This document shows, in pieces, positions 1 to 64,000 of a stretch of DNA of 64,000 bases. The stretch is from Candidatus Zixiibacteriota bacterium (GTDB taxonomy: Bacteria; Zixibacteria; MSB-5A5; WJJR01). The stretch covers positions 155,440-219,439 of the forward strand of contig JBFMGX010000004.1 of NCBI GenBank assembly GCA_040752595.1. Direction: 5' to 3'. The position numbers and the translations under genes are program-made. The notes beneath the pieces were generated by a model. That model saw only the letters and a program-made list of their open reading frames with translations. It was not told the origin of the DNA and did not search any database. Numbering within the stretch: the first letter of the stretch is position 1; every line of letters begins with the position of its first letter.

Positions 1-873
1 CGCATTGTGCCGCTCACGCACGCGCTCGCCTCGGGGGATGAGGTCGAGATCATCACCGGCACCCAGCCGCATCCGTCGCGCGATTGGCTGACGTTTGTGC
101 GCACCACGCGGGCGCGCGCCAAGATCCGGCAGTACTTCAACCGGACCGGCTTCGAGCAATCGCTGGAGCTCGGCAAGGACATGTTTGCGCGCGAGCTGAA
201 GCGTCTCCGCCTCCCGCACCCCAGCGAGACGCAGATGACCGACTGGGCCATGTCGATGTCGTACTCCGACGCCGACGCCATGCTGGCGGCCGTGGGGTCG
301 GGAACGGTGTCCGTCAGCACGCTGATCAACCGGCTGCGGCCGAAGGAAGAGGACGTCCCCAAGACCGCCCCGCCGCCGAGTTTCGTGGACCGGGCACGCA
401 AGACGCGCGGCATTCGCATCCAGCATCTCGACAACATGATGTTCCGGTTCGCGAATTGCTGCCAGCCGGTTCCAGGCGAACGCGTGGTCGGCTACATCAC
501 GCGCGGCCGCGGCGTGACCGTCCACCGTGCCGATTGTCCCAATATCCTGGCGCTGGTTGATCAGCCGGAACGGCGACTGGAAGTGCAATGGGATGTCCGC
601 GCCGACCAGTCGTTCCTGGTGCGGCTGGAATTGACGCTGGAAAACCGCAAGAACCTCCTCCGCGACATCACCGATGCCATCTCCGACGCCGAGACCAATA
701 TCCAATCGGTATCGATCACCGGCGACCAATCCACCGGGACCGGCACCTTGGTCATCGAGGTCAGGAACTTACGTCACCTGAGCGACATCATCCGTCGGAT
801 CCGTGCCGTGGACGGCGTCTTGTCGGTCGAACGCTCATCGGGACGAGACACAGGCCGTGAGCGACAGGAGTAA
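1..873 (+). CDS. relA: RelA/SpoT family (p)ppGpp synthetase/hydrolase, C-terminal TGS and ACT region (5-prime truncated by the window edge)
   Basis: Translation of frame 1 from position 1 (IVPLTHALASGDEVEIITG...WLTFVRTTRARAKIRQYF...) matches the conserved TGS/C-terminal region of RelA/SpoT. An ACT-like segment (LELTLENRKNLLRDITDAISDAETNIQSVSI) lies at the end. Stop codon at 871-873. Confidence 0.8.
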   Translation, partial: RIVPLTHALASGDEVEIITGTQPHPSRDWLTFVRTTRARAKIRQYFNRTGFEQSLELGKDMFARELKRLRLPHPSETQMTDWAMSMSYSDADAMLAAVGSGTVSVSTLINRLRPKEEDVPKTAPPPSFVDRARKTRGIRIQHLDNMMFRFANCCQPVPGERVVGYITRGRGVTVHRADCPNILALVDQPERRLEVQWDVRADQSFLVRLELTLENRKNLLRDITDAISDAETNIQSVSITGDQSTGTGTLVIEVRNLRHLSDIIRRIRAVDGVLSVERSSGRDTGRERQE

Positions 874-1075
874 AGTCCGCCGTCGTGACCGGAGCTCAGA
901 CGGGAATTTCGGTCGAAATCAGGGGTATATGACACGGGGGAGGGGCGGCCGGGAGCTCGGGTTGACGCGTTGACTGCCTTGGTGGCAACCACAACAGGTC
1001 TGGGGACGCCAACATGATGACTGGAACGGAAGGGAATCCTCACATCTGGCCGTTCACGGAGGGCGGGGAGGAATG

Positions 1076-1160
1076 ATAACCTCTCCCCCCGGCAGTGTCC
1101 CGAACGCAGTGAGGGAGAGAGGTCGTTCCGTCCAGAGGACGGATCGGGTGAGGGAGTTCT
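1076..1160. repeat. Composite nested-hairpin repeat element (family 5), in the 5-prime leader of the next gene
   Basis: Sequence ataaCCTCTCCCcccggcagtgtcccgaacgcagtGAGGGAGAGAGGtcg + tccgtccagaggacgga + tcgggtgagggag. Near-identical copies at 36542, 41736, 43821, 48924, 54211, 55384, 57745 and 15404. The inverted repeat CCTCTCCC/GGGAGAGG forms a stem. Confidence 0.6.
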
Positions 1161-1198
1161 TCCGTCCGCTCCTTCTGCCAGTCGTTCTCAGGACCACA

Positions 1199-4024
1199 AT
1201 GCCCCAACGCTCCCTGACCCGATCTCTCCACGCCGTTGTCTTGGCCCTCGCCGTGTCGCTGGCGTGCCCCATGGCAGCCACCGGCCAATTCTACTTCGGC
1301 AAGAACAAAGTCCAATACACCGACTTCGACTGGCTCGTTCTCCCGACGCGGCACTTCGACATCTACTTCTACGACACCGAACGCGCTCTGGCCGGTGCGG
1401 CGGCCGAAGCCGCGGAGTTCTCATATCGAGCGCTGGCCGACCGTTTCAACCACGACGTCGAGCACCGGATTCCGTTGGTCGTGTACTCTTCGCCGCGCTT
1501 CTTCTCACAGACCAATGTCACGCCGTCGTTGTTGCCCGAGAACGTGGCCGGATTCACCGAGTTCTTCAAAGGCCGGGTCGTGCTGCCGTTCAACGGGTCG
1601 TACGCCGATTTCCGTCGCGTGCTTCAGCACGAGTTGGTCCATGTGTTTACGATCTCAAAGCTGACCACGACGGCCCACGCGCACAAGAAGGTCGGTGTCG
1701 CCGAGCCGCCCTTGTGGTTTACCGAGGGAATCGCCGAGTACTTCTCCCGCCCGTGGGAGCCGGACGCCGACATGATCCTGAGCGACCTGGTGCTGTCCGG
1801 ACGGTTCTACAACATCGATCGTTTGCCGGCCATTGCCGGCACCTACCTGATGTACAAAGAGGGAGAGTCGTTCTGCCATTTTGTGGCCGAAGCATACGGC
1901 GAAGAGTACCTCGTGTATCTCCTCGACAACGCCTGGCGCGGCGGTGACTTCGAGTCGGTCGCCGCGATCACATTCAGCCGCCCTCTGCGGGAGATCGGCC
2001 GCGAGTGGGAATATTGGCTGAAGAAGCGGTATTTCCCGACGATCCAGTCGCGTGAGCTTCCCGATCGCGTCTACAAGCAACGAACCAAGGCGGGGTACAA
2101 CGTCAAGCCCGTCGCGATCTGGCGCGAAGACGACGGGCAGCAACAAGAGTGGATCGTCTTCAAGGGGAATCGCCTTGGGTACGCCGGCCTGTACATGACC
2201 CCGGGAGGTGGCGCCGATGGCGATCCCGACCGCAACATCGAAACGCTGCTGAAAGGGGAGCGTTCGCCCCGTTTCGAGTCGCTCCATCTCTTGGGGTCCT
2301 CGCTGGACGTTTCGGGCGATGGGCGCGTGGTGTTCTCTTCCACCCGCCACGAGCGCGACGCACTCTATCTGTTGGATCTGAGCACGCGACGCATCATCGG
2401 CGAGCACCGCTGGGACTCACTCTACAATGCGGTGTCTCCGTCCTTCTCTCCGGATGGGGGTCGCGTCGTCTTCGCCGGCGGTGGGCAGGACGGGTGGTTC
2501 GATCTGTTCGTGTATGACCTGGACCGCCGGGAACTTCGTCGTCTGATGCGCGACTGGTACTTCGACACCGATCCGATCTTCAGCGCCGACGGACAGCGGA
2601 TCATCTTCGCCTCGGATCGCGGCCCCCATGGCGATCAAGGGTGGCTGAACCTGTTCTCCTACGATCTTCAGAGCGGAGAGATCGCGCCGGTCTACACCGG
2701 TGCGTTCAATGCCCGGTCGCCGTCGCTGTCTCCGGACGGGCGATCGCTGCTGTTCACCTGCGACCGCGAAGGTCACTCCGACATCTACCGTCGGGATTCC
2801 TCGGGCCGCGTGGATCAGTTGACACACCTGGTCACCGGGGCGTTCGATCCACGCTTTTGTCCCGATGGGCGCCGGATCGTCTTCACCGCCTACCAGAACA
2901 GCTCCTTCCAGATCTTCGAGATGACCGTCCCCGACTCGACCACCCCGGAGGTGTTCGCCGCGGCGGATGGCTCGTGGGCGCCGACCTGGCGCCCCGCCCC
3001 GCAGAGCCCGGACTCAGGATTGACCAAAGGCGCCTTCAAGTACCGCCGCCAGTTCTCGTTCGACATCGCCCAATCGGCCGTGTCGTACGATGCCTTCTAC
3101 GGTACCGTCGGTGGTCTCCAAACCGCTCTCACCGACGTGCTCGGCAATCATCAGTACTTTTTCCTTCTGGCCAACAACGCCGAAACACGGGACGAGTTCT
3201 TGCAGAGCTTCAACGCCGGGGTCTCGTACTTCAACCGGGAGGGACGTCTCAACTACGGATATGGTGCCTATCACCTGTACGATGACTACACCGATCCCGC
3301 CGAGGGGCCGCTGCAGGAGAGGCAATACGGGGCCGTTGGGTACATTGGCTATCCGCTCTCCAAGTTCCGGCGCATTGAGGCGTCGTTGTTTCTGCGGCAT
3401 TCGGATCGCGACGTCGTCTTGGGTGAGCGGCGTCGGGCCGTCCTGGCGACACAGTTCATCTCCGTTGTCCATGACAATTCCCTCTGGGATGTTTCCGGGC
3501 CGATCGACGGTTGGCGGCTGATGCTGGCGTTCGGCTACACCGCCGATCTGACCAATTTCCGTTCCTTCAACCGCCTGTTGATCGCCGACGCCCGCAAGTA
3601 CGTTCGTCTCGGCGAGTATTCGGCGTTCGCCACGCGCCTCTTGGGGCACTTTTCCTCCGGGCTGGAGCCGCAACGGCGCTATCTGGGCGGAAGCTGGGAC
3701 TTGCGCGGCTATCCGCGCCGTGTGCGCTATGCGCGCAATGTGTTCCTCATCTCGAATGAGCTGCGCTTTCCCTTGATCGACGCCCTCTTGGTCGGGTTGC
3801 CGATGGGAAGTCTGGGGTTCCAGGGGATTCGCGGCGCCCTGTTCTTCGATGCCGGCAAGGCGTGGGAGGATCGGATGGGCCGTCTCGACGGGGCCCTGGG
3901 TGTTGGCGCGCGCGTGGCGTTGGGTTACATTATCGTCCTGCGCTTCGACTGGGCGCGGAGGACCGATTTTCGCAAGATCGACACCAAGACCCGGTTCGAG
4001 TTCTTCTTCGGATGGAACTTCTGA
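1199..4024 (+). CDS. Outer-membrane protein: N-terminal HExxH (HELVH) domain + PD40/TolB-like beta-propeller repeats + C-terminal Omp85 (bacterial surface antigen) beta-barrel
   Basis: ATG at 1199 is followed by a signal peptide (LHAVVLALAVSLACPMAATGQ). HELVHVF motif present. PD40-type repeats: SPSFSPDGGRVVF, DPIFSADGQRIIFASDR, SPSLSPDGRSLLFTCDREGHSDIY, FCPDGRRIVFTAY. C-terminus ALFFDAGKAW...LRFDWARRTDF...TRFEFFFGWNF is typical of the Omp85/BamA barrel end. The ORF-track start at 1073 reads through the upstream repeat. Confidence 0.75.
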   Translation: MPQRSLTRSLHAVVLALAVSLACPMAATGQFYFGKNKVQYTDFDWLVLPTRHFDIYFYDTERALAGAAAEAAEFSYRALADRFNHDVEHRIPLVVYSSPRFFSQTNVTPSLLPENVAGFTEFFKGRVVLPFNGSYADFRRVLQHELVHVFTISKLTTTAHAHKKVGVAEPPLWFTEGIAEYFSRPWEPDADMILSDLVLSGRFYNIDRLPAIAGTYLMYKEGESFCHFVAEAYGEEYLVYLLDNAWRGGDFESVAAITFSRPLREIGREWEYWLKKRYFPTIQSRELPDRVYKQRTKAGYNVKPVAIWREDDGQQQEWIVFKGNRLGYAGLYMTPGGGADGDPDRNIETLLKGERSPRFESLHLLGSSLDVSGDGRVVFSSTRHERDALYLLDLSTRRIIGEHRWDSLYNAVSPSFSPDGGRVVFAGGGQDGWFDLFVYDLDRRELRRLMRDWYFDTDPIFSADGQRIIFASDRGPHGDQGWLNLFSYDLQSGEIAPVYTGAFNARSPSLSPDGRSLLFTCDREGHSDIYRRDSSGRVDQLTHLVTGAFDPRFCPDGRRIVFTAYQNSSFQIFEMTVPDSTTPEVFAAADGSWAPTWRPAPQSPDSGLTKGAFKYRRQFSFDIAQSAVSYDAFYGTVGGLQTALTDVLGNHQYFFLLANNAETRDEFLQSFNAGVSYFNREGRLNYGYGAYHLYDDYTDPAEGPLQERQYGAVGYIGYPLSKFRRIEASLFLRHSDRDVVLGERRRAVLATQFISVVHDNSLWDVSGPIDGWRLMLAFGYTADLTNFRSFNRLLIADARKYVRLGEYSAFATRLLGHFSSGLEPQRRYLGGSWDLRGYPRRVRYARNVFLISNELRFPLIDALLVGLPMGSLGFQGIRGALFFDAGKAWEDRMGRLDGALGVGARVALGYIIVLRFDWARRTDFRKIDTKTRFEFFFGWNF

Positions 4025-4040
4025 TCTCGCATTCCCACAC

Positions 4041-5231
4041 ATGCTCATTGGTGCCCGCCGCAGGATGAGATACTCGTGCGGCCTTCTGCGGTCGGTCCCC
4101 TGCGGGCGCTCGCTGTTGGCCTTCGTGCTCCTTCTGTCAGCCGTGGGCTGTAGTGGTCCCCGCCTGCATCTGCCGATTCGGCCGTCACTGGGTGCGTGGC
4201 CGACCGAACGGGGCTCGGCCGACAACCGCGGCTCCGTCTCCGGCTCAATCGGCGAGATGAGACTCCTCTGGCGCACCCGCACCGGAGGCCTGGCTGCCGG
4301 TGAACCGACGGTATCCGGTGGCGTTCTCTACTTCCCGGGGCTCGACCGGCGTTTGGAAATCGTCTCCATCGCCGACGGACGGCGTCTCTGGCGCACACGG
4401 TTCAGAGGACCGGTCACCGCCGCTGTTGCGAGAGCGGACGGATTCGATGTTCTGACCGATCAGGATGAACTGCGCTACCTGATCTTTCACCGCGATCCCT
4501 TGCGATTGGCCGCCTCGTTTCCGGTCATCGCCTGCCGTGCCGCCCCGCGGCTGATCAACGACTCGCTGATCTTGCTGGCGGCGTACAATGGCTCCATTGC
4601 GTGCCGCACCCGTGGGGGTGATCTTGTCTGGGAAACGCACACGCTTGGGCCGATCCTGACCGCTCCGGCTCTCGTCGACTCCGTGGCCTATGTTGCGTCC
4701 GGTCGTCAGGTCATCGCTCTATCGACGACCGACGGGACTATCCTCTGGACGCACCGATCGTCGGGGGCGATTGGTGCGGCCCCGGCCGTGGGCAACCTCG
4801 TGTATGTCGGCTCCGCTGATTCGCTGGTCTATGCGCTCGACCGTCGCAACGGCGCCATGGCGTGGTTCTTTGCGGCCGGTGCCGGGGTGTTCACGACGCC
4901 GGCGGTGGGCGGCGATCGCCTCTTCTTCGGGGCCAATGACGGGTACATTTACGCACTCAACGAATCGACCGGACGACTCCTGTGGCGCTACAACACCGGC
5001 GCCATCGCGAATCTCCCCTGCACGCTGGTCGGCAACTCAGTCCTGGTGAGCTCGCGAAACAATCGTCTCTTGGTGCTCGATGCCGCCGATGGGCGTCTCA
5101 TCGGCGAACACAAGCTCTTGGCGCCGGCCACCACCCCTCCGATCGTCGCCGCGGGGCGCGTCTTTGTGGCCGACACCAAACGCAACCTCTACTGCTTTGG
5201 CTCCGTCCGCGACAGCCTCAAGAACCCCTGA
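4041..5231 (+). CDS. PQQ-like beta-propeller repeat lipoprotein (BamB/YfgL-like)
   Basis: In-frame ATG at 4041. Lipoprotein signal LLAFVLLLSAVGCSGP. Repeated PQQ-type motifs: LVYVGSADSLVYALDRRNGAMAWFF, DRLFFGANDGYIYALNESTGRLLWRY, GNSVLVSSRNNRLLVLDAADGRLI. Sits immediately downstream of the Omp85-domain gene. Confidence 0.7.
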   Translation: MLIGARRRMRYSCGLLRSVPCGRSLLAFVLLLSAVGCSGPRLHLPIRPSLGAWPTERGSADNRGSVSGSIGEMRLLWRTRTGGLAAGEPTVSGGVLYFPGLDRRLEIVSIADGRRLWRTRFRGPVTAAVARADGFDVLTDQDELRYLIFHRDPLRLAASFPVIACRAAPRLINDSLILLAAYNGSIACRTRGGDLVWETHTLGPILTAPALVDSVAYVASGRQVIALSTTDGTILWTHRSSGAIGAAPAVGNLVYVGSADSLVYALDRRNGAMAWFFAAGAGVFTTPAVGGDRLFFGANDGYIYALNESTGRLLWRYNTGAIANLPCTLVGNSVLVSSRNNRLLVLDAADGRLIGEHKLLAPATTPPIVAAGRVFVADTKRNLYCFGSVRDSLKNP

Positions 5232-5253
5232 CCGTCGCGCTCGGAAAGGATGA

Positions 5254-5280
5254 GTGCCACGGGTCTTCAGACCCGTGCCC
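5254..5280. repeat. REP-like palindrome family 2 (GTGCCACGGGTCTTCAGACCCGTGCCC)
   Basis: Perfect hairpin CACGGGTCT/AGACCCGTG, 23 nt after the stop codon at 5229-5231. Further copies at 9360-9386, 23229-23254 and 23275-23301. Confidence 0.6.
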
Positions 5281-5518
5281 CTCGCCGTGTGCCATTGTGG
5301 CACAATGAGGCATGCCGTTAGTGCCAAAACGGCATGAACAAGCGCCATAATGGCCGCGCTTGGGAACGTTGAAATAGGGCCTGCATGCATTAACGCTGTG
5401 TAATGCAATGACTTAGTTCAAGTTCAGCAGAAACGGCACGGCTCATGCTTCTATGACTGCGTCGGATGCTGATGAGTGATCAGCCAACTGGGGAGAGATA
5501 GAGAAAAGGAGGAGAGTC

Positions 5519-5968
5519 ATGACACTCGTAAAGTGCAGTCCCAATCGCAACATCGTCCCGTTCTCGGCGGCGATCAGCAGGGTCTTCGATGACTTCATGC
5601 CGGGGTTCTTGGGGAACTGGGCCGACGGGGAGACAGTCAGTGTCCGCCCGTTCGTCGATGTCCATGAGGGCGACAATGAAGTCGTGCTGAAGGCCGACAT
5701 GCCCGGCATGGACAAGAAGGACATCAAGGTGGTCGTCAACGACGGTCTGTTGACCATCACGGGCGAGCGCACCGAGTCCCGCGAGGAGAATCGCAAGGGG
5801 TTCACCCGTTCGGAACGATACATGGGCCGGTTCTCGCGCTCGTTCAACCTGCCGGCGTGGGCCGACGGGAGCAAGGTCGCGGCCGACTACAAGAACGGCG
5901 TTCTGACAGTCACGATTCCCAAGTCCGAGGCGGCGCGTCCGAAGGAGATCGAAGTGCATGTCGGATAG
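5519..5968 (+). CDS. Hsp20/alpha-crystallin family small heat-shock protein
   Basis: RBS aaaggaggag lies 5 nt upstream of the ATG. Alpha-crystallin domain motifs present: VDVHEGDNEVVLKADMPGMDKKDIKVVVNDGLLTITGER...FSRSFNLPAWADGSKVAADYKNGVLTVTIPK. Confidence 0.9.
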   Translation: MTLVKCSPNRNIVPFSAAISRVFDDFMPGFLGNWADGETVSVRPFVDVHEGDNEVVLKADMPGMDKKDIKVVVNDGLLTITGERTESREENRKGFTRSERYMGRFSRSFNLPAWADGSKVAADYKNGVLTVTIPKSEAARPKEIEVHVG

Positions 5969-6003
5969 TGCCGTCGACGGAATATCGACGGAATATCGTC
6001 GCG

Positions 6004-6031
6004 CGGCCTCGCGGCGCTTGCCGCGAGGCCG
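6004..6031 (+). terminator. Putative intrinsic terminator hairpin after hsp20
   Basis: Perfect 12-bp stem CGGCCTCGCGGC-gctt-GCCGCGAGGCCG, 36 nt after the hsp20 stop. Only a short TT follows, which is common in GC-rich genomes. Preceded by the tandem direct repeat cgacggaatat x2. Confidence 0.4.
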
Positions 6032-6157
6032 TTGGCATGACAGGGGAACGGCATTGGGCCGGAATCAGAGGTGAAAAGGCATTGAAATCGAACGTTCATG
6101 GATGCAAATTCATCGATCTTCAACGTATACGCCAAGGAGATCTCTGTTTTCGCAACC

Positions 6158-6463
6158 ATGCCAACCTACGACTACAAGTGCCGGGATTGCGATCATCGCT
6201 TCGAGGCGTTCCAGTCCATGACCGAGGCGCCGGTGTCGGTCTGCCCGCACTGCGGCGGGAACGCAGTCGAGAGACTGATCTCAGCGGGGGGCGGACTGAT
6301 CTTCAAAGGGTCGGGGTTTTACATCACCGACTACCGCAAGGACAGCTACAAGAAGCAGGCCAGCCAGGAAGCGCCCGCGAAGGCCAAGTCCGACACCGCC
6401 AGGTCGGAAGCGGCGGCGCCGAAAGCCGGTTCATCCGCCCAGCCGAAGACGTCTGCCGATTGA
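6158..6463 (+). CDS. FmdB family zinc-ribbon putative regulatory protein
   Basis: Begins MPTYDYKCRDCDHRFEAFQSM...CPHCG, the CxxC...CxxC zinc ribbon typical of the FmdB family (established family signature). The ORF-track start at 6098 is a likely over-extension. Confidence 0.75.
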   Translation: MPTYDYKCRDCDHRFEAFQSMTEAPVSVCPHCGGNAVERLISAGGGLIFKGSGFYITDYRKDSYKKQASQEAPAKAKSDTARSEAAAPKAGSSAQPKTSAD

Positions 6464-6478
6464 TTCCCGGGGTGCCAT

Positions 6479-6514
6479 GCACAAGACCAGAGGCCATGGC
6501 CTCTGGTCTTGTGC
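6479..6514 (+). terminator. Strong hairpin (16-bp perfect stem) between fmdB and clpB; terminator or regulatory structure
   Basis: GCACAAGACCAGAGGCC-atgg-CCTCTGGTCTTGTGC is a perfect inverted repeat, 16 nt after the fmdB stop. No U-tract follows. Confidence 0.35.
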
Positions 6515-6641
6515 GTGCCACTTCCGCTCGTAGCCGCGCAGTCGTAGGTCAGGTGCCTTGTGCACCTGACACGGGCCGCAGGAGCGCAGGGCTCCCGCGC
6601 TACGAGTAGAAGCAGAAGCCGCTGAAAGCGAGTGTTCCGTC

Positions 6642-9266
6642 ATGATGTCATTGGATAAATGGACCGACAACGCGAAGTCGATTCTGCAATCCACACTGGA
6701 GAGCGCTCAAACTGCCGGGCATCCGGAACTGACACCGGCGCATCTTCTGGGCGCGCTGGTGCGCGAAGGCGGTGCGGCCCGCGCTCTCATCGAGCAGTCA
6801 GGAGCCGATCCCGATCGATTGGCCGGGGAATTGTCGCTGGCCTTGAATCGTCTCCCAACCGTTCATGGCGGATCGCAGCCGACGACCGGCGCCGCATTGG
6901 CGGCGGTCTTCTCGGCGGCGCAGAACCGTGCCGAACGCGCCGGGCATGCCTTCGTCAATGCCGCACACTTGCTCTGGGCCGTAGTTGAGAAGCCCGATGA
7001 ACCGGTGCGCGCCGCGCTGGCCAAGGCCGGTGTCGATTCCCGGGCCCTCCGCGAGTCGGTCGAGCAGATGCTCAACCGGAAAGGCGCGGGAGACGACGGT
7101 GCCGAGAGCCGCATGATGGCACTGGAGCGCTTCGGCCGTGATCTCACGCAGGCAGCGCAACAAGGCGAGCTCGACCCGGTGATCGGCCGCGATGAAGAAA
7201 TCCGCCGGGTGATGAAAGTTCTCTCCCGCCGCACCAAGAACAACCCCGTCCTGATCGGCGAACCCGGTGTCGGCAAGACCGCGGTCGCGGAGGGACTGGC
7301 GCTGAAGATCGCGCAGGGGGATGTCCCCGAAACGCTGAAGAACCGGCGGGTGGTGGCGCTCGATTTGGGTGCCTTGGTGGCCGGTGCCAAGTTCCGCGGC
7401 GAATTCGAGGAGCGTCTGAAAGGCGTGCTGGCCGAGGTGGAGGAGGCCGCCGGACGCATCATCATGTTCATCGACGAGCTCCACACCGTCGTCGGCGCCG
7501 GTGCCGCCGAAGGAAGTGTCGATGCCTCGAATCTGCTCAAGCCCGCGCTGGCCCGCGGCAAGTTACGCTGCATCGGCGCCACGACACTGGTCGAATACCG
7601 CAAGCACATTGAGAAGGACACCGCTCTGGAGCGGCGTTTCCAGCCGATCCTGATCCACGAACCGACCGTGCCGGAGACGATCTCCATTCTGCGCGGGCTG
7701 AAGGAGCGCTACGAGTTGCACCATGGCGTGCGCATACAGGATGCCGCGCTGGTGGCGGCGGCCACGCTGTCGGAGCGCTACATCGCCGACCGGCAATTGC
7801 CCGACAAAGCGATTGACCTGATCGATGAAGCGGCGGCCGATCTGCGCATGCAGATCGACTCCCGCCCCAATGAGTTGGATCGCCTCGACCGTCAGATCAC
7901 ACAGTGCGAAATCGAACGCGAGGCGGTCCGTCGCGAGCCCGATGCCGCCGAGCGGTTACGGCCGATGGAAGAGTTACTGGAGCGGCTGACCGCGGAACGG
8001 ACCATACTCGAACAGCAATGGACCAAAGAGAAGGACTCCGTCGGCCGAATCCGCGACGCCAAGGAGAAGATCGAACAACTGAGGGCCGAGATGGATCAGG
8101 TCACACGTCGCGGCGACTACGAGGCCGCGGCGCGTCTCCGTTACCAGGACATTCCCGATCTGGAGCGCCTGATCAAAATCGAGAACGTGAAATTGACGGA
8201 GACGCAGAAGTCACGCCGTCTCCTGAAGGAAGAGGTCGATCCCGACGACATCGCCGGGATCGTGGCCCGATGGACCGGCATTCCCGTCGAGCGCCTCACC
8301 GCCAGCGAAGTCAGCCGGCTTGTGGATCTGGAGAAGGAACTCTCCACCCGCGTGATCGGCCAGGAAGAAGCGGTCGCCGCCGTCGCCGGCGTCGTGCGTT
8401 CCTCGCGTGCCGGGCTGACCGAGCCACACCGACCGCGCGGCTCCTTCATCTTCCTCGGTCCCACCGGCGTCGGCAAGACCGAGCTGGCCAAGACGCTGGC
8501 CGCCGCGTTGTTCGGTTCTGTCGAGGCGATGGTGCGCATCGACATGTCGGAGTACTCGGAAAAACACTCGGTGTCACGCCTTGTCGGCGCACCCCCGGGA
8601 TATGTCGGTTATGACGAGGGCGGGCAGCTCACTGAGGCGGTCCGGCGGCGCCCTTACTCAGTCGTTCTCTTCGATGAACTTGAGAAGGCGCACCCGGAGG
8701 TGTTCAATATTCTCCTGCAGGTTCTGGATGATGGTCGACTGACCGACAACAAGGGGCGCACGGTCTCCTTCGAGAACACGATTCTGATTATGACCTCCAA
8801 TCTCGGTGCCGAGGTGATTGCTGAAGCGGCCGCCGATGCGGTCACCGAGAGCGCGCGTCGTCGCGCGATTCGCGAAGGCGCTCTGGCGGCGCTGCGACGT
8901 GCCGTCCGTCCCGAGTTCCTCAACCGTATCGACGAGATCGTCGTCTTCAACCCGCTGGGACCCGAAGACATCGCCCAGATTGCCGAATTGCAGTTTGACG
9001 CCCTCCGTCAGCGCCTGACCGAGCAGGGGATCACGGCACGCCTCACCGACAAAGCCAAAGCGGCGCTCGTTTCGGAAGGGTATGATCCTGTCTATGGCGC
9101 CCGGCCGCTGCGGCGACTCGTTCAACGAGAAGTCGCCCACCGCCTCGCTAACGCCCTCCTGAAGGGTGCGATCAGGGAAGGCGATTCGGTCGCCGTCGAC
9201 CACGACGGTGTCGATTTCGTGATTCGCCCCGACACCCCGGTTGCGCAGGCAACTCCCGCAATGTAG
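6642..9266 (+). CDS. clpB: ATP-dependent chaperone ClpB (class I AAA+ disaggregase)
   Basis: Clp N-domain, two AAA modules (GEPGVGKT and LGPTGVGKT Walker A motifs), the long coiled-coil middle domain between them, and a C-terminal D2 small domain. Confidence 0.95.
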
Positions 9267-9386
9267 GTGGGCTCCGCCCACCTCCGAGCATCACCATGCC
9301 CGACAAGGGACTTCAGCCCCTTGTCCCCCGAGTCAAGTTGTTTCCACCCTCACATGTTTGTGCCACGGGTCTTTAGACCCGTGCCC
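9263..9386. repeat. Cluster of three REP-like palindromes (families 3, 4 and 2) directly after the clpB stop
   Basis: GTAGGTGGGCTCCGCCCACC (9263-9282), ACAAGGGACTTCAGCCCCTTGTCC (9303-9326), GTGCCACGGGTCTTTAGACCCGTGCCC (9360-9386). The same motifs recur at 20788-21012, 28999-29044, 56601-56632 and elsewhere. Confidence 0.6.
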
Positions 9387-9839
9387 TGCGAGCATGTTGA
9401 GAAGACCGACCCAAGCCGGGCGGTTGCTTCATCGGTCTTCCGCCTCCGGCGGACGACCTCCTCGCAACGACGGAGTAGGTCCTTGACGAGTCTTTGTGTC
9501 GTTGCGAGGAGTGAGGCCCGCTCTGTGAGCGGGCCGAGCGACGAAGCAACCGCCTGGCGCGGAAGCTCTCTCTCCGACGAGGTCTTTCAACAAGCCCGTA
9601 CGAATCCACGTCCATGGAACGGGCCTGAAGAGCCGTAGATTAGCACGGTTCCCGCCCCGCAAATCCGACTAAATTCCCGCACTCTGAGGCCGATACATCC
9701 CAAAGAGCCCCTGCACTTGGGGTTGTGTTCGTACATGCGGTCCAAGTCCGCGCTGGCATGACAATGACTCCGGGCGGGAGAGGGTCACGCCGGCGGCTGT
9801 ATGGGTCAAGCGGTCAGGGTTCATAAAAGGAGCGTCAAG

Positions 9840-11954
9840 ATGCATTCGATCAACCGGGCGCGGGCACTCTGGTGGTGTGGCGCGGCAGTGAGTGGGCTGT
9901 TGCTGTTGGGAATCAGCGCCTGCTCCGGACCGACGGAGAGCGACAAGGCCGTGATGGTCAACAAAGTCACAGTGACCCCGGCGGTCCTCAATCCGGGCGA
10001 GACCGCGGTGGTCGAGGTCAGCGTGACCACCGTTTCCGGTGATCCCGCCGCTGATAAGACAGTATATCTTGTTGCCGTGCCCAATACCGGCGGCACATTT
10101 GCCTCCAGCGCCGTCCAGACCAATGACCAGGGGATCGCCACCGTCATCTTCACCGCAACCCAGGTGGGCACGGTGCGGATCCAAGCCTCGGTGGAAGGCG
10201 GCACCGGCTCGGTCGCCAAGGACGTCACCGTGGAATCCGGTGGCGGCGGCGGCAGTACCGCCGGACTGATCGTCCTGTCCGTGACACCGACGTTGATGCA
10301 GGCCGATGGCTTCTCATCGGCGACCGTGACGGCAACCCTGACCGACCGGTTGGGCAATGCCGTTCCCGATTCCACGCTCGTGCGCTTCGCCGCCGGTGAG
10401 AAGTTCTTTGATGTCGACGGCGACGGCTACTGGACCGGAAATGTCGATTCGTTGATCTATGACGTCGACGCGGATGATCAATGGGATCCGATCGGGTCCA
10501 TTGAAGCCAGCGTGCCGACCTCACAGGGGCGCGCGGTGGCGTCGTATACGGCCGGACGGACCACCGGAGTTGTCTACATCAAGGCCACCGCCGGTTCTCC
10601 GGGGGCCGTGTACTCGGCGGAAGTGTCGGTGCCTCTGACCTCCAGCGAACCGGTCCATTCGATCAGTCTGACGCCCGAATGGCAGCAGGTGCAGGTCAAA
10701 GGGACGGGTGGGATTGAATGGGCGCGCATCAAAGCCGAAGCATTCGACAAGTACGGCAATCCTGCGCCGGAGGGTCGGGACATTGAGTTTCTCATTACGG
10801 CCGGACCCGGTGGCGGCGAGGCGATCAACGGTGATCCGGTCGGACCGGTCGCGGTGACGACCGACGCGCTCGGGCAAGCCGTGGTCACCTTCAATGCCGG
10901 CAACACCTCGGGGACGGCACGCATCGTCGCGCGCGCCGGGGCGGTCGTCTCAGGCGCGACTCAGATCACCATCCGTTCCGGACCGCCGGCGTTCATCTCC
11001 GTCGGTGCCGGCGACTGCAACGTCCCATCATGGGAAATCGTCAACGAACTCAACAAGATCGTCGCTCTGGTCGTCGATCAATGGGGCAATGAAGTCCCCG
11101 ACTCCACCGCCGTCTGGTTCGGCACCGAGCAGGGGTTGATCGAGGGCGCCTCCATTACCTCGCCGGCCCTGACATTCCGCGGCACCGCCGAGACCTACTG
11201 GCATTCCGGGGCGCCGAAGAACGACGGCTTGGTGTTCTACTGGGCGCAGACCGCCGGCGGCACGGTCGCCGATACCAGCGTGTTCCTCGAGTCAGGTCCG
11301 GCCGCTTCCGGCATGTTCCTCCGCTACCCTGACACGCTGTTGGCCGACAACAAATCCAAAGGAGAAGTTGTTATCGAGGTGCGTGACGTCAATGGCGTCT
11401 TCATGGACACCGACACACCCATCGAGGTGGAAGCGGACCTCGGCACCATCAACAACGGTCTGGTCAACGACGGGTGCCACTCATCGGTCTATGTCGAGGA
11501 CTACATTGCCACGACGCTGGATCGTGACTATATCGTGACCACGCCCGACAATGGGCTCGGCGGCATCGCCACGATCACGGCCCGTTGCGGCGGCGTCTAT
11601 GGCTACAATGACCAGGCGCACGTCGTCTTGCGCACCGGCCGCGCCTATTCCAAGACAACCGTGGTCGACATGGCGCGTTCCATCACCTACTGCAACTCGA
11701 CGCCGATCGAAGTCACGATCAAGGATCGCTGGGGCAACCCGCTCGGCGGTCACCTCATCACGATCACCGACGACGGTGAGAGCGGTGTTGTGACCGGTTC
11801 ACCGCAGTACACCAACGAGTACGGCGTCGCCGGCGGCTTTGAATTCACGGCGACCTGCAATCAGTCGATCGTCAGTGCCTTCATCACCATGACTGATCTC
11901 GATCCGAACTACGGCGGCATCGCCATCATTGTCAAGATCCAGCTTGAGGAATAG
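9840..11954 (+). CDS. Lipoprotein with tandem bacterial Ig-like (Big_1, invasin/intimin-type) domains
   Basis: RBS aaaggag lies 8 nt before the ATG at 9840. Lipobox LLLGISACSG. Repeated about-90-aa modules of the form VTVTP..L..GETA.V.V.VT...G.PAAD..V.L.....GGTF......TND.GIATV.FTA...G. Confidence 0.7.
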   Translation: MHSINRARALWWCGAAVSGLLLLGISACSGPTESDKAVMVNKVTVTPAVLNPGETAVVEVSVTTVSGDPAADKTVYLVAVPNTGGTFASSAVQTNDQGIATVIFTATQVGTVRIQASVEGGTGSVAKDVTVESGGGGGSTAGLIVLSVTPTLMQADGFSSATVTATLTDRLGNAVPDSTLVRFAAGEKFFDVDGDGYWTGNVDSLIYDVDADDQWDPIGSIEASVPTSQGRAVASYTAGRTTGVVYIKATAGSPGAVYSAEVSVPLTSSEPVHSISLTPEWQQVQVKGTGGIEWARIKAEAFDKYGNPAPEGRDIEFLITAGPGGGEAINGDPVGPVAVTTDALGQAVVTFNAGNTSGTARIVARAGAVVSGATQITIRSGPPAFISVGAGDCNVPSWEIVNELNKIVALVVDQWGNEVPDSTAVWFGTEQGLIEGASITSPALTFRGTAETYWHSGAPKNDGLVFYWAQTAGGTVADTSVFLESGPAASGMFLRYPDTLLADNKSKGEVVIEVRDVNGVFMDTDTPIEVEADLGTINNGLVNDGCHSSVYVEDYIATTLDRDYIVTTPDNGLGGIATITARCGGVYGYNDQAHVVLRTGRAYSKTTVVDMARSITYCNSTPIEVTIKDRWGNPLGGHLITITDDGESGVVTGSPQYTNEYGVAGGFEFTATCNQSIVSAFITMTDLDPNYGGIAIIVKIQLEE

Positions 11955-12077
11955 CCGCATTGCGGTGACATAACCGACGGGCAGGGATGCTCGGAGGTGG
12001 GTGGGACCGGAAGATCCGCGACAGATCTTCCGGTCTTTCTCTTTCTGCTCCGACCCTTTCCTCCGGCGGTGGCCCAA

Positions 12078-12250
12078 ACACAGTGAGGGAGAAAGCTCGA
12101 TCCATTCGCAGGACGGCTCGGGAGCCGAACGAGTCAGCAGACACTCCGGCGGAATCAGAACCCTGAGCGGCCTGGAAGAATCTCGTGCCTCGGGAGGGCG
12201 AGGCTCCTGTTCACCCTGAGCGAAGCGTGAGGGCCGAGCCGTCGCGTCTC
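12078..12250. repeat. Degenerate mosaic of repeat modules (gtgagggag, ccctgagcgaagcgtgaggg)
   Basis: Shares the cctgagcgaagcg and gtgaggg modules with families 5 and 6, but lacks the full nested-hairpin structure. Confidence 0.35.
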
Positions 12251-12262
12251 ATTCATTCTCCC

Positions 12263-15097
12263 TCAACGCCGTTCCGACGCGCACCCCGGCAACGGCTCCG
12301 TCCCTCCGCGCCACAGGAAGTTGATCAGCACTACGGCATCGAGGATGTCCACGCGGCAGTCGGCGTTCACATCGGCGTTCGCCGGGTCGTGCAGGAATGA
12401 CGGGCCGAATAGGTGGCGAACCATGTGCTGGACGTCTGCCACCGTGACGACGTTGTCGCCATCGGCATCGCCGGGACGATGCGTGCGCCATCCCAATGCC
12501 TGCAGCGTCGCCAGGAGGGCCTCCGCGGCATCCTCTTCGCGAATGTAAGACAGGGGGAAGGAAAACGCCGCCGCCTTCCACCGTTCATCCCGCGATATCA
12601 CCGCCACCGGTCGTCCCTGCATGGGTGAAGAGGCCGAATCGCGCGATTGGAACGCGTAGAGAACCTGCGCCCGGCTGGTGTCAATGTCAAACCAGCCGAC
12701 GAAGCCCACGGCTCCTTCGGTCGCCGGCAGAACGGGATTCAACCCCCAGTCGGTGCGGCTGGAATCGACGGACAGATCGCCAAACCGCGGATCGACCGCC
12801 CTGGCACCGACGAACTCGGCATTCAGCCGCGTGGGATGCGACAAGAGCACGCGCGGATAGTCCGCCATGGTAATACCGAAGGCATCGTATGGGAACTGAC
12901 CCGGCCCGAAGGCGATCAACCCCTCCGTCAGTTGTGCCGTATTGAACAGGTTGCGTCCGGCGCAGATCGTGATCCCGCCGGCATAGGCATACAACGCCAT
13001 CGTCTCGATGGTCGATTGTGTCAAGCCCGACACGCCATCCGCAACCGCAATCGCCGCCGGGTGTGGATCCAAGATGTTCAGTGCGAGAGCAGCCGTACGC
13101 GTCGGGTCGGCATCGCGATATTGCGTCCCCAGCGATCCGAGTAGGCGTCGCCAGACGGCACTCACCGAGTCCTTGTCTGTCAACGCCGCCGTGCCCGCGG
13201 GTGTCTGGTCAATCACCAGCGGCGGCCCATCAAAGGCCAGCGCGATCCCGTGTATCGGTGCAGTGGGAAAACTCTCACTGCCCAGTGCCGAGATCGCCGC
13301 CACTCGATAGCTGTACACGATGGCATTATCGACGCTGCGGTCAACGAATGAGGTCTGATCGGCTGTTTCGCCCACCGGCTGCCACCCGAATGCCGTGTCC
13401 AGCCGGTAGACGCGATGTCCGACAACGTCCGGTTCCTCCGCCGGTTCCCATGTCAGTCTGATCTCTCGATTGCCCCTGTGCGCGCTCAAGTCGGCGGGGG
13501 TCATCGGACGATCCGGCAGGATACCGACCATAGTGGCGTTCATGCCGGGACGACCACGGTTATCCAGCGATCGTATCGTGTAGTAGTATGTTACCAGGCG
13601 TTCGAGCCCGGTATCGGTGGACGCCGAATCGTCCCGCGGGAGCATGGCAATGCGATCATCGAAGTGCAGAGAATCGGTCGACCGTAGGATCTCATATCCA
13701 TCCAGTCGCGCCGTGCGGCGCGGCACCCATCGCAGTGATGCTGTCGAATCGTCCCACCCGGCGATTGTCAGGCCACGGGGTGGCCCGACCGTCGCCGGGG
13801 TGAATCCATTGTCCCATAGAATCTGCATGCGGGCCAGTGCGGTATCCAGTGAATGCATGTTCAATCCATGCAGATATGCCTGCGGATCAATGGCGTCGAA
13901 TGTGCCGGCAAAATGCCCCGGATCGGCATGCCAACGCGGGGACACGACCCAAGCCCACGCCGCCGTGACCGAATCCCCCGGCCAGAGAGTGACCGCCCCA
14001 ACGGTGTGCAGAAAGCGCGTGTCATACCCGTTCGCGTAGTCCACGGCGATCAATGTCGGCGGAGGCGCGACCCAGCCCTGCGCGGACCGATCGACGGCCG
14101 CGAATACCTGATCATAGTCGATCTCACGATTGGCCATACGCCGGTACCGCATGGCATCGCCGAGCAGCCGTCCCCGGCCGCCGGACCCATTTGTGTCGCC
14201 CGGTGCGCGTTGCGGGCCCCAGTCATAGTTGCGCGGCACGGCACTGATCCACCAGTTGTACGACTCCGAAGATAATTGCGGCGATCCCCCCAGATACATC
14301 GAGGCGAATGTGCCGGTCGTGGAACGGTCATCGAAGGCACCGAGCGATGAATCCGGATCACCGTCATTATCGGCGGCCCAGGCGGCGGACACGGCGATTC
14401 GCTGTCCTTCGAGCGTGATGGCGGCTTGCCGATGCCCGGTGAGATCGTCCAGATAACCGAGGTCACGGTCATCGTGCATCACGTCCGGATCGACCATCCA
14501 CCCCAGCCAAAGGTTCTCGATGGCCGCGTCGCCGATATTGGTCACGGTGAGTTCAATGATCAGACCTTGCGCGAACGACGAATCATCCACCAAGCGCGTC
14601 GTCTGCCGAACGGTGACCGGAAGCGGCCGGTGGCGTCCGTCGTACGAGTCGCGCGGTACGCGCCCTGGATCGGTGGCCGTGTCTGAGTACACGAATGTGA
14701 ATTCTTCATCACCGAGCGCATCGGAGCCGACCGGACCCATTCTCCCCGCCGGGTAGAGCTCGTGAGCGGTCCACTCGCCCAGTGTTCCGGTCGAAACCAG
14801 GGTGTCGCCGTCCACAATTCCGCCGATCCACAATCCGGCTTCATAAAGATACTCGACGCGGGAGCGCGGCGGTGATTCGAAGGCAGGCGCCGGCCATGGC
14901 ACCGTGGTCGGTTCGCCATGGCCCGAATCCACCAACGCGAAGTTGAAAGTACCAAAGTACCCCCAGTTGGTGACCGTGGCACGGAATCGGCCGTTTTCGT
15001 GAATCTGATATCGAACCGTCGTGTCGATGGCGGCCGCGGCCAGACTGTGTGTCCCGTCCGTGGCCGACTCGGCCGCCGATAGCGCCGTCGTCGCCAT
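12263..15097 (-). CDS. Large secreted protein (paralog of 18197..20728) with a C-terminal type-I dockerin-like domain
   Basis: N-terminal region (EYLYEAGLWIGGIVDGDTLVSTGTLGEWT...) is alignable with 18197..20728 (QYLETGGLAIGCIRHMDTLVSSSALGFWT...). The C-terminus carries two dockerin Ca-binding repeats: DADGDNVVTVADVQHMVRHL and DVNADCRVDILDAVVLINFL. Start is uncertain: ATG at 15097 gives MATTALSAAES, while the ORF-track start at 15742 reads through a repeat element. A non-canonical upstream start is possible. Confidence 0.6.
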   Translation of the reverse strand: MATTALSAAESATDGTHSLAAAAIDTTVRYQIHENGRFRATVTNWGYFGTFNFALVDSGHGEPTTVPWPAPAFESPPRSRVEYLYEAGLWIGGIVDGDTLVSTGTLGEWTAHELYPAGRMGPVGSDALGDEEFTFVYSDTATDPGRVPRDSYDGRHRPLPVTVRQTTRLVDDSSFAQGLIIELTVTNIGDAAIENLWLGWMVDPDVMHDDRDLGYLDDLTGHRQAAITLEGQRIAVSAAWAADNDGDPDSSLGAFDDRSTTGTFASMYLGGSPQLSSESYNWWISAVPRNYDWGPQRAPGDTNGSGGRGRLLGDAMRYRRMANREIDYDQVFAAVDRSAQGWVAPPPTLIAVDYANGYDTRFLHTVGAVTLWPGDSVTAAWAWVVSPRWHADPGHFAGTFDAIDPQAYLHGLNMHSLDTALARMQILWDNGFTPATVGPPRGLTIAGWDDSTASLRWVPRRTARLDGYEILRSTDSLHFDDRIAMLPRDDSASTDTGLERLVTYYYTIRSLDNRGRPGMNATMVGILPDRPMTPADLSAHRGNREIRLTWEPAEEPDVVGHRVYRLDTAFGWQPVGETADQTSFVDRSVDNAIVYSYRVAAISALGSESFPTAPIHGIALAFDGPPLVIDQTPAGTAALTDKDSVSAVWRRLLGSLGTQYRDADPTRTAALALNILDPHPAAIAVADGVSGLTQSTIETMALYAYAGGITICAGRNLFNTAQLTEGLIAFGPGQFPYDAFGITMADYPRVLLSHPTRLNAEFVGARAVDPRFGDLSVDSSRTDWGLNPVLPATEGAVGFVGWFDIDTSRAQVLYAFQSRDSASSPMQGRPVAVISRDERWKAAAFSFPLSYIREEDAAEALLATLQALGWRTHRPGDADGDNVVTVADVQHMVRHLFGPSFLHDPANADVNADCRVDILDAVVLINFLWRGGTEPLPGCASERR

Positions 15098-15183
15098 CGC
15101 GACTGCAATCAGTACAGCTCCCAATGCCGGAAGCCGTCCTACAACCGGACATCGGACGAAGGGCGGACCACTGCATCGGTCAA

Positions 15184-15201
15184 CAAAGGGCTTAAGACCC
15201 T
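15184..15201. repeat. REP-like palindrome AAGGGCTTAAGACCCTTG (family 4 variant)
   Basis: Perfect palindrome related to AAGGGGCTTCAGCCCCTT copies elsewhere. Confidence 0.45.
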
Positions 15202-15257
15202 TGTCTGCCCTGACAGGTCGCTGAAGAACGACCAAGATGGGAATGCGGCCCACCAAT

Positions 15258-15352
15258 GTCATCCTGAGCGAAGCGAAGGATCTGCTGTTTCCTCCTGTAG
15301 GGCAGCAGCAGATTCTTCTCCCCGCCAAAGAACGGCGGGGTTCAGAATGACA
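15258..15352. repeat. MITE-like element family 6 (terminal inverted repeats tcatcctgagcg ... ttcagaatgaca)
   Basis: tcatcctgagcgaagcgaaGGATCTGCTGtttcctcctgtagggcagCAGCAGATTCttctcCCCGCCaaagaacGGCGGGgttcagaatgaca. Internal perfect stem GGATCTGCTG/CAGCAGATTC and stem CCGCC/GGCGG. The ends tcatcctga / tcagaatga are inverted repeats. Copies at 57546-57668 and 60684-60826; a partial copy at 63608-63645. Confidence 0.6.
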
Positions 15353-15403
15353 TGGATGGCACTTTGTCCGCAACCGGCTAAACCCTCTGCTCAGCGCGAC
15401 GCA

Positions 15404-15508
15404 TACCCTCTCCCTTCGGCATGCCCCGAGCAAAGTCGAGGGGAAGAGGTCGATCCGTCCGCAGGACGGATCGGCTTGCCCTGAGAGAAGTCGAAGGGGT
15501 GGGGGATT
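15404..15508. repeat. Family-5 composite hairpin element (variant), adjacent to the family-6 element
   Basis: ccctctcccttcggcatgccccgagcaaagtcgaggggaagaggtcg + atccgtccgcaggacggatcgg + cttgccctgagagaagtcgaaggggtggggg. Confidence 0.55.
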
Positions 15509-15711
15509 CTTTCGGTCCACCATGCTGTCAGACGTATCGATGAACAACGATCCTGTCCTCCTGCAGGAACTCACGCCCACCCGGCAATCTACGGTGCCCC
15601 CGACGTTTGTCAATCCGGCGAACGACCTGCCACGCAGCCGCGCCGGAAATGATATTGCGTCCGGCATCGGCACGTATGACATTGACAGGGAGGGTCCGCA
15701 CAGGAGTCGCC

Positions 15712-16935
15712 ATGGTCTTCTCGCACTCGCGTCTGAACACATACGAGAGTTGCCCGCGCAAGTACGCCTTCCGGTACATCGAAAAGCCGCCGATCGAAGA
15801 ACACCCCTCCGTCGAGGCGTTCATGGGCTCGATGGTGCACGAGGCGCTCGAGAAGCTCTACCGCTCCGTGCAGATGGAGCGCATCCCCAAGTGGGAGGAA
15901 ATCCGCGATTTCTACGAGGACACCTGGCAGCGTAACTGGGAGGACGACATCCTGATCGTCCGGTCGGAGTTCACCGGCGACGACTACCGCAACGTCGGCC
16001 GCCGCTGCCTGCAGGACTATTTCGTCGGCCACTACCCCTTCTCCGAGGGCCGGATTCTGGGATTGGAGGAACGGATTCTCTTCGACCTCGACCCGGACGG
16101 GCGCTACAAGATTCAGGGATACATCGATCGCCTGGTCGAGGGGGCTGACGGGGCCATCGAGATTCACGACTACAAGACCAACCGACGTCTTCCCTCGCAG
16201 GCGGAGATCGACGCCGAGCGCCAGTTGGCGCTGTACCAAATCGGCATCCAATCCCGTTGGGATGGCACCCACACGGTTCGACTCTACTGGCACTTCCTGC
16301 GTGCCAACCGGACCCTGAAGTCAGTGCGCTCACCCGAATCACTCACGGAACTTCGTGCCGACACCATCCGCTTGATCGACACGATCGAGGCCGCCCGTGC
16401 TGGCAACGACTTCCCGCCGCATGAGTCCCAGCTCTGCGCCTGGTGCGAATTCCAGTCACTATGCCCTGCCAAACGCCATCTCTTCGCCACCGCCACGCTC
16501 ACACCCCAGCAATTCGCCGCCGACTCCGGCGTGCGGTTGGTTGACCGCTTCGTCGCCGCCGCGCGACACAAGGCACAGAGCGAGGCGGAACTGCAGGCGG
16601 TTCGTCAGGAAGTCATCGAGTTTGCTGGCGTCAATAATCTGACGCGTATCCAGGGCCATCATGCCAGCGTCGGCATCCATCGCCGCTGGGAGCAGACGAT
16701 CCCCAATCAGGACGATCCCAATCGCAAGCTTCTCGAGTCGCTGGTCCGCGCCAGCGGCTATTGGGAGAAGGTCTCGGACCTTTCCCGCTCCAAACTTCCC
16801 AAGGCGCTGCAGGGGGACTTGTTCGACCCTGCGACCCGTCAGCGGATCGCATCCCTGCTCCCCCGCAATGAGATCGTAGTCGTCACCAAACGCGAGGACG
16901 CGAATGATGAGAGAAGCGACGGCCCGGACGTCTGA
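15712..16935 (+). CDS. PD-(D/E)xK superfamily nuclease, RecB-family/Cas4-like, with a C-terminal Cys cluster
   Basis: RBS aggag lies 5 nt before the ATG at 15712. N-terminal SHSRLNTYESCPRKYAFRYI motif. Nuclease core IDRLVEGADGAIEIHDYKT (D...E.K). C-terminal CAWCEFQSLC. The spacing of one N-terminal Cys plus three C-terminal Cys matches the Cas4/AddB-type Fe-S arrangement. Confidence 0.7.
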   Translation: MVFSHSRLNTYESCPRKYAFRYIEKPPIEEHPSVEAFMGSMVHEALEKLYRSVQMERIPKWEEIRDFYEDTWQRNWEDDILIVRSEFTGDDYRNVGRRCLQDYFVGHYPFSEGRILGLEERILFDLDPDGRYKIQGYIDRLVEGADGAIEIHDYKTNRRLPSQAEIDAERQLALYQIGIQSRWDGTHTVRLYWHFLRANRTLKSVRSPESLTELRADTIRLIDTIEAARAGNDFPPHESQLCAWCEFQSLCPAKRHLFATATLTPQQFAADSGVRLVDRFVAAARHKAQSEAELQAVRQEVIEFAGVNNLTRIQGHHASVGIHRRWEQTIPNQDDPNRKLLESLVRASGYWEKVSDLSRSKLPKALQGDLFDPATRQRIASLLPRNEIVVVTKREDANDERSDGPDV

Positions 16936-16953
16936 AGTCAACGACAACTGACT

Positions 16954-16981
16954 GAGCCGGGCTCATCCCTGAGCCCGGCTC
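16954..16981. terminator. Putative bidirectional terminator hairpin between convergent genes
   Basis: GAGCCGGGCTC-atccct-GAGCCCGGCTC, an 11-bp stem, lies between the nuclease stop (16935, + strand) and the Cys-rich peptide stop (17004, - strand). Confidence 0.4.
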
Positions 16982-17003
16982 GCGCATACCCCCGGCAGAG
17001 TGT

Positions 17004-17294
17004 TCATTTGTCCGGTACGCAGTCATCCCCTGGCCCCGGGATGCAGATCGGCTTGCATCGCCAAATGAGGGAATCGGGGAGACAGTACCAGTGTCCCATG
17101 CACAGGTATGATTCCGTGACGGCACACCAGTAGTTGCAGTTGCAGCCGCCGCTGTGGCATTGCGCCGCCGGCTCGGGATCCTCGCAGGGAGTCTCGCTGC
17201 TGGCGGCCGGGCCCCCAGACAAGAACATCGTCGCTGTGAGTGCCGCCGCGAACACAAAGGCCGCCCACAGAATCATCGGCTTCTTCACCATCAT
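17004..17294 (-). CDS. Small secreted cysteine-rich protein (10 Cys in about 70 mature residues)
   Basis: RBS ggaaaggagacc precedes ATGATG at 17294. Signal peptide MMVKKPMILWAAFVFAAALTATMF. Mature part: PCEDPEPAAQCHSGGCNCNYWCAVTESYLCMGHWYCLPDSLIWRCKPICIPGPGDDCVPDK. Confidence 0.55.
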   Translation of the reverse strand: MMVKKPMILWAAFVFAAALTATMFLSGGPAASSETPCEDPEPAAQCHSGGCNCNYWCAVTESYLCMGHWYCLPDSLIWRCKPICIPGPGDDCVPDK

Positions 17295-17335
17295 CGCTGG
17301 TCTCCTTTCCATAGGAGTTGTATCACCACGACTCT

Positions 17336-17989
17336 CTATACCGCACCCTGGGACGCTTCTGGTGCGATGATCTCACGTAGTCTGGCAATGCTTGCTTCGA
17401 AAACGAAGCCAAAGGAAATCAGCTTCGTCTGGGAGTCAAGGTAAAACCAAGGCATCGTTCCCTGAACGTTGTGCCGCGCTCGCAAGCTGGACCCGCGATC
17501 ACAGTACAGCGGAATTCGCACGTTGCTTCGAGCCAAAGACACAGCAAGGTCCACAGCCCCGGGCCAAGCATCCGCGACTAGCACGACTGGCAATGCCGCC
17601 GTTCCAGCAGAATCTACAGCAGCCTGCAATGCAACCGCCATCCTGATGCACTGATCGCAGTCGGTTGTGACCAAGGTAATGACACCCCCATGGGGCAGTA
17701 CTTGCGACACTGAGAGGAGACTCTCACTGGCGATGGGTGAGAGCGGAAGTTGCGGGAACGCCTCCGCCACTTCGATTCCTACCACCTCGCGTCTGAACTG
17801 CTGCGCCAAGCTGTCGTGCCATTCGCGCCACCTCAGCAGTGTGGCCGAGTCCGGGGACTCCGGGGCCGAAGACGTCGTCCTCGCCCGCACCTTGTTGCGA
17901 GGTTGCCCGAGCCAGATACCCAAAACGGCAGCAACCACAGTGACCGCCACGTAGGCGGCAACGGTCTTTGGGGGCAAGGTAACCCCCAC
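17336..17989 (-). CDS. Membrane-anchored thioredoxin-fold protein (CxxC = CDQC), probably a thiol-disulfide oxidoreductase
   Basis: N-terminal TM helix AAYVAVTVVAAVLGIWL. VITLVTTDCDQCIRM CxxC motif, with a cis-Pro-like TMPWFYL further on. Immediately upstream of the Cys-rich peptide on the same strand and apparently co-transcribed with it. Confidence 0.5.
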   Translation of the reverse strand: MGVTLPPKTVAAYVAVTVVAAVLGIWLGQPRNKVRARTTSSAPESPDSATLLRWREWHDSLAQQFRREVVGIEVAEAFPQLPLSPIASESLLSVSQVLPHGGVITLVTTDCDQCIRMAVALQAAVDSAGTAALPVVLVADAWPGAVDLAVSLARSNVRIPLYCDRGSSLRARHNVQGTMPWFYLDSQTKLISFGFVFEASIARLREIIAPEASQGAV

Positions 17990-18063
17990 AGTAGCACCTC
18001 CAGTACTCGGGGCGCCACAAACACCAATAATCCGTCAGGAGCATCGCCCCCCCTTACAATTTG

Positions 18064-18105
18064 TCAAGAACTTTCTTGACTTTTCTTTGCACAACCGGAA
18101 ATAAT
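18064..18105 (+). promoter_or_regulatory. Putative sigma70-like promoter overlapping a palindromic operator (TCAAGAActTTCTTGA)
   Basis: An AT-rich island in a GC-rich genome. Candidate -35 TTGACT (18076-81), an 18-nt spacer, then AATAAT (18100-05). The palindrome at 18064-18079 overlaps the -35. About 90 nt upstream of the 18197 start. Confidence 0.3.
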
Positions 18106-18196
18106 TCTCCGGACGGGGTGTAATGTGTTGTCGGGTACTGACTAAGGCGGAGTGACACTGCCAGGAACACGTGCTCCAATCCTGAGGTAGCTTCCG

Positions 18197-20728
18197 GTGA
18201 GATCGTCCCGTACAATTGCAGTCAATGTCGCGTCTGCAGTTCTTCTGTGTATCCTTGGCGCGCCCGCGACGGGCGAGCACCTAATCCTGCCGGTCTTTGA
18301 CCTTCGTCTGCACTACGTCGGGGACATTTGGTACGGGGTGCCCAATGACGGGCCGTGCTGGGCTTGCTATCGCGATCAACCTCCGGCACTCTCGCACAAG
18401 GATCGCGACGCTTTGCGGATCGACTGGGATCCATGCTTCGAGTTTCCCGGCCGATCAACTGTCCAATACTTGGAGACCGGCGGCTTGGCAATTGGATGTA
18501 TCCGACATATGGACACGCTGGTCAGTTCCTCAGCACTGGGTTTCTGGACATACGAGTTCATGGCATACGACACGATTCGTGAATCTTCCCGCGTTCCCGG
18601 ATCGCGTTACTATAGCAGTGAGGCCATAAGTGACCAGGAGTACTTCACAACCTTCTATGACACTTCAGTATCATCTCATTCCGGAATCGACTTCATCGAG
18701 AACCGTCGGCACCGGCCGATAGGGCTCGCATTCCACCAAACCAGTCATTCGTGGTCCACCGGATTTGCCAAGCGGTTCATCATCTTTGAGTATTGGATCG
18801 AGAATATCTCCGGCGACACTCTTCATCAATGCGCCGTGGGATTATCTCTCTCCCCATTGGTTGGCTACACGGGCGGTACCTTCGGCGACGGTACCTGTGG
18901 CCTCTTGCGTGAGGTTCCAGGTATAGTTTCGGCGACGGTGGACACGCTCGACGTCGCGTGGGCCGCGGACATAGATGGGAAACCGACTAGGTCGGGATCT
19001 TATTTCGAGCGGTCCCCCACTGCCGTCTTGGGCGTGCGTATCTTACGTGCACCCATGGGTGGCAACTTCAGTTTCAACTGGTGGGGTTCTACGTCGGGGA
19101 CCGATTACGCTTGGGGTCCACGGCGACAGCGAGACCAACTCCGATTCACCCCTTCTCAGGGAATGCCGCTCGGCGATCGTCATCGGTACCGGATGATGAC
19201 AAACGGCGAGATCGATTACGATCAGGTCTACTGTGCCTTGGATCACTACGCGGAAGGATGGTCCCCGAATCTCCCTCAAGATGCCATGCGCGAAATCGCC
19301 CAAGGCACATGGATCTCATTCGTGCTCTCTTACGGCCCCCTACCTGACATCCCGCCTGGCGATTCAATTCCCTTCACCTTCGCCCTGATCGCCGGCGCCA
19401 ACTTCCATACTAATCCCCGCAACTTCGCCGACAACTTCGATCCCATGAATCCCAAGCGCTACCTCGACAATCTCGACTTCACCGATCTGATCCAGAATGC
19501 CTGCTGGGCCGACTGGATATTTGATTTCCCCGGTGTCGACACCGACGGCGATGGATATCGCGGGAAATATCATGTGACCAACTGCAATCCCAGCGGGACG
19601 GTCTGCGACACGGTCTGGTACAAAGGCGATGGCATCCCCGATTGGGCCGGGCCGCAGGCGCCGTCCTCGCCGCCGTTCGAGTTCAGCACCGCGCCGCACA
19701 AGATCACACTCCGCTGGAATGGCGCGATTCCAGAAACGAGCCGGGACCAGCTCTCGCGCAAGCGCGACTGGGAGGGATACCGGGTCTACTCGTCGCGCTT
19801 CGACGTCGATGACAAATACGAACTGATCGCCAGTTGGGATAAACCGGACGACTTCACCCGATGGGCCTACCAGTCCAAGACCAACGACTGGAAACAGGTC
19901 TCCTATCCGTTGACTGTGGACCAATGGCGCGCCGTCATGGACGATCCGGAATTCGATCCTCTGGACCATTCACATCCGTCCTTCGAATCCGCCTACCGCG
20001 ACACGATCATCGACACCGTGGTCGACGTGCACGGGACCATCATCGAGATCGTCCCACGGCTGCGCTACTCGTATTGGATACCGGAGAACGCCAACCGGGG
20101 GAACCGCTACTGGGGCGCGGACCGTTGGGAGGACAATCTGATCCAGAAGGTCGGCGAGCAGGACACGATCATCGACAGCGATACGCTCAGTTATGGCATC
20201 TACGAGATGACGCTCGACAATCTGAACGCCGCCATCCCTTTGTACTTCGCCATCACCGCTTATGACTATGGCGACTATGTTCGCAATGTGACCACGTTGG
20301 AAGGGTCCCCCCACACCAACAGCCAATACTGCCACCTGCTGTACTCCTCCGACGTCGTCATCGATTCGGGTCTGCAGGTCTCGGTCTTTCCCAATCCGTA
20401 CAAGATCCAGTTCAAGGATGCCTTCGGTGACTGGACCAGTTACTATCGTGAGGGGTATGAGGGACCGGGGAAGCCGGTGATGGACGAGCGCGACCGGCGT
20501 ATCTGGTTCATCAATCTCCCCGACACGGCGGAGATCAACATCTACACGCTCGATGGCGACTTGGTCCGCAAGATTCTGCATCCCGATCCGTTCCTGACGA
20601 CGTACCCATCGATCGTCGGCTGGGACCTGATCTCGCGCAACACGCAGGCGGTGGTGTCCGGTATCTACATCTGGCGGGTCGATTCGCGGTTGGGTAGACA
20701 GATCGGCAAGCTAGTGATCATCAAGTAG
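18197..20728 (+). CDS. Large secreted protein with an FN3-like region and a C-terminal T9SS sorting domain (Por_Secre_tail-type)
   Basis: Signal peptide MRSSRTIAVNVASAVLLCILGAPATG. C-terminus VSVFPNPYKIQF...AEINIYTLDGDLVRKIL...SGIYIWRVDS...GKLVIIK matches the T9SS CTD consensus. N-terminal region paralogous to 12263..15097. Confidence 0.75.
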   Translation: MRSSRTIAVNVASAVLLCILGAPATGEHLILPVFDLRLHYVGDIWYGVPNDGPCWACYRDQPPALSHKDRDALRIDWDPCFEFPGRSTVQYLETGGLAIGCIRHMDTLVSSSALGFWTYEFMAYDTIRESSRVPGSRYYSSEAISDQEYFTTFYDTSVSSHSGIDFIENRRHRPIGLAFHQTSHSWSTGFAKRFIIFEYWIENISGDTLHQCAVGLSLSPLVGYTGGTFGDGTCGLLREVPGIVSATVDTLDVAWAADIDGKPTRSGSYFERSPTAVLGVRILRAPMGGNFSFNWWGSTSGTDYAWGPRRQRDQLRFTPSQGMPLGDRHRYRMMTNGEIDYDQVYCALDHYAEGWSPNLPQDAMREIAQGTWISFVLSYGPLPDIPPGDSIPFTFALIAGANFHTNPRNFADNFDPMNPKRYLDNLDFTDLIQNACWADWIFDFPGVDTDGDGYRGKYHVTNCNPSGTVCDTVWYKGDGIPDWAGPQAPSSPPFEFSTAPHKITLRWNGAIPETSRDQLSRKRDWEGYRVYSSRFDVDDKYELIASWDKPDDFTRWAYQSKTNDWKQVSYPLTVDQWRAVMDDPEFDPLDHSHPSFESAYRDTIIDTVVDVHGTIIEIVPRLRYSYWIPENANRGNRYWGADRWEDNLIQKVGEQDTIIDSDTLSYGIYEMTLDNLNAAIPLYFAITAYDYGDYVRNVTTLEGSPHTNSQYCHLLYSSDVVIDSGLQVSVFPNPYKIQFKDAFGDWTSYYREGYEGPGKPVMDERDRRIWFINLPDTAEINIYTLDGDLVRKILHPDPFLTTYPSIVGWDLISRNTQAVVSGIYIWRVDSRLGRQIGKLVIIK

Positions 20729-21012
20729 GGGCACGGCGTGCCGTGCCCGCATCCGCGATCAAAGATCGCGGGCACACGCATTCGCACGTAGGGCGGGCTC
20801 TGCCCGCCCGCAAGGGGCTGAAGCCCCTTGTCCTCGGTTGTTGCGTCGAATGACGGAAGCCGCGATCAAAGATCGCGGGCACGCGTTCATGTGTCTCGTA
20901 GGGTGGGCTCCGCCCACCTTCCAAAGGGTTGAAGCCCCTTGCCTCAACGCGAACGACGCGCTTCCACTGGGACTTCACATCTCGAGGACAAGGGGTTTCA
21001 AGCCCTTGTTCC
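20725..21012. repeat. Dense cluster of at least 7 REP-like hairpins from families 1, 3 and 4 plus GCGATCaaaGATCGC x2
   Basis: GTAGGGGCACGGCGTGCCGTGCCC (20725-48, overlapping the stop codon); GCGATCAAAGATCGCGGGCAC at 20764 and 20870; GTAGGGCGGGCTCTGCCCGCCC + CAAGGGGCTGAAGCCCCTTG (20788-20830); GTAGGGTGGGCTCCGCCCACC + AAGGGTTGAAGCCCCTT (20898-20940); GACAAGGGGTTTCAAGCCCTTGTTCC (20987-21012). Confidence 0.6.
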
Positions 21013-21054
21013 CCCCGGCGAAGCACGGACATTCCGAGGCGGCCACGCACCATA

Positions 21055-21086
21055 CAACAAAATGAAGAACGGCCCCATCGGGGGCC
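21055..21086 (-). terminator. Intrinsic terminator of ctpA (hairpin plus U-tract on the minus strand)
   Basis: GGCCCC-atcg-GGGGCC hairpin (21071-86). On the minus strand it is followed by uucuucauuuuguug (complement of 21055-70). 30 nt downstream of the ctpA stop. Confidence 0.5.
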
Positions 21087-21116
21087 GTCTTCACATGTGA
21101 AAACTCGTGCGGTCGG

Positions 21117-22892
21117 TCAGCTCTTCCGATCGCCCGCCAGCAGATGCCGGTACTCGTCCTTGGACGTGAGGATCTCGCGCGCCCTCTGCACGTACTGGTC
21201 TTCCCGCAACACATATCCCTCATAGTACCCGCGTTCCCCGTACAGCTTGTTGAGAACCGCACGCCGAATCTCGCCCTTCAGGAGGTCCTGGCTTTCGTCA
21301 AATGCCAGCTCCTTCTCGCGGGCCACCAGTTCACGCATCTGCGCGAGCGTGGGTTCATAGATCGCCTGGCGGGCCGGATCATCCTTCAGATCGGCCGTGA
21401 TCTTGTCGAGCTCGACTTCGGTCTCCGTCTTGAAGTCGAACTTATCGTCCCGCAGGTACTGCCGGAAGGCCTCGAGAACGGCATCGTCCGCCACGAAGTC
21501 CATCGACGCATTCGGGTGCGTCGCGGTGTAGTGGACGGCGAAGTTGAAGAACTTTCCCTGACGCCACAGGTCGATCTCCAGCGGTTTGGACAACTGCCGC
21601 TCGACCAGCACGTCGGGGACAACGCCGCCGCCGCCGAACACCTTGCGCCCCTTGTTCGTGTAGTACACCTCCGCATCGGAACGCGGCTTGTCGACCAACG
21701 AGTCGTCGTCGGCTTCCTCTTTGGTGCCGGGGTGTTTGGTGGCGCGGCTCGGCTTCTGAATGGAACGCCCCGACGGAATATAGTAGCGCGCCGTCGTCAA
21801 CTTGAGAGCCACGTCGTCGGTTTCCGGGAGCCGGAACACCTGTTGCACGAGTCCCTTGCCGAACGTCGTATTCCCGACAATCAACCCACGGTCCCAGTCC
21901 TGAATCGCGCCGGAAACGATCTCGCTGGCGGAGGCCGTCCCCTCGTCCACAAGCACGACCAACGGCAGGTCGGGGAGGACCGGGTCTTCGGAGGAAAAGT
22001 ACTTGTGCTGCGATTCCGGATCGCGCCCCTGCGTGTAGACGATCAGCTTGTCCTTCGCCAGGAAGAGATTCGAAGTCTTGACCGCCTGATCGAGCAACCC
22101 GCCGCCGTTGTAGCGCAGATCGAAGATCAGACTCCTGGCCCCCTGGTTCTTCAGGTCGGTGAGCGCCTCCCGCAGCTCCTGGTCCGTCGTCTCCGAGAAC
22201 TTGTTGAGCCGCAAATAGCCGATCTTGTTCTGCTCGTCGGCCATGCCGTAGTACGGCACCGACTTCAACTCGATCACGGCGCGGTCGACCGTGTAGTCCA
22301 AGGGCTCATGCAGACCGGCGCGGACGATCGTCAGTACGACCTTCGTGCCCGCCGGTCCCCGCATCAATTTGGCCGCCTGCTCGGTCGTCATGCCGAAGGT
22401 CGGCTTGCCGTCGATGGCGACAATCCGGTCGCCCGCCTGCAGTCCGACACGCTGCGCCGGCGTCCCCTCGATCGGGGCGATGATTGTGATCGTGTCCTCG
22501 CGCCGGTCGATCTGCATCCCCAGACCCTCGTACTTCCCGTGCGTGGACTCCATCAACTGATCGTAATTCCGCTGTTCCATCAGTACGGAAAATGGGTCCA
22601 GGACGTCCAGCATGCCGCGAATGCCGGCATAGACCATGTCCTTGGTGTTGACCGTGTCCATGTAGTTCGACTGGATGCGGAAGGAGATGTCGTTCAAGAG
22701 ACGTGTGTACTTGTACAGCGTCTCCCGCATCAGATTGCGGCTGCGGTCGGTGTCCACCGTGCCGCCATCGGTCTGGGCCCAGACCGCCTCGCGGTGGGGG
22801 GTCGCCTCACCCGATCCCACAATCCAGATCGTCGCCGCCGCCGCCACGGCCAGAAACAGCGTGTACAACCGGAAACGTCGCTCGTTATTCAT
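21117..22892 (-). CDS. ctpA: Carboxyl-terminal processing (tail-specific) protease, peptidase S41
   Basis: N-terminal TM/signal, then a PDZ domain (GLQAGDRIVAIDGKPTFGMTTEQAAKLMRGPAGTKVVLTIVR) and the S41 catalytic region (LVVLVDEGTASASEIVSGAIQDWDRGLIVGNTTFGKGLVQ). Confidence 0.9.
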   Translation of the reverse strand: MNNERRFRLYTLFLAVAAAATIWIVGSGEATPHREAVWAQTDGGTVDTDRSRNLMRETLYKYTRLLNDISFRIQSNYMDTVNTKDMVYAGIRGMLDVLDPFSVLMEQRNYDQLMESTHGKYEGLGMQIDRREDTITIIAPIEGTPAQRVGLQAGDRIVAIDGKPTFGMTTEQAAKLMRGPAGTKVVLTIVRAGLHEPLDYTVDRAVIELKSVPYYGMADEQNKIGYLRLNKFSETTDQELREALTDLKNQGARSLIFDLRYNGGGLLDQAVKTSNLFLAKDKLIVYTQGRDPESQHKYFSSEDPVLPDLPLVVLVDEGTASASEIVSGAIQDWDRGLIVGNTTFGKGLVQQVFRLPETDDVALKLTTARYYIPSGRSIQKPSRATKHPGTKEEADDDSLVDKPRSDAEVYYTNKGRKVFGGGGVVPDVLVERQLSKPLEIDLWRQGKFFNFAVHYTATHPNASMDFVADDAVLEAFRQYLRDDKFDFKTETEVELDKITADLKDDPARQAIYEPTLAQMRELVAREKELAFDESQDLLKGEIRRAVLNKLYGERGYYEGYVLREDQYVQRAREILTSKDEYRHLLAGDRKS

Positions 22893-23228
22893 GGCTCATC
22901 CTGTCGGTTTGATCATCGCCGCGTCCGTCACCGCGCGGCACCTTCTTGTACGATGCATCCGTGGATCGTGTTTTGCAACAATTGTTCTCCCCGTTGCACA
23001 TACGGGCCGTTTTTGGGCCGTTGTCCCGCTTCCGGGACCCAAGAACGCAAGTACGCTGCCGCTCAGTGCTGGCCGTCAAGGCATGACCTTTTCGCGAGAA
23101 CCGCAACTGGGTTCCGAGTCCATCCTACACCCGTTCTGCCGTCATGTTCCTGAACCTGTTACAGGAAAATCACCCGACAGAAGCGGTCGCACGTGACTAG
23201 AGTCGGTTTCATAGCCCAAATGAGTTGA

Positions 23229-23301
23229 TGTGCCACGGGTCTTCAGACCCGTGCCGCTTCCCTCCACCCTTGGGAGTTCACGGGTCTAAAGACCCGTGGC
23301 A
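23229..23301. repeat. Two adjacent family-2 palindromes (GTGCCACGGGTCTTCAGACCCGTGCC and GTTCACGGGTCTAAAGACCCGTGGCAC)
   Basis: Same hairpin core CACGGGTCT..AGACCCGTG as at 5254 and 9360. Lies in the spacer between ctpA and the TPR membrane gene. Confidence 0.6.
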
Positions 23302-23361
23302 CCAACAACTCATGTCTCGCACGAAGTTCTGAAACCCATTGTAAGGCGGGGAAACGCAGTG

Positions 23362-25740
23362 CTATGGCTCCAGGAACTTGCGGAAATAGGGCTGGCCGGA
23401 GTCGGCAGGGGAACGACGCAGGTACTCCCGCGTCGCGGCGACTGCGGCGGCACGGTCACCGGCGTCATCCGCCAGATACACCAGTTCCATCCACGGCAGG
23501 GCCAGAGTCGTGTCCAGTCGAGCCGCCCTCTGCGCCAACTCACGCGCCCTGTTCGGCTGCCCCAGGTGTCGGTGGGTCATGGCCAGATAGTAGATCGCCA
23601 GAGCGTCGTCCGGCGCGTGCTTCAACGCCCGCGTCAATGCGGCATTGGCAGAATCGTACTGGCTGAGCATGACGTAGGAGGTGCCCAGAATGAACGAAGC
23701 GCGGGCATGCGCGGGGAAGTTCGCCTCCCACAACCGGGCCGCTGCCGCCGTGCGCTCTCGGTCCCTGCTCTGCTGGCATAATGCCACGAGGCGCACATAG
23801 ACCTCCTCTTCGTCGGGATGGCGATCGACGGCTTCCTGGTAGTACCGTAATGCTGCGGCCGTGTCCCCGGCCGCTATGGCACCACGAGCGCGGATGTAAT
23901 AGGCCTCGAAATGACCCGGCCAGCGCCGCGATGTCTCCGCCGCCATCGTGTCAGCTTTCTCCAACATTCCGAGCCGCTGATACGCTTGTGACAGAAGGGT
24001 GCGCGACTGCAGTGACGTGTCCGATAGATTCAGGGCCCTCTCGAACATGTCTCGTGTGCGCTCTGGCTGGTCAAGCCGCGCTCCCAAAAGCCCCAACGCT
24101 TTACAAATCGAAAGATCGGTGCTGTCCAGTCGCATGGCCCGCTCGTATGCGGTCACGGCGCTGTCATATCGTCCGAGGTGCTCGTACGTAGCCCCGAGGT
24201 TCTTCCACGACATGACATCGTCGGGCGTGTACTCGGCGCGGCGACGGAAATGCTCAGCGGCGATGTCCCAACGTCCCTGCTTCTTGGCCATCAGGAATCC
24301 CCACGACACCAGCCGCATACCCCGGTAAAACCCCCCTGAGTAATGCATGTCCTGCCGCACGAGGCGGTCAACGCGCAGCGCGGCTCTCGTCTCGTTCTGA
24401 AGCGCGAAGATAAAGGGAGCCACATGGGCAACGGCCAACGCGGCCACCGGCACCCAACGCCAGGAAAGAGTCGCACGGGATCGGCCCAGTATCACCGTCC
24501 CCGCCCACAGCGACATCGGGATGCCGAATCCCGCCAGCAGATCCCAATCCCGAAACGCTCCCAAGAGTGGATCGACCCAGAATGCGAAGTACCACAGTGC
24601 GACGACCGCCACGGCCAGGACGCCGCTGCCGGTTTGCGGTGTGATGGCTCGGGATTCCGGCCGTGACGGCGTGTCGACCCTCTGTGTCAGCCAGAGTATC
24701 AAGCCCAGCGCGCCGACAGGGGCCACCAGCAGTATCTGATTGAGCGCATCGAGGAGATGAGGTAGCGACAACGCGGTGTAGGCCGAGTCGGGCGTGCTCC
24801 AGAGGGGGACTGTCACGGCATGGCCGGTCAGGTGCATGAGGATGCTCCCCAAGGCACAGATCGCGAAACCCACCGCGAAGCGGACGCCTGCCATCTGTCG
24901 GGTCAGCGGCGCAGCCGCCAGTCGGCGTAGGCGCCATGTCGCCCAGGCCAGCGGGAGGGCCAAGGGCAATGCCTGAAGATGAAAGGCGCAGGCCAAAGCC
25001 CATAGTGCCCAGGCCAGCCACATCCGTCGCGGTCGCTTCTGCGACTCAATCGCGAACACCAGCGCCCACAGTCCGGCGGCGTTGGTGAGCGAGTATGCTT
25101 CGACGTAGCTGAACCAGAGCGCGACGGACCCGCTGGCCAAAGCCGAGGCGACGAGCAGCCGCCTCGCCGGATGTCCGGCGGCGACCGCGGCTGCCATGCG
25201 CACGATCGCCCACAGCATGAACACTCCGGCCAGAGCGCTGATGATTCCATAGGTCAATTCCACCGAGCCGCCGAACGGCATGACCAGAGCTCGGTGGAAG
25301 GCCCAGTGCGTGACCAAATCGAGCCACATGACCATCAATTGCGACCCGAGTTGTGGCAGTTTCCCGCCCGCCAAGTATCCGGGAAACGAGTAACCGTCAC
25401 CGTAGGCCAGGCCCCGCGAACGAAAGACCAGGAAGAGCGCGACCAACCCCGCGGCCAGCAGCACTCCTCCCCATCGTCCCACGCGTATGCGTATCTGTGT
25501 GACGCTGGCATCAACGGACCGCGCCACCGGAGCGAGCATGGCGGCACCGACCAATACCACGAGCAACCACCGGACAGACACAGGAACTTCCGACCAGTAG
25601 TCCAGGCCCCAGGTTCTGATTCCCGGTATTCCTGCCGCGATCAAATGCCAGAGCGTCAGTACGCCGATTCCGAACAACATGAATTCCGTCGTTCGATCAT
25701 TCCGGGGCTGCGACGCGCTCTTCGTACTTGTCTTGATCAT
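23362..25740 (-). CDS. Polytopic membrane protein (about 11 TM helices) with a C-terminal TPR-repeat domain
   Basis: N-terminal two thirds is highly hydrophobic with many predicted helices. C-terminal third has canonical TPR units (WKNLGATYEHLGRYDSAVTAYERAMRLD..., AYQRLGMLEKADTMAAETSRRWPGH..., AIAAGDTAAALRYYQEAVDRHPDE...). Start at ATG 25740 (MIKTSTKS) is preferred over the ORF-track start. Confidence 0.65.
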   Translation of the reverse strand: MIKTSTKSASQPRNDRTTEFMLFGIGVLTLWHLIAAGIPGIRTWGLDYWSEVPVSVRWLLVVLVGAAMLAPVARSVDASVTQIRIRVGRWGGVLLAAGLVALFLVFRSRGLAYGDGYSFPGYLAGGKLPQLGSQLMVMWLDLVTHWAFHRALVMPFGGSVELTYGIISALAGVFMLWAIVRMAAAVAAGHPARRLLVASALASGSVALWFSYVEAYSLTNAAGLWALVFAIESQKRPRRMWLAWALWALACAFHLQALPLALPLAWATWRLRRLAAAPLTRQMAGVRFAVGFAICALGSILMHLTGHAVTVPLWSTPDSAYTALSLPHLLDALNQILLVAPVGALGLILWLTQRVDTPSRPESRAITPQTGSGVLAVAVVALWYFAFWVDPLLGAFRDWDLLAGFGIPMSLWAGTVILGRSRATLSWRWVPVAALAVAHVAPFIFALQNETRAALRVDRLVRQDMHYSGGFYRGMRLVSWGFLMAKKQGRWDIAAEHFRRRAEYTPDDVMSWKNLGATYEHLGRYDSAVTAYERAMRLDSTDLSICKALGLLGARLDQPERTRDMFERALNLSDTSLQSRTLLSQAYQRLGMLEKADTMAAETSRRWPGHFEAYYIRARGAIAAGDTAAALRYYQEAVDRHPDEEEVYVRLVALCQQSRDRERTAAAARLWEANFPAHARASFILGTSYVMLSQYDSANAALTRALKHAPDDALAIYYLAMTHRHLGQPNRARELAQRAARLDTTLALPWMELVYLADDAGDRAAAVAATREYLRRSPADSGQPYFRKFLEP

Positions 25741-25887
25741 ACGCTGACCGCAGGGCAAATCCCAAGCGAACGCGAAGGTACATTTGGGTGCCCAGGATCA
25801 CAACAGACAATGGCGTTCCAAGCCATGTAGAGAAAGAGGGTCGCGCAGCCGCGGCCCTCCTGTGGGAATTTCCGGAACTCTACGCGG

Positions 25888-28263
25888 TTATGGGCAAACC
25901 GGGGCGGTGCCCCCGCGGAAGACATGCTCGATCAGACGAATGACATCCTGTAGGGAGTACTGGCCGTCACAGTTTGTGTCGACCAGGAATGCCCGCGGCG
26001 GCAGGGGATTGCCCCGGAAGACGATCCCCACTTCCGCGACCACGTCCGTGACGTTCAACAGGCCGTCATAGTTCAGGTCCCCCCGTGCGACATCGATGCT
26101 CAACGAGCCGGGGTAGAAGACGGGCTGGTAGGACAGTACGGGTGACTGAAACTGGAATGCATACGTGCCCAGGAGCGTGGCGGTGTCGATCACAACCGGC
26201 AGGTCGGGATCGGCGCCGGGGACCGTGGTCATCCACAAACGCAGAATCGGGCCGCTGCCGGGGGGCAACGGTGCGCTGCCGCCGCCATTGTCGGCGCGCA
26301 GGCGCACCGCCATCTGGCCATTGAAGCGGTTGTCATAATCGAAGTGGAAATACTCGAAGTATGACGTGCGACACCCGCTGGTGACGACCGAATCGATGTT
26401 CGCGGTCGCCGGGATATTGGTCGCGATGAAGGGGAAGATCAGTTCCGTCACCGGCTGGAAGTTGGTGGCCGACAACTCCACCATCACCGCTTGCCCCGGC
26501 CCGGCCGGAACCGAGGCATTGGCCGTGACCACCGTCTCGGCCAGCGCGGTCACATAGTTGGTCTTGATCTTGAACCCCTGACCGATCACCGTCTGCGTGC
26601 GCAGCGACACTTCGTATAGACCGCCTCCGTACACATGGACCGGATTCTGGGTGAATGCCGAATCACCGTCGCCGAAGTCCCACGTCCATCCGGTGGCCGG
26701 TGTCTTGGAACTGTCATTGAACTGCACCGTCAGCGGCGCCTCTCCGATCAGAGGGGCGGCGTCGAAGTTGGTCGACGCGAGGTTGGCCACGGCGTTCGCC
26801 GCGTTGATCCGTCCCGAGCCGAGCAGGCCGGCGTACCCGGGATTCAGCGCGTCGATGTCGTCGGCGGTGTTGATGATGATGTCGAACGCTTCCTGTCGCG
26901 TCAGCAGAGGATTCAAAGTCCGGATCAGTCCGACCAATCCGACCACGTGAGGCGCCGCCATCGACGTCCCGCCGTAGGTGGCATAGGACGGCGAGTAGTG
27001 ATTCGATACGGTGCTGCGAATGGAGGAACCGGGGGCCGATACGTCCACCAACGGACTGTAGTTGGAGAAGCTCGACTTCTGGTCGCCCTGGTTGGTGGAG
27101 GCGACGCAGAGGACGTCGTTGCGCGACTGCAGATACCCGAGCGATTGGCTGTTTTCGTTTCCCGCCGCCGCGGAAATGACCAATCCATGGGCGACCGCGT
27201 AGTCGGTGGCCGCCTCGATTCCGCCCCCCGACGATGAGCCGAAACTGTAGTTGATCGCCACCGCGCCGTTGTCCGCGGCGTAGCGGAACGCTTGCGCCAC
27301 ATAGTCCATGTGCGTGCGCCCGTTCTCGACGCCGCCGTCATTGAACGAGTATCCCATCCGCAGGCACATGATCTTGCACCCCGGCTCGGTGGCCGGTCCG
27401 AAGCCGCCCGCGATCCCGGCGACGCCCTTGCCGTTGTTGGTCACCGCCGCGATCGTCCCGGACGTGTGCGTGCCATGACCGTTGAAATCCTTCGGATCGT
27501 TGTCCTGAACTGATCCATCCTCACCCGGCCAAACCGCGCTCCCACCGGAAACAAAGTCCCACCCGATCAGATCATCGACATACCCATTCCCGTCATCATC
27601 GATCCCGTTTATGTCGGAGGCATCCATCACCACGCCGTCGGAATCGAGATCCTCCCCCGGATTGACCCAGATATTGTCGTAGAGGTCCTCATGGTTCCAT
27701 TGCACACCGGTGTCGGTGTCGGCGAGAATGACCCCCCCGCCCACCGTGTTGTCCCAGGCCTCCGTGGCGTCGATGTCGTGGTCATTGAACTGCTGCAGGT
27801 CCCATTGCTGACTGAACTGCGGGTCGTTGGGTGAGCGCATGATGTAGGCATAGAAATCGTACTCGACCTTGGCGACACGGGGGTCGCTCTGGTATTCGGC
27901 GGCGGCCCGATCGAGATCGACACTCTCATCAAACTCGAGCACATACCAGCCGCTCAGATCGGGGGCATTATGCGGTGCCTTCGTTGGCTGGGCGCCGGGG
28001 AAGAGGGCACGGTAGTTCTGCAGATCAAACTTCAGGTTCAGCTCGTCCACGCCGGGAATCCCCATCACCGCACCGGTGGGATGGGCTTTGAGATCGTTGG
28101 GCTTCACTCCGGGTTCCAAGTTCACGACCAGGACACCGGGGATTCTCTCCACCTGCGCCGGATGGGCCGGCAGGCCCGCAATGACCATGGCCGATGCGAT
28201 GCCAGGGACAAAAAGGCAGTACACCGCGCCGCAAGCCAGACTGCGAATCACTCGCTTCAACAT
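25888..28263 (-). CDS. Subtilisin-like serine peptidase (S8) with a PKD domain and a C-terminal dockerin-like domain
   Basis: Signal peptide MLKRVIRSLACGAVYCLFVPGIASA. Catalytic motifs DTGV (Asp), HGTHTSGTIAA (His), GTSMAAPHVVGL (Ser). PKD-like segment PLTVQFNDSS...WTWDFGDGDSAFTQNPVHVY. C-terminal dockerin repeats DLNYDGLLNVTDVVAEV and DTNCDGQYSLQDVIRLIEHV. Confidence 0.85.
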   Translation of the reverse strand: MLKRVIRSLACGAVYCLFVPGIASAMVIAGLPAHPAQVERIPGVLVVNLEPGVKPNDLKAHPTGAVMGIPGVDELNLKFDLQNYRALFPGAQPTKAPHNAPDLSGWYVLEFDESVDLDRAAAEYQSDPRVAKVEYDFYAYIMRSPNDPQFSQQWDLQQFNDHDIDATEAWDNTVGGGVILADTDTGVQWNHEDLYDNIWVNPGEDLDSDGVVMDASDINGIDDDGNGYVDDLIGWDFVSGGSAVWPGEDGSVQDNDPKDFNGHGTHTSGTIAAVTNNGKGVAGIAGGFGPATEPGCKIMCLRMGYSFNDGGVENGRTHMDYVAQAFRYAADNGAVAINYSFGSSSGGGIEAATDYAVAHGLVISAAAGNENSQSLGYLQSRNDVLCVASTNQGDQKSSFSNYSPLVDVSAPGSSIRSTVSNHYSPSYATYGGTSMAAPHVVGLVGLIRTLNPLLTRQEAFDIIINTADDIDALNPGYAGLLGSGRINAANAVANLASTNFDAAPLIGEAPLTVQFNDSSKTPATGWTWDFGDGDSAFTQNPVHVYGGGLYEVSLRTQTVIGQGFKIKTNYVTALAETVVTANASVPAGPGQAVMVELSATNFQPVTELIFPFIATNIPATANIDSVVTSGCRTSYFEYFHFDYDNRFNGQMAVRLRADNGGGSAPLPPGSGPILRLWMTTVPGADPDLPVVIDTATLLGTYAFQFQSPVLSYQPVFYPGSLSIDVARGDLNYDGLLNVTDVVAEVGIVFRGNPLPPRAFLVDTNCDGQYSLQDVIRLIEHVFRGGTAPVCP

Positions 28264-28316
28264 CTTGATCCCCTCACGTGAGTGACTTCAGTTCGATCCC
28301 TGGTTCTGCCTGACAC

Positions 28317-28814
28317 TCAAGGCACACCCAGTATCTGCTCCAACTCCTTTACAAGCGCCGTCGCCGTGCGGAATCCGACGATCTGACTCGTCTCACGACC
28401 TTCACGGTTCAGAACGATCACCGTCGGATACCCGGTCACGCGATAGATCGTGCGGGCGAGACCACGACAGGTCACGCTGGAGTCCGCGTAGGCGACAAGC
28501 GTGTCCGAGTCCGGGTCAATCTGGGCGATATTGAACGACTTACCCAGGATGTGAATGACGGTGGAATCGGTCAACGTCTCCGCCTTGAGCTTCTTGCACC
28601 ACCCACACCACGTGGCCAGCACAAACAGCAGGGAATGATCGTGTTTCCCAGGGACATCACGGTACAGGACTTCGGTGCCGACCCATTGCAGCGTCGTCGG
28701 AACCGGCGGCTCCGTGTTCGGCTGCGTCGGACGCGGGCCGGAACATGAAAACAGAACCCCGGTCGCCAAACCGGCGACCGCCAACATCACCCACACAACT
28801 CCGGGGTTTCTCAT
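28317..28814 (-). CDS. Thioredoxin-family lipoprotein (WCGWC active site)
   Basis: Lipoprotein signal MRNPGVVWVMLAVAGLATGVLFSCSGP. Active site LATWCGWCKKL. Cis-Pro motif TGYPTVIV. Confidence 0.7.
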   Translation of the reverse strand: MRNPGVVWVMLAVAGLATGVLFSCSGPRPTQPNTEPPVPTTLQWVGTEVLYRDVPGKHDHSLLFVLATWCGWCKKLKAETLTDSTVIHILGKSFNIAQIDPDSDTLVAYADSSVTCRGLARTIYRVTGYPTVIVLNREGRETSQIVGFRTATALVKELEQILGVP

Positions 28815-28959
28815 GCCGATCACAACACGACAAGAACGGTACCGTGGTCGCTCCGCCGACGACTCATAAGCAATATAACCGGCCAATTTCGGTTGTCAAT
28901 GATAAAGCCATGAAAATCATGCGGTTCTGACGGGGCATGCTCCACCGGATACGGGATTC

Positions 28960-29290
28960 GTAGGAGTCGATCCCAGGTCGACCCGGTACACCGGCGTGGT
29001 AGGGTGGGCTCCGCCCACCGCAGGGGGTTGAAAGCCCCCTGTCCTCAGACGATCACTGTCGGGATCGCGGACAGGGGGTTTTCAACCTCTTGGTTCTTGT
29101 TCGGTAGGGGCGAGGCAGTGTTCACCCGCCTCTGGCGGTCCTCGTCCTTCGTCGGGCGAACAAAGAGGGCGACCCGCCGGGTCGCCCCTACGCGATATCC
29201 CGTAATGCCCTGCCCGGGGTGGCACGCACAAACTCGTTTGTGCGTGCCTCGATCCAGCGACAATTGTAGGGGTCGATCCCAGATCGACCC
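28960..29290. repeat. Divergent-promoter spacer packed with palindromic repeats (family 3/4 copies, two copies of GTAGGnGTCGATCCCAGrTCGACCC, 11-bp hairpin GGCACGCACAAAC/GTTTGTGCGTGCC)
   Basis: GTAGGAGTCGATCCCAGGTCGACCC at 28960-84 and GTAGGGGTCGATCCCAGATCGACCC at 29266-90. GTAGGGTGGGCTCCGCCCACC + CAGGGGGTTGAAAGCCCCCTGTCC at 28999-29044. GACAGGGGGTTTTCAACC at 29070-87. Perfect hairpin at 29221-48. Confidence 0.5.
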
Positions 29291-29651
29291 CCACGGCGGC
29301 CAAATGACGACTTCTCGCAACGCCTTGCACAATCTGCCATGGTGTCCGCTGATCGTCCTGCGACATTACCCATTGAATCCCCGGAACGGCGGTGACACGC
29401 CATTCTGGCCCCGTCTTTGCATGCAATGGGCGGGAATCACTCCTGCTTGGTATACAACCATCGGGGCGAGACAGGATCAAACATCAGTTGACTTTGGGAG
29501 TCCTAACGCATTAATTGACTCGGGGTTCGGCGGGTTCCGCCGCCCTAAAGGAGGTCTTAGCGCACCTGCTCGATTGATTGCCCCATGCTGTCTGCCCAGT
29601 TATCTTGGGACGCGTGGAGCACGACACAGTTAGACGAGTGCTGCGAGCAGG

Positions 29652-32600
29652 GTGAACGTGCGCTGTCACCGCCATCGAGTCTTCTTGATTGCACTGGCCT
29701 GGATTCTTCGTGCCCTGCCTGCAGCTTCCGCTGGCGGGTATGATGACTGTTCGATTCTCTCCCTCTCCAACTCCAGCATAACGTTTGAGTACCGCCCCGG
29801 CGAACTTGCCTGGCGTACTGGACCTGCCGGAGAATACCCGGCACTGGCCAACGCTGCCCTGAATTCGACCCCCGGGTTTCCCCCAATACAAGGCCGTATC
29901 GTTTATGTCGCGTTGCCGCTTGGCTCCGCCGTTGTCGACGCGCAATTGATCGGTAGCGCTCCGTCAGAGCGGCTCGTTCGCCCCTCCATGTCGCGGGCCG
30001 CGCGCGGGTCGCTCGCCGCAGGGGCCGGTCCGTATCCCGATTCTCCGGTGGCCGTCGACCGGATCTTCACCATGCACGGCGTGCGGATGGCGCGGCTGAT
30101 CCTGCACCCGCTGACCGTGGTGTCGGCATCGGGTGAGGTCGAGTTTCGCCCCTCGTTGACTGTCCAGGTGCGCTTCGATCACGCGGGAGCAGAGACAGCG
30201 ACAGCAACCGTGCCCAATCCCGCGGACCCATTCGACCAGATCCTCGCGAATATCCTCATCAACCCGGAACAGGGGAGACTGTGGCGCTCGACCGACCCCA
30301 TCGACATGTCCCGCGCGGCAATCACCGACACCAATCCCTTCGTCGGCACGGATCAGTGGATTGCGATCCGTACCCGCGAAGAAGGTGTCGTCGCCGTGAC
30401 CGCCGCCGATTTCCGCTCGGGGGGAATCACCCCGGCCACGCTCGATCCGCGCAACTTCCGGCTGTTCGCCGGTTCCGGTCGGCAACTATCGACTTTGATG
30501 TCGTCCGCACCGCCCGGGTTGCGGCAGGTTCCTATCCGTATCATCGGTGAGGCCGATGGCACTTTCGATGAGACCGACTCCCTGCTTTTTTGGGCGCAGG
30601 GGCTCAATCGCTGGGAGCCCGGTGACAATGGCCGGCCGATTGACGTGGTCCACCGCTATGACCGGGACAACGTTTACTGGCTCGCCGCGGCGGGCGATTT
30701 CGCCGGTCCTCCCTTGCGACTGACCGCCACCGCGGCCCCGCCGCTTTCCGCTGCGACGGATCGTTTCGCCGGTACCAGCCGCGCCCGTCATGAAGAGGAC
30801 CACTTCTTCCGCGTCAACACGTTGGGCTACACGGAGAGCTACTACACGTGGTATTGGCGCAACCAGCGCGTCGGCAGCATCGCCCTCGATGCCGTCCATG
30901 ACCCCGTGGCCGGCGCCCCGGCCATGATCGAATTCGGTACCTTCGCCGGGTTCGCCGGGCGCGACCCCGCCCGCCTGGTGACCGGCGGCGTCAACTCCCT
31001 GCCCACGCGCCTGTATCCCGGAACCGGGGAGGACCGAAGCACCATCTCCCAGTTCGATCTGTCCGCCTTTGATCCGGCGGCGACCTTTGTCCTGGCGTTC
31101 GACTCGACTCCGTCGTCGAACTACTACCTCGACTACTATTCGATTGAATATCAACGGCGCCTCGACTGCGCCGATGGCGCGGTTGAGTTCCTGGCCCCCG
31201 ATACGAACGGGACGGTCAACTTCATCCTCGCCAACGCCGCCGATGCCGATGTCTGGGATGTGACCGACCCGGCCGGCCCATTCGCACTCAGCAGTCTGGC
31301 CGTCGACGGCAGCACCACCCGTTTTGGGACGGTGCTGGCGCAAGGTGCGCGCCGCGTCTTCTTTGCCGCCCGGCCGTCGCAGCGGCTGCGGCCGCAGAGT
31401 CTGCAACGGGTTACGACGGTCGACCTGCACACCCCGGCGACCGGCGCCGACTATGTCGCGATCGGCCCGCGCGCGTTCGCCGCGGCCACCGGAGCATTCC
31501 TGGACTATCGTGCCGTTCATGACGGCTTGCGTACGCGCTTTGTCGCGCTGGAGGATGTCTACAACAGCTTCTCCCTCGGCGTCGCCGATCCGGTCGCCAT
31601 CCGGCGCTTCCTGCGGCAGTGCCACTTCGGCTGGCCGTCACCGGCCCCTGTCTATGCGCTCTTGGTCGGTGATGGATCGAATGACTACCTCGACCGCACC
31701 GGGGCGCGCTCGGTCAACTACGTGCCGCCCTACATCGTCCGCGACGACAACGTGGTCTCCGATGAGAGCTATGTGTACTTCTCCGATGCCGCGGTCCTGA
31801 ATGCCGTGCCCAATCCCCAGGACAACCCGTTCCCCGATATGCTGATCGGGCGCTGGCCGGTGCGCACACAGGCGGAGATTGGCGCCGTCACGGCGAAGGT
31901 GCGCCGCTATGAGTCGACGGAGAACCTCGGCCCCTGGCGCTCCCGCATCATGATGGTGGCCGATGACGAATTCGGCGATCGCAATCTGGGGTCTGTCCGC
32001 GAGACCTTTCACATCAACGACGCCGAGCAGATCGCCCGCACGACGATTCCCGGTCGCTTCGATCTGGAGAAGATCTATCTGACAGAATATCCCTTCAACA
32101 ATCCGGGGTGCAACGATCCCAGCGCCCGCGGGTGCACCAAACCGATGGCCAAGGAAGCGATCATCGCCGGCCTCAATGACGGCGTCGCGGTCTTCGACTA
32201 CCTCGGGCACGGCAATCCCGATCTGTTGGCCCATGAACACGTTTTTGAGCGGGTGACCGATCTGCCCCGACTCGTGAATGCCACAACTCCGACTGCGGTG
32301 TTGACCTTCTCTTGCTCCATCGGGCTGTTCGACGACCCTGTGCGGGAGGGAATGTCGGAGGAGTGGTTCCGGATGTCACCCGGCGGGGCCGTAGCCGTGG
32401 TCTCCGCCACCCGGCTGGCCGCGGCGCTGGCCAATGCCGACTTGAACGAAGAGGTGTTCAACCTCCTGTTCACGCGCGGCATTACGGGGATCGGCGCGGC
32501 GGTGTATACCGGCAAGCTGCGCCGGCAGTATTTCGAACCGTCCTGCCGCCTCTTCAGCAACTGCCAGGCGCCGATTTGCCCCTGTCAGAATGATCGCGGC

Positions 32601-33704
32601 TATGTCCTCTTTGGCGATCCGGCGATGCGCTTGGGCATCCCCGATTTGCGTGTGCAATTCGATACCGTGCAGCCCGAGAGTCTGTCGGCTCTTGCGCTGA
32701 CGCGTGTTGCCGGTTGTATCACCGACACCGCCGGAACCCTCCAGTCGGGATTCGACGGTGAGGTCAGCATCATCGCGCGCGACGTCGATCGCCATCGGGT
32801 TCATGCGATCGACGCGACGACGTCGATCGAATACGATCTGGCGGGGGGCACCCTCTATCGCGGCCGCGTGCCGGTCCAGGGGGGACGATTCGCCTTCGGA
32901 TTCATCGTTCCCAAAGACATCGCCTACGGCGAACGGGGAGCGCGCATCATGGGTCACGCGGCCGCGGCCACGCGGATGGCCAACGGCAGTGTCGATTCGC
33001 TCTGGCTCTCCGGCACGGCGATCGCGCCCAGCGACACGTCCGGACCACAGGTGCGTTTGGAAACGACCCGCGGGGAACCGATTGTCGACGGTTTCACGTT
33101 GGCCGAAGGGTCTGGGGTCGTCGTCATGCTCTCCGACCCCTCGGGAATCAACCTCAGCGGCGCGCCGGGGCACCGGCTCCTGGTTACGGTCAACGACGGT
33201 GATCGTCCTTTCGCCGATCTCACCGACGTGTTTACTTACGATCCTGGGGTGTTCGACCGGGGGAGAGCCGACGTGTCTTTGGCGGGACTGGCGAAGGGAT
33301 CTCAACGGCTGACTGTCACCGGTTGGGACAACGCCAACAACTCCACCCGGCACGTGGTCGATGTCACGATCAGTAGCGCCGGGAGCGCCGACGAGTTCCG
33401 CGTGACTGAGTTCCTCAACTACCCCAATCCGTTCTCCGAACGGACGACGTTCTATTTTCGCGCCACGCGCGAAGTCCGCAGGGCGAAAATCCGGATTTTC
33501 ACGGTCGCCGGCCGCCTCATCTGGGAGACGGGGTCGGCCCGCGACGGCGAGGTCGAATGGAACGGCAGGGATGCGGCCGGTGATCCGGTCGGCAACGGCG
33601 TCTATCTGGCCCAACTGGAAGTCACCGGGCAACTGGTGTCATCGCAGGGAAAAGTGGTCGATAAGAGGGCATACAGAGAGGCCAAGTTGGTAGTATCACG
33701 GTGA
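29652..33704 (+). CDS. porU: PorU-like T9SS C-terminal signal peptidase (gingipain-type peptidase C25) with a C-terminal T9SS/FlgD-Ig-like sorting domain
   Basis: GTG start with signal peptide (VFLIALAWILRALPAASA). C25 catalytic region with His (VFDYLGHGNPDLLAHEH) and Cys (AVLTFSCSIGLFDD) motifs. C-terminal FLNYPNPFSERTTFYF...KIRIFTVAGRLIWE...GVYLAQLEV matches the T9SS CTD. Size (1350 aa) and adjacency to a PorV-like gene fit the porU-porV arrangement known from Bacteroidetes. Confidence 0.75.
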   Translation: MNVRCHRHRVFLIALAWILRALPAASAGGYDDCSILSLSNSSITFEYRPGELAWRTGPAGEYPALANAALNSTPGFPPIQGRIVYVALPLGSAVVDAQLIGSAPSERLVRPSMSRAARGSLAAGAGPYPDSPVAVDRIFTMHGVRMARLILHPLTVVSASGEVEFRPSLTVQVRFDHAGAETATATVPNPADPFDQILANILINPEQGRLWRSTDPIDMSRAAITDTNPFVGTDQWIAIRTREEGVVAVTAADFRSGGITPATLDPRNFRLFAGSGRQLSTLMSSAPPGLRQVPIRIIGEADGTFDETDSLLFWAQGLNRWEPGDNGRPIDVVHRYDRDNVYWLAAAGDFAGPPLRLTATAAPPLSAATDRFAGTSRARHEEDHFFRVNTLGYTESYYTWYWRNQRVGSIALDAVHDPVAGAPAMIEFGTFAGFAGRDPARLVTGGVNSLPTRLYPGTGEDRSTISQFDLSAFDPAATFVLAFDSTPSSNYYLDYYSIEYQRRLDCADGAVEFLAPDTNGTVNFILANAADADVWDVTDPAGPFALSSLAVDGSTTRFGTVLAQGARRVFFAARPSQRLRPQSLQRVTTVDLHTPATGADYVAIGPRAFAAATGAFLDYRAVHDGLRTRFVALEDVYNSFSLGVADPVAIRRFLRQCHFGWPSPAPVYALLVGDGSNDYLDRTGARSVNYVPPYIVRDDNVVSDESYVYFSDAAVLNAVPNPQDNPFPDMLIGRWPVRTQAEIGAVTAKVRRYESTENLGPWRSRIMMVADDEFGDRNLGSVRETFHINDAEQIARTTIPGRFDLEKIYLTEYPFNNPGCNDPSARGCTKPMAKEAIIAGLNDGVAVFDYLGHGNPDLLAHEHVFERVTDLPRLVNATTPTAVLTFSCSIGLFDDPVREGMSEEWFRMSPGGAVAVVSATRLAAALANADLNEEVFNLLFTRGITGIGAAVYTGKLRRQYFEPSCRLFSNCQAPICPCQNDRGYVLFGDPAMRLGIPDLRVQFDTVQPESLSALALTRVAGCITDTAGTLQSGFDGEVSIIARDVDRHRVHAIDATTSIEYDLAGGTLYRGRVPVQGGRFAFGFIVPKDIAYGERGARIMGHAAAATRMANGSVDSLWLSGTAIAPSDTSGPQVRLETTRGEPIVDGFTLAEGSGVVVMLSDPSGINLSGAPGHRLLVTVNDGDRPFADLTDVFTYDPGVFDRGRADVSLAGLAKGSQRLTVTGWDNANNSTRHVVDVTISSAGSADEFRVTEFLNYPNPFSERTTFYFRATREVRRAKIRIFTVAGRLIWETGSARDGEVEWNGRDAAGDPVGNGVYLAQLEVTGQLVSSQGKVVDKRAYREAKLVVSR

Positions 33705-33851
33705 AGGCCGATCCCGGCGGTTCCCGGCGAGAGTACCACGGAGCACCATATGAAGATCAGGAAGCATGCTCACATAAACGAGAACGGTCGCAGGCTGTCC
33801 CATGGGACACACGTCGGCGGATCGGTGGAAGGGGTACGACAGATGCAACGC

Positions 33852-36479
33852 ATGAAAACCGCGCTGGCGATGCTGATCGCACTGGCGCTGCTATGGCCGG
33901 CAACGACGGCGCGGGCCCAGGTGAACGCCGGTGTGCTGTTCTTGCGCATCGCGCCGGGAGCCCGTGCCGCGGGGATCGGGGAATCGTTCGTGGCGATGGC
34001 CAATGACGCGACGGCCACGCACTGGAACCCCGCCGGGCTGGGAACATATCCCCTCAACACCGAGTGGAGCGAGTATCCGCTCGCGCCGTCCGGCCAGGTG
34101 CTGGACGCCGTGCCGCTCAAGAATGGACTGCCCTACGACAACTTCACCGGGTATGACCTTTGGATCTTGACCGATTCCGGCCTGACAGTCTTCCATCCGT
34201 CGAGGGCCGCACAGCAAGTTAAGTCGGCCGCCGCGACCGGTTTCACCGCTCCCAGGGGCAACACGTTGGAGTTGTCGACCGACGGTGTCAGTTCCGTTTC
34301 GGCGGCCATCCTCCGCTACGCCCCCTTCATGACTGAGGACGAGGCGGAGACGATCGCCCGTCGATCGGCCGCCGGCGAAGTCGGCATTCCCCTCGCGGAG
34401 CTGGAACCGATGCTGGCACGCATCGGCGGGGCCATGCCGGAAGGGTACCGGGATCGCACGACGCTCGAAAACGTGATTCGTGAATTCAGGACGGCGTTTC
34501 TCGAGGGGAGAGTCGGGACCGATCGCCTCCCGGAGCTCCGCACTGCGATGGCGGCGTTGCCGGAGTCCGGTCCGGCCGACTTGTCCTTGTTGGATCGCAT
34601 CCGCTTCACGATGGAGCGCAGCGTGTCGTTGGTCCTGCCTCACACCATTCCCGTCCAGTTGAATGACCTGATCCGCCCCCCGGTACAGGCCATTGCATCC
34701 GATGGTAGCACGATCTATGTCGCCGCCAGCAACGGCCTCCTGCAATTCAACGGGGAACGCTGGGAAGTCGTGCCGCCGCCCGATGGGATCGATTGGAGGA
34801 CGACCCGGATCAATTGTCTGGCGGCCGCCGGCGGAAGACGTCTCTGGGTCGGCACTGACAGCGGCCTGTTGGCCCGGAGCTCCGGCCAATGGGAGACGAT
34901 CGGTTCCGATCGGGGGCTTCCCGATCCGCGTGTGCTGAAGATCACTCTCGCCGGATCTCGCGCCGGGTGGGTTCTCACCAACGCGGGGTTGGCCGCTTAT
35001 GACGGGAAGATGTTCTCCAGCACTGCGTCCGTGACCGCCAATGTCGGCGATTCGCTCCGCTCCGTCGTGGAGCGCTTCTTGGATACCGACGATGCGGTTG
35101 TGATCGGCCGTGCGTTGGAAGCCGTGCGTTCCGCCGGCGACATCCCCGCCGATACCGCGCCACTGGCCGGGAAGACCATTGCCATCCCCTATTCCCTGGG
35201 AATTCGTGGGGACGTGACCGGCATGGAACTCGACGCGTACGATCGCCTGTGGGTCGGGACGACGGTCGGGACATTCCGCTTCGGCAAGGGCCGATGGACC
35301 TCATTCGGATACGAGGCAGTTTTGGTCGAAGAGGCGACCACGGCCGAAGCGCTCGCCGAGTCCCGTCTCGGCAAGCGGGCAACACCGGAGAGAGTCCAGC
35401 GCCTCGCGGAATATGTCAAACTCTACAACAATCTGCCCGACGGCCAGATTCCCGCCGGTCGGACCGTGTACGTGTACCGCAACCCGGCCGGGGCGCACAT
35501 CCTCGACATGGCTGCCGCGGGCGATCAAATGCTGATCGCCACCGAGGTGGGACAACTGGAAGTCTCGTCCGGCCAGTGGAGCCGCTACTTTCATGGCGAG
35601 CTGGAACAGGATCAAGTACATGCGATCGTGGCCGAGGGCGGCGACGTGTGGTTTGTCACCGACAATCGCGTCGTCGTCTACCAGCATCCCCACAAAGAGA
35701 TCAGCTTCATGCATGTCAACTGGCTCCCCGAATTCAATCTCGACTTGTACTATGAGTACCTGACCTACGTCGCCAACATCGAGGGAATCGGCACGGTCGG
35801 CGCGGCGATCACGTTTCTTTCATACGGCGAAATCATCCGCACCGATGAACTCGGCAACGTCGGCAATCCCTTCCATTCCTTCGACGGCGCATTGTCCCTG
35901 TCCTATGGAACGCGCCTCAATCCCAATCTGGCCGCCGGTCTGTCGGCGAAGATCATCTACTCCCGTTTGGCCGATCAGGGCGCGGGAGCGGAGATCGGCT
36001 CGGGCAGCGCCACCGCCTTTGCCATGGACGCCGGTCTTCTCTATCGGACGCCGTGGCGACGGCTGACGCTCGGCGCCGCGCTCACCAACGTGGGGCCCAA
36101 CATCTCCTATATTGACGCCCAGCAGTCCGACCCATTGCCGCGCAACCTCGCGCTCGGCTTCGCCTACCGCATATGGGATTCGCCGTACAACCGGCTGACC
36201 ATCATTGGCGAGGCCAACAAGGAGCTTGTCGACCTGACCAGCAGCACCTCTGAGGAAGTGAAGCAGACCGTGTTCAACGGCGGCGCCGAGTACTGGTATG
36301 GATCGTTTGTGGCGCTGCGCGGCGGGTATATTTACGATCAGGACGGGGAAATCAAGACGGCGACGCTCGGCGCCGGTCTGTCGTACCAGCGCTTCGAGAT
36401 GGATGTCGCCTATATCCCCTCCAACAAAGACCTGCCGCTGGCCAACACGCTGCGTGTGAGCATGACGGGACGCTTTTGA
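33852..36479 (+). CDS. PorV/FadL-like outer-membrane beta-barrel carrying a large inserted two-component-regulator-propeller (Reg_prop-like) domain
   Basis: Signal peptide MKTALAMLIALALLWPATTARAQ. N-terminal barrel motif ARAAGIGESFVAMANDATATHWNPAGLG. C-terminal barrel strands ending ...NTLRVSMTGRF (terminal aromatic residue). The middle about 450 aa has repeated GxLxxFxGxxW-type motifs (IYVAASNGLLQFNGERWEVV, RLWVGTDSGLLARSSGQWETIG, WVLTNAGLAAYDGKMF, RLWVGTTVGTFRFGKGRWTSFG). Confidence 0.55.
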   Translation: MKTALAMLIALALLWPATTARAQVNAGVLFLRIAPGARAAGIGESFVAMANDATATHWNPAGLGTYPLNTEWSEYPLAPSGQVLDAVPLKNGLPYDNFTGYDLWILTDSGLTVFHPSRAAQQVKSAAATGFTAPRGNTLELSTDGVSSVSAAILRYAPFMTEDEAETIARRSAAGEVGIPLAELEPMLARIGGAMPEGYRDRTTLENVIREFRTAFLEGRVGTDRLPELRTAMAALPESGPADLSLLDRIRFTMERSVSLVLPHTIPVQLNDLIRPPVQAIASDGSTIYVAASNGLLQFNGERWEVVPPPDGIDWRTTRINCLAAAGGRRLWVGTDSGLLARSSGQWETIGSDRGLPDPRVLKITLAGSRAGWVLTNAGLAAYDGKMFSSTASVTANVGDSLRSVVERFLDTDDAVVIGRALEAVRSAGDIPADTAPLAGKTIAIPYSLGIRGDVTGMELDAYDRLWVGTTVGTFRFGKGRWTSFGYEAVLVEEATTAEALAESRLGKRATPERVQRLAEYVKLYNNLPDGQIPAGRTVYVYRNPAGAHILDMAAAGDQMLIATEVGQLEVSSGQWSRYFHGELEQDQVHAIVAEGGDVWFVTDNRVVVYQHPHKEISFMHVNWLPEFNLDLYYEYLTYVANIEGIGTVGAAITFLSYGEIIRTDELGNVGNPFHSFDGALSLSYGTRLNPNLAAGLSAKIIYSRLADQGAGAEIGSGSATAFAMDAGLLYRTPWRRLTLGAALTNVGPNISYIDAQQSDPLPRNLALGFAYRIWDSPYNRLTIIGEANKELVDLTSSTSEEVKQTVFNGGAEYWYGSFVALRGGYIYDQDGEIKTATLGAGLSYQRFEMDVAYIPSNKDLPLANTLRVSMTGRF

Positions 36480-36541
36480 AGACAGCAGGGATCATGGGAC
36501 CGCGCGCCCGGCTCATGTGCATTCCGCTGGTGAGGGCAGTG

Positions 36542-36645
36542 TTAACCTCTCCCACCGGCACTGTCCCGAACAGAGTGAGGGAGAGAGGTCGATACGCCAT
36601 AGGCGGATCGGCTTGCACTGAGCGAAGTCGAAGTGGTGAGGGGGA
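36542..36645. repeat. Family-5 composite hairpin element in the leader of the M6 peptidase gene
   Basis: ttaaCCTCTCCCaccggcactgtcccgaacagagtGAGGGAGAGAGGtcg + atacgccataggcggatcgg + cttgcactgagcgaagtcgaagtggtgaggggg. Confidence 0.6.
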
Positions 36646-36670
36646 AGCCCCGTTTCAAGTGGGACCAGCG

Positions 36671-39600
36671 ATGTGGCAGTATTCGCGAAATCTTCTGCTT
36701 CTTGCCGTCGCGGCAATATGGCCATCCTGCCCCCATGCGGCGGCAACCTGGAATACGGCGGCGCACGTCGTCCACTTGGACCGTGGTGCCTTGGTGATCG
36801 ACACGACGATGCGCGCCGAATCTTCATCGCGCCGTTGCTTTTGCCCGGTGCCGTCGGAGCGCAATCTCCTCGGGCTCCGGCGGGACACACCGGTTTCTTC
36901 CGGGCGGCTGGCAGCCGGGATGCCGGCACAGGAACCGACGGTGCTGCGGGTCGTCGCGATTCGCGTCGAGTTCCCGTTGGAATCTCCCGATGATCCGCTG
37001 ACCACCGGCACCGGGCGATTCGACCGCCGCGATACGATCGCCTATCGGGATTCGAACGGTCACTCCTTCGACAGCGCGCCGCACACCAAGCGCTACTTCG
37101 AGGCGCATCTGCGAGCGCTCAATGCCTACTGGAACACCGTGTCCAACGATCATCTGCGTCTGGAATGGGCGGTGTTTCCCGAGGATTCCGACGCGGCGTA
37201 TCAGTTGCCGAACCCGATGTCCCACTACGGTCGCACGCGAGGGGACGACTCCGGCGTGGTTTGGGGACTGCAGCAGTTCGTGATAGACGCCGCCGAAGCT
37301 GCCGCTGCCGATCCTGACTTGCATTTCCCCGACTATGATGCCGTGATCATCTTCCACGCCGGCGCCGATCGGCAGACTGACATCGCGGATGACACACCGC
37401 ATGATCTCTTCTCGGCATTTCTCCGACTGGACAAACCATACATCAGCCGTCCCCCCGGAGGCATGGCACAGCCGATCCTGTTGCGTGCCGGGGCGGATAC
37501 GCTGAGCGAAGCGATCATCATGCCCGAAACGATGATCCAGGACGGCCGCATCAGTGTGCTCAATGCCGTACTCGCGCACGAGTTCGGTCATCAGTTGGGA
37601 CTGGTCGACTTGTACAACACCTACAACGGTGCCACGTGTGTCGGCAATTTCTCCCTGATGGACAACAACGCCGCCGATGTCGGCATCGAGGCCGAAGTCG
37701 ATGGGAGAGCGCGCATCATCTTCGGCGCGCTGCCGGTTCTGCCTGATCCTTGGTCTCGTGCCTACCTCGGATTTGTTGACGTGGCGACCGTCACCGATTC
37801 CAGCAATGTCCCCGTCTGGGCGGCCGAAGATCTGGAAGTCGTCCCGTCCAATCGTCAGGTCTGGCGCGTGCCCATCTCGCAGAGCGAGTACTATCTGCTG
37901 GAGAACCGCCTGTACGATCTCGACGGCGATGAAGCCGCGGGGCTGCGCCTCGACTCGGCAACCAACGTTGTCCTTGGCCCTGCCGACACGGCGCTGATCC
38001 CCGGTGTCCCGCCGCAGTTGACGCGGGAATACGATTTCCTTCTCCCCGGCAACGGGCTGCTGATCTGGCATGTCGATGAGGGGGTGGCGGCGCTCGATTA
38101 CGTGACCGCTGATGATGCGCCCGACAACTTCCTCGCCAACACACTACAATGGGATGACAACCGACGCTTCGTGCGCGTGATCGAAGCGGACGGACTCTCG
38201 CAGCTCGGCGCCCCGGGGATCTTCCGTTACTATACGGGCAGTGCAGGAGACTACTATTACCGCCCGCACAACATGGAGCTCAGTCCCACCACGATCCCCC
38301 CGGCCAAGAGCTACACCGGCGGGTACACCGGCGTCCGCATCAGCAACATCTCCGTGCCCGGAAGAACCATGCTCTTCCATGTAACGACGGCCGGCACGCT
38401 TCCCGGATTCCCGATCTACGTCGGTAACCAATCCGGCGACGTCGGCGCGCCGATTATCACCGACATCAAGCGCTCCGTGGCCGGCGATTGGCGCACTCCC
38501 GGCGATGGTCGGCCCGAGGTCTTTCTCGGTTATGAAAATTACATCCTCGCCTATGCTTGGGATGGCGCGTCGCTCGCGGGCATCCAAGTCCAGGATTCAA
38601 CTCTCGGCTTCGACACGACCGCTACGTTGAAGTCACTTCGCGCCGTCGCTGTCGGCAACCCCGACGACGGCGGGTGGGTATCGGCGCCGCTCATCTACAA
38701 TGTCCCCGATCAGTTTAGCACGCTCGTTGCCGTTTCCCGCGCCGGGCGCGTCTACGCCTGGCGGATGCAGGATGCTGACGGAGACAGTCTGTTCGATACG
38801 CTCTTCGTACGCCGGGCCGTCGGAGCCCCCAGCGGTCCGCCGATCATCTGGGACCGCCCCGGTAGCACATCGTTGAAGGACTTGTATCTCCCGATCAACG
38901 GCGCCTTCTACAATCTGTTTCATCTCGACGACGGTGTCCGGGAGATCAACGTCGCTCCCGGCGTGATCCGCAGCACCGCGGGAACAGGTCCGCAAAACGC
39001 GATGATGGTCTTCAACCTCGACGGCTCCTGGTTCGTGTCGCGGTTCGACGGTGAACAACGGGTCGCAATGGGGAGCGACTCACTCATGACACCTGCGCTC
39101 GGCGACGTCGACCATGATGGTCGGCTTGACTACGCTGTCGTCACGGCGGCCGGGCGGTTGTGGGTCCTGGATTCCACCTTGAATGTCGCGTCGGACTTCC
39201 CCGTTGAAATGGGATTCACCCCTTCGTCGGCCCCGGTTCTCGCCGACGTCGACCGCGATGGATACCTCGACATTGTGGTCGCCGGCGAAGGCATGCTCCA
39301 TGCCTATGCACGAAACGGCACGCCTCTTTCCAATTTCCCGATCACGATCGGCCGCAGCAATGAGCCGGATTCGCTCGCACCGGCCGCCGCCATCATTGAT
39401 ATGGGCAACACCCAGAGTCTGGCGTTGCTGACCGGCGGAGCCAGTCGCGCCATCTATGGCTGGGATAAGCAGGGCGAACGACTGGCACAGATGCCGCGTC
39501 CGGTCGGGTCTGCGCTGACTGCTCCGGTCGCTTGGGCGCTCAACAGCGACGAGGCCACAGCGGCCATCTTCGCGCGTGCCGCGGACGGGTATCTCTATGC

Positions 39601-40009
39601 CTTCAACCTTCCCGTTCCTGCGACCGAGGCTGCTCGTGCCATCTGGCCGATGGCGGGGCGTGATCCCCGACACACTGCCACGGTACCGACTGATGAACTG
39701 GAACCGCTGGTCACGCCGACTCAGTTCTTCGTCAGCGAACGTGCCTATGTCTATCCCAATCCGGCCAGCGACCGCGCGATTGTACGCTATTGGCTCGGCG
39801 ATGATGCCACAGTCAGCATCCGCATCTATGACTTGGCCGGCAATCTCATCACCGAGGCAGATGGTCCCGGCGTCGGCGGTGTCTACAACGAGTGGACTTG
39901 GTCTTGCGCCCAGGCGGCATCGGGAGTTTACTTCGCGCGGCTGGAAGTGACCCGGCGCGCGGGCGGACAGACGGAGACGGCATTCTGCAAATTGGCGGTG
40001 GTGCAATGA
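36671..40009 (+). CDS. M6 (immune inhibitor A-like) zinc metallopeptidase with FG-GAP repeats and a C-terminal T9SS sorting domain
   Basis: ATG at 36671 with signal peptide (LLLLAVAAIWPSCPHAAA). HEFGHQLGLVDLYN zinc-binding motif, as in InhA/M6. FG-GAP-type repeats (LGDVDHDGRLDYAVVT, LADVDRDGYLDIVVAG). C-terminal CTD: YVYPNPASDRAIVRYWL...IRIYDLAGNLI...GVYFARLEV. Confidence 0.8.
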   Translation: MWQYSRNLLLLAVAAIWPSCPHAAATWNTAAHVVHLDRGALVIDTTMRAESSSRRCFCPVPSERNLLGLRRDTPVSSGRLAAGMPAQEPTVLRVVAIRVEFPLESPDDPLTTGTGRFDRRDTIAYRDSNGHSFDSAPHTKRYFEAHLRALNAYWNTVSNDHLRLEWAVFPEDSDAAYQLPNPMSHYGRTRGDDSGVVWGLQQFVIDAAEAAAADPDLHFPDYDAVIIFHAGADRQTDIADDTPHDLFSAFLRLDKPYISRPPGGMAQPILLRAGADTLSEAIIMPETMIQDGRISVLNAVLAHEFGHQLGLVDLYNTYNGATCVGNFSLMDNNAADVGIEAEVDGRARIIFGALPVLPDPWSRAYLGFVDVATVTDSSNVPVWAAEDLEVVPSNRQVWRVPISQSEYYLLENRLYDLDGDEAAGLRLDSATNVVLGPADTALIPGVPPQLTREYDFLLPGNGLLIWHVDEGVAALDYVTADDAPDNFLANTLQWDDNRRFVRVIEADGLSQLGAPGIFRYYTGSAGDYYYRPHNMELSPTTIPPAKSYTGGYTGVRISNISVPGRTMLFHVTTAGTLPGFPIYVGNQSGDVGAPIITDIKRSVAGDWRTPGDGRPEVFLGYENYILAYAWDGASLAGIQVQDSTLGFDTTATLKSLRAVAVGNPDDGGWVSAPLIYNVPDQFSTLVAVSRAGRVYAWRMQDADGDSLFDTLFVRRAVGAPSGPPIIWDRPGSTSLKDLYLPINGAFYNLFHLDDGVREINVAPGVIRSTAGTGPQNAMMVFNLDGSWFVSRFDGEQRVAMGSDSLMTPALGDVDHDGRLDYAVVTAAGRLWVLDSTLNVASDFPVEMGFTPSSAPVLADVDRDGYLDIVVAGEGMLHAYARNGTPLSNFPITIGRSNEPDSLAPAAAIIDMGNTQSLALLTGGASRAIYGWDKQGERLAQMPRPVGSALTAPVAWALNSDEATAAIFARAADGYLYAFNLPVPATEAARAIWPMAGRDPRHTATVPTDELEPLVTPTQFFVSERAYVYPNPASDRAIVRYWLGDDATVSIRIYDLAGNLITEADGPGVGGVYNEWTWSCAQAASGVYFARLEVTRRAGGQTETAFCKLAVVQ

Positions 40010-40053
40010 CCCTGTATATCCATCGGGCCACGGCCCCCCACCTTCGACCCCCT

Positions 40054-40667
40054 GTAGGGGCACGGCGTGCCGTGCCCGCTCATGGTGCGCGGTGAACACC
40101 AATCACACATTGCCTCATCGCCGCTCCGTGCGCATAGCCGGGTACGACTACACACGCGCAGGGGCGTATTTCGTCACGATTTGTACACGCGATCGCGCCT
40201 GTATCTTGGGCGATGTCGTGGATGGGACCGTGCATTTGAATCCCCTTGGGTGCGCCGCTCGTCACGAATGGATGGTGATACCGACACACCATCCGCAGGT
40301 TGTGCTGGATGTGTTCGTGGTCATGCCCAACCACGTGCACGGGATCATCATTCTCTCCCATCCGTCGGGCACGGCACGCCGTGCCCCTACAGAGGAACGA
40401 TTCGCACGTCCCGTTGCGGGCTCACTGCCGACCATCGTACGCGCCTTCAAATCGGCATCGACCCGATCGATCAACCTCCTGCGCCGCACACCCGGAGCCG
40501 CCGTCTGGCAACGCAATTACTACGAACACGTAATACGCAACGAAGACGAACTGCTCCGTGCGCGAGAATACATCGTGAACAACCCTCTGCGATGGTCCCT
40601 GGATCGCGATAACCCAGACGTCATCGCCCCACGTGCATTATCTGTAGGGCTGCGGCCTGCCGTGCCC
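40054..40667 (+). mobile_element. REP-RAYT unit: REP-associated tyrosine transposase gene bracketed by its cognate REP (family 1) copies
   Basis: REP GTAGGGGCACGGCGTGCCGTGCCC at 40054-77 (forward), 40367-90 (reverse complement, inside the ORF) and 40644-67 (forward, degenerate, overlapping the 3-prime end of the ORF). Unlinked copies at 20725 and 42000. Confidence 0.7.
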
Positions 40668-40673
40668 TCATGA
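40092..40673 (+). CDS. REP-associated tyrosine transposase (RAYT; IS200/IS605-like Y1 HUH transposase)
   Basis: YDYTRAGAYFVTICTRDR N-terminal motif; HUH motif VVMPNHVHGII; catalytic-Tyr region AVWQRNYYEHVIRNEDELLRAREYIVNNPLRW. GTG start at 40092. Confidence 0.8.
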   Translation: MNTNHTLPHRRSVRIAGYDYTRAGAYFVTICTRDRACILGDVVDGTVHLNPLGCAARHEWMVIPTHHPQVVLDVFVVMPNHVHGIIILSHPSGTARRAPTEERFARPVAGSLPTIVRAFKSASTRSINLLRRTPGAAVWQRNYYEHVIRNEDELLRAREYIVNNPLRWSLDRDNPDVIAPRALSVGLRPAVPS

Positions 40674-40683
40674 AGGAGGACGT

Positions 40684-41688
40684 GTGAAACCGGATCGACA
40701 TGCACGAATCTGGATCGTAATGACGGTCGTGGCAGCCGCCTTGACAATCACCACCAAGGCCGCCTGTGCCACCGGCTCGCTTGAGACCACGGATCTCGCG
40801 CTTGAGCGCGCGACTTGGCAACAACCGATCCTCCTCTCGATGACGGCGACATCCGAGCCTGCTGCGCCGCTGTTGGCCCAGGCCACCGGCGATGAGCCGG
40901 TCGATGTCTATGGCTTCAAGAAGAAAAGCCCGCGGCGCGCCTTCCTGCAGTCGTTCCTCATTCCCGGTTGGGGCCAGTGGTACAACGGCTCGCGCATCAA
41001 GCCGTTTCTCTTTCTCGGGCTGGAGGCGGCGGGATGGTACGGGGTGTCCCATTTCCACAGCAAGGGAGTGGACAGGGAGGACGAATACGTGGCGTACGCC
41101 GACGCGCACTGGGACAGTACGAGGTATTTTGCCGGCCTGCGCCGCGTCTTCTATCCGACCGAGCAATTTCCTCCCGACTATGACCAGCGGCTGATGGACA
41201 CCCGGATCTACACGTACATCGATGATACCGACTCGCTGCGAAGCAAGACCTTCTCCCACCACGCGTATTTTAAGGACACGCTCGGTACCGTGAAAGTCCC
41301 AAAGGGCGAGTACTACGAGAACGTCGGCAAGTACAGCCAGTTCAACTTCGGATGGGATGACTACCGATACACGGTCGACAGCGTCTCGCCCACCCCCGAC
41401 AGCCTCCCGACCGGACCCACCGACACCGCGCGCTTCAATCTCATCTCGGCCAACCGCCGCCACTATCTGAAGCTGCGTGACGACGCCAACAAGGAATACA
41501 AACGCGCCTCGACGATGCTGGTCGCCACCATCGCGAATCACCTTCTGTCGGCATTTGAAGCTGCGATTGGAGCGCGACGCTACAACCGGGCCCAGGACCG
41601 ATTCGGCACCGTGGACCACCAGATTCGTCTGGTCCGTGGCTCCGATGGCAAGCTCATGCCGCGCGTTACCGTGGCGTATCGATTCTGA
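40684..41688 (+). CDS. Secreted hypothetical protein with a LIPGWGQWYNG motif (possibly DUF5683-like); first of two tandem paralogs
   Basis: RBS gaaggagga precedes the GTG at 40684. Signal peptide MKPDRHARIWIVMTVVAAALTITTKAACA. Paralog 41824..42683 shares LIPGWGQWYNG / LILPGAGQWYAG and a downstream block. Confidence 0.55.
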   Translation: MKPDRHARIWIVMTVVAAALTITTKAACATGSLETTDLALERATWQQPILLSMTATSEPAAPLLAQATGDEPVDVYGFKKKSPRRAFLQSFLIPGWGQWYNGSRIKPFLFLGLEAAGWYGVSHFHSKGVDREDEYVAYADAHWDSTRYFAGLRRVFYPTEQFPPDYDQRLMDTRIYTYIDDTDSLRSKTFSHHAYFKDTLGTVKVPKGEYYENVGKYSQFNFGWDDYRYTVDSVSPTPDSLPTGPTDTARFNLISANRRHYLKLRDDANKEYKRASTMLVATIANHLLSAFEAAIGARRYNRAQDRFGTVDHQIRLVRGSDGKLMPRVTVAYRF

Positions 41689-41735
41689 CAGCCGTGAGAT
41701 CGAGAGCATCACACATGGTCGACGTCGGACGAGCA

Positions 41736-41816
41736 CTAACCTCTCCCTCCGGCCTGCCCCGAGCGAAGTCGAGGGGGAGAGGTCCATCCGTCCGGAGGAC
41801 GGATCGGGTGAGGGAG
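41736..41816. repeat. Family-5 composite hairpin element
   Basis: ctaaCCTCTCCCTCcggcctgccccgagcgaagtcGAGGGGGAGAGGtcc + atccgtccggaggacggatcgg + gtgagggag. Confidence 0.6.
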
Positions 41817-41823
41817 ATATTAA

Positions 41824-42683
41824 GTGTGCTTGTCCCGGTACTGGCTCTCGTAGTATGCTCCTCTGCGACATGTCGGGCCGATCAACAGCCGGCCTTGCCC
41901 GTTCCAGACACGACAGGGCTTGTAGGGTGCGTGCTCAGCACGCACCGTCAGGGGGCTGGAAACCCTCTGTCCGCAATCGATAACGATCCGCTGGCAATCG
42001 TAGGGGCACGCCCTGCCGTGCCCGTCTTCTCCCCGGTAAGCGCGCTCGCTCGACCACGCACGGAACGCGACAGTGAGTTCGGCACCGAAGACCGGGACAA
42101 GGTCAACGTGACACGCGCCGTGGCGTATTCGCTCATACTCCCCGGCGCCGGGCAGTGGTATGCCGGTGCCAAGGGCCGTGCCGGCGTCTTCCTCGTCGGC
42201 GAAGCTGCGACGTGGACTCTGTTTGGGTACTTCCGTACTGTCAGCAGCATCAAAGAAGACAGCTATCAGTCCTACGCTCGTGTTCATGCCGGAATCGACC
42301 CAGCCGGTAAGAGCGTTGATTTCTATCGCCTGATCACCTTCTATGAATCGCGGGATGAATACAATGAATACGGTCGCCTCTTGGCACCGGGGCGACCATA
42401 CTACCCGGATAGCCCGGTCTGGGACTGGCAATGGGATTCCCAGGCGGCGATGCGACGCTATCGCACCCTCCGCAATCAGAAAAGCGAGGCCGACAATCGC
42501 GCTCGCTTCACGCTCGGTGCCGCTGTCGTCGACCGACTGATCGCCGCCATCGACGCCTGGCGGACCGCCCGGTCGGCCAATCGCCGTGCGCGCATGGAGA
42601 CGTCACAGTGGAAGGTGCACCTGAAAGGCGTTCCCAGTCTGGATCACCCGGCATTCGGACTGGTTCTTTCCCGGCAATTCTGA
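41824..42683 (+). CDS. Second GWGQWY-motif paralog (secreted hypothetical)
   Basis: Start tentatively the GTG at 41824 (VLVPVLALVVCSSATC signal-like segment). The ORF-track start at 41694 runs through the repeat. Contains an in-frame REP-1 copy at 42000-42023 coding AIVGARPAVP. Confidence 0.5.
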
Positions 42684-42760
42684 CCAACACCACCGATGGG
42701 TGGATCGGTGGTCTGCCCCGACGCTCTGCACCGTGTTGGCGTCGACTTGGCACACTCTCG

Positions 42761-43720
42761 GTGATACTGCTGATGCTCGGCTGTGCCGGGTCTTCGTCGT
42801 TCGTGACACCGCAGGTGACGCCGACCTCCGAGTTGCTTGTCATTTCAATCATCGACCGCGACTACCTCGAACGTCTATCGAACCGTATACCGGGGACAGC
42901 GACACCGGTTTCCACAGAAGCGTTCGAGCCCCTGTCGATGGCATTGTCCGGCGACGATGCACTGGTAATCGCCGACCCCGCTGGTGGCCGACTCTGGTCA
43001 CTGGCCGGACCGGGCGGCGGTGACGGTCGGCTGCGACCGCTGCTGGCGGCGGGTATCACGCCGCATCCGCCTGGTTTTGTGCGCATGGACCGTCTGGGAA
43101 ATGTCTTTGTCACCGGCGTCGAGACCGGGGCGGTCACGATCTGTGATCCGCGGCTCCACCCGGTCGGCAGTATCGCGGCGCCGTACGGGGCGCTTGGCTT
43201 GGTCATCGGCCGACCGGTCGGGATCGCCTTTGGTCTCCAGGGGGAATGCTACGTTTCGGATCAGACGAATGCCTTGGTGCATCATTTCGATGCCGCCGGT
43301 GGTTTCGTGGCATCCTTCGGCGGTCCCGATGCCGGTTGGGGACGAGTGCTGCGCCCCGAGGGCCTCGACTGCTCGCCCGACGGCAACGAAATCTACGTTT
43401 GTGATCCCGGCACAAGACGCGTTCTCGTGTATGATCCCGCTGGCGTGCCGTTGCGCGAGATCGGCGGCACCGACCTGATCGAGCCGCGGAGCGTCGCTGT
43501 GGACCGCCGCGGCCAGTGTTTTGTCGCCGATCCGGGAGCGAAGGCCGTGATGGTGTTTGCCGCTAACGGTCGTTGGATCCGGACCCTGACCGGACTGCCC
43601 CCTGCCATCGAGCGTTTCAGCGCGCCGTGCGACGTCGCGGTGGTGGATTCGGTGATCTGGATTGCCGACGCCTCGGCCGGGAAGATCGTCGCGGTCACTC
43701 TCCGGCCTCCGCATCCGTGA
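42761..43720 (+). CDS. NHL-repeat beta-propeller lipoprotein
   Basis: Lipobox VILLMLGCAGS. NHL-type repeats: GNVFVTGVETGAVTICDP, GECYVSDQTNALVHHFDAAG, NEIYVCDPGTRRVLVYDPAG, GQCFVADPGAKAVMVFAANG, DSVIWIADASAGKIVAV. Start uncertain (GTG 42761 or ATG 42773). Confidence 0.6.
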   Translation: MILLMLGCAGSSSFVTPQVTPTSELLVISIIDRDYLERLSNRIPGTATPVSTEAFEPLSMALSGDDALVIADPAGGRLWSLAGPGGGDGRLRPLLAAGITPHPPGFVRMDRLGNVFVTGVETGAVTICDPRLHPVGSIAAPYGALGLVIGRPVGIAFGLQGECYVSDQTNALVHHFDAAGGFVASFGGPDAGWGRVLRPEGLDCSPDGNEIYVCDPGTRRVLVYDPAGVPLREIGGTDLIEPRSVAVDRRGQCFVADPGAKAVMVFAANGRWIRTLTGLPPAIERFSAPCDVAVVDSVIWIADASAGKIVAVTLRPPHP

Positions 43721-43820
43721 GATTCGGATGAAGCGGCAAGATCGATAACCCTCCCACGGCATGGACGCACAGGTTCACAGCCTCACAACGACACTTTCCC
43801 TTCAACGGAGAGTGGGACCG

Positions 43821-43890
43821 ATAACCTCTCCCTCCGGCACTGTCCCGAACAGCGTGAGGGAGAGAGGTCGCTTGGACCGGAGGTCCAGGC
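43821..43890. repeat. Family-5 composite hairpin element
   Basis: ataaCCTCTCCCTCcggcactgtcccgaacagcgtGAGGGAGAGAGGtcg + cttggaccggaggtccaggc + gggtgaggga. Confidence 0.6.
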
Positions 43891-43925
43891 GGGTGAGGGA
43901 TCTCCCTCGTCGCCTCATTCCGCTG

Positions 43926-46900
43926 GTGGCTTCCATGGTGTTGGTTACTACCGCACCGGTCCGGGCCTCGGACTCACCGATCGTCCGCGACAGCGTCAGC
44001 ATTCCGGGCCGGGACGCCACCGGACCGTACTGGTTCTCCGGCTTTTTCGTCATGGCGGCCTCGGAGAGCGTCGCCGTCGGCGCGCATCGACTGCGCCGTG
44101 AAGACGACTACGAGATCGACTATAATCACGGCACGATTGCGTTCACGCGCCCGCTGACGCGGAGCGACACGGCCCTTGTTCGTTTCCGGCGGCTCGGTTT
44201 TGCCTTGTCCTCCCGATGGCGGACGGCAGCGATCATTCGACCGTCATCCAGCCCATCGGCACCGGGTTCAGGGTCGGATGGGCTCATTCCCGTCGCCGCA
44301 CATGTCGCTGGGGCGCCGACTCTGCCGATCTTCCCGTCGACAGCAACAGCGAGCGCCGATCCTTCCCCCGGGAATGCCCGCTGGCAGGGGTTTAAGTCGC
44401 TGTCGTTCTCGGCGGCCGATCACGGCGGGCGCGACTGGTCGCAGGGCTTGGAGCTGTCGGTCGATGGTGAGCTGACCCCTGGACTGCAGCTTGCGGCGGC
44501 AATCAGCGATCGTGCCGTCGCGGGTGCGGACACCAGGGGTGGAAGCTCGGACGGCGTTCGGATCGGAACGTTGGACAGACTGTTCATCGAGGCGCGCTCC
44601 GCCCGGTTTCGCGGGCGATGGGGTGAGTTGTCACTGTCCGATCGTGCCTTCGGGGAAGCGCCGCGTCGTGCCACCGGCATGCAGTTGACTTGGGCCAATG
44701 CCGGCCACGCTGTGGGCGGTACCATCGCTCGTCCACACGGCGAGTGGCGACAGCGGCGAATCACTCTGCGCGCGGAAGAATCCGGCCCCTACCGTTTGTT
44801 GGAAACGCCGGTCTGGAAGGGGATCGTCCCCGGGTCGATCACGCTGTGGCTCGATGGCCAGCGGCTCGAAGAGGGTGACAACCGTGACTACTCCGTGGAT
44901 TGGGGACGCGGAACGATCACGATCAATCCCCGCCGGTCGTTCGGAGCCCACTCGATTCTGATCGCCGAGTACGAGGAGGCGCTGGACACCTATGAGCGTA
45001 CACTGGTGGAGTCGCATTGGTCGTGGGCCGATTCCCAGGGGCGGCCCCGGCACTCGTTGGCGCTCGATTGGGAGGGTGATGATCCTTCGTCGCCTCTGTC
45101 CGGGACGCTGACGGAATCGCAGCGGACTCATTTGGCCAACGACCCGTCCGGGAGCGTGCGTCTGCCGACCGCCGAGCATGTGACCGACGGCCAGGGGGAT
45201 TATCGGCGCGACGTTCTGACCGATGGCGATACCGCGTACGTCTACGTCGGTCCCGGACAGGGTGCGTGGCGCGTGCGTTTCCAGTGGGTCGGCGCGCGGA
45301 ATGGGCGCTACCGGCACATCGCCGATGAGGCCTATGAATACGTCGGCAGGGGAGGAGGCGACTTCGAACCCACGGTCGCCGTCGACGCGCCGAAATCCCG
45401 ATGGGACGTTTCCGAGTCGCTCCATCTCCCGGTCGGGGCGACCGGTCGGTTCTCGGCCGATTGGCGCGGCGCCGCTATCGATCACAACCGGCTCGCATCG
45501 GGCACCGCCGACTTGTCCTCCAGCCATGCGCTGGGTCTCCATCTGGGTGCAGCCGATGCCGATCGACTCGGTGCCCTCGACGCGCAATGGTTGCACAATG
45601 ACGGTCTGAACACCCTATCGCGTCCCGGCCTCGCCGGGGGGCTCGATCGCTTGGCCGCTGTGTGGGGATTGCGTTCATCCCTTCTCGATTCCTCGTCCGA
45701 TGATCTCGACTTGACGACATCCATCCCCTTGGGCGGTGCCAATGGCCTGCGCCTGGCGGGCGGGCTATGGCACGACCGGCAGATTGCCGCCTGGCGCGGC
45801 TTGCTCGGGACCCGGATTGTGCCCATCCACTCCCTTCAACTGGACGCCGAATGGAACCATCGCGTCGCGCGACGCGACGACCGCTCTGCCGGTCGCAACG
45901 ACTCCTACGCGTCGGCACTGCGTCTGTCGCCGCGCTGGGGGACATTCGGCGTTGGCTGGCGGCAGCAGGACTGCGACAATGCCAACGACGCCTTCGAGAC
46001 GGCGACGCCGTATGCGGCGTCCCGCTGGGCGACGGCGTCGGTCGCGGGAGTCACGCTGCGGCAGTCCTGGGATAGAACCCAGGACACGGTCGGTCTGATC
46101 CGTCGGTCCCGGGAACTGGCGGGATTCTGCCCGGTCGCGCTGCTCGGTGGTCGCCAGGGTGGCGGGCTCACGGTCGCGCGGGGTGAGCGGGCATGGAGTG
46201 GGGGTGCATATACCCCATATTATCGCGGACAACTGGATGGGCGCTGGACGCCGTCGCCGTCGGCCGCTGTTCAGTTGGGGATGACGCTGTCGCACCAGAG
46301 CGTCGGTTTACAGCGCGAACGATTTCTGCCGACCCGTCCCGGTTACGGGCAGTATCGCTATGAACGCGGCGAGTACATCCCCGATCCGCACGGCGACTTC
46401 CGACGTGTTCTCGTGGAAGATCCCGATGCCGGTGCGACCGCCTACCAGGGCGACAAGCATCTTGTGCTTTCGTGGTGGCCCGAGTGGCAAGGATGGCGCT
46501 GGTCCGTTGACTTGCAGCGCGACGTCCAGGGCCGCTATGCGACCGCCACATTCCAGCCGGGCGCGTGGGCTGTCCCTTGGACCACGCGTGAATCCTCTCT
46601 CGCGCCCGGAGCCCAATTGTCGGTTCGCGACGCGCACAGAGTGAGCGCGCGGCCCGACGAACGCACGGAGATCAGCGCCACCTTCGGTCGCGAGCGCACG
46701 GTCTTTGCACCCGTAACCCAGGCAGAAAACGCCGCCGCCAACATCAATCAGTCGCGTCGCGCCGAGTTCCGCATCCGACGCGCGATCGGCGGTGGGTTCT
46801 CATTGGAATCCACGGCGCGATATGAACGCCGGGAACGGGGAGGAGGGACCTCCGGTGCCTGGGATGCGGACGCGCGCACGCTTCTGGCCGCGGTCAGAAG

Positions 46901-47258
46901 CCAGGCGCAGCGGGCCATCAGCGGCTCGCTTGAATCTCGGTATCGCCACGATCGCGAGTTCCGCCTCGGCGGTGGCGCGTTCCTCTGGGGAGTCAATCCA
47001 GGTACGCAGTTGCGGCTTGAGCACTGGACGGTTTCCGCGCAGACCGACCTCACATGGGTCGCGGCGACGAATGCGTCACGACTGCTGTCGGCCTTAATGG
47101 CCGAGGGACGACCGCTCGGTTTCTCTGTGACCGAATCGGCGGAGCTGCGCTGGCAGTTGCCGGGACGTGTCACGCTGAATGCGCGTCTGTCGGGCGACCA
47201 CCGCCCGGACGAACCCGATCGCTGGCGCATCGATGTGGAATCGGTGGCACGCTGGTAG
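43926..47258 (+). CDS. Very large (about 1100 aa) predicted outer-membrane beta-barrel-like protein, function unknown
   Basis: Long ORF with protein-like composition. Alternating hydrophobic/polar pattern rich in W/Y/R and a C-terminal ...RIDVESVARW (aromatic terminus), suggestive of an OM beta-barrel. Start uncertain (GTG 43926 or ATG 43935). No family recognised from sequence alone. Confidence 0.5.
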   Translation: MASMVLVTTAPVRASDSPIVRDSVSIPGRDATGPYWFSGFFVMAASESVAVGAHRLRREDDYEIDYNHGTIAFTRPLTRSDTALVRFRRLGFALSSRWRTAAIIRPSSSPSAPGSGSDGLIPVAAHVAGAPTLPIFPSTATASADPSPGNARWQGFKSLSFSAADHGGRDWSQGLELSVDGELTPGLQLAAAISDRAVAGADTRGGSSDGVRIGTLDRLFIEARSARFRGRWGELSLSDRAFGEAPRRATGMQLTWANAGHAVGGTIARPHGEWRQRRITLRAEESGPYRLLETPVWKGIVPGSITLWLDGQRLEEGDNRDYSVDWGRGTITINPRRSFGAHSILIAEYEEALDTYERTLVESHWSWADSQGRPRHSLALDWEGDDPSSPLSGTLTESQRTHLANDPSGSVRLPTAEHVTDGQGDYRRDVLTDGDTAYVYVGPGQGAWRVRFQWVGARNGRYRHIADEAYEYVGRGGGDFEPTVAVDAPKSRWDVSESLHLPVGATGRFSADWRGAAIDHNRLASGTADLSSSHALGLHLGAADADRLGALDAQWLHNDGLNTLSRPGLAGGLDRLAAVWGLRSSLLDSSSDDLDLTTSIPLGGANGLRLAGGLWHDRQIAAWRGLLGTRIVPIHSLQLDAEWNHRVARRDDRSAGRNDSYASALRLSPRWGTFGVGWRQQDCDNANDAFETATPYAASRWATASVAGVTLRQSWDRTQDTVGLIRRSRELAGFCPVALLGGRQGGGLTVARGERAWSGGAYTPYYRGQLDGRWTPSPSAAVQLGMTLSHQSVGLQRERFLPTRPGYGQYRYERGEYIPDPHGDFRRVLVEDPDAGATAYQGDKHLVLSWWPEWQGWRWSVDLQRDVQGRYATATFQPGAWAVPWTTRESSLAPGAQLSVRDAHRVSARPDERTEISATFGRERTVFAPVTQAENAAANINQSRRAEFRIRRAIGGGFSLESTARYERRERGGGTSGAWDADARTLLAAVRSQAQRAISGSLESRYRHDREFRLGGGAFLWGVNPGTQLRLEHWTVSAQTDLTWVAATNASRLLSALMAEGRPLGFSVTESAELRWQLPGRVTLNARLSGDHRPDEPDRWRIDVESVARW

Positions 47259-47295
47259 ATTCACGACGATGCGCGGCCGTCACCATGGCACGATC

Positions 47296-48858
47296 ATGAA
47301 CGAGCGTCACGCCTATCCTCTCAAGGTCCTGCTGATATCGACGGTGATGAGCATTGTCGGTTGGGTGTCTGTAGGTCTTGTGCCCTGCGCCGATTCCGTC
47401 AGGGCCGGACCGCCGGATGCGGCCGCTCCTGCGATCTTCACGTTCGGTCATTGCCCGGTCGTTTGGACCGATGGTGCCCCTCGCGAGCTGCGCTCCCGGA
47501 TGGAACGAGTTGTTGCTGAAGCCGCGACCGGTGCCGTCGATGAGGGGCGCACGCGTCTTGTGGTCGAGACCCTGCTCCGCGCATTGGCCAATGAGGGTCA
47601 TCATCATGCGAGCGTCGAGCCACGTGACTTCACCGTGCATGACGCCTCGATCGAATTCACGCTCGCCGTCGATCCGGGTCCGTTGACTGTGGTCGCCGGC
47701 TGGCGATTCGAAGGTGTGTCGCGCACCGACACCGTCTGGCTGTCCCGCGTCCTTGATCTGCGCGTCGGCATGACGGCCACGAGGTCGGCGCTGGAAGCGA
47801 TCATGCGGCGACTGCGACGCATCTCTCATTTGCAGTGTGCATCGCCTCCGGAACTCGAGTTGCTTTCGGACGATACACTGGCAATCGTCACTGTCTACGT
47901 GCGCGAACTGCCCGCGACGACGTTTGCCGGGGCACTGGCGGCCGGAGAGGGAGGCAGTGCTGCCGGTGCACCGCTCTCGGGGAATCTGGCGCTGGGAATG
48001 GCCGGCATGTTCCGCCGGGACCGCTCGTTTGGACTGCGCTATGAGCGTTGGCGCCGTGATGAGATGCTCTTGCGGCTGGATGTGGCGGAGGCCGGCAAGT
48101 CATGCGGCCGTTGGGATTGGCGTGCGCAGTTGGAAGAGTGGAATCACCGCGATCATCGTCAGCATGCCCGTTTGGAGACCGCTTACCGCCTGGACCGACG
48201 GCATGAGCTCCGTGCCACCGTTCGCGCCCAATGGTCGAAGATCACACCCGATCGCGCCGTCGTGCCCGCGGCCCGAACCACCGAGATTGGCTTGGGCATC
48301 GGCCAGGGCATGATCAAGTACGCGACGCCTGGTTCTGAACCGCCCACGGTCACGTGGTCCTGCCGGCTCACGAATTCGACGCGACGGGAACTGGCGGTGC
48401 CCGGAAGAAGTGGGCGCCGCGAGACGCGTACGTTGTTCGAGTGGAATCTGGCAGGCGGCTTGTGCGTGGGACGCGGCTTGATGCTGACGGTCCGGGGCTG
48501 GGGACGGTCATGGCCGAATTCCGAAACCCGGCTGGGACCGGGCGACGAGTGGTTCTTGGGCGGCTCCGAGTGGTTGCGCGGATACGCCGATCGCACCGTC
48601 ATCGCAACAGCGGGAGTCGCGACGGCACTGGAGCTTTCGGTCTCTCCTGATCGTGCCGTCGGCGCCTCCATCTTCGGCGATGCGGCGCGGCTCTTGCCAT
48701 TCGATCGTGAGACGGGATCACGTCTGACGCCTTACAGCTATGGAGCCGCGGTACTGCTGCGCTCATCGAATCGGAGTGGACGGTTGGAATTCGCTTGGCG
48801 TGATCATGTGGCATGGCGCGACGGAATCGTCCGATTGGCCGTCTCCCAGGGGTGGTGA
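47296..48858 (+). CDS. Omp85-superfamily transporter with an N-terminal POTRA-like domain (TamA/TpsB-like)
   Basis: Signal peptide LKVLLISTVMSIVGWVSVGLVPCADS. POTRA-like region (RTRLVVETLLRALANEGHHHASVEP...FTLAVDPGPLTVVAGWRFEGV). Conserved loop-6 motif WLRGYADRT (the VRGY/F tetrad of Omp85 proteins). Ends ...RLAVSQGW. Confidence 0.6.
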   Translation: MNERHAYPLKVLLISTVMSIVGWVSVGLVPCADSVRAGPPDAAAPAIFTFGHCPVVWTDGAPRELRSRMERVVAEAATGAVDEGRTRLVVETLLRALANEGHHHASVEPRDFTVHDASIEFTLAVDPGPLTVVAGWRFEGVSRTDTVWLSRVLDLRVGMTATRSALEAIMRRLRRISHLQCASPPELELLSDDTLAIVTVYVRELPATTFAGALAAGEGGSAAGAPLSGNLALGMAGMFRRDRSFGLRYERWRRDEMLLRLDVAEAGKSCGRWDWRAQLEEWNHRDHRQHARLETAYRLDRRHELRATVRAQWSKITPDRAVVPAARTTEIGLGIGQGMIKYATPGSEPPTVTWSCRLTNSTRRELAVPGRSGRRETRTLFEWNLAGGLCVGRGLMLTVRGWGRSWPNSETRLGPGDEWFLGGSEWLRGYADRTVIATAGVATALELSVSPDRAVGASIFGDAARLLPFDRETGSRLTPYSYGAAVLLRSSNRSGRLEFAWRDHVAWRDGIVRLAVSQGW

Positions 48859-48923
48859 CATTGCCTGAATTCACGCGGTCTGGGCGGCATCCACAAGACG
48901 CTGGCTTGGTCGCCCGCGCCATG

Positions 48924-49022
48924 ATAACCTCTCCCTCCGGCTTGCCCCGAGCGTACTCGAGGGGGAGAGGTCGATCCCTGCCTGCCGGCAGGCACGGCGC
49001 CGAAGGCGGATCGGGTGAGGGA
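48924..49022. repeat. Family-5 composite hairpin element
   Basis: ataaCCTCTCCCTCcggcttgccccgagcgtactcGAGGGGGAGAGGtcg + atccctgcctgccggcaggcacggcgccgaaggcggatcgg + gtgaggga. Confidence 0.6.
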
Positions 49023-49066
49023 TTCCTTCGCACGTCAACTCAGTTCGAGGCAGGAATCCCGACATC

Positions 49067-49948
49067 ATGAGCACACGCACCTCCAGCCCAATGGACTCCG
49101 TCCTCGCCTGGTGGCGTTTGGCGCGCGGCAACAATGCGCTCCTGGCGGGAGCCGCCTCATGGATCGGTGCCTATCTGGCCACTGGACGGTGGCTGCACAG
49201 TGCGCTGCCAGGCGCGATCCTGGCGCCGATTCTCATCGCCGCCGCCGGGAACATCGATAATGACCTACACGACCGCCCGATCGACACACTCAATGGGCTC
49301 GACCGTCCGCTTGTGACGGGAGCCATTTCGGTCGGCGCCGCGCGGATTGTCCGTATTGCACTTCTGTTGCTGGGTCTGGGGGCCGCCTGTGCCTGCGGTT
49401 GGCGCTCCGCGCTGATCGCCATGACCGTTGTGGTCGTCCTCGTCCTCTACAACCGACGGCTCTCGGGAATTCCGGTTTTCGGCAACGTCGCCGTTGCCCT
49501 CACCGGATCCGCGTCGATCGTGTACGGAGCGGTCTGCACTGTGCCGACCGATCCCTCCGACTGGATCGCACCGGGCTGGGGGGCGCTGGCCGCTTTCTGG
49601 CTGCACCTGCCGCGGGAAATCCTGAAGGATGCGCTGGACGTTGCCGGCGATGCTGTCTCCGGACGGCGCACTCTTGCCACAGCCTATGGCCGGGCCCCAG
49701 CCATTCGAGTGGCGGCGCTCCTGATGTCGGTAGCCGCTGTCATCGTGCTCATAATCGGCCTCGGACCTTGGTTCGGGCCTCTCTACCTCTTTGGCGTGAT
49801 CGTCACGATCATCCCGGCGCTCCTACTTGGGGCGGCCCAGTGTTGGTTCAACCCTTCCGAAGACGGCGCTTCTCGTTGGTCCGCGGGTCTCAAGCTGTGC
49901 ATGTTGGCGGGCCTGGCGTGGCTGGCGCTGGGGCGTCTCAATCCGTGA
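49067..49948 (+). CDS. UbiA-family aromatic/isoprenoid prenyltransferase (integral membrane)
   Basis: Eight or nine hydrophobic helices. Asp-rich motif NIDNDLHDRPID (NDxxDxxxD of UbiA enzymes) and a second Asp motif DALDVAGD. Confidence 0.75.
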   Translation: MSTRTSSPMDSVLAWWRLARGNNALLAGAASWIGAYLATGRWLHSALPGAILAPILIAAAGNIDNDLHDRPIDTLNGLDRPLVTGAISVGAARIVRIALLLLGLGAACACGWRSALIAMTVVVVLVLYNRRLSGIPVFGNVAVALTGSASIVYGAVCTVPTDPSDWIAPGWGALAAFWLHLPREILKDALDVAGDAVSGRRTLATAYGRAPAIRVAALLMSVAAVIVLIIGLGPWFGPLYLFGVIVTIIPALLLGAAQCWFNPSEDGASRWSAGLKLCMLAGLAWLALGRLNP

Positions 49949-50030
49949 TCCGGTTGTGATGGCCAGGCAGCCAGGAAACAGTGGAGTCGTCGCCGTTGAC
50001 GCTCCGGTTGTGAGAGCGTTTCTTCGAGCT

Positions 50031-50951
50031 ATGCGGTCTGGTCTGTTTGTGCTCCGCCGCCACATTCTGTTGGGTTTCGCTTTGGCGGGAATGACTGCCA
50101 TCCCGGTCTCGGCGATCGAGATCACCGCGATAATCGATCGACCCTCTCTCAGGGTCGGCCAGTCCGCCACCGTCACCGTGGTGGCGATCCGACGTGACAC
50201 CTTGGCGGAACCGTCACCCCTCCGCGCGTACTTGAACACCGGACCCGAATGGCGCCCTGCCGGTCAGTCCACGGCATCCGAGGAATTCGATCCGCAGGGG
50301 AGAGGCACACGGACCTGGCGATTCCAACTGAAAGCCGTCGCCCCGGCCAAGAGCACCATCGTCCCCGTCGTCGTGACCAGCGATCCGTCCGGCCGCATGG
50401 GACCAGTCGTGCCGGTCCTCGGCGCACCCGTGATGGTCGAGGTCTTGCCGGAATCACGGCTGGGCCGCCGTCTGCTGCTGATCGTGGGAACAACCGCTGC
50501 TGCCGCCGGTGTCTTCCTTGCCGTCGGAATCTGGCGCCGACGCGTCACTCAGCGCCATCGCCATCGCTTGCCTCCCCCATTGGACGAGGCGCTGGGGATG
50601 CTGGCCGAAATCACTGTCCATTGCCGCGAGGACCGCGCCGAGCGACTCCTCAACGATCTCGAGAGGGTCATCCGCGGCTATATTGCACGTCGCTTGGGGG
50701 TTTCTCTGGCCGGGGCAACAATGACGGAGATCGTCAACCTCGTCTCTGTGCGGGTCAAGGACGGCGACGTGCTGGCTCTCTTGGACAGCCTACTACAGCG
50801 TTGCGGCACAACACGATATGCGGGATGGACGGGGACCTTTGCCGACTTGGAAAGCACTGCCCAACTGGCAAGGGACACGCTGGAACGCTTGGACCACGCT
50901 TGGGTTACAACTGGTTCATCGCCGACTGATTCACCCGGACCACGACATTGA
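50031..50951 (+). CDS. Hypothetical secreted/membrane protein (signal peptide, one TM helix near the middle, cytoplasmic C-terminal tail) upstream of moxR
   Basis: Start ATG 50031 (MRSGLFVLRRHILLGFALAGMTAIPVSA); alternative ATG at 49959. TM LLLIVGTTAAAAGVFLAVGIW followed by RRRVTQRHRHR. Its topology resembles BatD, but no sequence family was recognised. Confidence 0.45.
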   Translation: MRSGLFVLRRHILLGFALAGMTAIPVSAIEITAIIDRPSLRVGQSATVTVVAIRRDTLAEPSPLRAYLNTGPEWRPAGQSTASEEFDPQGRGTRTWRFQLKAVAPAKSTIVPVVVTSDPSGRMGPVVPVLGAPVMVEVLPESRLGRRLLLIVGTTAAAAGVFLAVGIWRRRVTQRHRHRLPPPLDEALGMLAEITVHCREDRAERLLNDLERVIRGYIARRLGVSLAGATMTEIVNLVSVRVKDGDVLALLDSLLQRCGTTRYAGWTGTFADLESTAQLARDTLERLDHAWVTTGSSPTDSPGPRH

Positions 50952-50986
50952 TTCTCGGACCAAGGTCACACGAGGAACAACAAACC

Positions 50987-51973
50987 ATGCATCAAGACAT
51001 CGAAGCGATTCAGCAAGAAGTCCAGAAAGCCGGCGCCTTCTGCCGCACACTGAAAGACGCAATTGGACAAGTTGTCGTCGGGCAGTACCAACTTGTCGAG
51101 CGGTTGCTGATCGGGCTTCTGGCCGATGGTCACATCCTTCTTGAAGGCGTGCCGGGGCTGGCCAAGACGCTTTCGGTCAAGACGCTGGCGGCCGCGATCC
51201 GCGCCAAGTTCCAGCGGCTGCAGTTCACGCCCGATCTGCTGCCCGCTGATCTGATAGGGACGATGGTCTACAACCCCACGTCGGGGAGCTTCGCCACCCG
51301 CAAGGGGCCGATCTTCGCCAACATCATCCTGGCCGACGAGATCAACCGCGCCCCGGCCAAGGTCCAGAGCGCCCTGTTGGAGGCGATGCAGGAACGGCAG
51401 GTCACGATCTCCGAGTCGACACACCCTCTACCCAGCCCGTTTCTGGTGCTGGCCACGCAGAATCCGATCGAGCAGGAGGGAACCTATCCGCTCCCCGAGG
51501 CGCAGGTCGACCGTTTCATGCTCAAAGTGATCGTGGGCTACCCGGACAGGGGCGAAGAGCGACAGATCATGGACCGCATGACCGGCGCCGAGGAGATCGC
51601 GGTGCAGCCGGTCATCGAGCCGGGCGACATCCTGCACGCCCGCGGTGTCGTGCGCCGGATCTACATCGACGACAAGGTGAAGGACTACATCGTCAACATC
51701 GTTCATGCCTCGCGCCGTCCGGAGGCGTATGGCCTCGACTTGTCCGGCCTGATCGCCTATGGCGCTTCGCCGCGGGCGTCGATCTATCTCAACCTGGCCG
51801 CGCGGGCGCATGCGTTCATCAATGCACGCGGATACGTCACGCCGGAGGACATCAAGGCGATCGGCCCTGATGTTCTGCGTCATCGCATCATCGTCACCTA
51901 CGAAGCGGAGGCCGAACAGATCACCCCGGCCGCGATCGTGCAGAAGATCTTCGATCACGTCGAGGTACCGTAG
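50987..51973 (+). CDS. moxR: MoxR-family AAA+ ATPase
   Basis: VVGQYQLVERLLIGLLADGHILLEGVPGLAKT (Walker A). ILADEINRAPAKVQSALLEAMQERQVTI (Walker B / sensor). Typical MoxR length. Confidence 0.9.
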   Translation: MHQDIEAIQQEVQKAGAFCRTLKDAIGQVVVGQYQLVERLLIGLLADGHILLEGVPGLAKTLSVKTLAAAIRAKFQRLQFTPDLLPADLIGTMVYNPTSGSFATRKGPIFANIILADEINRAPAKVQSALLEAMQERQVTISESTHPLPSPFLVLATQNPIEQEGTYPLPEAQVDRFMLKVIVGYPDRGEERQIMDRMTGAEEIAVQPVIEPGDILHARGVVRRIYIDDKVKDYIVNIVHASRRPEAYGLDLSGLIAYGASPRASIYLNLAARAHAFINARGYVTPEDIKAIGPDVLRHRIIVTYEAEAEQITPAAIVQKIFDHVEVP

Positions 51974-51992
51974 CGTGTTTGAGACGCGCCGT

Positions 51993-52062
51993 CAGCGGGT
52001 TGAAAACCCGCTGTCCTCGAAATAGCATTCCACGCGGACAGGGGGCTTTCAGCCCCCTGCGC
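51993..52062. repeat. Two REP-like palindromes (CAGCGGGTTGAAAACCCGCTG and GACAGGGGGCTTTCAGCCCCCTGCGC) in the moxR-DUF58 spacer
   Basis: Related to family 4 (GGGGCTTCAGCCCC core). Confidence 0.45.
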
Positions 52063-52088
52063 ATGGCGACAGCGAAACGACCGACATC

Positions 52089-52964
52089 ATGCTCCCCAAA
52101 GACCTCATCGCCCAGATTCGCCGGATCGAGATCCGCACCAACCGGCTGGTCAATGACCTCTTCGGGGGGGAATACCATTCCGTCTTCAAAGGGCAGGGGA
52201 TGGAGTTCGAAGAAGTGCGCGAGTACCTCCCCGGCGATGACATCCGCCTGATTGACTGGAATGTCACCGCTCGTGCCGGAGCCCCATTCGTGAAGAAGTT
52301 CCGCGAGGAGCGCGAACTCCTTGTGATGCTGCTGGTCGATCTGTCCGCCTCGGGACACTTCGGCACGGTCGCCCGCGCCAAGAACCAGGTGGCGGCCGAG
52401 ACCGCGGCGATCCTGGCGTTTTCAGCGATCAAAAACAACGACAAGGTCGGCATGATCGTCTTCACCGATCAGATCGAGCTCTACATTCCGCCGCAAAAGG
52501 GCCGCTCGCATGTGCTGCGTCTGATTCGGGAGATCCTCTACTTCACGCCCCAGCACACCGGCACCGACATCGCGCAGGCATTGGAGTTCTTCGGACGCGT
52601 CACGCGGCGCAAGTCGGTGGCGTTTCTCATCTCCGACTTCCTCGACAAAGGTTGGGAGCGTCCGATCTCCATTGCGCATCGCCGCCACGATCTGATCGCG
52701 GTGCAGGTTCAGGATCCGCGCGAGCGCAACTGGGTCGATGTCGGCCTGATTGAGCTGGAGGACTTCGAAACCGGACGGCGGCAAATCGTCGACACTTCCG
52801 ACCCGGCCGCCCGACGCGCCTTCGAACGCACCGTGACGGTCGCGGATGCCCGCCGTCAACGATACTTCGATTCGATCAAGCTCGACACCGTCACCGTCGC
52901 CACCGATGGCTCCAGTGCCGATGCTCTGGTCCGCTTTTTCCGCCAACGGGAGCGCCGACGATAG
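52089..52964 (+). CDS. DUF58 domain protein (VWA-like), MoxR partner
   Basis: REYLPGDDIRLIDWNVTARAGAPFVKKFREERELLVMLLVDLSASGHFG is the hallmark DUF58 block. Confidence 0.85.
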   Translation: MLPKDLIAQIRRIEIRTNRLVNDLFGGEYHSVFKGQGMEFEEVREYLPGDDIRLIDWNVTARAGAPFVKKFREERELLVMLLVDLSASGHFGTVARAKNQVAAETAAILAFSAIKNNDKVGMIVFTDQIELYIPPQKGRSHVLRLIREILYFTPQHTGTDIAQALEFFGRVTRRKSVAFLISDFLDKGWERPISIAHRRHDLIAVQVQDPRERNWVDVGLIELEDFETGRRQIVDTSDPAARRAFERTVTVADARRQRYFDSIKLDTVTVATDGSSADALVRFFRQRERRR

Positions 52965-53215
52965 ATGGCTAATGTCTCCCCCATGGCCCCCAGTGACCCA
53001 CCCGAAGAGTGGGAGTGCCGTTTTGCAGAATCGGCGTGCATTTGTGGTGTGCGGGTCAGCCCTTGGGCTGACTTCGGACCCGGAGGGTCCGTCTGGTGAG
53101 ACGTGCCAAAGGCCAAATTCGCCCACTGTCGTGGGCGAACGTCAGCCCCAGGGCTGACCGGCACGTGTATGTCCGCCATTGTGCCCCACCCGCAGGGTGG
53201 GATTCCCCGCGACGG

Positions 53216-54187
53216 TTGCGAGTGGCTGCGATTCTGGCGAGCATTCTCCTGCAGGTCGCGGGCGTCCACGCCCAGATTCCTCCACCCGAGCTAATCGTCT
53301 CCACCGACCGTCAAACCGCGACGGTCGGCGATCCAATCGCATTCGTGCTCACGGTGCGCTTCGACTCCACCTTGCGCCTGGGTGTTCCACCACCCGCCGC
53401 GATGCTGGGCCAGTTTGACGTCCTGGGCGACACGGTGGAAAGCGAGGGTGCGCTTCGCGACGGTCGTCGTGAGTACAAACGTCGGTGGCGTTTGGCCGCC
53501 TTCAAGACCGGCGACCTATGGATACCGTCAATCAACGGCGTATTGACCGACAAGAGTGGCGCGACCCGCGCGTGGCGGGCCGATTCGCTGGCGGTCACAA
53601 TCACCAGTGTTCTGGCAGGAAGCGCCGATACCACCGACATTCGCGGCTTGAAAGGCCCCTATGTGGCCGGCCAGCACGCTTGGTTTTGGTGGCTGGCAGG
53701 AGCGTTGATCGTCTTGTTGTTTGCGGCGACATGGTGGTGGGAGCGACGTCGTCGCCGCCGCGCCGCCGTGCTCACAGTGCCGCCGGTCCCCCCTTGGGAA
53801 ACAGCGCTGGCAGCTCTGGCAGCCCTGCACGAGGAAGTCGATCCCGATCAAGATGGCGCGCGGCTCTGGTATTTCCACCTCTCGGAGATCCTGCGTCGGT
53901 ACTGGGACGGACGCTATGGCTGGCAGTCGATTGACCAGACCACGACCGAAATCGCCGCCATTCTGAATGAGGCCCCCTTCAATGGGACCCACCGCCAGCG
54001 GGCGCGCGAGTTCCTCGACCTGGCCGACCAGGTGCGCTATGCCCGTCTCCCGGCGCGCCTAGGGCGGGCGATGGTTGATTGGGAATGGGTGCGCGCATTC
54101 GTGAATGAGACGATTCCCCGTGTCCCCCCGGCCGCGACCGGAAACGAGCCGGAAGTCGGGCAGGTCCCGGCAACCCACGGATCGTGA
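53216..54187 (+). CDS. DUF4381-like membrane protein of the aerotolerance operon (BatIII position)
   Basis: Tentative TTG start at 53216 gives the signal peptide MRVAAILASILLQVAGVHAQ. Single TM HAWFWWLAGALIVLLFAATWWW followed by RRRRRR. Conserved position between DUF58 and batA. Confidence 0.5.
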   Translation: MRVAAILASILLQVAGVHAQIPPPELIVSTDRQTATVGDPIAFVLTVRFDSTLRLGVPPPAAMLGQFDVLGDTVESEGALRDGRREYKRRWRLAAFKTGDLWIPSINGVLTDKSGATRAWRADSLAVTITSVLAGSADTTDIRGLKGPYVAGQHAWFWWLAGALIVLLFAATWWWERRRRRRAAVLTVPPVPPWETALAALAALHEEVDPDQDGARLWYFHLSEILRRYWDGRYGWQSIDQTTTEIAAILNEAPFNGTHRQRAREFLDLADQVRYARLPARLGRAMVDWEWVRAFVNETIPRVPPAATGNEPEVGQVPATHGS

Positions 54188-54210
54188 TATGATGCAACAA
54201 TCGCTGAAGG

Positions 54211-54308
54211 ACCCTCACCCCAACCCTCTCCCTGAAATGGAGAGGGGGAAGTGATCACCTCTCCCTCCGGGAGAGGTCGATCCGCCGCAGGCGGATCGGG
54301 TGAGGGAA
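54211..54308. repeat. Family-5 nested-hairpin element (short-loop variant with outer CCCTCACC/GGTGAGGG arms)
   Basis: aCCCTCACCccaaCCCTCTCCCtgaaatGGAGAGGGggaagtgatcaCCTCTCCCtccGGGAGAGGtcg + atccgccgcaggcggatcgg + GTGAGGGaa. Confidence 0.6.
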
Positions 54309-54360
54309 TGGGAGCGGACGAGCCAGTGAGCGACCGAATGCCGAACAAGCAGGGAAGCAC

Positions 54361-55353
54361 ATGATCCTCCGTTTCGCCAATCCTTGGTTTCTGGGGGCCG
54401 CGCCGCTGATCGTCGCGCTGGTGTGGTGGGAGATTCGCTCCCGGCGGCAGCGCCGTGCCACGGCGTTCTCATCGCTGACTCTGATGGGCGATGTTCGTCC
54501 GTCGTGGCGCGTGCGCTTCCGTTGGCTTCCCTCGGCGGCCCGCATTCTGGCACTGACCGCGCTGTTGGTGGCCATGGCGCGCCCCCAGACCGGGACGGCC
54601 TCGCGCGAGATTACCTCCGAAGGAATCGACATCGTGCTGGCGCTGGATGTCTCCGGTTCCATGAAGGCCGAGGACTTCCAGCCGCACAACCGCCTCTATG
54701 TCGCCAAGCAGGTCATTCGCGATTTCGTCAAGGGGCGTACCAATGATCGCGTCGGGCTCGTGGTCTTCGCCGCCGAGTCGTTCACGCAATGTCCGTTGAC
54801 GCTCGACTACGATGTCCTGCTGAGTCTCCTCGACAAGGTCGATTTCGGCATGATCACCGATGGAACCGCCATCGGCACCGGCCTGGCCAATGCGGTCAAC
54901 CGACTGCGCGATTCCCACGCCAAGAGCCGCATCATCATCCTGTTGACCGACGGTGTCAACAACCGTGGGCAAATCGAGCCGTTGACGGCCGCCGAGATCG
55001 CCAAGACACTCGGGATCAAGGTGTACACGATCGGCGCGGGAAAGCCGGGCACGGCGATGTATCCGGTCGAGGACCCGGTCTTCGGGAAGCGATACATCAG
55101 TCTTCCCAATGAAATCGATGAGGTCGTGCTCCAGAAGATCGCCGACATGACCGGCGGCCGCTACTACCGCGCGCGTTCCGAACAGATGTTGGAACGCATC
55201 TACCGGGAGATCAGTACGTTGGAGAAGACCGAGGTCAAGGTGAAGGAGTATGTTCAGTATCGGGATCTGTTCGCCCACTTCAGCGCTCTGGCCCTGGCGG
55301 CGACCGTCCTCGGCGTGGTCCTGAATGGAACCTGGTTTCGCACGTTGCCGTAG
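54361..55353 (+). CDS. batA: BatA (von Willebrand factor A domain aerotolerance protein)
   Basis: Two N-terminal TM helices, then a VWA domain with the MIDAS motif DIVLALDVSGSM...LLTDGVNNRG. Position in the operon. Confidence 0.85.
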   Translation: MILRFANPWFLGAAPLIVALVWWEIRSRRQRRATAFSSLTLMGDVRPSWRVRFRWLPSAARILALTALLVAMARPQTGTASREITSEGIDIVLALDVSGSMKAEDFQPHNRLYVAKQVIRDFVKGRTNDRVGLVVFAAESFTQCPLTLDYDVLLSLLDKVDFGMITDGTAIGTGLANAVNRLRDSHAKSRIIILLTDGVNNRGQIEPLTAAEIAKTLGIKVYTIGAGKPGTAMYPVEDPVFGKRYISLPNEIDEVVLQKIADMTGGRYYRARSEQMLERIYREISTLEKTEVKVKEYVQYRDLFAHFSALALAATVLGVVLNGTWFRTLP

Positions 55354-55383
55354 AATTTGTTTCGGGATGAGCGCATCATTCAC

Positions 55384-55482
55384 CACCCTCACCCCAGCCC
55401 TCTCCCTGAAAGGGAGAGGGGGTGAGATAACCTCTCCCTCCGGGAGAGGTCGATCCGCCGGAGGCGGATCGGGTGAGGGAGT
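55384..55482. repeat. Family-5 nested-hairpin element (near-identical to 54211-54308)
   Basis: cCCTCACCccagCCCTCTCCCtgaaaGGGAGAGGGggtgagataaCCTCTCCCtccGGGAGAGGtcg + atccgccggaggcggatcgg + GTGAGGGag. Confidence 0.6.
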
Positions 55483-55529
55483 TCTTCCTCTGTCTGTTCC
55501 AACCCAAGCAGACTGAGACGGATTGCACG

Positions 55530-56561
55530 ATGCGTTTCAGTGCCACCACTTGGTTATGGCTTCTCTGGCTGGTTCCACTCGTGGCCGTGTTTCTGGTCTG
55601 GGTCAGTCGGCGTCGCCGGGCGATGGCCGTGCGCTTTGCGGCATCGTCTGCCTGGCAGCGGCTGACCGGCGGAGAGATGTCGCGCCGGCGCTTCTGGCGG
55701 GGAATGCTCCTTGCCGGTGCGCTCGTGCTTTTGATCTTGGGCACAGCGGGACCGCAATGGGGCGCGCGGGCCGTCATGCTCCAGCGGCGCGGGCTCGACA
55801 TCGTGGTGGCACTCGATGTCTCCCGCTCGATGCTCGCCGCTGATGTCAAGCCCAACCGCTTGGAACGCGCCAAGCGCGAGATCGCCGCGGTCTTCGACCG
55901 TCTGGCGGGGGACAGGATCGGCCTCGTGGTCTTTTCCGGCAGTGCCTTTGTGCAGTGCCCCCTGACTCTGGATGCCTCCGCGGCGCGGTTGTTGCTCGAT
56001 GCCGTGGACATCCGTTCGGCCGGTCGTCCCGGCACCGCGCTCGATGCCGCGATCACGACCGCCGCCGGCATGTTCTCTCAGGACGAAAAGCAGTTCAAGA
56101 TCCTCATCGTCGTGACGGATGGTGAGGGCACGGAGGGTGATCCTCTGACGGCGGCTCAAGAGGCGGCGAAGCAGGGAATCCGCATCTACACCGTCGGCAT
56201 CGGCACGCCCGCCGGCGAGCCGATTCCGCTTTCGGATGAGCAGGGCAACCTGACCGGGTTCAAGAAGGACCAGAATGGACAGGTCGTTCTCTCCAGGCTC
56301 GATGAAGTCACCCTGCAGAAGATCGCTCTGGCCACGGACGGCCGCTACTTCCGCGCCGGTCCGGCGCAGATGGAGTTGGACGAGTTGTTCAAGGAGCTAT
56401 CGACGCTCGACAAAAAGGAGATGGAGGGTCGTCTGTTCACCGAGTTCGAACAGAGATTTCAGTACTTCCTCGTCCCGGCCTTTGCGTTGTTGATGGCCGA
56501 GGCCGCGTTGCCGCTGGCACGACGGGGGAAGCGGGACATCCAGCCACCTCCCGGTGCTTGA
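55530..56561 (+). CDS. batB: BatB (VWA domain aerotolerance protein)
   Basis: N-terminal TM helices and a VWA MIDAS motif (DIVVALDVSRSM...IVVTDGEGTEG). Paralog of BatA immediately downstream, as in Bacteroides bat operons. Confidence 0.85.
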   Translation: MRFSATTWLWLLWLVPLVAVFLVWVSRRRRAMAVRFAASSAWQRLTGGEMSRRRFWRGMLLAGALVLLILGTAGPQWGARAVMLQRRGLDIVVALDVSRSMLAADVKPNRLERAKREIAAVFDRLAGDRIGLVVFSGSAFVQCPLTLDASAARLLLDAVDIRSAGRPGTALDAAITTAAGMFSQDEKQFKILIVVTDGEGTEGDPLTAAQEAAKQGIRIYTVGIGTPAGEPIPLSDEQGNLTGFKKDQNGQVVLSRLDEVTLQKIALATDGRYFRAGPAQMELDELFKELSTLDKKEMEGRLFTEFEQRFQYFLVPAFALLMAEAALPLARRGKRDIQPPPGA

Positions 56562-56600
56562 AGAGGACCAAATGACTGGGCTGAGACCATCGCATCGTCT

Positions 56601-56632
56601 GGTGAACAAGGGGCTTCAGCCCCTTGTTCACC
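56601..56632. repeat. REP-like palindrome GGTGAACAAGGGGCTTCAGCCCCTTGTTCACC (family 4) in the batB-batC spacer
   Basis: Perfect 14-bp stem around the GCTTCAGC loop. Confidence 0.55.
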
Positions 56633-56691
56633 GTGCTCATGCGCACACACCGTGGCCGTACTTCCGGCTGTGCCTATTCTCAAGGTCTATC

Positions 56692-57477
56692 ATGGCCAAC
56701 TCACTGATCGCTGTCTTCACGCTCGTTGGTATCACAGCCCGCGCCGATGACTTCGCCAAGCTCAACAACAATGGCAATCGCCTTGCCGGCAAGGGGCACT
56801 ACGATGAGGCGCTCGAAGCGTACCGATCCGCGTTGATCGAACGCCCCGATGTCCCCGGCGTCGTCTACAACATCGGCAACGCCTATCATCTGAAGGGTGC
56901 CTTCGACTCCGCCGCGGCCGCCTATCACAACGCATTGGCTCGTGACGACCAGACGCTGTCGGCCGAGACCGAGTACAACCTCGGCAACACACTCTACCGC
57001 ATGCGCGAGTTCCAGCCCGCGGTCGATGCCTACAAGGCGGCGCTGCGCCGCAATCCCGACGATCTGGACGCCAAGCACAACCTGGAGATGGCTCTGCGCC
57101 ACCTGGACAAACAGGACTCCACACCCCAGCAGAAGCAGCAGAACCAACAGGACCAACAGAATAAACCCGATTCCAATCAGCAGCAGAACCAGAATCAGAA
57201 TCAGCAACAGAAACAGGATTCCACGCAGAATCAGCAGAATCAGGATTCCCAGAGTCAGCAGCAGTCGGATTCATCCCAGAACGATCAGCAGTCCGACCAA
57301 CAGAAGAAAGAGCAGCAAGAACAGGAACAGCGCCGCCGTCAGGCGCAGCAGCGGATGACCGGGATGACCCGACAGGACGCCGAGCGTATCCTCGATGCGC
57401 TCAAGAACGATGAGTTGAAGCTTCAGCGCCTGCGGGCCCAACGCGTCACCGAAGAGGACGTCGTCAAGGACTGGTAG
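56692..57477 (+). CDS. batC: BatC (TPR-repeat aerotolerance protein) with a long Q/N-rich low-complexity linker
   Basis: Signal/TM MANSLIAVFTLVGITARA. TPR units (GKGHYDEALEAYRSAL..., YNIGNAYHLKGAFDSAAAAYHNAL..., YNLGNTLYRMREFQPAVDAYKAAL...). Then about 80 aa of QQKQQNQQDQQN... and a conserved C-terminal block. Confidence 0.75.
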   Translation: MANSLIAVFTLVGITARADDFAKLNNNGNRLAGKGHYDEALEAYRSALIERPDVPGVVYNIGNAYHLKGAFDSAAAAYHNALARDDQTLSAETEYNLGNTLYRMREFQPAVDAYKAALRRNPDDLDAKHNLEMALRHLDKQDSTPQQKQQNQQDQQNKPDSNQQQNQNQNQQQKQDSTQNQQNQDSQSQQQSDSSQNDQQSDQQKKEQQEQEQRRRQAQQRMTGMTRQDAERILDALKNDELKLQRLRAQRVTEEDVVKDW

Positions 57478-57545
57478 TGCGAGCTTGGTATGGCGGCTTG
57501 GCAGGCTCGTGAAGAGTACACGAAATGCGTAGCGTCTCCACCCAT

Positions 57546-57668
57546 GTCATCCTGAGTGAATCCCGCGCTCCGCGAGCGCGGGATGAAGCGAAGGATCTGC
57601 TGTTTCTCCCCATAGAGGTAACAGCAGATTCTTCGCCCCGCCAAAGAACGGCGGGGCTCAGAATGACA
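57546..57668. repeat. MITE-like family-6 element
   Basis: gtcatcctgagtgaaTCCCGCGCTCcgcGAGCGCGGGAtgaagcgaaGGATCTGCTGtttctccccatagaggtaaCAGCAGATTCttcgCCCCGCCaaagaacGGCGGGGctcagaatgacatgg. Confidence 0.6.
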
Positions 57669-57744
57669 TGGATACCGTTCTTTCCTAACTTGATAGTGTG
57701 CGTATTTCTGGCAAAATGAGCGCGCGCGGCAACACTCTGATACC

Positions 57745-57842
57745 AACCCTCTCCTTGAAAGGGCGAGGCGGCAGTTTCTTCCCCTCTCCCCTATGGGGAG
57801 AGGGTAGGCCTGCCCTGAGTGAAGTCGAAGGGGTGAGGGGTC
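57745..57842. repeat. Family-5-related nested-hairpin element
   Basis: caaCCCTCTCCttgaaaGGgcGAGGcggcagtttcttCCCCTCTCCCctatGGGGAGAGGGtaggcctgccctgagtgaagtcgaaggggtgagggg. Confidence 0.55.
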
Positions 57843-57916
57843 GGGTGTCTTCGATTGAACGTCACGGCGATCTTCCGCCGGTTCCGATTCTCGCAAGGGT
57901 CGGCAGAACCATCACC

Positions 57917-59713
57917 TTGGCGTGTGTTCTCCTGGCGTTCTCGCTTGCCGCCGCCTTTGCCGATACCACGTTTCGACTCAAGGTCGAACCGAAGAAGATC
58001 ATGCTCTCCGAGAACGCCACTCTGCAGTTGACTCTGGAAAGCGATTCCCGCTCACTGCCCCAGCCGCAGTTGCCGCCGCTTCCGGATTTCCAAGTCTTCT
58101 CCTCGGGACGCAACCAGAGCATGCAGGTGACCAACGGGCGTGTCCGATCGTCGATCATCTACTCGTATGTGCTGTCGCCCCGCCATGCCGGTCGCTTCAC
58201 CGTTGGTCCGGCGCGCGTCACCGTGGACGGTGTCGAGTACACGACGCAGGCGGAAACCGTTGTCGTCAATGAGGCCCCGCCGGCGTCGCCGGCACCTGTG
58301 CCCGCGCCTCCCGAGCACCCGCGAAATGAAGTCTCCGCCGCACGGGAAGCCAAGCGTAAGGTGTTCATCACCGCCGCCCTCGACAAGGACACAGCGTACG
58401 TCAACGAGCCGGTCACCTACATCTTCCGTTTCTACAAGGGCGAGCCGTTGCTCTCGTCGCCGGAATACTCCCGTCCCGCCTTCGCCAACTTCTGGTTCCA
58501 GGACCTCCCGCCGCAGCGGCAGTACACGACCGTTGTGGACGGCGTGCCGTACGAGGTCACAGAGATCCGCACGGCGCTGTTTCCCACCGACGCCGGGGAA
58601 AAGACCATCGGACCTTCGGAAGTCAAAGCGACCGTGATCGGCCGGCGTCGCGCCGCACCGCGCGACCCCTTCAGTCTGTTCGACAACGACTACTTCGGCG
58701 CTTTCAACCGCGGCGAGGAACTCAAATTGACGACGACGTCTCTGCGGTTGTTCGTACGTCCCCTGCCCGAGTCTGGAAAACCCCGTGAGGCCTCCGGTTT
58801 GGTCGGGAGATTCGCCGTCGAGGCGCGCGCCGATGTCCACTCGGTGAATGTCGGCGATCCGATTACGGTCAAGGTCACCGTGTCCGGTGAGGGGAACATC
58901 AAATCGATCCCGGAGCCGCACTTCGATTCACTTCCCAACTTCCGCATCTTCTCGGGCGGCACGAGCGAAGACATCTCGACAACCGACTATCGGGTCAGCG
59001 GACGCAAGACGTTCGAAGAAGTCTTCGTTCCGCAGCGTCCGGGGAGCTACCGTCTTCCTCCATTCGCCGTGACCTACTTTGACGTTGCCCGCCGGTCCTA
59101 TCAGACGGTCCGCAGCGATTCGATCCCGGTCACCGTCACCGGCGCGGCGGCCGATTTCACCATCCCATCACTTCGATTGGGCGCGGACCAACTCTCGGAC
59201 TTGGCCGCCGACGTTCGCTTTCTCAAGACCGAAGGCGGACATTTCCGGCAACGGAGCGATCCCGGTCTCTTTGGCGGCGCCTTCTGGATCGGTCACATTC
59301 TCCCACTGGCAGGCTTGACTCTGCTCTTGGGGTGGCGTCGTCGCCTGCTGCGCGAAGCCGCCGATCCGGTGGGTCGGCGTCGCCGTCTGGCCTATCGCCT
59401 CGCGATGGCACGCATGCAAGAGCGCGCAAGCAGCGACAAGCCATCAGCCGGGTTGAGCGCCGAGACCATTGCCGAGGCGCTCCTGCAATACTACTCCGAT
59501 CGTTACAACTGTGCCGCGCAGGGTCTCCGGCGCGATGAAATGCGCGGGCAGCTCCTCGACGATGGACTGCCTGAGGGCACCGTCAACGAGTACCTGGACA
59601 TACTCCAATCGTGCGATCAACAGCGGTATGCGCCGGGGCAGGACCATCGTGCCTCCGCTGACCTCCCGGCGCGCGCGGCACGCGTCCTCGTGTCGCTGGA
59701 GAAACCGCGATGA
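57917..59713 (+). CDS. batD: BatD (oxygen-tolerance protein; periplasmic domains, C-proximal TM)
   Basis: Tentative TTG start at 57917 (LACVLLAFSLAAAFA signal). Long beta-rich periplasmic region, then TM FWIGHILPLAGLTLLLGW + RRR and a cytoplasmic tail. The ORF-track start at 57698 runs through two repeat elements. Confidence 0.65.
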   Translation: MACVLLAFSLAAAFADTTFRLKVEPKKIMLSENATLQLTLESDSRSLPQPQLPPLPDFQVFSSGRNQSMQVTNGRVRSSIIYSYVLSPRHAGRFTVGPARVTVDGVEYTTQAETVVVNEAPPASPAPVPAPPEHPRNEVSAAREAKRKVFITAALDKDTAYVNEPVTYIFRFYKGEPLLSSPEYSRPAFANFWFQDLPPQRQYTTVVDGVPYEVTEIRTALFPTDAGEKTIGPSEVKATVIGRRRAAPRDPFSLFDNDYFGAFNRGEELKLTTTSLRLFVRPLPESGKPREASGLVGRFAVEARADVHSVNVGDPITVKVTVSGEGNIKSIPEPHFDSLPNFRIFSGGTSEDISTTDYRVSGRKTFEEVFVPQRPGSYRLPPFAVTYFDVARRSYQTVRSDSIPVTVTGAAADFTIPSLRLGADQLSDLAADVRFLKTEGGHFRQRSDPGLFGGAFWIGHILPLAGLTLLLGWRRRLLREAADPVGRRRRLAYRLAMARMQERASSDKPSAGLSAETIAEALLQYYSDRYNCAAQGLRRDEMRGQLLDDGLPEGTVNEYLDILQSCDQQRYAPGQDHRASADLPARAARVLVSLEKPR

Positions 59714-60510
59714 CGCCCGCTCTGGCATACATCTCTTGCCGCCGGGCCCGTACGTTGTCGGCCTTCGTGGTCGAACTCATTCTCTTCGGCGCGGTCTGTC
59801 CCGCATGGGCACAAAGCCCGGATCGGTTGTTCAGTGATGCCGTCGCCGCCTATCAGCGCGGCCGATTCGATTCGGCGGCCGCCGGTTTCCTGGCGTTGGT
59901 GCAGTCCGGAATCGATGACGCCCGTGTCTGGTATGACCTCGGGAATGCGCAATTCAAGTCGGGAAGCATCGGCTCGGCCTTGGTTGCGTACCGGCGCGGC
60001 CTCCGTCTCACGCCCCGTGATGCCGATCTGAGGGCCAACTACCGCTATGTCCGGCTCTTTGCCGCCGACAAGATCGAGCCGGTCGGCGTGCTCTTTCTGG
60101 AGCGATGGTGGCTCGCCGCCGTCGGTCGTCTTTCGATCTATGAGGCCCGCGCCCTGGCCGGAATCTCCTTCTGGGCCGCCGTTCTTCTGACCGCCTGGAG
60201 TCTATGGCCCAAGCGCAGACCGGGGAAGGCGATCCCGGTCGGCGCACTCGTTGTTTGTTGGTGCCTCTGGCTCCTGCTGACCGGTGTCGCCGCCACCGCC
60301 TATGTCCGCGATGTCTCAAGACACGACGGCGCCGTGATTGCGGTGAAGACCGATATTCGCGGCGGTCCCGGTAATGACTACGCTCTGCAATTCGTCGCCC
60401 ATGATGGCCTCGAAGGCACTGTCGAGCGCAGCGAATCCGGCTGGTATCTGGTTCGATTCCCCAATGGCGTCAAGGGCTGGGTCGCCGCCACCGCCTTCGA
60501 GATCGTGTAA
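59710..60510 (+). CDS. batE: BatE (TPR + transmembrane + SH3-like domain)
   Basis: 4-bp overlap with batD (ATGA). TPR segment (AVAAYQRGRFDSAAAGFLAL..WYDLGNAQFKSG..ALVAYRRGL). TM helices, then a C-terminal SH3b-like segment GWYLVRFPNGVKGWVAATAFEIV. Confidence 0.75.
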   Translation: MTPALAYISCRRARTLSAFVVELILFGAVCPAWAQSPDRLFSDAVAAYQRGRFDSAAAGFLALVQSGIDDARVWYDLGNAQFKSGSIGSALVAYRRGLRLTPRDADLRANYRYVRLFAADKIEPVGVLFLERWWLAAVGRLSIYEARALAGISFWAAVLLTAWSLWPKRRPGKAIPVGALVVCWCLWLLLTGVAATAYVRDVSRHDGAVIAVKTDIRGGPGNDYALQFVAHDGLEGTVERSESGWYLVRFPNGVKGWVAATAFEIV

Positions 60511-60683
60511 CGGCTTCTGTCAGCGGGAGGGCGGGGCAACGCCCACCGCCAACCCACCTGTAATGTACTCGAACTGCTCCGATCTCCCCGGCAAATAGAA
60601 CGATCCCGCGACCTGCAATCGCCGGAGGTCAATCACTGTATTCGCTCCCGCCCAGTCGCGAACCATCATGGGAGCACAGGGCT

Positions 60684-60826
60684 GTCATGCCGAGCGAATC
60701 CCGCCCGCCGCGGCGGGCGGGATGAAGCGAAGCATCTGCTTTCCTTCCCCGATGAAGAGACAGCAGATTCTCGCCCGCCTCTGGCGGGCAAGCCCCGCCA
60801 AAGAGAGGCGGAGTTCAGAATGACAA
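60684..60826. repeat. MITE-like family-6 element (longest copy)
   Basis: gtcatgccgagcgaaTCCCGCCCGCCgcgGCGGGCGGGAtgaagcgaagcatctgctttccttccccgatgaagagaCAGCAGATTCtcGCCCGCCtctGGCGGGCaaGCCCCGCCaaagagaGGCGGAGttcagaatgacaattc. Confidence 0.6.
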
Positions 60827-60957
60827 TTCGGGGCGGTTCTTCAGCGGTCTGCTGGGGGTTGCGCCGTCCCCGATTCGCCGTTGACTCGTTGTCCTCGGCG
60901 GACGATGTTGCCGGAGGCGCACACGAGGTCCCGACGCGCCCGTTCGGATTCGCTCCC

Positions 60958-62067
60958 ATGCAGGCGCCCCCCTGGCGATGGATCCGCATCCTCGGTCTCT
61001 TGGCCGCCTTCGCCGTCCTGGTCTACATGTTCCGCGATTCCGACCCGCTCGACATCTGGCGGGCGATCGTCGGCATGCACCCCCGGTATCTGATCCCGGT
61101 GCTCGCCGGGGCTGTCGGCATGCCGGTCTTCCGGGCCCTGCGGCTGCGTTTCATCATGCCGCCCGCGGAGCAAACACCCGAGCGTCACCTGTCTCAGCGG
61201 CGTGTCTTCGCGGTCTACAACGTCGGTCAGTTGCTCAACATTATCCTCCCCGTGCTCACCGGGCAGGTCGCCCGCGTCCTGTTGTTCTCCCGGACCCTGG
61301 GGATGACCAAGACCTCCGCCTTCACGATGGTCATCCTCGAGGTCCTGTTCGATGGTCTCATCCTTGTCGTCATGATCTTCGCCACGTCGTTTCTCTTCGT
61401 CATGCCGGAATGGATGGTGCGTGGCGAGGTGGCGGTCCTGTTCGCCTGCGCCATGCTCTTCGGCTTCTTCTATTGGGCTTTGCGTCATCGGGAACGCAGC
61501 GCCCTGACGGCCGGGTGGTTCCGCCGTCGTGCCCCGGCGCGTCTCGTGCGCGAATGGGACAGCGTGAGTGCCTCCTTCCTCGACGGACTGAAGATGCTCC
61601 GCAGCAGCCGTCACCTATCGATGGTCGGCTTGCTCTCCGTGTCGGCCTGGCTGTCGCATGCGCTTCTGGTCCTGTTTCTGCTGCGCGCATTTGCCTTCGA
61701 TATCCCGTTCTGGGGCGCGATGGTCATCTTGATCGTCAACACGGTCGTCATCATGGTCCCGGTCAGCCCCGGGAACATCGGGACCTTCCAACTGGCCTGC
61801 GTGGTCGGCCTGGCGTTCTTTGGCGTGCGCAAGGATGAGGCGCTGGGATTCTCCATCCTGTTGCACGTGACGGAGGTCGGCCCCGTCTTTGTGCTGGGTT
61901 CGATTGCCTCGTTCTCGCAGCATGTCCGCTTGCGGGAATACAAGTCCGCCCAGATCCGGCTGGAACAGGAGCGCCTGGCGACCACGGCCCCCGTTTTTGA
62001 TCACTTTCTGGACCACCCCCACGCCGGCACCGGCACCGGGCACGCACCAACCGCCGACGGTCGCTGA
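60958..62067 (+). CDS. Integral membrane protein of the lysylphosphatidylglycerol-synthase-TM-region / UPF0104 (flippase-like) family
   Basis: ATG at 60958. Six to eight TM helices with the characteristic spacing (ILGLLAAFAVLVYMF; YLIPVLAGAVGMPVFRALRLRFIM; YNVGQLLNIILPVLTGQVARVLLF; TMVILEVLFDGLILVVMIF; LLSVSAWLSHALLVLFLL...IVNTVVIMVPVSPGNIG). Confidence 0.6.
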   Translation: MQAPPWRWIRILGLLAAFAVLVYMFRDSDPLDIWRAIVGMHPRYLIPVLAGAVGMPVFRALRLRFIMPPAEQTPERHLSQRRVFAVYNVGQLLNIILPVLTGQVARVLLFSRTLGMTKTSAFTMVILEVLFDGLILVVMIFATSFLFVMPEWMVRGEVAVLFACAMLFGFFYWALRHRERSALTAGWFRRRAPARLVREWDSVSASFLDGLKMLRSSRHLSMVGLLSVSAWLSHALLVLFLLRAFAFDIPFWGAMVILIVNTVVIMVPVSPGNIGTFQLACVVGLAFFGVRKDEALGFSILLHVTEVGPVFVLGSIASFSQHVRLREYKSAQIRLEQERLATTAPVFDHFLDHPHAGTGTGHAPTADGR

Positions 62068-62163
62068 ATCGCCCGTTCGCCGCGGCCGGGCTTGTCGATG
62101 TCACGGGCGTGGTCTATATTCTCGAAGGCGGTAGCGTATGCGCCTCCGTCGGGGAGGAGAGAC

Positions 62164-62478
62164 ATGTACTTCTTGGTGTTCGAGAGACGCAAGGGACAGG
62201 ATGAGCCGATCAACGATTTGGGCGGGATGATAACGGCCATGTCCGACTGGCTGGCATATCTGAGGGAACTGTCGAAGAAGGGTACCGTGGCCCATCATTG
62301 GGCCTTCCGGGCCCAGCACGGGAGCGTCACGGTCTACGACGTTGCCTCGGGAGATCAACTGAAGTCCATTCTCGAAAAATGCCCCATCCCGGAGCGCTTC
62401 GTCCATCGGGAGGTTCATCAGGTTTGCGACCTCGATGAAGCCATCGCCAACCTGGCGAAGTACATGACCGGGATATGA
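62164..62478 (+). CDS. Small conserved hypothetical protein (about 104 aa)
   Basis: RBS ggggaggagagac directly precedes the ATG at 62164. Protein-like composition; no family recognised from sequence. Confidence 0.45.
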   Translation: MYFLVFERRKGQDEPINDLGGMITAMSDWLAYLRELSKKGTVAHHWAFRAQHGSVTVYDVASGDQLKSILEKCPIPERFVHREVHQVCDLDEAIANLAKYMTGI

Positions 62479-62595
62479 TCACTGGCCCCGTCTCTGGTCG
62501 CCCCATCATTCGGGATCTTCCTCCCCGGGGTTCTTTTATGCCGTCGCCCGTCCACGTTGCGATTGTGGATCTCTGACGTCGGAACGCCAAACGCC

Positions 62596-63531
62596 ATGGA
62601 CGAACCGGTCGTTCGGGAAGGACGGGTCATCAAGAGCTACGGAAGCCGCTTTGTCGTCGTAACGGCGGAAGGGACTTTCGACTGCGGTCTGCGGGGGCGG
62701 ATGCGGATTTCCGGCGCCAAGACGCACACGCCGGTTGCGGTCGGCGATCGTGTTCAGGTCACCGTTGAAGACCCACCGTATGGCGTCATCGATTCCGTCC
62801 ATCCGCGGGTCAACAAGCTCTCACGCCCCGATGTCCTGAAACCCGAATGGGAACAGGTCTTGGTTGCCAACTGCGACCAACTGATCGCCGTCGCGTCGCT
62901 GGCACGGCCCCGGCTCAAGTTTGGCGCCGTGGATCGACTGCTCCTGGTCGCCGAGAAGACGGGCCTGGATGGCGCCGTCGTCCTGAACAAGATTGATCTC
63001 GTGGAGCCTCATGGCGGCGAACGCGCCCGCCATGTCTACAACAAGGCCGGGTATCCGGTCGTCGTGACATCGGCGCTTACAGGGGAGGGGCTGCCACAAC
63101 TGCGGGAGGTGGTGCAACTCAAGGTGTCGATCTTTGCGGGACACTCCGGAGTCGGCAAGTCCTCACTGCTGAATGCCTTAGAGCCGGGGCTGGGGTTGCG
63201 TACACGGGAGGTCTCCGAGGCGACCGAGCGTGGGACGCATACAACGACGAGTATCGAGTTGCATCCCCTCGGTTTCGGCGGTTATATCGCCGATACGCCG
63301 GGCCTGAGAGCGATCGGACTATGGGATCTTACAGCCGAGGAACTCCCCGGCTTGTATCGGGATTTCCGCCCGTACCTGGGCCAATGTCGATTCGGTAATT
63401 GCCTTCATGTCGGCGAACCGGATTGCGCCATTCGGGAGGCCGTCGCCGGCGGCTCGATCAGCACGGAACGGTACGAGGGGTACCTTCGCATCCGCCAATC
63501 GCTGGTTGATCCCGAGCCGCTGCGGCGGTGA
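62596..63531 (+). CDS. rsgA: Ribosome small-subunit-dependent GTPase A (RsgA/YjeQ)
   Basis: OB-fold N-terminus. Circularly permuted GTPase motifs LNKIDL (G4) ... GHSGVGKSSLLNAL (G1) ... DTPG (G3). C-terminal zinc-finger cysteines CRFGNCLHVGEPDC. Confidence 0.9.
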   Translation: MDEPVVREGRVIKSYGSRFVVVTAEGTFDCGLRGRMRISGAKTHTPVAVGDRVQVTVEDPPYGVIDSVHPRVNKLSRPDVLKPEWEQVLVANCDQLIAVASLARPRLKFGAVDRLLLVAEKTGLDGAVVLNKIDLVEPHGGERARHVYNKAGYPVVVTSALTGEGLPQLREVVQLKVSIFAGHSGVGKSSLLNALEPGLGLRTREVSEATERGTHTTTSIELHPLGFGGYIADTPGLRAIGLWDLTAEELPGLYRDFRPYLGQCRFGNCLHVGEPDCAIREAVAGGSISTERYEGYLRIRQSLVDPEPLRR

Positions 63532-63582
63532 GACGTCGCAGTGCTATCCCGCCAGGGTTGCTTCCTGTGAGTACAAGACGAT

Positions 63583-64000
63583 ATGAGCGAGCAACCTGAA
63601 GCCCGTACCTGTCATCCCGAGCGCAGCGAGGGATCTGCTGTTCATGTCGGCCCGATCACGTTCATTGTCTTGGGGATAGCGCTTTGCGCACTCGGTTGCG
63701 CCCGCAAACGCACAGATCCGGTCGATACCCTCAAGGCAATGATCCCGCAGATCGAGGCGGCACTGAATCGACGCAGCATTACTGCCTTGCAGCGCCTGGG
63801 GACACCGCGCTTCTCCGCCAACCGGTTGCTGATCGATGTCTTTGCCGATGCCGCCGGTGATACGGCCGATCTGCGAATCAAGCATCTCTCCCTGACACTG
63901 GGGGAGGCCGAGTTGATTCTGGCCGTGGCGCTCGCCTCGGACAGTTCGTCTCCTGCCCGTGAGTTGACTCTGCATCTGGTGGGCCAGCGGGAATGGCGCA
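63583..64000 (+). CDS. Putative lipoprotein, 3-prime truncated at the window edge (start uncertain)
   Basis: Open frame to the window end with lipobox FIVLGIALCALGCARKR. The ATG at 63583 lies upstream of a partial family-6 repeat (63608-63645), so the true start may be internal or non-canonical. Not in the supplied ORF track, presumably because it has no stop within the window. Confidence 0.3.
   Translation, partial: MSEQPEARTCHPERSEGSAVHVGPITFIVLGIALCALGCARKRTDPVDTLKAMIPQIEAALNRRSITALQRLGTPRFSANRLLIDVFADAAGDTADLRIKHLSLTLGEAELILAVALASDSSSPARELTLHLVGQREWR

Follow-up and report, generated by a model that had tools for sequence, protein, structure and literature searches.

A stretch of 64,000 nucleotides from a Zixibacteria MAG (the window, hereafter) carries at four sites a hairpin-rich repeat with inverted ends, which an earlier note on this sequence had read as a MITE-like family with true terminal inverted repeats (TIRs), and the question raised by this locus is to what kind of element these repeats belong. 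All four sites are present as that note described them, and they correspond to three full copies and one single unit, with the following parts.

15257-15352, + strand: copy 1, inverted hairpin pair of SRM type (TGTCAT…ATGACA), intergenic between divergent genes
15258-15282, + strand: copy 1, 5' arm; GTC tag, ATCCT/AGGAT stem, loop GAGCGAAGCGA (tandem G·A plus GCGAAGC), then C
15311-15351, - strand: copy 1, 3' arm; GTC tag, ATTCT/AGAAT stem, hairpin CCCCGCC…GGCGGGG (15320-15340) in place of the loop, then C
57545-57668, + strand: copy 2, inverted hairpin pair with batC (ends at 57477) on one side and batD (starts at about 57845) on the other
57546-57597, + strand: copy 2, 5' arm; ATCCT/AGGAT stem, loop carrying a nested hairpin (57561-57583) bordered by TGAA…TGAA
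57627-57667, - strand: copy 2, 3' arm; ATTCT/AGAAT stem and CCCCGCC…GGCGGGG hairpin (57636-57656), fold z -4.8
60683-60825, + strand: copy 3, inverted hairpin pair with batE (ends at 60510) on one side and an LPG_synthase_TM gene on the other
60684-60736, + strand: copy 3, 5' arm; ATGCC/AGCAT stem with one C·A mismatch, nested hairpin (60699-60722) bordered by CGAA…TGAA
60766-60824, - strand: copy 3, 3' arm; ATTCT/AGAAT stem, two hairpins in the loop (60773-60789 and 60793-60813)
63610-63640, + strand: lone SRM-type hairpin, a complete unit with an ATCCC/GGGAT stem and without a partner arm

The description of a modular, size-variable and dispersed family with inverted ends is borne out, the three full copies and the lone unit having in common the ends TGTCAT…ATGACA and modular GC hairpins. 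The 5' and 3' modules common to the copies were found again by repeat detection (D11, D14, D16, D20), and the 30-nt head displayed 2 matches at up to 3 mismatches against 0 in 100 shuffles, while whole-element folds reached z values of -6 to -12 relative to shuffles on both strands. The extra hairpins are real: that of copy 2 (57561-57583) is TCCCGCGCTC/GAGCGCGGGA and that of copy 3 (60699-60722) is TCCCGCCCGCC/GGCGGGCGGGA, their differences being compensatory, and copy 3 holds an additional one at 60773-60789. Copies 2 and 3 lie inside the co-oriented bat operon, and the lone hairpin lies within the 5' end of a lipoprotein-like ORF (start ATG at 63583); the latter, previously taken as a partial copy at 63608-63645, is in fact a complete hairpin unit that lacks only its partner arm. 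ORFs reading through the repeat yield spurious peptides such as VILSEAKDL, HPERSEGS and SFASLRMT, and a literature search on the repeat sequence, these read-through peptides and COG2827/UPF0213 returned nothing useful.

The same note had linked these repeats (its family 6) to a second family of the window, family 5, said to follow within about 60 bp at two of the copies. Family 5 does lie downstream in both cases, at 51 nt in one and at 76 nt in the other, and the module said to be common to both families is real (CTGAGCGAAG-CGAAGG versus CTGAG[C/T]GAAGTCGAAGG, with one indel); family 5 has neither the GTC tag nor the C after the stem. Two co-occurrences do not suffice to establish a linkage when there are only three or four copies, and nested or sequential insertion of the two families was not demonstrated.

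What defines the repeats is the order of elements within a single arm: (T)GTC, a 5-bp stem opening with A-T and T-A, a variable loop, the closing stem and C(TG). The loop consists of tandem G·A plus a GCGAAGC mini-hairpin or of a larger nested hairpin, and the arms of each full copy are inverted, with their tags facing outward. TGTC immediately precedes the stem in 7 of the 7 window arms, and a T stands before GTC in 65 of 72 elements; the window stems are ATCCT, ATTCT, ATGCC and ATCCC, perfectly closed in 6 of the 7 arms, and every arm ends in …AT-C-TG, the C following the stem directly. Taken alone, a simple 25-nt arm folds at -2.7 to -3.5 kcal/mol (nearest-neighbour DNA folding), no better than shuffles, and therefore support for the hairpin comes from covariation and from the well-known stability of d(GCGAAGC). 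The 3' arm of copy 1, with its GC hairpin, folds at -11.2 kcal/mol (z -3.9).

Covariation was assessed in 60 distinct arms whose only anchors were GTC, the tandem GA…GA and the terminal C, and was observed at three stem positions. Position 6:22 is occupied by C-G in 31 arms, T-A in 18 and G-C in 9, with 2 non-pairs, and position 8:20 by T-A in 43 and C-G in 11. Likewise, the stems differ between the two arms in 102 of 163 pairs, and in 60 of these 102 both arms are still perfectly closed internally. Base pairs covary inside an arm and not across arms, and the "terminal inverted repeats" consist of one hairpin unit present in two independent copies. The supposedly perfect internal stem GGATCTGCTG/CAGCAGATTC is interrupted by one G·T mismatch, located exactly where the arms differ (5' ATCCT/AGGAT versus 3' ATTCT/AGAAT). 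When the element is fully single-stranded, the individual hairpins face competition from pairing between the arms.

Arms of the same kind occur in at least six bacterial phyla, among hosts that include Zixibacteria, Acidobacteriota, Gemmatimonadota and Nitrospirota, and a relative that has matching ends and carries a gene, which had been proposed as a search target, was indeed found. In 4 of the 120 genome loci retrieved by the arm pattern, an ORF matching PF01541 (GIY-YIG) lies between the arms. In the reverse sample, 80 metagenome loci were retrieved by the protein alone, and arms following the grammar were counted within 200 nt of the gene: they are present in 61 loci (76%), and in 38 (48%) as upstream-plus/downstream-minus arms on both sides. 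Window-type arms (up to 5 mismatches) occur in 29 of the 80 loci. Arm density amounts to 5.6 per kb near the gene versus 0.35 per kb beyond 500 nt, with 3 matches in 31 kb of a shuffled control. The encoded protein of about 95 aa is 51% identical (E 3e-19) to the product of an N. gonorrhoeae gene, which has canonical CGTCATTCCCGCGCAGGCGGGAATCC NTS repeats on its flanks. The 64-kb window itself holds no ssn/GIY-YIG gene. A co-evolution of stem type with the protein found no support: mean identity was 0.583 for the same stem type and 0.576 for different types, a difference equalled or exceeded in 138 of 2000 permutations and hence not significant, and in 22 of 66 loci a single gene has arms of at least two stem types around it. 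A GIY-YIG protein found on 16 contigs, examined for signs of recent mobility, has a single genomic context common to all.

Based on these results, it is very probable that the window repeats are hairpin pairs of the Ssn/SRM system (Chenal et al., Nat Commun 2025, PMC11893778), the Ssn-related motifs (SRM, or NTS-like repeats) being identical to the superfamily of REPs tagged (C/T)GTC. The Ssn proteins of Neisseria and Wolbachia bind their hairpin only as ssDNA, do not bind RNA and cleave the strand a few nucleotides ahead of the GTC tag, on its 5' side; cutting requires this tag, binding requires the C that follows the stem, and the loop can be dispensed with or extended (PMC11893778). The window arms display the same GTC directly 5' of an A-T, T-A stem and the same C 3' of it, their natural loop extensions are in accordance with the tolerance of the loop, and in both cases high-copy, intergenic repeats lie on both sides of a single-domain GIY-YIG gene, the frequencies found here being close to the published ones (71% and 42%; PMC11893778). 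Nevertheless, the published SRM string, HGTCWYN(0-2)YYVSBRHN(0-5)WNVSBRGN(0-2)RNCYNB, matches Neisseria NTS and has no match anywhere in the window, only its ends HGTCWY… and …RNCYNB fitting the arms. This string is a search aid derived from 29 genomes and not a definition (PMC11893778), and it misses the arms because their 5-bp stem runs via tandem G·A pairs into a GCGAAGC mini-hairpin or into large nested GC hairpins. As they escape the published pattern, the window arms constitute an unlisted structural subfamily of the system described in 2025. Further differences are that the two arms of a pair usually differ in stem, that stem type does not follow protein similarity, that the hosts named above are absent from the main text of PMC11893778 and that cutting has been demonstrated for the Neisseria and Wolbachia pairs only. 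Moreover, altering the stem sequence while preserving its pairing abolishes the activity of Neisseria Ssn (PMC11893778), and therefore recognition is not simply transferable to the window arms.

The REPs described by Di Nocera et al. in 2013 (PMC3733652), among them dRS3 of Neisseria and RPE-4/RPE-6 of Rickettsia, have an unpaired CGTC or TGTC tag, stems starting with AT and a short unpaired tail, and no known transposase. Like the repeats analysed here, they are mostly inverted dimers of often unlike partners, with occasional intragenic units. They differ in having continuous stems of 8-9 bp, loops of 4-5 nt and a CCA tail, whereas the window repeats have interrupted stems, modular loops and a CTG tail; the associated enzyme was unknown to that study.

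The gap between batC and batD measures 367 nt in the window versus 2-3 nt in two relatives (L201 and L204), close relatives carry the same operon without the elements, and about 11 kb of syntenic sequence from three relatives contains no such arms. Empty sites in related genomes, which the earlier note had called for, are thus present, and the copies are lineage-specific insertions.

We hypothesize that a cognate Ssn is encoded outside the window by the source Zixibacteria genome; it would bind the arms each time the DNA is exposed as a single strand, be it in replication, in repair or in the uptake of DNA. With inverted arms, one cuttable site per strand would then be available, at the outer edge of the element, and Ssn would cleave the window arms and might mobilise them. 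The most speculative step is that Ssn would drive the spread of the repeats in a REP/RAYT-like manner, without target-site duplications (TSDs). Going further, the Ssn GIY-YIG nuclease might copy the hairpin pairs by a single-strand mechanism free of TSDs, which would make them true REPIN-like replicators, with the loop between or within hairpins as cargo or insertion site; we regard this as rather unlikely. It would explain together the nested hairpins bordered by short duplications (YGAA in the window, GAGCGA in locus L079), the position of the ssn gene "in the loop" and, in loci L018, L060 and L140, the truncated heads and tails in tandem, and, if true, it would represent a new GIY-YIG-based class of DNA transposition, spreading across phyla.

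Among the alternatives to the Ssn/SRM assignment, the one that survives best, although improbable, is that these are REP-like elements whose main role lies in an RNA or host function (stabilising, processing or terminating mRNA in operons, for example), the link to Ssn being secondary. Copies 2 and 3 would be transcribed with the bat operon, the copies form very stable RNA structures, and REPs of both superfamilies have been reported mostly downstream of ORFs. A role as terminator is ruled out, as no T-tract follows the hairpins and no copy was called terminator-like. The conserved-ncRNA alternative fared no better: in the whole window Rfam gave no match at the gathering score and only chance-level matches at E values up to 10, every element contains both orientations, and G·T mismatches are as rare in the stems as A·C mismatches, the last two observations meaning that a strand-specific RNA signature is lacking. 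In addition, the failure of Ssn to bind RNA (PMC11893778) speaks against such a function, and so does the operation of the same operon without the elements in close relatives.

The initial reading as a classic MITE, i.e. a deletion derivative of a DDE-type IS, mobilised in trans via its TIRs and leaving TSDs, is largely refuted and retains a very small probability. The repeats do resemble MITEs in being short, non-coding and dispersed, with inverted ends, variable size and insertion polymorphism between lineages, as seen in their absence from the syntenic sites of relatives. However, the TSDs looked for at the copies were not found, and 43 of 50 elements have none, a distribution equal to that of a shuffled-partner control, boundary shifts included. 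The ends are self-folding units and not transposase-binding TIRs, the arms differing from each other while each is still internally paired; there is no parent IS, and the sole gene found between matching arms encodes the 95-aa GIY-YIG nuclease and not a transposase of any IS family.

A comparably slight chance is given to GTAG-type REP/REPIN elements mobilised by a RAYT, an HUH Y1 transposase. The organisation is alike, with inverted doublets of a tagged hairpin, no TSDs, repeats flanking a cognate gene and gene-less copies far outnumbering gene-bearing ones, and GTAG-tagged hairpins also occur in the window. Yet the tag of these repeats is (T)GTC and not GTAG, the flanked gene is of the GIY-YIG and not the HUH class, and tyrosine transposase genes were explicitly reported to lack flanking CGTC-type REPs (PMC3733652). 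Integron attC sites and CRISPR were dropped for want of an array or cassette arrangement and of the right core sites.

With the assignment to the Ssn/SRM system, a repeat that is among the most widespread unannotated ones of soil and sediment bacteria acquires a name and a partner protein open to testing. Since an entire structural subfamily goes undetected by the published SRM pattern, the extent of the Ssn system has been underestimated. The natural loop-extended hairpins found here parallel those engineered for programmable ssDNA cutting, and the contrast between insertions and empty sites in a conserved operon bears on whether Ssn mobilises its repeats.

All four family-6 sites described in the earlier note are present in the window, where the 30-nt head GTCATCCTGAGCGAAGCGAAGGATCTGCTG matches twice at ≤3 mismatches, compared with none in 100 shuffles. 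The source is a Candidatus Zixiibacteriota MAG, as the BatD protein of the window is 100% identical to an NCBI entry located on a contig of 513,807 bp.

Family-6 sites in the window and their settings
15257-15352: copy 1, intergenic, between divergent genes for a dockerin/fn3 protein (minus strand) and a PD-(D/E)XK nuclease (plus strand)
57545-57668: copy 2, between the TPR gene batC and batD, co-oriented, bat operon
60683-60825: copy 3, between batE and an LPG_synthase_TM gene, co-oriented, bat operon
63611: single unit, within the 5' end of a lipoprotein-like ORF

Copies 1-3 can be aligned over their whole length and differ mainly by inserted GC hairpins (alignment and repeat families D11, D14, D16 and D20). 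On both strands the complete elements have far more stable folds than shuffled sequences (z -6 to -12), and an Rfam search of the window returned no family matching these repeats. Translation of the lipoprotein-like ORF (63583-63999) takes in the single hairpin unit as part of a 19-aa N-terminal extension, MSEQPEARTCHPERSEGSA, and orthologues start approximately where the repeat ends (VHVG… and MNRR… in the syntenic relatives L203 and L201, respectively). Since the window codon matching this start is GTT, which is no start codon, the start codon of the ORF may have been displaced when the repeat inserted.

A head-pattern scan covering one genome per species retrieved at least 120 loci, and the hosts given for 80 of the 120 include Acidobacteriota, Gemmatimonadota, Nitrospirota, Latescibacterota, Desulfuromonadales, Betaproteobacteria and one Clostridiales-labelled MAG. 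The commonest form is a 70-90-nt near-palindrome, in which GTCATCCTGAGCGAAGCGAAGGATCTGCT is followed by a variable 10-25-nt spacer and the reverse complement of GTCATCCTGAGCGAAGCGAAGGATCTGCT. Every arm is itself a hairpin, with the established grammar 5'-(T)GTC-[A T N N N]-loop-[N' N' N' A T]-C-3'. Nearest-neighbour parameters do not predict the simple arm to be stable. Some loops consist of GAGCGAAGCGA, which combines tandem G·A with a GCGAAGC mini-hairpin, and others have larger hairpins in its place or added to it; this accounts for the modularity correctly recognized in the earlier note. Among 60 distinct arms selected solely by GTC, two GA dinucleotides and the terminal C, stem position 6:22 is C-G in 31, T-A in 18, G-C in 9 and a non-pair in 2; position 8:20 is T-A in 43 and C-G in 11, position 5:23 is T-A in 55 and C-G in 3, and the loop core also covaries (GCGNAGC versus ACGNAGT). 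The two arms carry unlike stems in 102 of 163 distinct pairs, as with ATCCT and ATTCT or ATGCC and ATTCT in the window, and in 60 of these 102 both arms are perfectly closed. The pairing under selection is thus that within an arm and not that between the supposed terminal inverted repeats. Nested loop hairpins in the window are bordered by short direct duplications of the loop, TGAA…TGAA (57557-57587) and CGAA…TGAA (60695-60726), and those of the database locus L079 (3430-3569, 6476-6564) by GAGCGA…GAGCGA; these could reflect insertion with mini-duplication, or slippage.

The MITE-like nature proposed in the earlier note is partly right in spirit, but the mechanism is wrong, given that pairing is selected within arms and that no target-site duplications surround the elements. 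Conservation outside the arms is limited to the T preceding GTC and the A following GAC. In three syntenic relatives, compared over ~11 kb each (BatD 74%, 60% and 59% identical to that of the window), no arms of the family-6 kind were found anywhere, and the batC-batD gap is 2-3 nt in two of them and 160 nt in the third, against 367 nt in the window. Accordingly, the window copies are lineage-specific gains, that is, insertions. At this same intergenic site the window carries family 6 together with family 5, a separate nested-hairpin repeat, the related Zixibacteria locus L203 (4841-5000) has a family-5-like element, CCCCTCACCC…CCCCAGCGGGGAGAGGGCCGGGGTGAGGG, and the other two relatives have no spacer at all.

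A family-5 copy lies 51 nt or 76 nt downstream at two family-6 sites, which had been read as sequential or nested insertion; a rough estimate (~10 family-5 copies, ~45 intergenic regions) gives p ~0.1, and the proximity is therefore not evidence of linkage. The module reported as common to both families is real (CTGAGYGAAG(T)CGAAGG), and family 5 has neither the tag nor the 3' C of family-6 arms. Other short hairpin repeats also occur in the window.

Other hairpin repeats in the window
20725-20750, 20789-20811, 20899-20921, 40054-40079, 40644-40669, 42000-42025: GTAG-tagged hairpins, a separate family (e.g. GTAGGGGCACGGCGTGCCGTGCCC, GTAGGGCGGGCTCTGCCCGCCC), with a mosaic cluster at 20.7-21.1 kb
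5254-5284, 9303-9388, 15183-15210, 20810-20837, 20988-21015, 23230-23258, 56606-56633: two further families, ACAAGGGGCTTCAGCCCCTTGT and GTGCCACGGGTCTTCAGACCCGTGCC, with one copy preceding family-6 copy 1 by 50 nt

The GTAG-tagged hairpins look like classic RAYT-type REPs, which would place both REP superfamilies together in the source genome.

In 4 of the 120 head-pattern loci listed, a ~95-aa ORF encoding a GIY-YIG domain protein (PF01541) lies between the two arms. In the reverse test, 80 metagenome loci were fetched by protein alone and 591 relatives confirmed. A window-type arm (≤5 mismatches) was present within 300 nt of the gene in 29 of the 80 loci, a general-grammar arm within 200 nt in 61, and a plus-strand arm upstream together with a minus-strand arm downstream in 38. 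Arm density is 5.6 per kb close to the gene and 0.35 per kb more than 500 nt away, and 31 kb of shuffled flanks contained 3 arms, establishing the association with this gene; variants around it include TGTCATTCCTGCGAAGGCAGGAATCC, TGTCATTGCGAGCGAAGCGAAGCAATC and TGTCACCCTGAACTTGTTTCAGGGTC. The GIY-YIG protein belongs to a large family (4,916 cluster representatives at 50% identity, E ≤1e-10), for which the source annotation reads only 'GIY-YIG nuclease family protein' and the PDB relatives are the UPF0213 proteins 1zg2 and 1ywl. L089 has window-type arms, and its protein shares 51% identity (E 3e-19) with that of a N. gonorrhoeae gene flanked by canonical NTS repeats. In N. gonorrhoeae locus L216 (594-875), the sole ATG close to the 5' end of the ssnA-like frame does not lie in the frame of the conserved part, and this copy may be frameshifted or use another start. 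At L206 (1943-2470) an ssn homologue is immediately preceded by a direct tandem array of four complete ~120-nt hairpin pairs; this homologue lacks an arm downstream and overlaps the gene that follows it (acyl-CoA dehydrogenase), and several assemblies of the locus break inside the array. Truncated heads in tandem (2-4 repeats of TGTCATCCTGAGC with 8-14 further nt) precede a full arm at L018 (2612-2879), L060 (1133-1279) and upstream of the gene in L140, L146 and L148, with matching tandem tails on the opposite side, forming a palindrome extended stepwise and symmetrically.

Two published studies describe the kind of system to which these arms belong. A REP superfamily tagged CGTC, 'changed to TGTC… in many repeats', comprises mostly dimers whose stems 'almost invariably' begin with AT, includes dRS3 of Neisseria and RPE-4/6 of Rickettsia, and was said to 'apparently lack a dedicated transposase' (Di Nocera et al. 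2013, PMC3733652). More recently, ssnA, encoding a 94-aa single-domain GIY-YIG protein, was reported to be flanked by NTS (CGTCATTCCCGCGMAVGCGGGAATCYRG, oriented Neisseria form) and relatives, the Ssn-related motifs (SRMs), found near 71% of Ssn homologues and on both sides of 42% (Chenal et al. 2025, PMC11893778). Binding of SsnA to the hairpin requires ssDNA, and cleavage falls a few nucleotides upstream, with cutting governed by the three bases before the palindrome and binding by the C after it; removal or extension of the loop is tolerated, and SsnA lowers transformation by NTS-bearing DNA (PMC11893778). The corresponding frequencies obtained here, 76% and 48%, are independent counts and agree with those published. 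In contrast, the published degenerate SRM string matches none of the window arms and only its two ends fit, because the 5-bp stem is interrupted by G·A pairs and nested hairpins, and the host phyla found here are absent from the text of that study. Furthermore, stem type shows no correlation with protein similarity and more than one type often flanks a single GIY-YIG gene, unlike the sequence-specific stem recognition of the Neisseria enzyme (PMC11893778).

No ssn gene lies within the 64-kb window, and a cognate Ssn would be encoded elsewhere in the source genome. Based on the Neisseria/Wolbachia biochemistry, this enzyme would bind each arm in single-stranded DNA and nick just outside the tag, so that each strand of an inverted pair would have a single cut site, the two sites lying at the outer edges of the element. 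Spread of family-6 repeats by an Ssn-dependent, REP/RAYT-like process is speculative, and Ssn-dependent spread was likewise put forward only as a hypothesis by Chenal et al. (PMC11893778). Family 6 is thus a new structural subfamily, in a new host phylum, of a known kind of system.

Follow-up and report, generated by a model that had tools for sequence, protein, structure and literature searches.

The PorV (LptO) proteins of Bacteroidota are encoded next to porU, with neighbouring cargo that carries a type-A C-terminal T9SS domain (CTD). The PorV of F. johnsoniae (PDB 6H3I/8GL6 chain F) is a 14-strand FadL-family barrel with an NPA-containing N-terminal hatch and a chain length of 402 aa. NCBIfam describes the same three protein types as found here in its models for PorU2 (NF052324), PorV2 (NF052325) and a T9SS-dependent M6-like inactivated metalloprotease (NF052323), which, judging by the model names, would represent one linked gene trio. 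Seven-bladed propellers of the Reg_prop fold are found in the sensor domains of the HTCS proteins BT4663, BT4673 and BT3049, which are periplasmic, and in PorZ, a surface protein with a CTD. Inverse autotransporters (intimin/invasin) combine an outer-membrane barrel with a periplasmic LysM that tethers it to peptidoglycan. PorE (PG1058) of Porphyromonas gingivalis is a separate periplasmic lipoprotein (TPR, propeller, CRD and OmpA_C). It has an outer-membrane tether and, besides its propeller, a peptidoglycan-binding domain (PMC5053529). It associates with PorP, a 14-strand FadL-family barrel (PMC9143113), and has been proposed to be a scaffold linking the outer membrane and the cell wall (PMC5053529, PMC9143113).

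The window analyzed here (the whole stretch of 64,000 nt) comes from a metagenome-assembled genome (MAG) of Candidatus Zixiibacteriota, a member of the FCB group, and the identical protein is present in NCBI. This is in line with the sequence-only reading, which had argued against a classical Bacteroidetes genome. Three plus-strand ORFs between 29652 and 40009 encode PorU, a long PorV/PorQ-family protein and an M6 metalloprotease (Table 1), exactly where that reading had placed a sortase pair followed by a CTD-bearing M6 protease. Their HMM matches are far beyond chance. The PorU ORF (1350 aa) scores 571.6 bits against NF033707 ‘T9SS sortase PorU’ (cut-off 420) and covers Peptidase_C25 over its full length (1–374 of 374, E 2.3e-69). 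A CTD HMM derived from the M6 orthologs recognizes its C-terminus at residues 1256–1327 (E 5.8e-9). By sequence, PorU is thus a bona fide, full-scoring T9SS sortase with its own CTD.

Table 1. Features of the porU–porV locus and its downstream genes (positions in the window; residues are those of the 909-aa PorV ORF).
Feature	Position (nt)	Strand	Basis
porU, T9SS sortase (C25 cysteine peptidase) with C-terminal T9SS domain	29652..33704	+	NCBIfam/Pfam
Long PorV-family gene, 909-aa ORF	33750..36479	+	NF033709, Pfam PorV, AlphaFold, Foldseek
FadL-type hatch, residues 57–100, invariant HWNPAGLGxYPL motif	33918..34049	+	alignment to F. johnsoniae PorV 13–64
Insert, residues 101–646, 7-bladed Reg_prop-type beta-propeller	34050..35687	+	AlphaFold, Foldseek, Reg_prop in orthologs
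Helical sub-domain, residues 150–295, after blade 1	34197..34634	+	AlphaFold
LysM-fold module 1, residues 428–480, between blades	35031..35189	+	AlphaFold, ortholog Pfam matches
LysM-fold module 2, residues 524–576, between blades	35319..35477	+	AlphaFold, ortholog Pfam matches
14-strand PorV barrel, residues 647–909, end ...MTGRF	35688..36479	+	AlphaFold, alignment to F. johnsoniae PorV 74–395
REP-like palindromic repeats, porV–M6 spacer	36540..36642	.	repeat families D2 and D4
M6-type zinc metalloprotease, FG-GAP repeats, type-A T9SS CTD	36671..40009	+	Pfam, TIGR04183, NF052323
RAYT-like (IS200/Y1 transposase-like) ORF	40092..40673	+	Y1_Tnp, TnpA-REP 4er8
DUF5683-family protein, cluster member	40684..41688	+	PF18935 28.6 bits (cut-off 26.7)
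Paralog of the DUF5683 protein	41826..42683, start uncertain	+	hhalign
NHL-repeat beta-propeller, probably lipoprotein (VILLMLGC...)	42761..43720, start uncertain	+	NHL and SGL Pfam
Giant outer-membrane beta-barrel, about 1,107 aa, last cluster member	43935..47258	+	AlphaFold

The second protein probably starts at M32 (ATG at nt 33843), an invariant alignment column, which gives a length of about 878 aa with a signal peptide at about residues 32–56. With 878–909 aa it is more than twice the size of the F. johnsoniae chain, as had been noted from the sequence. It scores 249.4 bits against the PorV/PorQ family model NF033709 (cut-off 90), and the match is split between residues of about 62–99 and 646–906. 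The Pfam PorV match (E 4e-19) is likewise split, and PDB 6h3i_F aligns in three pieces flanking the insert (E 4.8e-20), with residues 45–96 corresponding to chain residues 13–64 and residues 651–909 to 74–395. The PorV equivalog model gives the barrel 176 bits (below its cut-off of 250) and the PorQ model 90 bits. In the AlphaFold model (pLDDT 87.3, pTM 0.83), the barrel has 14 strands between residues 650 and 908. Foldseek ranks 8gl6_F PorV first (E 4.4e-17), followed by HTCS propellers (E ~1e-10) and then by FadL, TodX and TbuX; the TM-score of the barrel, normalized to the target, is 0.61–0.63 against 8gl6_F and 6h3i_F. F. johnsoniae PorV is therefore the best match in both sequence and structure, and the long PorV has kept the FadL-type hatch along with a barrel of 14 strands that resembles this solved protein most closely. 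The segment with the NPAGL motif, previously taken for part of the barrel, is this hatch and contributes no barrel strand. It is the best-conserved segment of the protein (mean top-residue frequency 0.90), and 88 sequences show no variation at N93, P94, G96, L97, G98, Y100, P101 and L102.

The split matches and the AlphaFold model agree on an internal propeller-type insertion between hatch and barrel. That insertion had been foreseen, at a size of roughly 450 aa; it measures about 545 aa. AlphaFold secondary structure places the seven blades at about residues 105–148, 299–340, 354–384, 395–429, 489–525, 584–612 and 625–645, with a pLDDT mostly above 90 across the insert. Pfam Reg_prop scores 19.5 bits in the window’s protein, just under the threshold of 20.4, and up to 48 bits in orthologs. 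The sensor propellers of BT4673, BT4663 and BT3049 match the insert with Foldseek E-values of 5e-11 to 1e-9. Unlike the HTCS and PorZ proteins, the long PorV contains one propeller instead of two, has neither a Y_Y_Y domain nor a kinase, and carries LysM and helical insertions between its blades. All proteins that match the insert over its full length share this architecture (850–1050 aa), and we found no literature on a long PorV with a propeller or LysM insert.

The helical sub-domain consists of seven helices in the model and is the least conserved segment (0.42), being absent in two lineages (L042 and L064). Both LysM sites are modelled as beta-alpha-alpha-beta. In six out of ten orthologs Pfam LysM exceeds the gathering score, and five of these six matches (24.5–39.7 bits) span the whole module. 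All ortholog matches map to one of the two sites, with significant scores at the module 1 site in P0032, P0106 and P0094 (31–40 bits) and at the module 2 site in P0037 and P0076 (24.5 and 31.7 bits). In the window’s own protein neither module reaches significance with Pfam LysM. Module 1 is degenerate and has lost the YNxL motif, module 2 retains it as YNNL, and the family consensus keeps the LysM signature (GD..L, YN.L, GQ). LysM domains can also bind glycans other than peptidoglycan. Within the insert, conservation is highest in the blades close to the barrel (blades 1 and 5–7, 0.60–0.66), compared with 0.54 for blades 2–4 and 0.53–0.57 for the LysM modules.

Relatives were found in 232 species genomes, and the best 80 of these were compared in detail; all genomes compared are uncultured MAGs. 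The long form is present in 80 out of 80 of these best-matching genomes, and the fusion is therefore not an assembly artefact. The domain layout is common to the best 80, except that the helical domain is missing in two and extra insertions occur in some, and the sub-domain lengths are near constant. Across 81 loci the conserved order is porU, porV, M6, DUF5683, a DUF5683 paralog, (NHL) and a giant barrel. PorU lies upstream of porV in 79 loci and the M6 gene downstream in 77. The DUF5683 gene keeps its position in 58 loci; 57 have its paralog, 47 the giant barrel and 32 the NHL protein. Both the layout of the long PorV and the gene order are thus conserved across the phylum.

The M6 protein scores above cut-off with Peptidase_M6 (24.7 bits, cut-off 22) and, over its CTD at about nt 39746–40006, with TIGR04183 (26.9 bits, cut-off 23); FG-GAP_3 gives 37.2 bits. 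Its ORF opens at 36476, but the first 65 codons are a spurious translation of a REP-like repeat in the porV–M6 spacer, which makes M66 the probable start. Further copies of the D2/D4 repeats lie at 1074, 12048, 15401, 41734, 43819 and 48922. The motif HEFGH is intact (HEFGHQLGLVD at nt 37577–37609); all 58 full-length orthologs have HExxH, and 57 of them an Asp six residues past the second His. Since the gene is syntenic in 77/81 loci and all 58 full-length copies keep HExxH, the M6 protein is more than incidental cargo. A search of flanking Zixibacteria DNA with the CTD HMM returned further CTD ORFs, with all nine extra matches C-terminal. The three proteins score below cut-off with the PorU2, PorV2 and M6-like models (118 vs 450, 39.6 vs 325 and, over the catalytic half of the protease, 329 vs 600 bits). 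In contrast to that trio, PorU is canonical here and the M6 protease has a conserved, intact active site in place of an inactivated one.

REP-like repeats and a RAYT-like ORF, both mentioned in the sequence-only reading, are present, the latter as a weak match (Y1_Tnp 19.7 bits, below the cut-off of 23; TnpA-REP 4er8 E 0.11). A 26-nt palindromic repeat (D8) flanks this ORF at 40054–40079 and 40644–40669. At the same position in related loci the ORF is absent, with two weak off-position matches of 22–24% identity, and it is a window-specific insertion outside the conserved cluster. The DUF5683 paralog aligns to the DUF5683 alignment with an hhalign probability of 99.95 (E 6.6e-38), and its ORF begins within a REP-like repeat (nt 41694). 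The NHL protein gives a ScyF-like match of 57.9 bits. The giant barrel (hypothetical protein AB1792_01205 in NCBI) is modelled with about 40 long strands (pLDDT 68, pTM 0.46). Foldseek returns generic barrels for it, among which SprA 6h3i_A ranks eighth (TMq 0.25), and TIGR04189 SprA gives only 16–30 bits, always at profile positions 597–654.

The AlphaFold model places the insert between the hatch and strand S1 with four-residue linkers on both sides. The gap between the last propeller strand (640–645) and S1 (650–657) is too short to cross the membrane. Since the barrel has an even number of strands (14) and the protein ends in ...GRF, S1 begins on the same face as the C-terminus, which is periplasmic. 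Turns on this face are 2–5 residues long in the model, and five out of seven loops on the opposite face measure 9–16 residues. In addition, loop 193–199 of F. johnsoniae PorV, which is periplasmic and contacts SkpA (PMC10994853), aligns to residues of about 765–771, where the turn between S6 and S7 lies on the face of the insert junction. From topology rules and this alignment we infer that the insert would hang rigidly from the barrel's periplasmic rim.

We therefore propose, with a probability of roughly 0.6, that the locus encodes the porU–porV sortase/carrier module of a Zixibacteria T9SS, in which PorV has a built-in periplasmic scaffold that is probably peptidoglycan-binding and PorE-like in role. 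By homology, the barrel loops on the outside would bind type-A cargo CTDs and hold PorU, the catalytically intact M6 protease next door would be one such cargo, and PorU would remove the CTD and attach the cargo to the surface. The least certain steps are those below the barrel: the LysM modules may bind peptidoglycan glycan strands and the propeller may serve as a docking platform, which would tie the carrier–sortase complex both to the wall and to components of the secretion machinery in the periplasm. By analogy, the insert most likely works like PorE, since both systems would hold a periplasmic propeller and a peptidoglycan-binding module beneath a 14-strand FadL-family barrel. They differ in that the module forms part of the barrel polypeptide itself here, with LysM-type modules, a Reg_prop-type propeller and a PorV-like barrel instead of an OmpA_C-type module and a PorP-like barrel, and no sequence homology to PorE was detected. 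The layout would also resemble that of intimin, which differs in its unrelated barrel family, its N-terminal LysM outside any propeller and its extracellular functional passenger.

A possible, although clearly less probable, reading is that the periplasmic propeller is mainly a docking or receptor module, either capturing CTD cargo or protein partners within the periplasm or acting as a handle for the PorLM/GldLM motor. In HTCS proteins, Reg_prop propellers act as sensor domains that bind ligands, the blades are conserved at least as well as the LysM modules, and the latter are degenerate in the window’s copy. The periplasmic base of F. johnsoniae PorV is in contact with a helix of SkpA, and the step that requires energy is release of the carrier together with its substrate (PMC10994853). 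Against this, neither a partner nor a site for cargo binding emerged from the analysis, and the presence of the LysM signature in the family consensus speaks for continued glycan binding. The capture variant would replace the SprE/PorW-Skp-PorD ‘dish’ of the extended translocon, while in the handle variant the motor would pull the loaded carrier from the translocon. Docking is compatible with the wall-bound scaffold and does not exclude it.

The sequence-only reading had instead considered a surface-exposed propeller in an extracellular loop, for cargo recognition or environment sensing. PorZ does show the same propeller type on the surface (PMC5121618) and PorV binds cargo through extracellular loops (PMC10994853), but we regard this as improbable. 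The insertion point is no inter-strand loop, and the periplasmic face is indicated by strand parity, by turn and loop lengths, by the short linkers and by alignment to F. johnsoniae PorV, whose orientation is known from experiment. The insert also carries the two LysM-type modules, and there is no second membrane-crossing segment to return the chain. Equally doubtful is a fused equivalent of PorQ and PorZ that delivers the anchoring glycolipid to PorU. The attachment complex does contain PorZ, with its BT4663-like propellers, as the partner of the barrel PorQ, and PorZ models match weakly (NF052228 13.7 bits here; PF21544, the PorZ propeller, 21–23 bits in two orthologs). These scores are not significant, being far under the cut-offs of 260 and 27, the barrel favors PorV over PorQ, the propeller is single and without a CTD, and a periplasmic position is incompatible with glycolipid handover to a surface sortase. 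A FadL-like channel for hydrophobic compounds with a periplasmic sensor domain, lying by chance beside a C25 peptidase, would explain the structural neighbours FadL, TodX and TbuX and the NPA motif typical of such channels, but is very improbable given that PorV-specific models and the solved PorV match best by a wide margin, that the neighbour exceeds the PorU equivalog cut-off, that both PorU and the product of the next gene carry T9SS CTDs, and that the trio is syntenic across the phylum.

A wall-tethered carrier, as our preferred scaffold reading implies, conflicts with the model of PorV as a freely diffusing shuttle (PMC5562754). If it is tethered to the wall, the long PorV of Zixibacteria would be unlikely to diffuse freely in the way proposed for the Bacteroidota shuttle.

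The product of the middle gene of the locus, a PorV/PorQ-family protein, matches its family model in two pieces (residues about 62–99 and 646–906), on either side of a large insert (residues 101–646). With the PorV-proper equivalog NF033710 it scores 176.1 bits in three stretches, below the cut-off of 250, and the PorQ model scores lower again (90.4 bits; cut-off 220). The probable start is the ATG at 33843, corresponding to M32, an invariant column in an alignment of 88 homologs. The solved PorV of F. johnsoniae is matched in both a phmmer search (6h3i_F, E 4.8e-20) and a Foldseek search (8gl6_F, E 4.4e-17, TMt 0.61). The AlphaFold model of the long PorV is confident (pLDDT 87.3, pTM 0.83), and its comparison with the PDB by Foldseek ranks the two F. 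johnsoniae PorV chains first (8gl6_F, 6h3i_F; E 4e-17, TM to target 0.61–0.63), followed by the periplasmic sensor propellers of the Bacteroides HTCS proteins BT4673, BT4663, and BT3049 (E about 1e-10), with FadL, TodX, and TbuX appearing later. The propeller matches include 3va6, 4a2l, 3ott, and 3v9f (E 5e-11 to 5e-10). The insert is modeled as a seven-bladed propeller of the Reg_prop type, in agreement with the propeller-like repeats that the sequence-only reading had placed inside PorV. The window protein itself falls just short of the Reg_prop model PF07494 (19.5 vs. 20.4 bits), while its orthologs reach 22–48 bits. Within the insert, conservation is highest in blades 1, 6, and 7, which adjoin the barrel, and lowest in the helical sub-domain, a pattern that fits a rigid dock beneath the barrel.

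Two small modules interrupt the propeller and are putatively of the LysM type, with a possible role in glycan binding. LysM (PF01476) scores above the gathering score (20.9) in six out of ten PorV orthologs, always at the two module sites, and five of these six matches (24.5–39.7 bits) span a complete module. The family consensus retains the LysM signatures GD..L, YN.L, and GQ. The window PorV's own sequence gives no significant Pfam match to LysM, its modules being degenerate. The features of the cluster and its surroundings are collected in the table.

Features of the sortase cluster, its surroundings, and the long PorV (nucleotide positions refer to the window; scores are followed by the cut-off in brackets)
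Feature	Position	Strand	Support or remark
Peptidase_MA-like ORF with TolB-like PD40 propeller repeats and C-terminal Omp85-family barrel (983 aa)	1073–4024	+	start overlaps a REP-like repeat
S8 subtilase with PKD domain	25888–28263	-	upstream of porU
porU ORF	29652–33704	+	NF033707 571.6 bits (420); C25 domain complete
PorV/PorQ-family gene (porV)	33750–36479	+	NF033709 249.4 bits (90); PF19572 69.6 bits (27)
M6-type metalloprotease ORF, FG-GAP repeats, type-A CTD	36476–40009	+	PF05547 24.7 bits (22)
RAYT-like ORF	40092–40673	+	Y1_Tnp 19.7 bits, under cut-off; TnpA-REP 4er8 E 0.11
26-nt GC-rich palindromic repeat	40054–40079, 40644–40669; also at 20725, 42000		brackets the RAYT-like ORF
DUF5683 tandem paralogs	40684–41688, about 41826–42683	+	motif KSxxKAxxLSxxxPGxGQxY; both end in Phe
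Giant outer-membrane barrel (1,107 aa, ~40 strands)	43935–47258	+	last gene of the cluster
Bat (Bacteroides aerotolerance)-type operon	50948–59713	+	MoxR AAA ATPase, DUF58/VWA, DUF4381, BatD-like
REP/MITE-like repeats	1074–1178, 12048–12121, 15401–15505, 36540–36642, 41734–41838, 43757–43923, 48922–49029, 54202–54314, 55376–55487		30–110 nt, palindromic, intergenic
PorV signal-peptide helix	residues 26–47		AlphaFold model
PorV hatch (short helices, NPAGL)	residues 62–100		invariant HWNPAGLGxYPL
PorV seven four-stranded blades	residues 105–148, 299–340, 354–384, 395–429, 489–525, 584–612, 625–645		AlphaFold model
PorV helical sub-domain	residues about 150–291		AlphaFold model
PorV two beta-alpha-alpha-beta modules	residues 428–480, 524–576		AlphaFold model
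PorV fourteen barrel strands	residues 650–908		AlphaFold model; ending ...MTGRF

The position of the insert determines on which side of the outer membrane the propeller is to be expected. It sits between barrel strand S1 and the NPAGL segment, which is the hatch of the FadL family, plugging the barrel from the periplasmic side, and not a barrel strand; the FadL hatch mutants ‘delta NPA’ and ‘delta N8’ are among the structural neighbors found by Foldseek. The C-terminus of outer-membrane barrels is periplasmic, their periplasmic turns are usually short and their external loops long. In the long PorV, with fourteen strands and a C-terminal aromatic residue, S1 starts at the face where the chain ends. 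On the model, the S2/3, S4/5, S6/7, S8/9, S10/11, and S12/13 connections are 2–5 residues long, and five out of seven connections on the opposite face measure 9–16 residues (S3/S4 being a 5-residue turn on a hairpin of 18–21 residues). Loop 193–199 of F. johnsoniae PorV, reported to be periplasmic and to contact SkpA (PMC10994853), aligns to residues about 765–771 of the long PorV, i.e., the S6/S7 turn. Finally, the linkers comprise only four residues each (from the hatch end at residue 100 to blade 1 at 105, and from the strand at 640–645 to S1 at 650–657) and therefore cannot span the membrane. Because strand parity, turn and loop lengths, the alignment to an oriented structure, and linker length all agree, we strongly infer that the insert joins the barrel on its periplasmic face. 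The surface-exposed propeller loop proposed by the sequence-only reading is rejected on the same topological grounds. The 983-aa Peptidase_MA-like protein at the beginning of the window, from the same genome, likewise combines an outer-membrane barrel with a large propeller in the periplasm.

To describe the distribution of the long form, one genome per GTDB species was scanned and 232 genomes with a relative were found. The long form is present in all of the best 80 of these 232 genomes, which rules out a gene fusion or assembly artefact, and its sub-domain lengths are near-constant among them. The carriers within the best 80 of 232, among them the founding RBG-1 genome, are Zixibacteria or metagenome-assembled genomes (MAGs) with loose labels such as Ignavibacteria, Acidobacteriota, or ‘bacterium.’ All sources of the long PorV are MAGs of uncultured organisms. 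Some variation is seen around the insert. The helical sub-domain is absent in two lineages (related loci L042 and L064), a sub-lineage with a PorV of ~1,050 aa has ~190 extra residues around blade 1 (L027, L033, L035, L038, L041, L045, L048, L051, L052, L054–L056, L059, and L062), and in another group the first LysM module is enlarged to 90–120 aa. A phmmer search with the insert against 1.84 billion representatives revealed no free-standing version: full-length matches occur only within long PorV proteins, the other matches being generic Reg_prop repeats. No second PorV-like gene was found in the window, nor within ±10 kb in 80 genomes.

The sequence-only reading had argued that the genome is not that of a classical Bacteroidetes, and this holds: an identical 909-aa protein at NCBI, annotated as ‘PorV/PorQ family protein,’ comes from a 513,807-bp contig of a Candidatus Zixiibacteriota MAG, a phylum of the FCB group. 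The GC content is 57–66% throughout the window (2-kb windows). Bat-type operons are typical of FCB-group bacteria, and one is found downstream of the cluster.

The long porV gene is embedded in a conserved neighborhood. Among the 81 loci compared, gene order is markedly conserved: porU (found in 79), long porV (all 81), the M6 gene (77), the DUF5683 protein (58), its paralog (57), an NHL propeller lipoprotein (32), and a protein of about 1,100 aa (47), with most shortfalls being due to contig ends. The last nucleotide of porU is 33704 and the first of porV is 33750 or 33843; the two genes are neighbors in 79 of the 81 loci. The two DUF5683 proteins are related to each other (hhalign probability 99.95) and lie directly 3′ of the M6 gene in 57–58 Zixibacteria loci. 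Given this conserved gene order over 81 loci, the unit reaches about 47258, beyond the end at 40009 set by the earlier reading. Promoter and terminator counts over the cluster are at chance level. The S8 subtilase, which shows no detectable T9SS CTD, is kept upstream of porU only in the closest relatives (seven loci). The RAYT-like ORF is a window-specific insertion between the M6 and DUF5683 genes, absent from this position in the 81 related loci. REP/MITE-like repeats of several families are dispersed over the window, and two long ORFs open inside such repeats (36540–36642 and 43757–43923). Both ORFs, read from 36476 and 43761, begin in these repeats and hence share the odd N-terminal peptide ‘SPTGTVPNRVRERGR’; REP-like repeats at the 5′ ends of ORFs yield spurious N-terminal extensions. 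The probable start of the M6 gene is the ATG at 36671, and that of the giant barrel gene is nt 43935, as annotated at NCBI.

The HMM scores of the three co-directional ORFs agree with the combination of C25 peptidase, PorV-like barrel, and M6 cargo recognized at first reading. The first gene product is assigned as a PorU sortase, as it passes the equivalog cut-off and covers Peptidase_C25 completely (1–374/374, E 2.3e-69). At its C-terminus the curated Por_Secre_tail models remain under their cut-offs (15.7–19.5 bits). An HMM made from the CTDs of the M6 orthologs matches PorU residues 1256–1327 (E 5.8e-9) and the PorU orthologs as well, so PorU carries a C-terminal T9SS domain of its own. The M6 protein is a predicted type-A cargo, with a TIGR04183 domain at its C-terminus (26.9 bits vs. 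23; residues 1092–1157 of 1177); the earlier reading had also given it a T9SS CTD. For the M6 peptidase family, TIGR03296 scores 71.7 bits, under its cut-off of 110.8. The enzyme is predicted to be active because its HExxH (HEFGHQLGLVD at residues 368–378) is kept throughout the full-length orthologs (58 out of 58), as is, with one exception (57 out of 58), the Asp ligand that follows the second His at a distance of six residues. The family NF052323 is described as ‘inactivated,’ whereas the active site is intact here and the match is partial (329 bits vs. 600, profile 39–547 only), which excludes membership. In the flanking DNA of other Zixibacteria, the M6-CTD HMM also recognizes another nine ORFs, each at the extreme C-terminus; two of these ORFs look like split M6 fragments. 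Indirectly, the nine would point to a cargo repertoire and to a complete T9SS.

No genes for the T9SS core components SprA, PorK/L/M/N (GldK/L/M/N), PorW/SprE, or PorT were found within the 64-kb window. The giant barrel at the end of the cluster may represent a compact translocon. Its AlphaFold model is of medium confidence (pLDDT 68, pTM 0.46). The model TIGR04189 for SprA, a 36-strand barrel, matches the window protein and seven out of nine orthologs with 16–30 bits, below its cut-off of 200, at profile positions 597–654 only, i.e., the extent of a ~50-aa sub-domain. A profile search of PDB sequences with the giant barrel returned no SprA, and Foldseek lists SprA at rank 8, not separable from generic or BtuB-type barrels. 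The protein contains two copies of a domain with the pattern ‘GPYxL...IVPGSExVxLDG..L.RG.DYxIDY..G.ITF,’ weakly matching one SprA segment. Three more distant relatives of the giant barrel do not adjoin porU/porV.

PorV is currently seen as a small barrel of ~40 kDa that picks up cargo at the SprA translocon and then moves by diffusion in the outer membrane to the complex of the PorU sortase. By homology, the outer loops of the long PorV barrel would bind type-A CTDs and hold PorU, which would cut off the CTD and attach the cargo, the adjacent M6 protease presumably being the constant one. The periplasmic propeller and LysM modules could tie this carrier-sortase complex to peptidoglycan and offer a docking surface for periplasmic components. 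In its widest form, this reading makes the Zixibacteria T9SS carrier a peptidoglycan-tethered stationary hub, in which the fused propeller replaces the PorE/PorW/Skp scaffold or serves as a motor handle, and which together with the DUF5683 pair, the NHL lipoprotein, and the giant barrel forms a compact secretion and attachment module with a reduced barrel as translocon; we consider it unlikely as a whole, at perhaps one chance in seven. The shuttle model assumes that excess PorV diffuses freely in the outer membrane (PMC5562754), with which a wall-tethered complex would be in tension. The best parallel is PorE, a lipoprotein of the periplasm that is attached to the outer membrane and made up of TPR, propeller, CRD, and peptidoglycan-binding OmpA_C domains (PMC5053529); its partner PorP is a 14-strand barrel of the FadL family (PMC9143113). 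These parts are separate, whereas the long PorV would fuse comparable parts into the barrel protein, an analogy and not a homology. The insert gives no TPR, CarboxypepD_reg, or OmpA hits, and there is no lipobox.

The main rival also places the propeller in the periplasm and regards it as a receptor, a dock for a partner or a handle for the motor. It arises from two findings in F. johnsoniae, namely that SkpA contacts PorV and that the release step depends on energy (PMC10994853), and it is compatible with an anchor. A PorZ-like protein or PorQ-PorZ fusion is rejected, since scores are far under the cut-offs (PorZ NF052228: 13.7 bits, 260 required) and the location is wrong: PorZ has two propellers, a retained CTD, and a surface position, whereas in the long PorV the propeller is single and periplasmic by topology, and a CTD is lacking.

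In the library searched, we found no paper connecting T9SS (type IX secretion) to Zixibacteria, and nothing on PorU2/PorV2. The PorV family and its partners are known; the propeller/LysM insert, located between hatch and barrel and fixed phylum-wide, is undescribed. Public annotation hides this architecture behind the labels ‘PorV/PorQ family protein,’ ‘hypothetical protein,’ and, once, ‘ligand-binding sensor domain-containing protein.’ These results extend the T9SS sortase module to Zixibacteria, along with an M6 cargo that is conserved and has an intact catalytic motif. The T9SS field is asking how PorV communicates with the periplasmic motor and scaffold, and a phylum-wide PorV with a 60-kDa periplasmic propeller and LysM-type modules offers a natural experiment on this question. 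The long PorV predicts that the carrier-sortase complex is immobile, and it directs attention to the periplasmic base of PorV as a functional interface. It also suggests that a single polypeptide can combine the roles of carrier, wall anchor, and periplasmic platform.

Follow-up and report, generated by a model that had tools for sequence, protein, structure and literature searches.

The analysed window is a 64-kb stretch of a Candidatus Zixiibacteriota genome. The gene at 40092–40673 and the short palindromes in and around it are best explained as a REPtron that belongs to TnpA_REP subclass 2.4. We put the probability of this reading at about 0.9. In the classification of Bertels et al. 2017, subclass 2.4 corresponds to RAYT group 4. 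The reading draws on facts of the sequence, on the fold, on the occupation of one site throughout the family, on the agreement of the internal stems with the flanking ones, and on the absence of the gene from syntenic relatives.

Quentin et al. 2018 (BMC Genomics 19:475, PMC6006769) defined subclass 2.4 by REPs that are inserted in frame in the stretch from the HUH to the Tyr motif. Table S1 of that study lists the exact 24-mer GTAGGGGCACGGCGTGCCGTGCCC, here called REP-1, for a subclass 2.4 REPtron, and our assignment relies on shared features and on this identity of the REP. The window locus and subclass 2.4 have in common an HUH-Y1 core with a variable insertion between beta3 and alphaC, an in-frame REP within the gene, located after HUH and before Tyr, flanking REPs that have a GTAG foot and a stem beginning with three G-C pairs, and relatives that are scattered across phyla, the host phylum in our case being Zixibacteria. 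They differ in the form of the internal copy, which is single-footed with a 2-nt loop in the window, whereas the relatives commonly carry a double-footed 28-mer. The phenomenon has been known since 2018, and the window locus is an ordinary example of it. Our literature search on intragenic REPs in RAYT genes found only the study of Quentin et al. 2018; such REPs are not mentioned by Nunvar et al. 2010 or Corneloup et al. 2021. As a textbook-type REPtron from an uncultured Zixibacteria genome, the locus in itself matters little. The comparison with its homologues, however, puts numbers on a published remark: about 85% of the genes in this family neighbourhood carry a palindrome at one site. The same comparison covers the two reading frames, the match of the stems to the flanking REPs, and the pairing of stems with helices.

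The REPtron and the other REP-1 copies in the window are as follows:

40054..40077, + strand, 5' flanking REP-1; GTAG foot and GC-rich stem of 8–9 bp, ending 14 nt before the GTG start of the RAYT
40092..40673, + strand, RAYT / TnpA_REP gene; 193 aa, GTG start, an HUH-Y1 ssDNA nuclease-transferase by homology
40367..40390, − strand, internal REP-1; reverse complement, 24/24 identical to the 5' copy
40644..40667, + strand, 3' flanking REP-1; 4 mismatches, spanning the last RAYT codons (VGLRPAVP-S-stop)
20725..20748, + strand, dispersed REP-1; exact, its GTAG foot containing the TAG stop of ORF 18197-20728
42000..42023, + strand, REP-1 variant; 2 mismatches, part of the linker of DUF5683 gene 2, read in frame as VGARPAVP

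The initial annotation had identified the open reading frame as a RAYT/TnpA_REP accompanied by cognate flanking REPs, and this identification is borne out by the 40054 and 40644 copies as well as by the motifs and the profile, PDB and fold matches. Both catalytic motifs are intact, with HVH at residues 81–83 (HVHGII) and WQRNYYEH at 139–146 (YY at 143–144), and the HUH and Tyr columns are invariant or nearly so in homologue alignment A1. A sequence search of the PDB returned E. coli TnpA_REP (4ER8) as the only match (E 4.8e-6). The same structure ranked first in a Foldseek search against the PDB (E 1.3e-7, TM 0.55/0.63), in which the best 30 matches were all TnpA_REP or IS200/IS605 TnpA structures. 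The AlphaFold model (pLDDT 83.9, pTM 0.80) adopts the RRM-like TnpA fold, and many of the 7942 homologues are called RayT by their sources. Two profile scores below their cut-offs count against the RAYT assignment: NCBIfam REP_Tyr_transpos (NF047646) matched residues 21–168 with 66.9 bits (E 1.7e-18), where the cut-off is 80, and Pfam Y1_Tnp (PF01797) reached 19.7 bits against a cut-off of 23, with only profile positions 63–121 matched. These low scores are likely due to the variable loop, which splits the domain. The PF01797 match is precomputed for many close homologues of the window RAYT.

REP-1 was found without mismatches at 20725–20748(+), 40054–40077(+) and 40367–40390(−) when the 64-kb window was searched, and the two mismatches of the copy at 42000–42023(+) both fall in the loop region. 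These four matches at up to 2 mismatches compare with 0.00 expected from 100 dinucleotide shuffles. The more degenerate copy at 40644–40667 (GTAGGGCTGCGGCCTGCCGTGCCC) was recovered by a looser pattern and as repeat family D8. The positions given in the initial annotation were thus confirmed, three as exact copies and two (42000 and 40644) as degenerate ones, and so was the overlap of the 20725 copy with a stop codon. REP-1 consists of the GTAG foot followed by GGGCACGG..CCGTGCCC. Folded as ssDNA, the three perfect copies each form a GTAG-footed hairpin, which reaches −10.2 kcal/mol with z values from about −2.7 to −2.95; the 42000 and 40644 copies, also GTAG-footed, form hairpins of −8.2 kcal/mol and −6.4 kcal/mol (z −1.5 for the latter). 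More generally, perfect hairpins with a GTAG foot and a stem of 6 bp or more number 14 in the window where 1.35 would be expected, and these belong to at least five stem families.

Several observations count against the REPtron reading. At least four other families of GTAG hairpins occur in the window without a transposase nearby, and only two REP-1 copies (20725 and 42000) lie outside the REPtron in the 64 kb. The initial annotation had proposed a check for REP doublets (BIMEs); inverted REP-1 doublets, as in a REPIN/BIME organisation, are absent among the window copies. Instead, the 20725 and 42000 copies are single and adjoin other hairpin types in the same orientation, and the sole inverted REP-1 pair is that of 40054(+) and 40367(−), which start 313 nt apart with 289 nt between them and span half the gene. 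In addition, our literature search found no activity data for subclass 2.4 enzymes.

The best match to the window RAYT in both sequence and fold is E. coli TnpA_REP or RayT (YafM, 4ER8), which belongs to subclass 2.2 and is about 20% identical. The two proteins share the HUH and Tyr motifs and the WQ..Y.EH block, and at both loci GTAG-footed cognate REPs flank the gene. In contrast to the window RAYT, the E. coli protein lacks a loop insertion downstream of HUH, its gene contains no REP, and the E. coli REPs have longer bulged stems than REP-1 and form BIMEs. E. coli TnpA_REP acts on single-stranded REP DNA, which it cuts and rejoins at the GTAG foot or close to it (PMC3479197). By homology, the window enzyme would bind the GTAG-footed hairpin in ssDNA and would cut and rejoin the bound strand via a phosphotyrosine intermediate, an activity that could spread short REP hairpins around the chromosome. 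We presume that the window RAYT is enzymatically active, and that it produced these REP-1 copies. Cognate REPs stand before its start and over its last codons, an arrangement typical of subclass 2.4. The internal REP lies in frame, and its translation would yield a disordered loop at the protein surface, tolerated by the fold and presumably neutral in function. Of the other REP-1 copies, that at 20725 would have landed beside a stop codon, and that at 42000 in the linker of a secreted DUF5683 protein, a region of poor conservation; in such places only length changes that preserve the frame would survive.

The TnpA proteins of IS200/IS605 elements (IS608, ISDra2) resemble the window RAYT in fold and chemistry, with fold matches at ranks 2–30. 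They recognise subterminal hairpins in ssDNA, and they are obligate dimers that move a whole element. The flanking copies in the window, however, are direct repeats, unlike the distinct left and right ends of IS200/IS605. Moreover, only short hairpins appear dispersed in the window, which holds one copy of the RAYT gene and no second one.

The question whether the gene and its REPs nevertheless moved together is raised by the neighbourhood of the REPtron, in which the following features were found downstream:

40684..41688, + strand, DUF5683 gene 1; Pfam DUF5683 28.6 bits, no REP inside, syntenic in L081 and L084-L086
41734..41822, + strand, unrelated two-hairpin repeat element; repeat families D1, D2 and D6
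41826..42683, + strand, DUF5683 gene 2; start proposed at GTG 41826, after a GAGGGAG ribosome-binding site
41922..41946, + strand, another hairpin with a GTAG foot, GTAGGGTGCGTGCTCAGCACGCACC; part of the linker of DUF5683 gene 2, read in frame as VGCVLSTH

The transposase is absent from all four syntenic Zixibacteria loci (L081, L084-L086), which show the order PorV - M6 peptidase - DUF5683 - DUF5683 - NHL with gaps of only 37–96 nt. This might suggest that the transposase and its flanking REPs entered an intergenic site as one autonomous IS200-like unit, and that they are not a vertically inherited resident REPtron. We consider such an event unlikely. In L081, the closest relative, a solitary REP (GTACGGGCACGGCGTGCCGTGCCC) lies directly before the same tcatgaaggaggacg-GTG, exactly where the 3' REP of the window (40644) sits, and the two are orthologous. 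A 12-nt remnant (CGTGCCCTCATG) is found in L084. Loss of the gene by REP-REP recombination, which is possible because the two flanking REPs are direct repeats, explains L081 equally well. Furthermore, REPtrons are reported not to transpose as units (Quentin et al. 2018, PMC6006769).

The internal REP-1 encodes residues 92–100 of the RAYT (SGTARRAPT). These residues belong to a loop (89–111) between strand 81–88 and helix 112–131 of the AlphaFold model, in which residues 97–103 have a pLDDT below 50; the loop after HUH varies in length among homologues. The initial annotation had asked whether SGTARRAPT is an insertion. A comparison of 84 homologous gene copies from 81 sources, located with tblastn anchors after strict regular expressions for two protein anchors had retrieved 15 genes only, shows that it is not one peculiar to this gene. 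A GTAG-footed palindrome is present at the same post-HUH site in 71 of these 84 genes, in many phyla and often as a perfect 28-mer, so that a private insertion of 8 residues can be discarded: the site is occupied family-wide. Likewise, the argument that 24 nt equals 8 codons does not generalise, as the common form is a 28-nt palindrome. Perfect inverted-repeat stems averaged 10.7 bp at the post-HUH site, compared to 5.1 and 4.9 bp in control segments and 4.9 bp in shuffles. Stems of at least 7 bp were found there in 71/84 genes, versus 8/84 and 4/84 in control segments of the same genes.

The palindromes are double-footed (GTAG...CTAC) in 34 of the 71 genes. Frame 0 is the reading frame of GTAG in 30 genes and frame 1 in 18; the frame in which TAG would act as a stop codon is never used. 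One of the two frames of the palindrome yields VGAxxxxPL and the other RGxxxxAPT. The stem is lineage-specific among the homologues. The 20-nt core of the palindrome (at most 2 mismatches) recurs outside this site in 49 of 70 loci, mostly about 290–460 nt on either side of the HUH codons, which corresponds to the gene ends.

In principle, the likeness of the internal 24-mer to a REP could be a by-product of a protein motif, GTARRAPT, without meaning at the DNA level. The alignment consensus at the site is indeed DGRGTAxRAPT, and P99 is invariant in the 35 sequences of A1. Yet, the identity of the internal and flanking copies (24/24) includes synonymous positions, homologues read the palindrome in the other frame (VGARHAVPL), and variants of the peptide (ARR, ACR, LQR, GSRT...) always leave the DNA palindromic. 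The segment is, moreover, predicted to be disordered. This explanation can practically be dismissed. Chance similarity to conserved RAYT residues, which the initial annotation had raised against its own proposal, is rejected because the frame switches and the stem changes are compensatory: it is the DNA palindrome that is conserved, in two frames.

A tentative alternative is that the internal palindrome is an ancestral cis-element under selection, and not a passively tolerated insertion. Such an element might serve the enzyme as an operator or hairpin for restricting its own expression. It could also be a protected master copy that couples the specificities of enzyme and repeat and seeds the genomic REP population. 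Possibly, a selected palindrome would have co-diversified with the next helix, which may determine specificity. The recurrence of the palindrome at one place (71/84) would be in line with selection, as would the loop-free perfect palindromes (42/71) and the stems of at least 14 bp (34/71). However, an enzyme that re-inserts or gene-converts its own conserved REP into a permissive loop would give the same pattern. Tandem or multiple internal copies (L011, L020, L024, P0042, P0047, P0099) look like ongoing insertion, the 13 of 84 genes without a palindrome still have intact open reading frames, and the single-footed copies are unbiased in orientation (14 vs 14).

Two further comparisons speak for this alternative. 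In 38 genome pairs, the palindromes have identical 16-nt centres although the RAYT coding DNA agrees at only 58% of positions (43% of third codon positions), a comparison that is partly circular because the pairs were chosen for the identical centre. Each stem type also pairs with one sequence type of the following helix (GCGGTTCGCGAACCGC with RKPLGRLIGAFKT, GCGCACGGCCGTGCGC with SLGSFVAGFKS, GCACGGC.. with GSLPTIIRSFKS), and stem identity is tracked more by the downstream helix DNA (0.68 vs 0.51) than by the HUH block (0.58 vs 0.52), although this link between stem and helix is confounded by shared ancestry. The published account (Quentin et al. 2018, PMC6006769) regards the internal REP as a peripheral insertion that hardly affects the activity of the protein. 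If the embedded copy were functional, it would offer a direct way to study how a domesticated transposase and its repeats stay matched in the long term.

In agreement with the initial annotation, REPs stand in frame within two coding sequences of the window, that of the RAYT and that of the second DUF5683 gene. For the latter, the NCBI record places the start at GTG 42018, inside the REP, resulting in a protein of 221 aa (P0121). With this start, the REPs would lie in the 5' untranslated region and the 42000 copy would be non-coding; many REPs that seem to lie at the N-termini of ORFs are really extragenic (Di Nocera et al., PMC3733652). Here, we find this improbable. The frame is open from 41826, with the GAGGGAG ribosome-binding site before GTG 41826, and the N-terminal residues encoded from there (LVPVLALVVCSSATCRAD) can be aligned with those of the signal peptide in the orthologue P0122 (VLALAAGHATVCRAD). 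The BLASTP alignment with P0122 begins at window residue 5 and covers VLAL..CRAD of the signal peptide, while other orthologues, of 266–277 aa, align over 96–100% of the query. A start at 42018 would drop the signal peptide present in all relatives. The 42000 copy therefore appears to be truly intragenic, as judged from the orthologues that conserve the signal peptide upstream of it. This is of practical value for annotation: the NCBI start probably lies inside a REP and removes the signal peptide.

An 8-residue insertion had also been proposed for this gene. The extra length was found, but it amounts to 18 residues: the linker is that much longer than in P0122, and all 18 gap positions fall within it. 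The nucleotide alignment of the linker with L081 was too diverged for clean 24-nt indels, and the protein alignment was therefore used. In this alignment, a 4-residue gap of the orthologue falls at the 41922..41946 hairpin. L081 has no REP at the site of the 42000 copy. A further hairpin follows at about 41949–41970, and together with the 41922..41946 hairpin it folds at −16 kcal/mol (z −2.9).

REPs inside ORFs and near ORF 3' ends have been described before (Di Nocera et al. 2013, PMC3733652). The REPs of that paper and the Rickettsia palindromic elements that it cites are, like the REPs of the window, in-frame palindromes inside ORFs. They add roughly 8–30 residues, often in linkers or near N-termini, and some overlap ORF ends. 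The decorated gene in the window is a DUF5683 gene of a T9SS neighbourhood, in contrast to the DNA-repair genes emphasised by Di Nocera et al. (PMC3733652), and its linker carries two different GTAG hairpins about 50 nt apart.

The gap between the two DUF5683 genes is filled by the 41734..41822 element, which consists of CCTCTCCC..GGGAGAGG, then TCCGTCC..GGACGGA, and then a GGGTGAGGGAG tail. L081, L084 and L085 lack this element, and the gap there measures 17, −1 and 0 nt, respectively. Elsewhere in the window, a mosaic cluster of other hairpins occupies 20725–20930, with a REP-1 copy at its head, and several mechanical extensions of open reading frames are repeat-derived.

Sequence comparison indicates that the REP copy inside the RAYT gene of the window (ORF 40092-40673(+), a REP-associated HUH-Y1 transposase) is a family-wide feature. 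The initial annotation had treated this copy as a possible insertion peculiar to this RAYT, and had described REP-1, a 24-nt palindrome, at the following places.

REP-1 (GTAGGGGCACGGCGTGCCGTGCCC) in the window, on reading the sequence
20725(+), exact copy holding the TAG stop of ORF 18197-20728
40054-40077(+), exact copy on the 5' side of the RAYT gene
40367-40390(-), exact copy inside the RAYT gene, in frame, encoding SGTARRAPT
40644-40667(+), degenerate copy with 4 mismatches, covering the end of the RAYT ORF and encoding its last residues
42000-42023(+), copy with 2 mismatches, in frame in the linker of DUF5683 gene 2 (the second of two adjacent DUF5683 genes 3' of the RAYT), encoding VGARPAVP

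These observations are confirmed, while their interpretation is partly supported. The window search gave 4 matches against 0 expected from 100 shuffles; the 40644 copy was recovered by a looser pattern and a repeat search (family D8). Every copy is predicted to fold as a GTAG-footed single-stranded DNA hairpin (-10.2 kcal/mol for the perfect copies). Outside the REPtron, that is, the RAYT gene and its cognate REPs, there are only two copies in the 64 kb, and these two are not arranged as an inverted doublet.

The DNA belongs to a metagenome-assembled genome of Candidatus Zixiibacteriota, and an NCBI record on a 513,807-bp contig matches the RAYT protein at 100% identity. The protein has more than 7,900 homologues, which several sources call RayT. 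Its HUH (HVH) and tyrosine (WQRNYYEH) motifs are intact, and its scores against Pfam Y1_Tnp (19.7; curated cut-off 23) and NCBIfam REP_Tyr_transpos (66.9; curated cut-off 80) both fall short. A profile of this protein and 34 homologues matched a single PDB entry, TnpA_REP of E. coli (4ER8). The same structure was the best fold match of the AlphaFold model (pLDDT 83.9), followed by IS200/IS605 transposases.

When 35 homologues spanning many phyla are aligned, the site of the internal copy has the consensus DGRGTAxRAPT, with the variants GTACRAPT, GTLQRAPT and VGARHAVPLQ. We further collected 80 homologous loci from reference genomes and delimited, in 84 gene copies, the segment that runs from the HUH codons to the following conserved helix. 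The longest perfect inverted repeat in this segment had a mean stem of 10.7 bp, versus 5.1 and 4.9 bp in equally long upstream and downstream segments of the same genes and 4.9 bp in shuffles. Stems of at least 7 bp occurred in 71 of the 84 genes (upstream control, 8/84; downstream control, 4/84), an occupancy of 85% whose scope is the 80 closest genomic relatives, not subclass 2.4 (Quentin et al. 2018) as a whole. With a palindrome at the same place in so many genes, the idea of a private insertion does not hold.

Typically, the internal copy forms a perfect palindrome of 28 nt, GTAGGGGC-N12-GCCCCTAC. Among the 71 internal palindromes, 34 are double-footed and 42 loop-free; in 30 genes the reading frame splits the foot as GTA-GGG (Val-Gly), in another 18 as xGT-AGG (Arg-Gly), and in none of the 71 does the TAG of the GTAG fall in the stop frame. 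The conserved object is therefore the DNA palindrome and not the peptide. The objection that the 24-mer corresponds to conserved RAYT residues by chance is answered in an unexpected way: the two do coincide, but it is the conservation of the palindrome that keeps the residues conserved.

The phenomenon of a RAYT-internal REP is already published. Quentin et al. (2018, PMC6006769) reported in-frame intragenic insertions in these RAYT genes, which in subclass 2.4 accompany canonical long or 'double foot' REPs, and their Table S1 assigns the very sequence GTAGGGGCACGGCGTGCCGTGCCC to a REPtron of subclass 2.4. They modelled the insertion as a peripheral extension that probably affects activity little. 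Our model agrees with theirs, as pLDDT falls below 50 at residues 97-103, in the loop that joins strand 81-88 to helix 112-131. REPs within ORFs, often near N-termini, and REPs near ORF 3' ends have also been described (Di Nocera et al. 2013, PMC3733652). We found no later literature testing the function of the embedded copy.

The lineage-specific 20-nt core of the internal palindrome recurs (at most 2 mismatches) elsewhere in the locus in 49 of 70 cases, mostly ~290-460 nt either side of the HUH codons, just beyond the gene ends. A general architecture follows, in which three REPs alternate with the two halves of the gene: REP, 5' half, REP, 3' half, REP. Across the 80 loci, the palindrome centre and the next helix pair one-to-one, each stem type with one helix sequence type: GCGGTTCGCGAACCGC with RKPLGRLIGAFKT, GCGCACGGCCGTGCGC with SLGSFVAGFKS, and GCGTAT..ATACGC with TIGAIIRGFK. 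The pairing could point to a specificity determinant, or could come from shared ancestry alone. Identical centres are shared even by genomes with just 58% identity in their RAYT coding DNA; the way this comparison was built makes it partly circular. One tentative reading, to which we give a probability of roughly 0.3, is that selection maintains the embedded REP as a cis-element that co-diversifies with the enzyme.

Some loci carry additional genes or copies. Two loci have two RAYT genes within ~1.5 kb of each other: in one (L053:10001-11800) the internal palindromes are identical, and in the other (L069:9486-10288) they differ (GCGGTTCGCGAACCGC and GCGCACGGCCGTGCGC), each with its own matching helix type. 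A Deferrisomatales MAG (L062:9376-11100) holds 28 copies of the internal core of its RAYT, GGGCGACGCATGCGTCGCCC; the 14 positions listed are spread over both flanks of the gene, none more than ~1.1 kb from the HUH codons and mostly ~70-135 nt apart, forming a dense REP array.

Bearing on the history of the RAYT site are four syntenic Zixibacteria loci (L081, L084, L085, L086), which keep the gene order PorV, M6 peptidase, DUF5683, DUF5683, NHL and have no transposase at the site (gaps 37-96 nt). The closest, L081, has a single REP, GTACGGGCACGGCGTGCCGTGCCC, exactly where the window has its 3' REP. This fits insertion of the RAYT gene next to a pre-existing REP; it equally fits loss of the gene after its two flanking REPs, which are direct repeats, recombined with each other. 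The foot of this solitary REP is GTAC instead of GTAG (L081:8925-8952), and the more distant L084 retains only a 12-nt remnant, CGTGCCCTCATG (4990-5010); the two resemble steps in the decay of a REP or REPtron, or in its gain. The conserved block (29652-43720 in the window) resembles a type IX secretion neighbourhood: all four loci share PorV, an M6 peptidase with Por_Secre_tail, two DUF5683 paralogues and an NHL-repeat protein, and a C25 peptidase turned up in just one of them, L081, and, judging by its size, in the window.

The NCBI start of DUF5683 gene 2 (AB1792_01195; 221 aa) is GTG 42018, inside REP-1, and this product lacks the signal peptide present in all orthologues. Reading from GTG 41826, which is preceded by a GAGGGAG ribosome-binding site, the frame stays open, and the N-terminus from there matches the orthologue signal peptide (VLAL..CRAD). 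GTG 41826 is thus the likely true start. When the protein was aligned with an orthologue, 18 of 18 gaps fell in the linker that holds the REPs. From this open frame, ribosome-binding site, signal-peptide match and gap distribution we conclude that two hairpins are coding, in frame within a poorly conserved linker; the placement of REP-1 inside this gene is borne out.

Hairpins in the DUF5683 gene 2 linker
41922-41946, a different GTAG hairpin, in frame
42000-42023, REP-1, in frame

A second repeat family of ~70-110 nt, unrelated to REP-1, consists of a hairpin CCTCTCCC..GGGAGAGG, a hairpin TCCGTCC..GGACGGA and a tail GGGTGAGGGAG.

Second-family copies
1070-1178
12048-12121
15401-15474
36540-36596
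41734-41822, missing in syntenic relatives
43815-43923
48922-49029
54245-54314
55418-55487

They usually lie just 5' of long plus-strand ORFs or overlap their mechanical 5' ends, and the tail could therefore act as a ribosome-binding site.

GTAG-footed hairpins number 14 in the window versus 1.35 expected, and those with other stems form at least four further families (e.g., GGTGGGCTCCGCCCACC, GGGCGACCCGGCGGGTCGCCC, GGGTCGATCCCAGATCGACCC). The 64 kb contain no second RAYT.

GTAG-footed hairpins of other stems
9263
20788
20898
28960
28999
29104
29167(-)
29266
41922

At 20725-20930 and 28960-29290, GTAG-footed REPs alternate with small hairpins (GCGATCAAAGATCGC; ACAAGGGGCTTCAGCCCCTTGT) in mosaic clusters. 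Most of the hairpins are in one orientation; the clusters resemble BIMEs but have no inverted same-family doublets. The internal palindrome of RAYTs in two unrelated genomes (L020 and L037), GGGCGACCCGCCGGGTCGCC, is one loop base off the 29167 hairpin, and that of a third RAYT (L076) matches it exactly.
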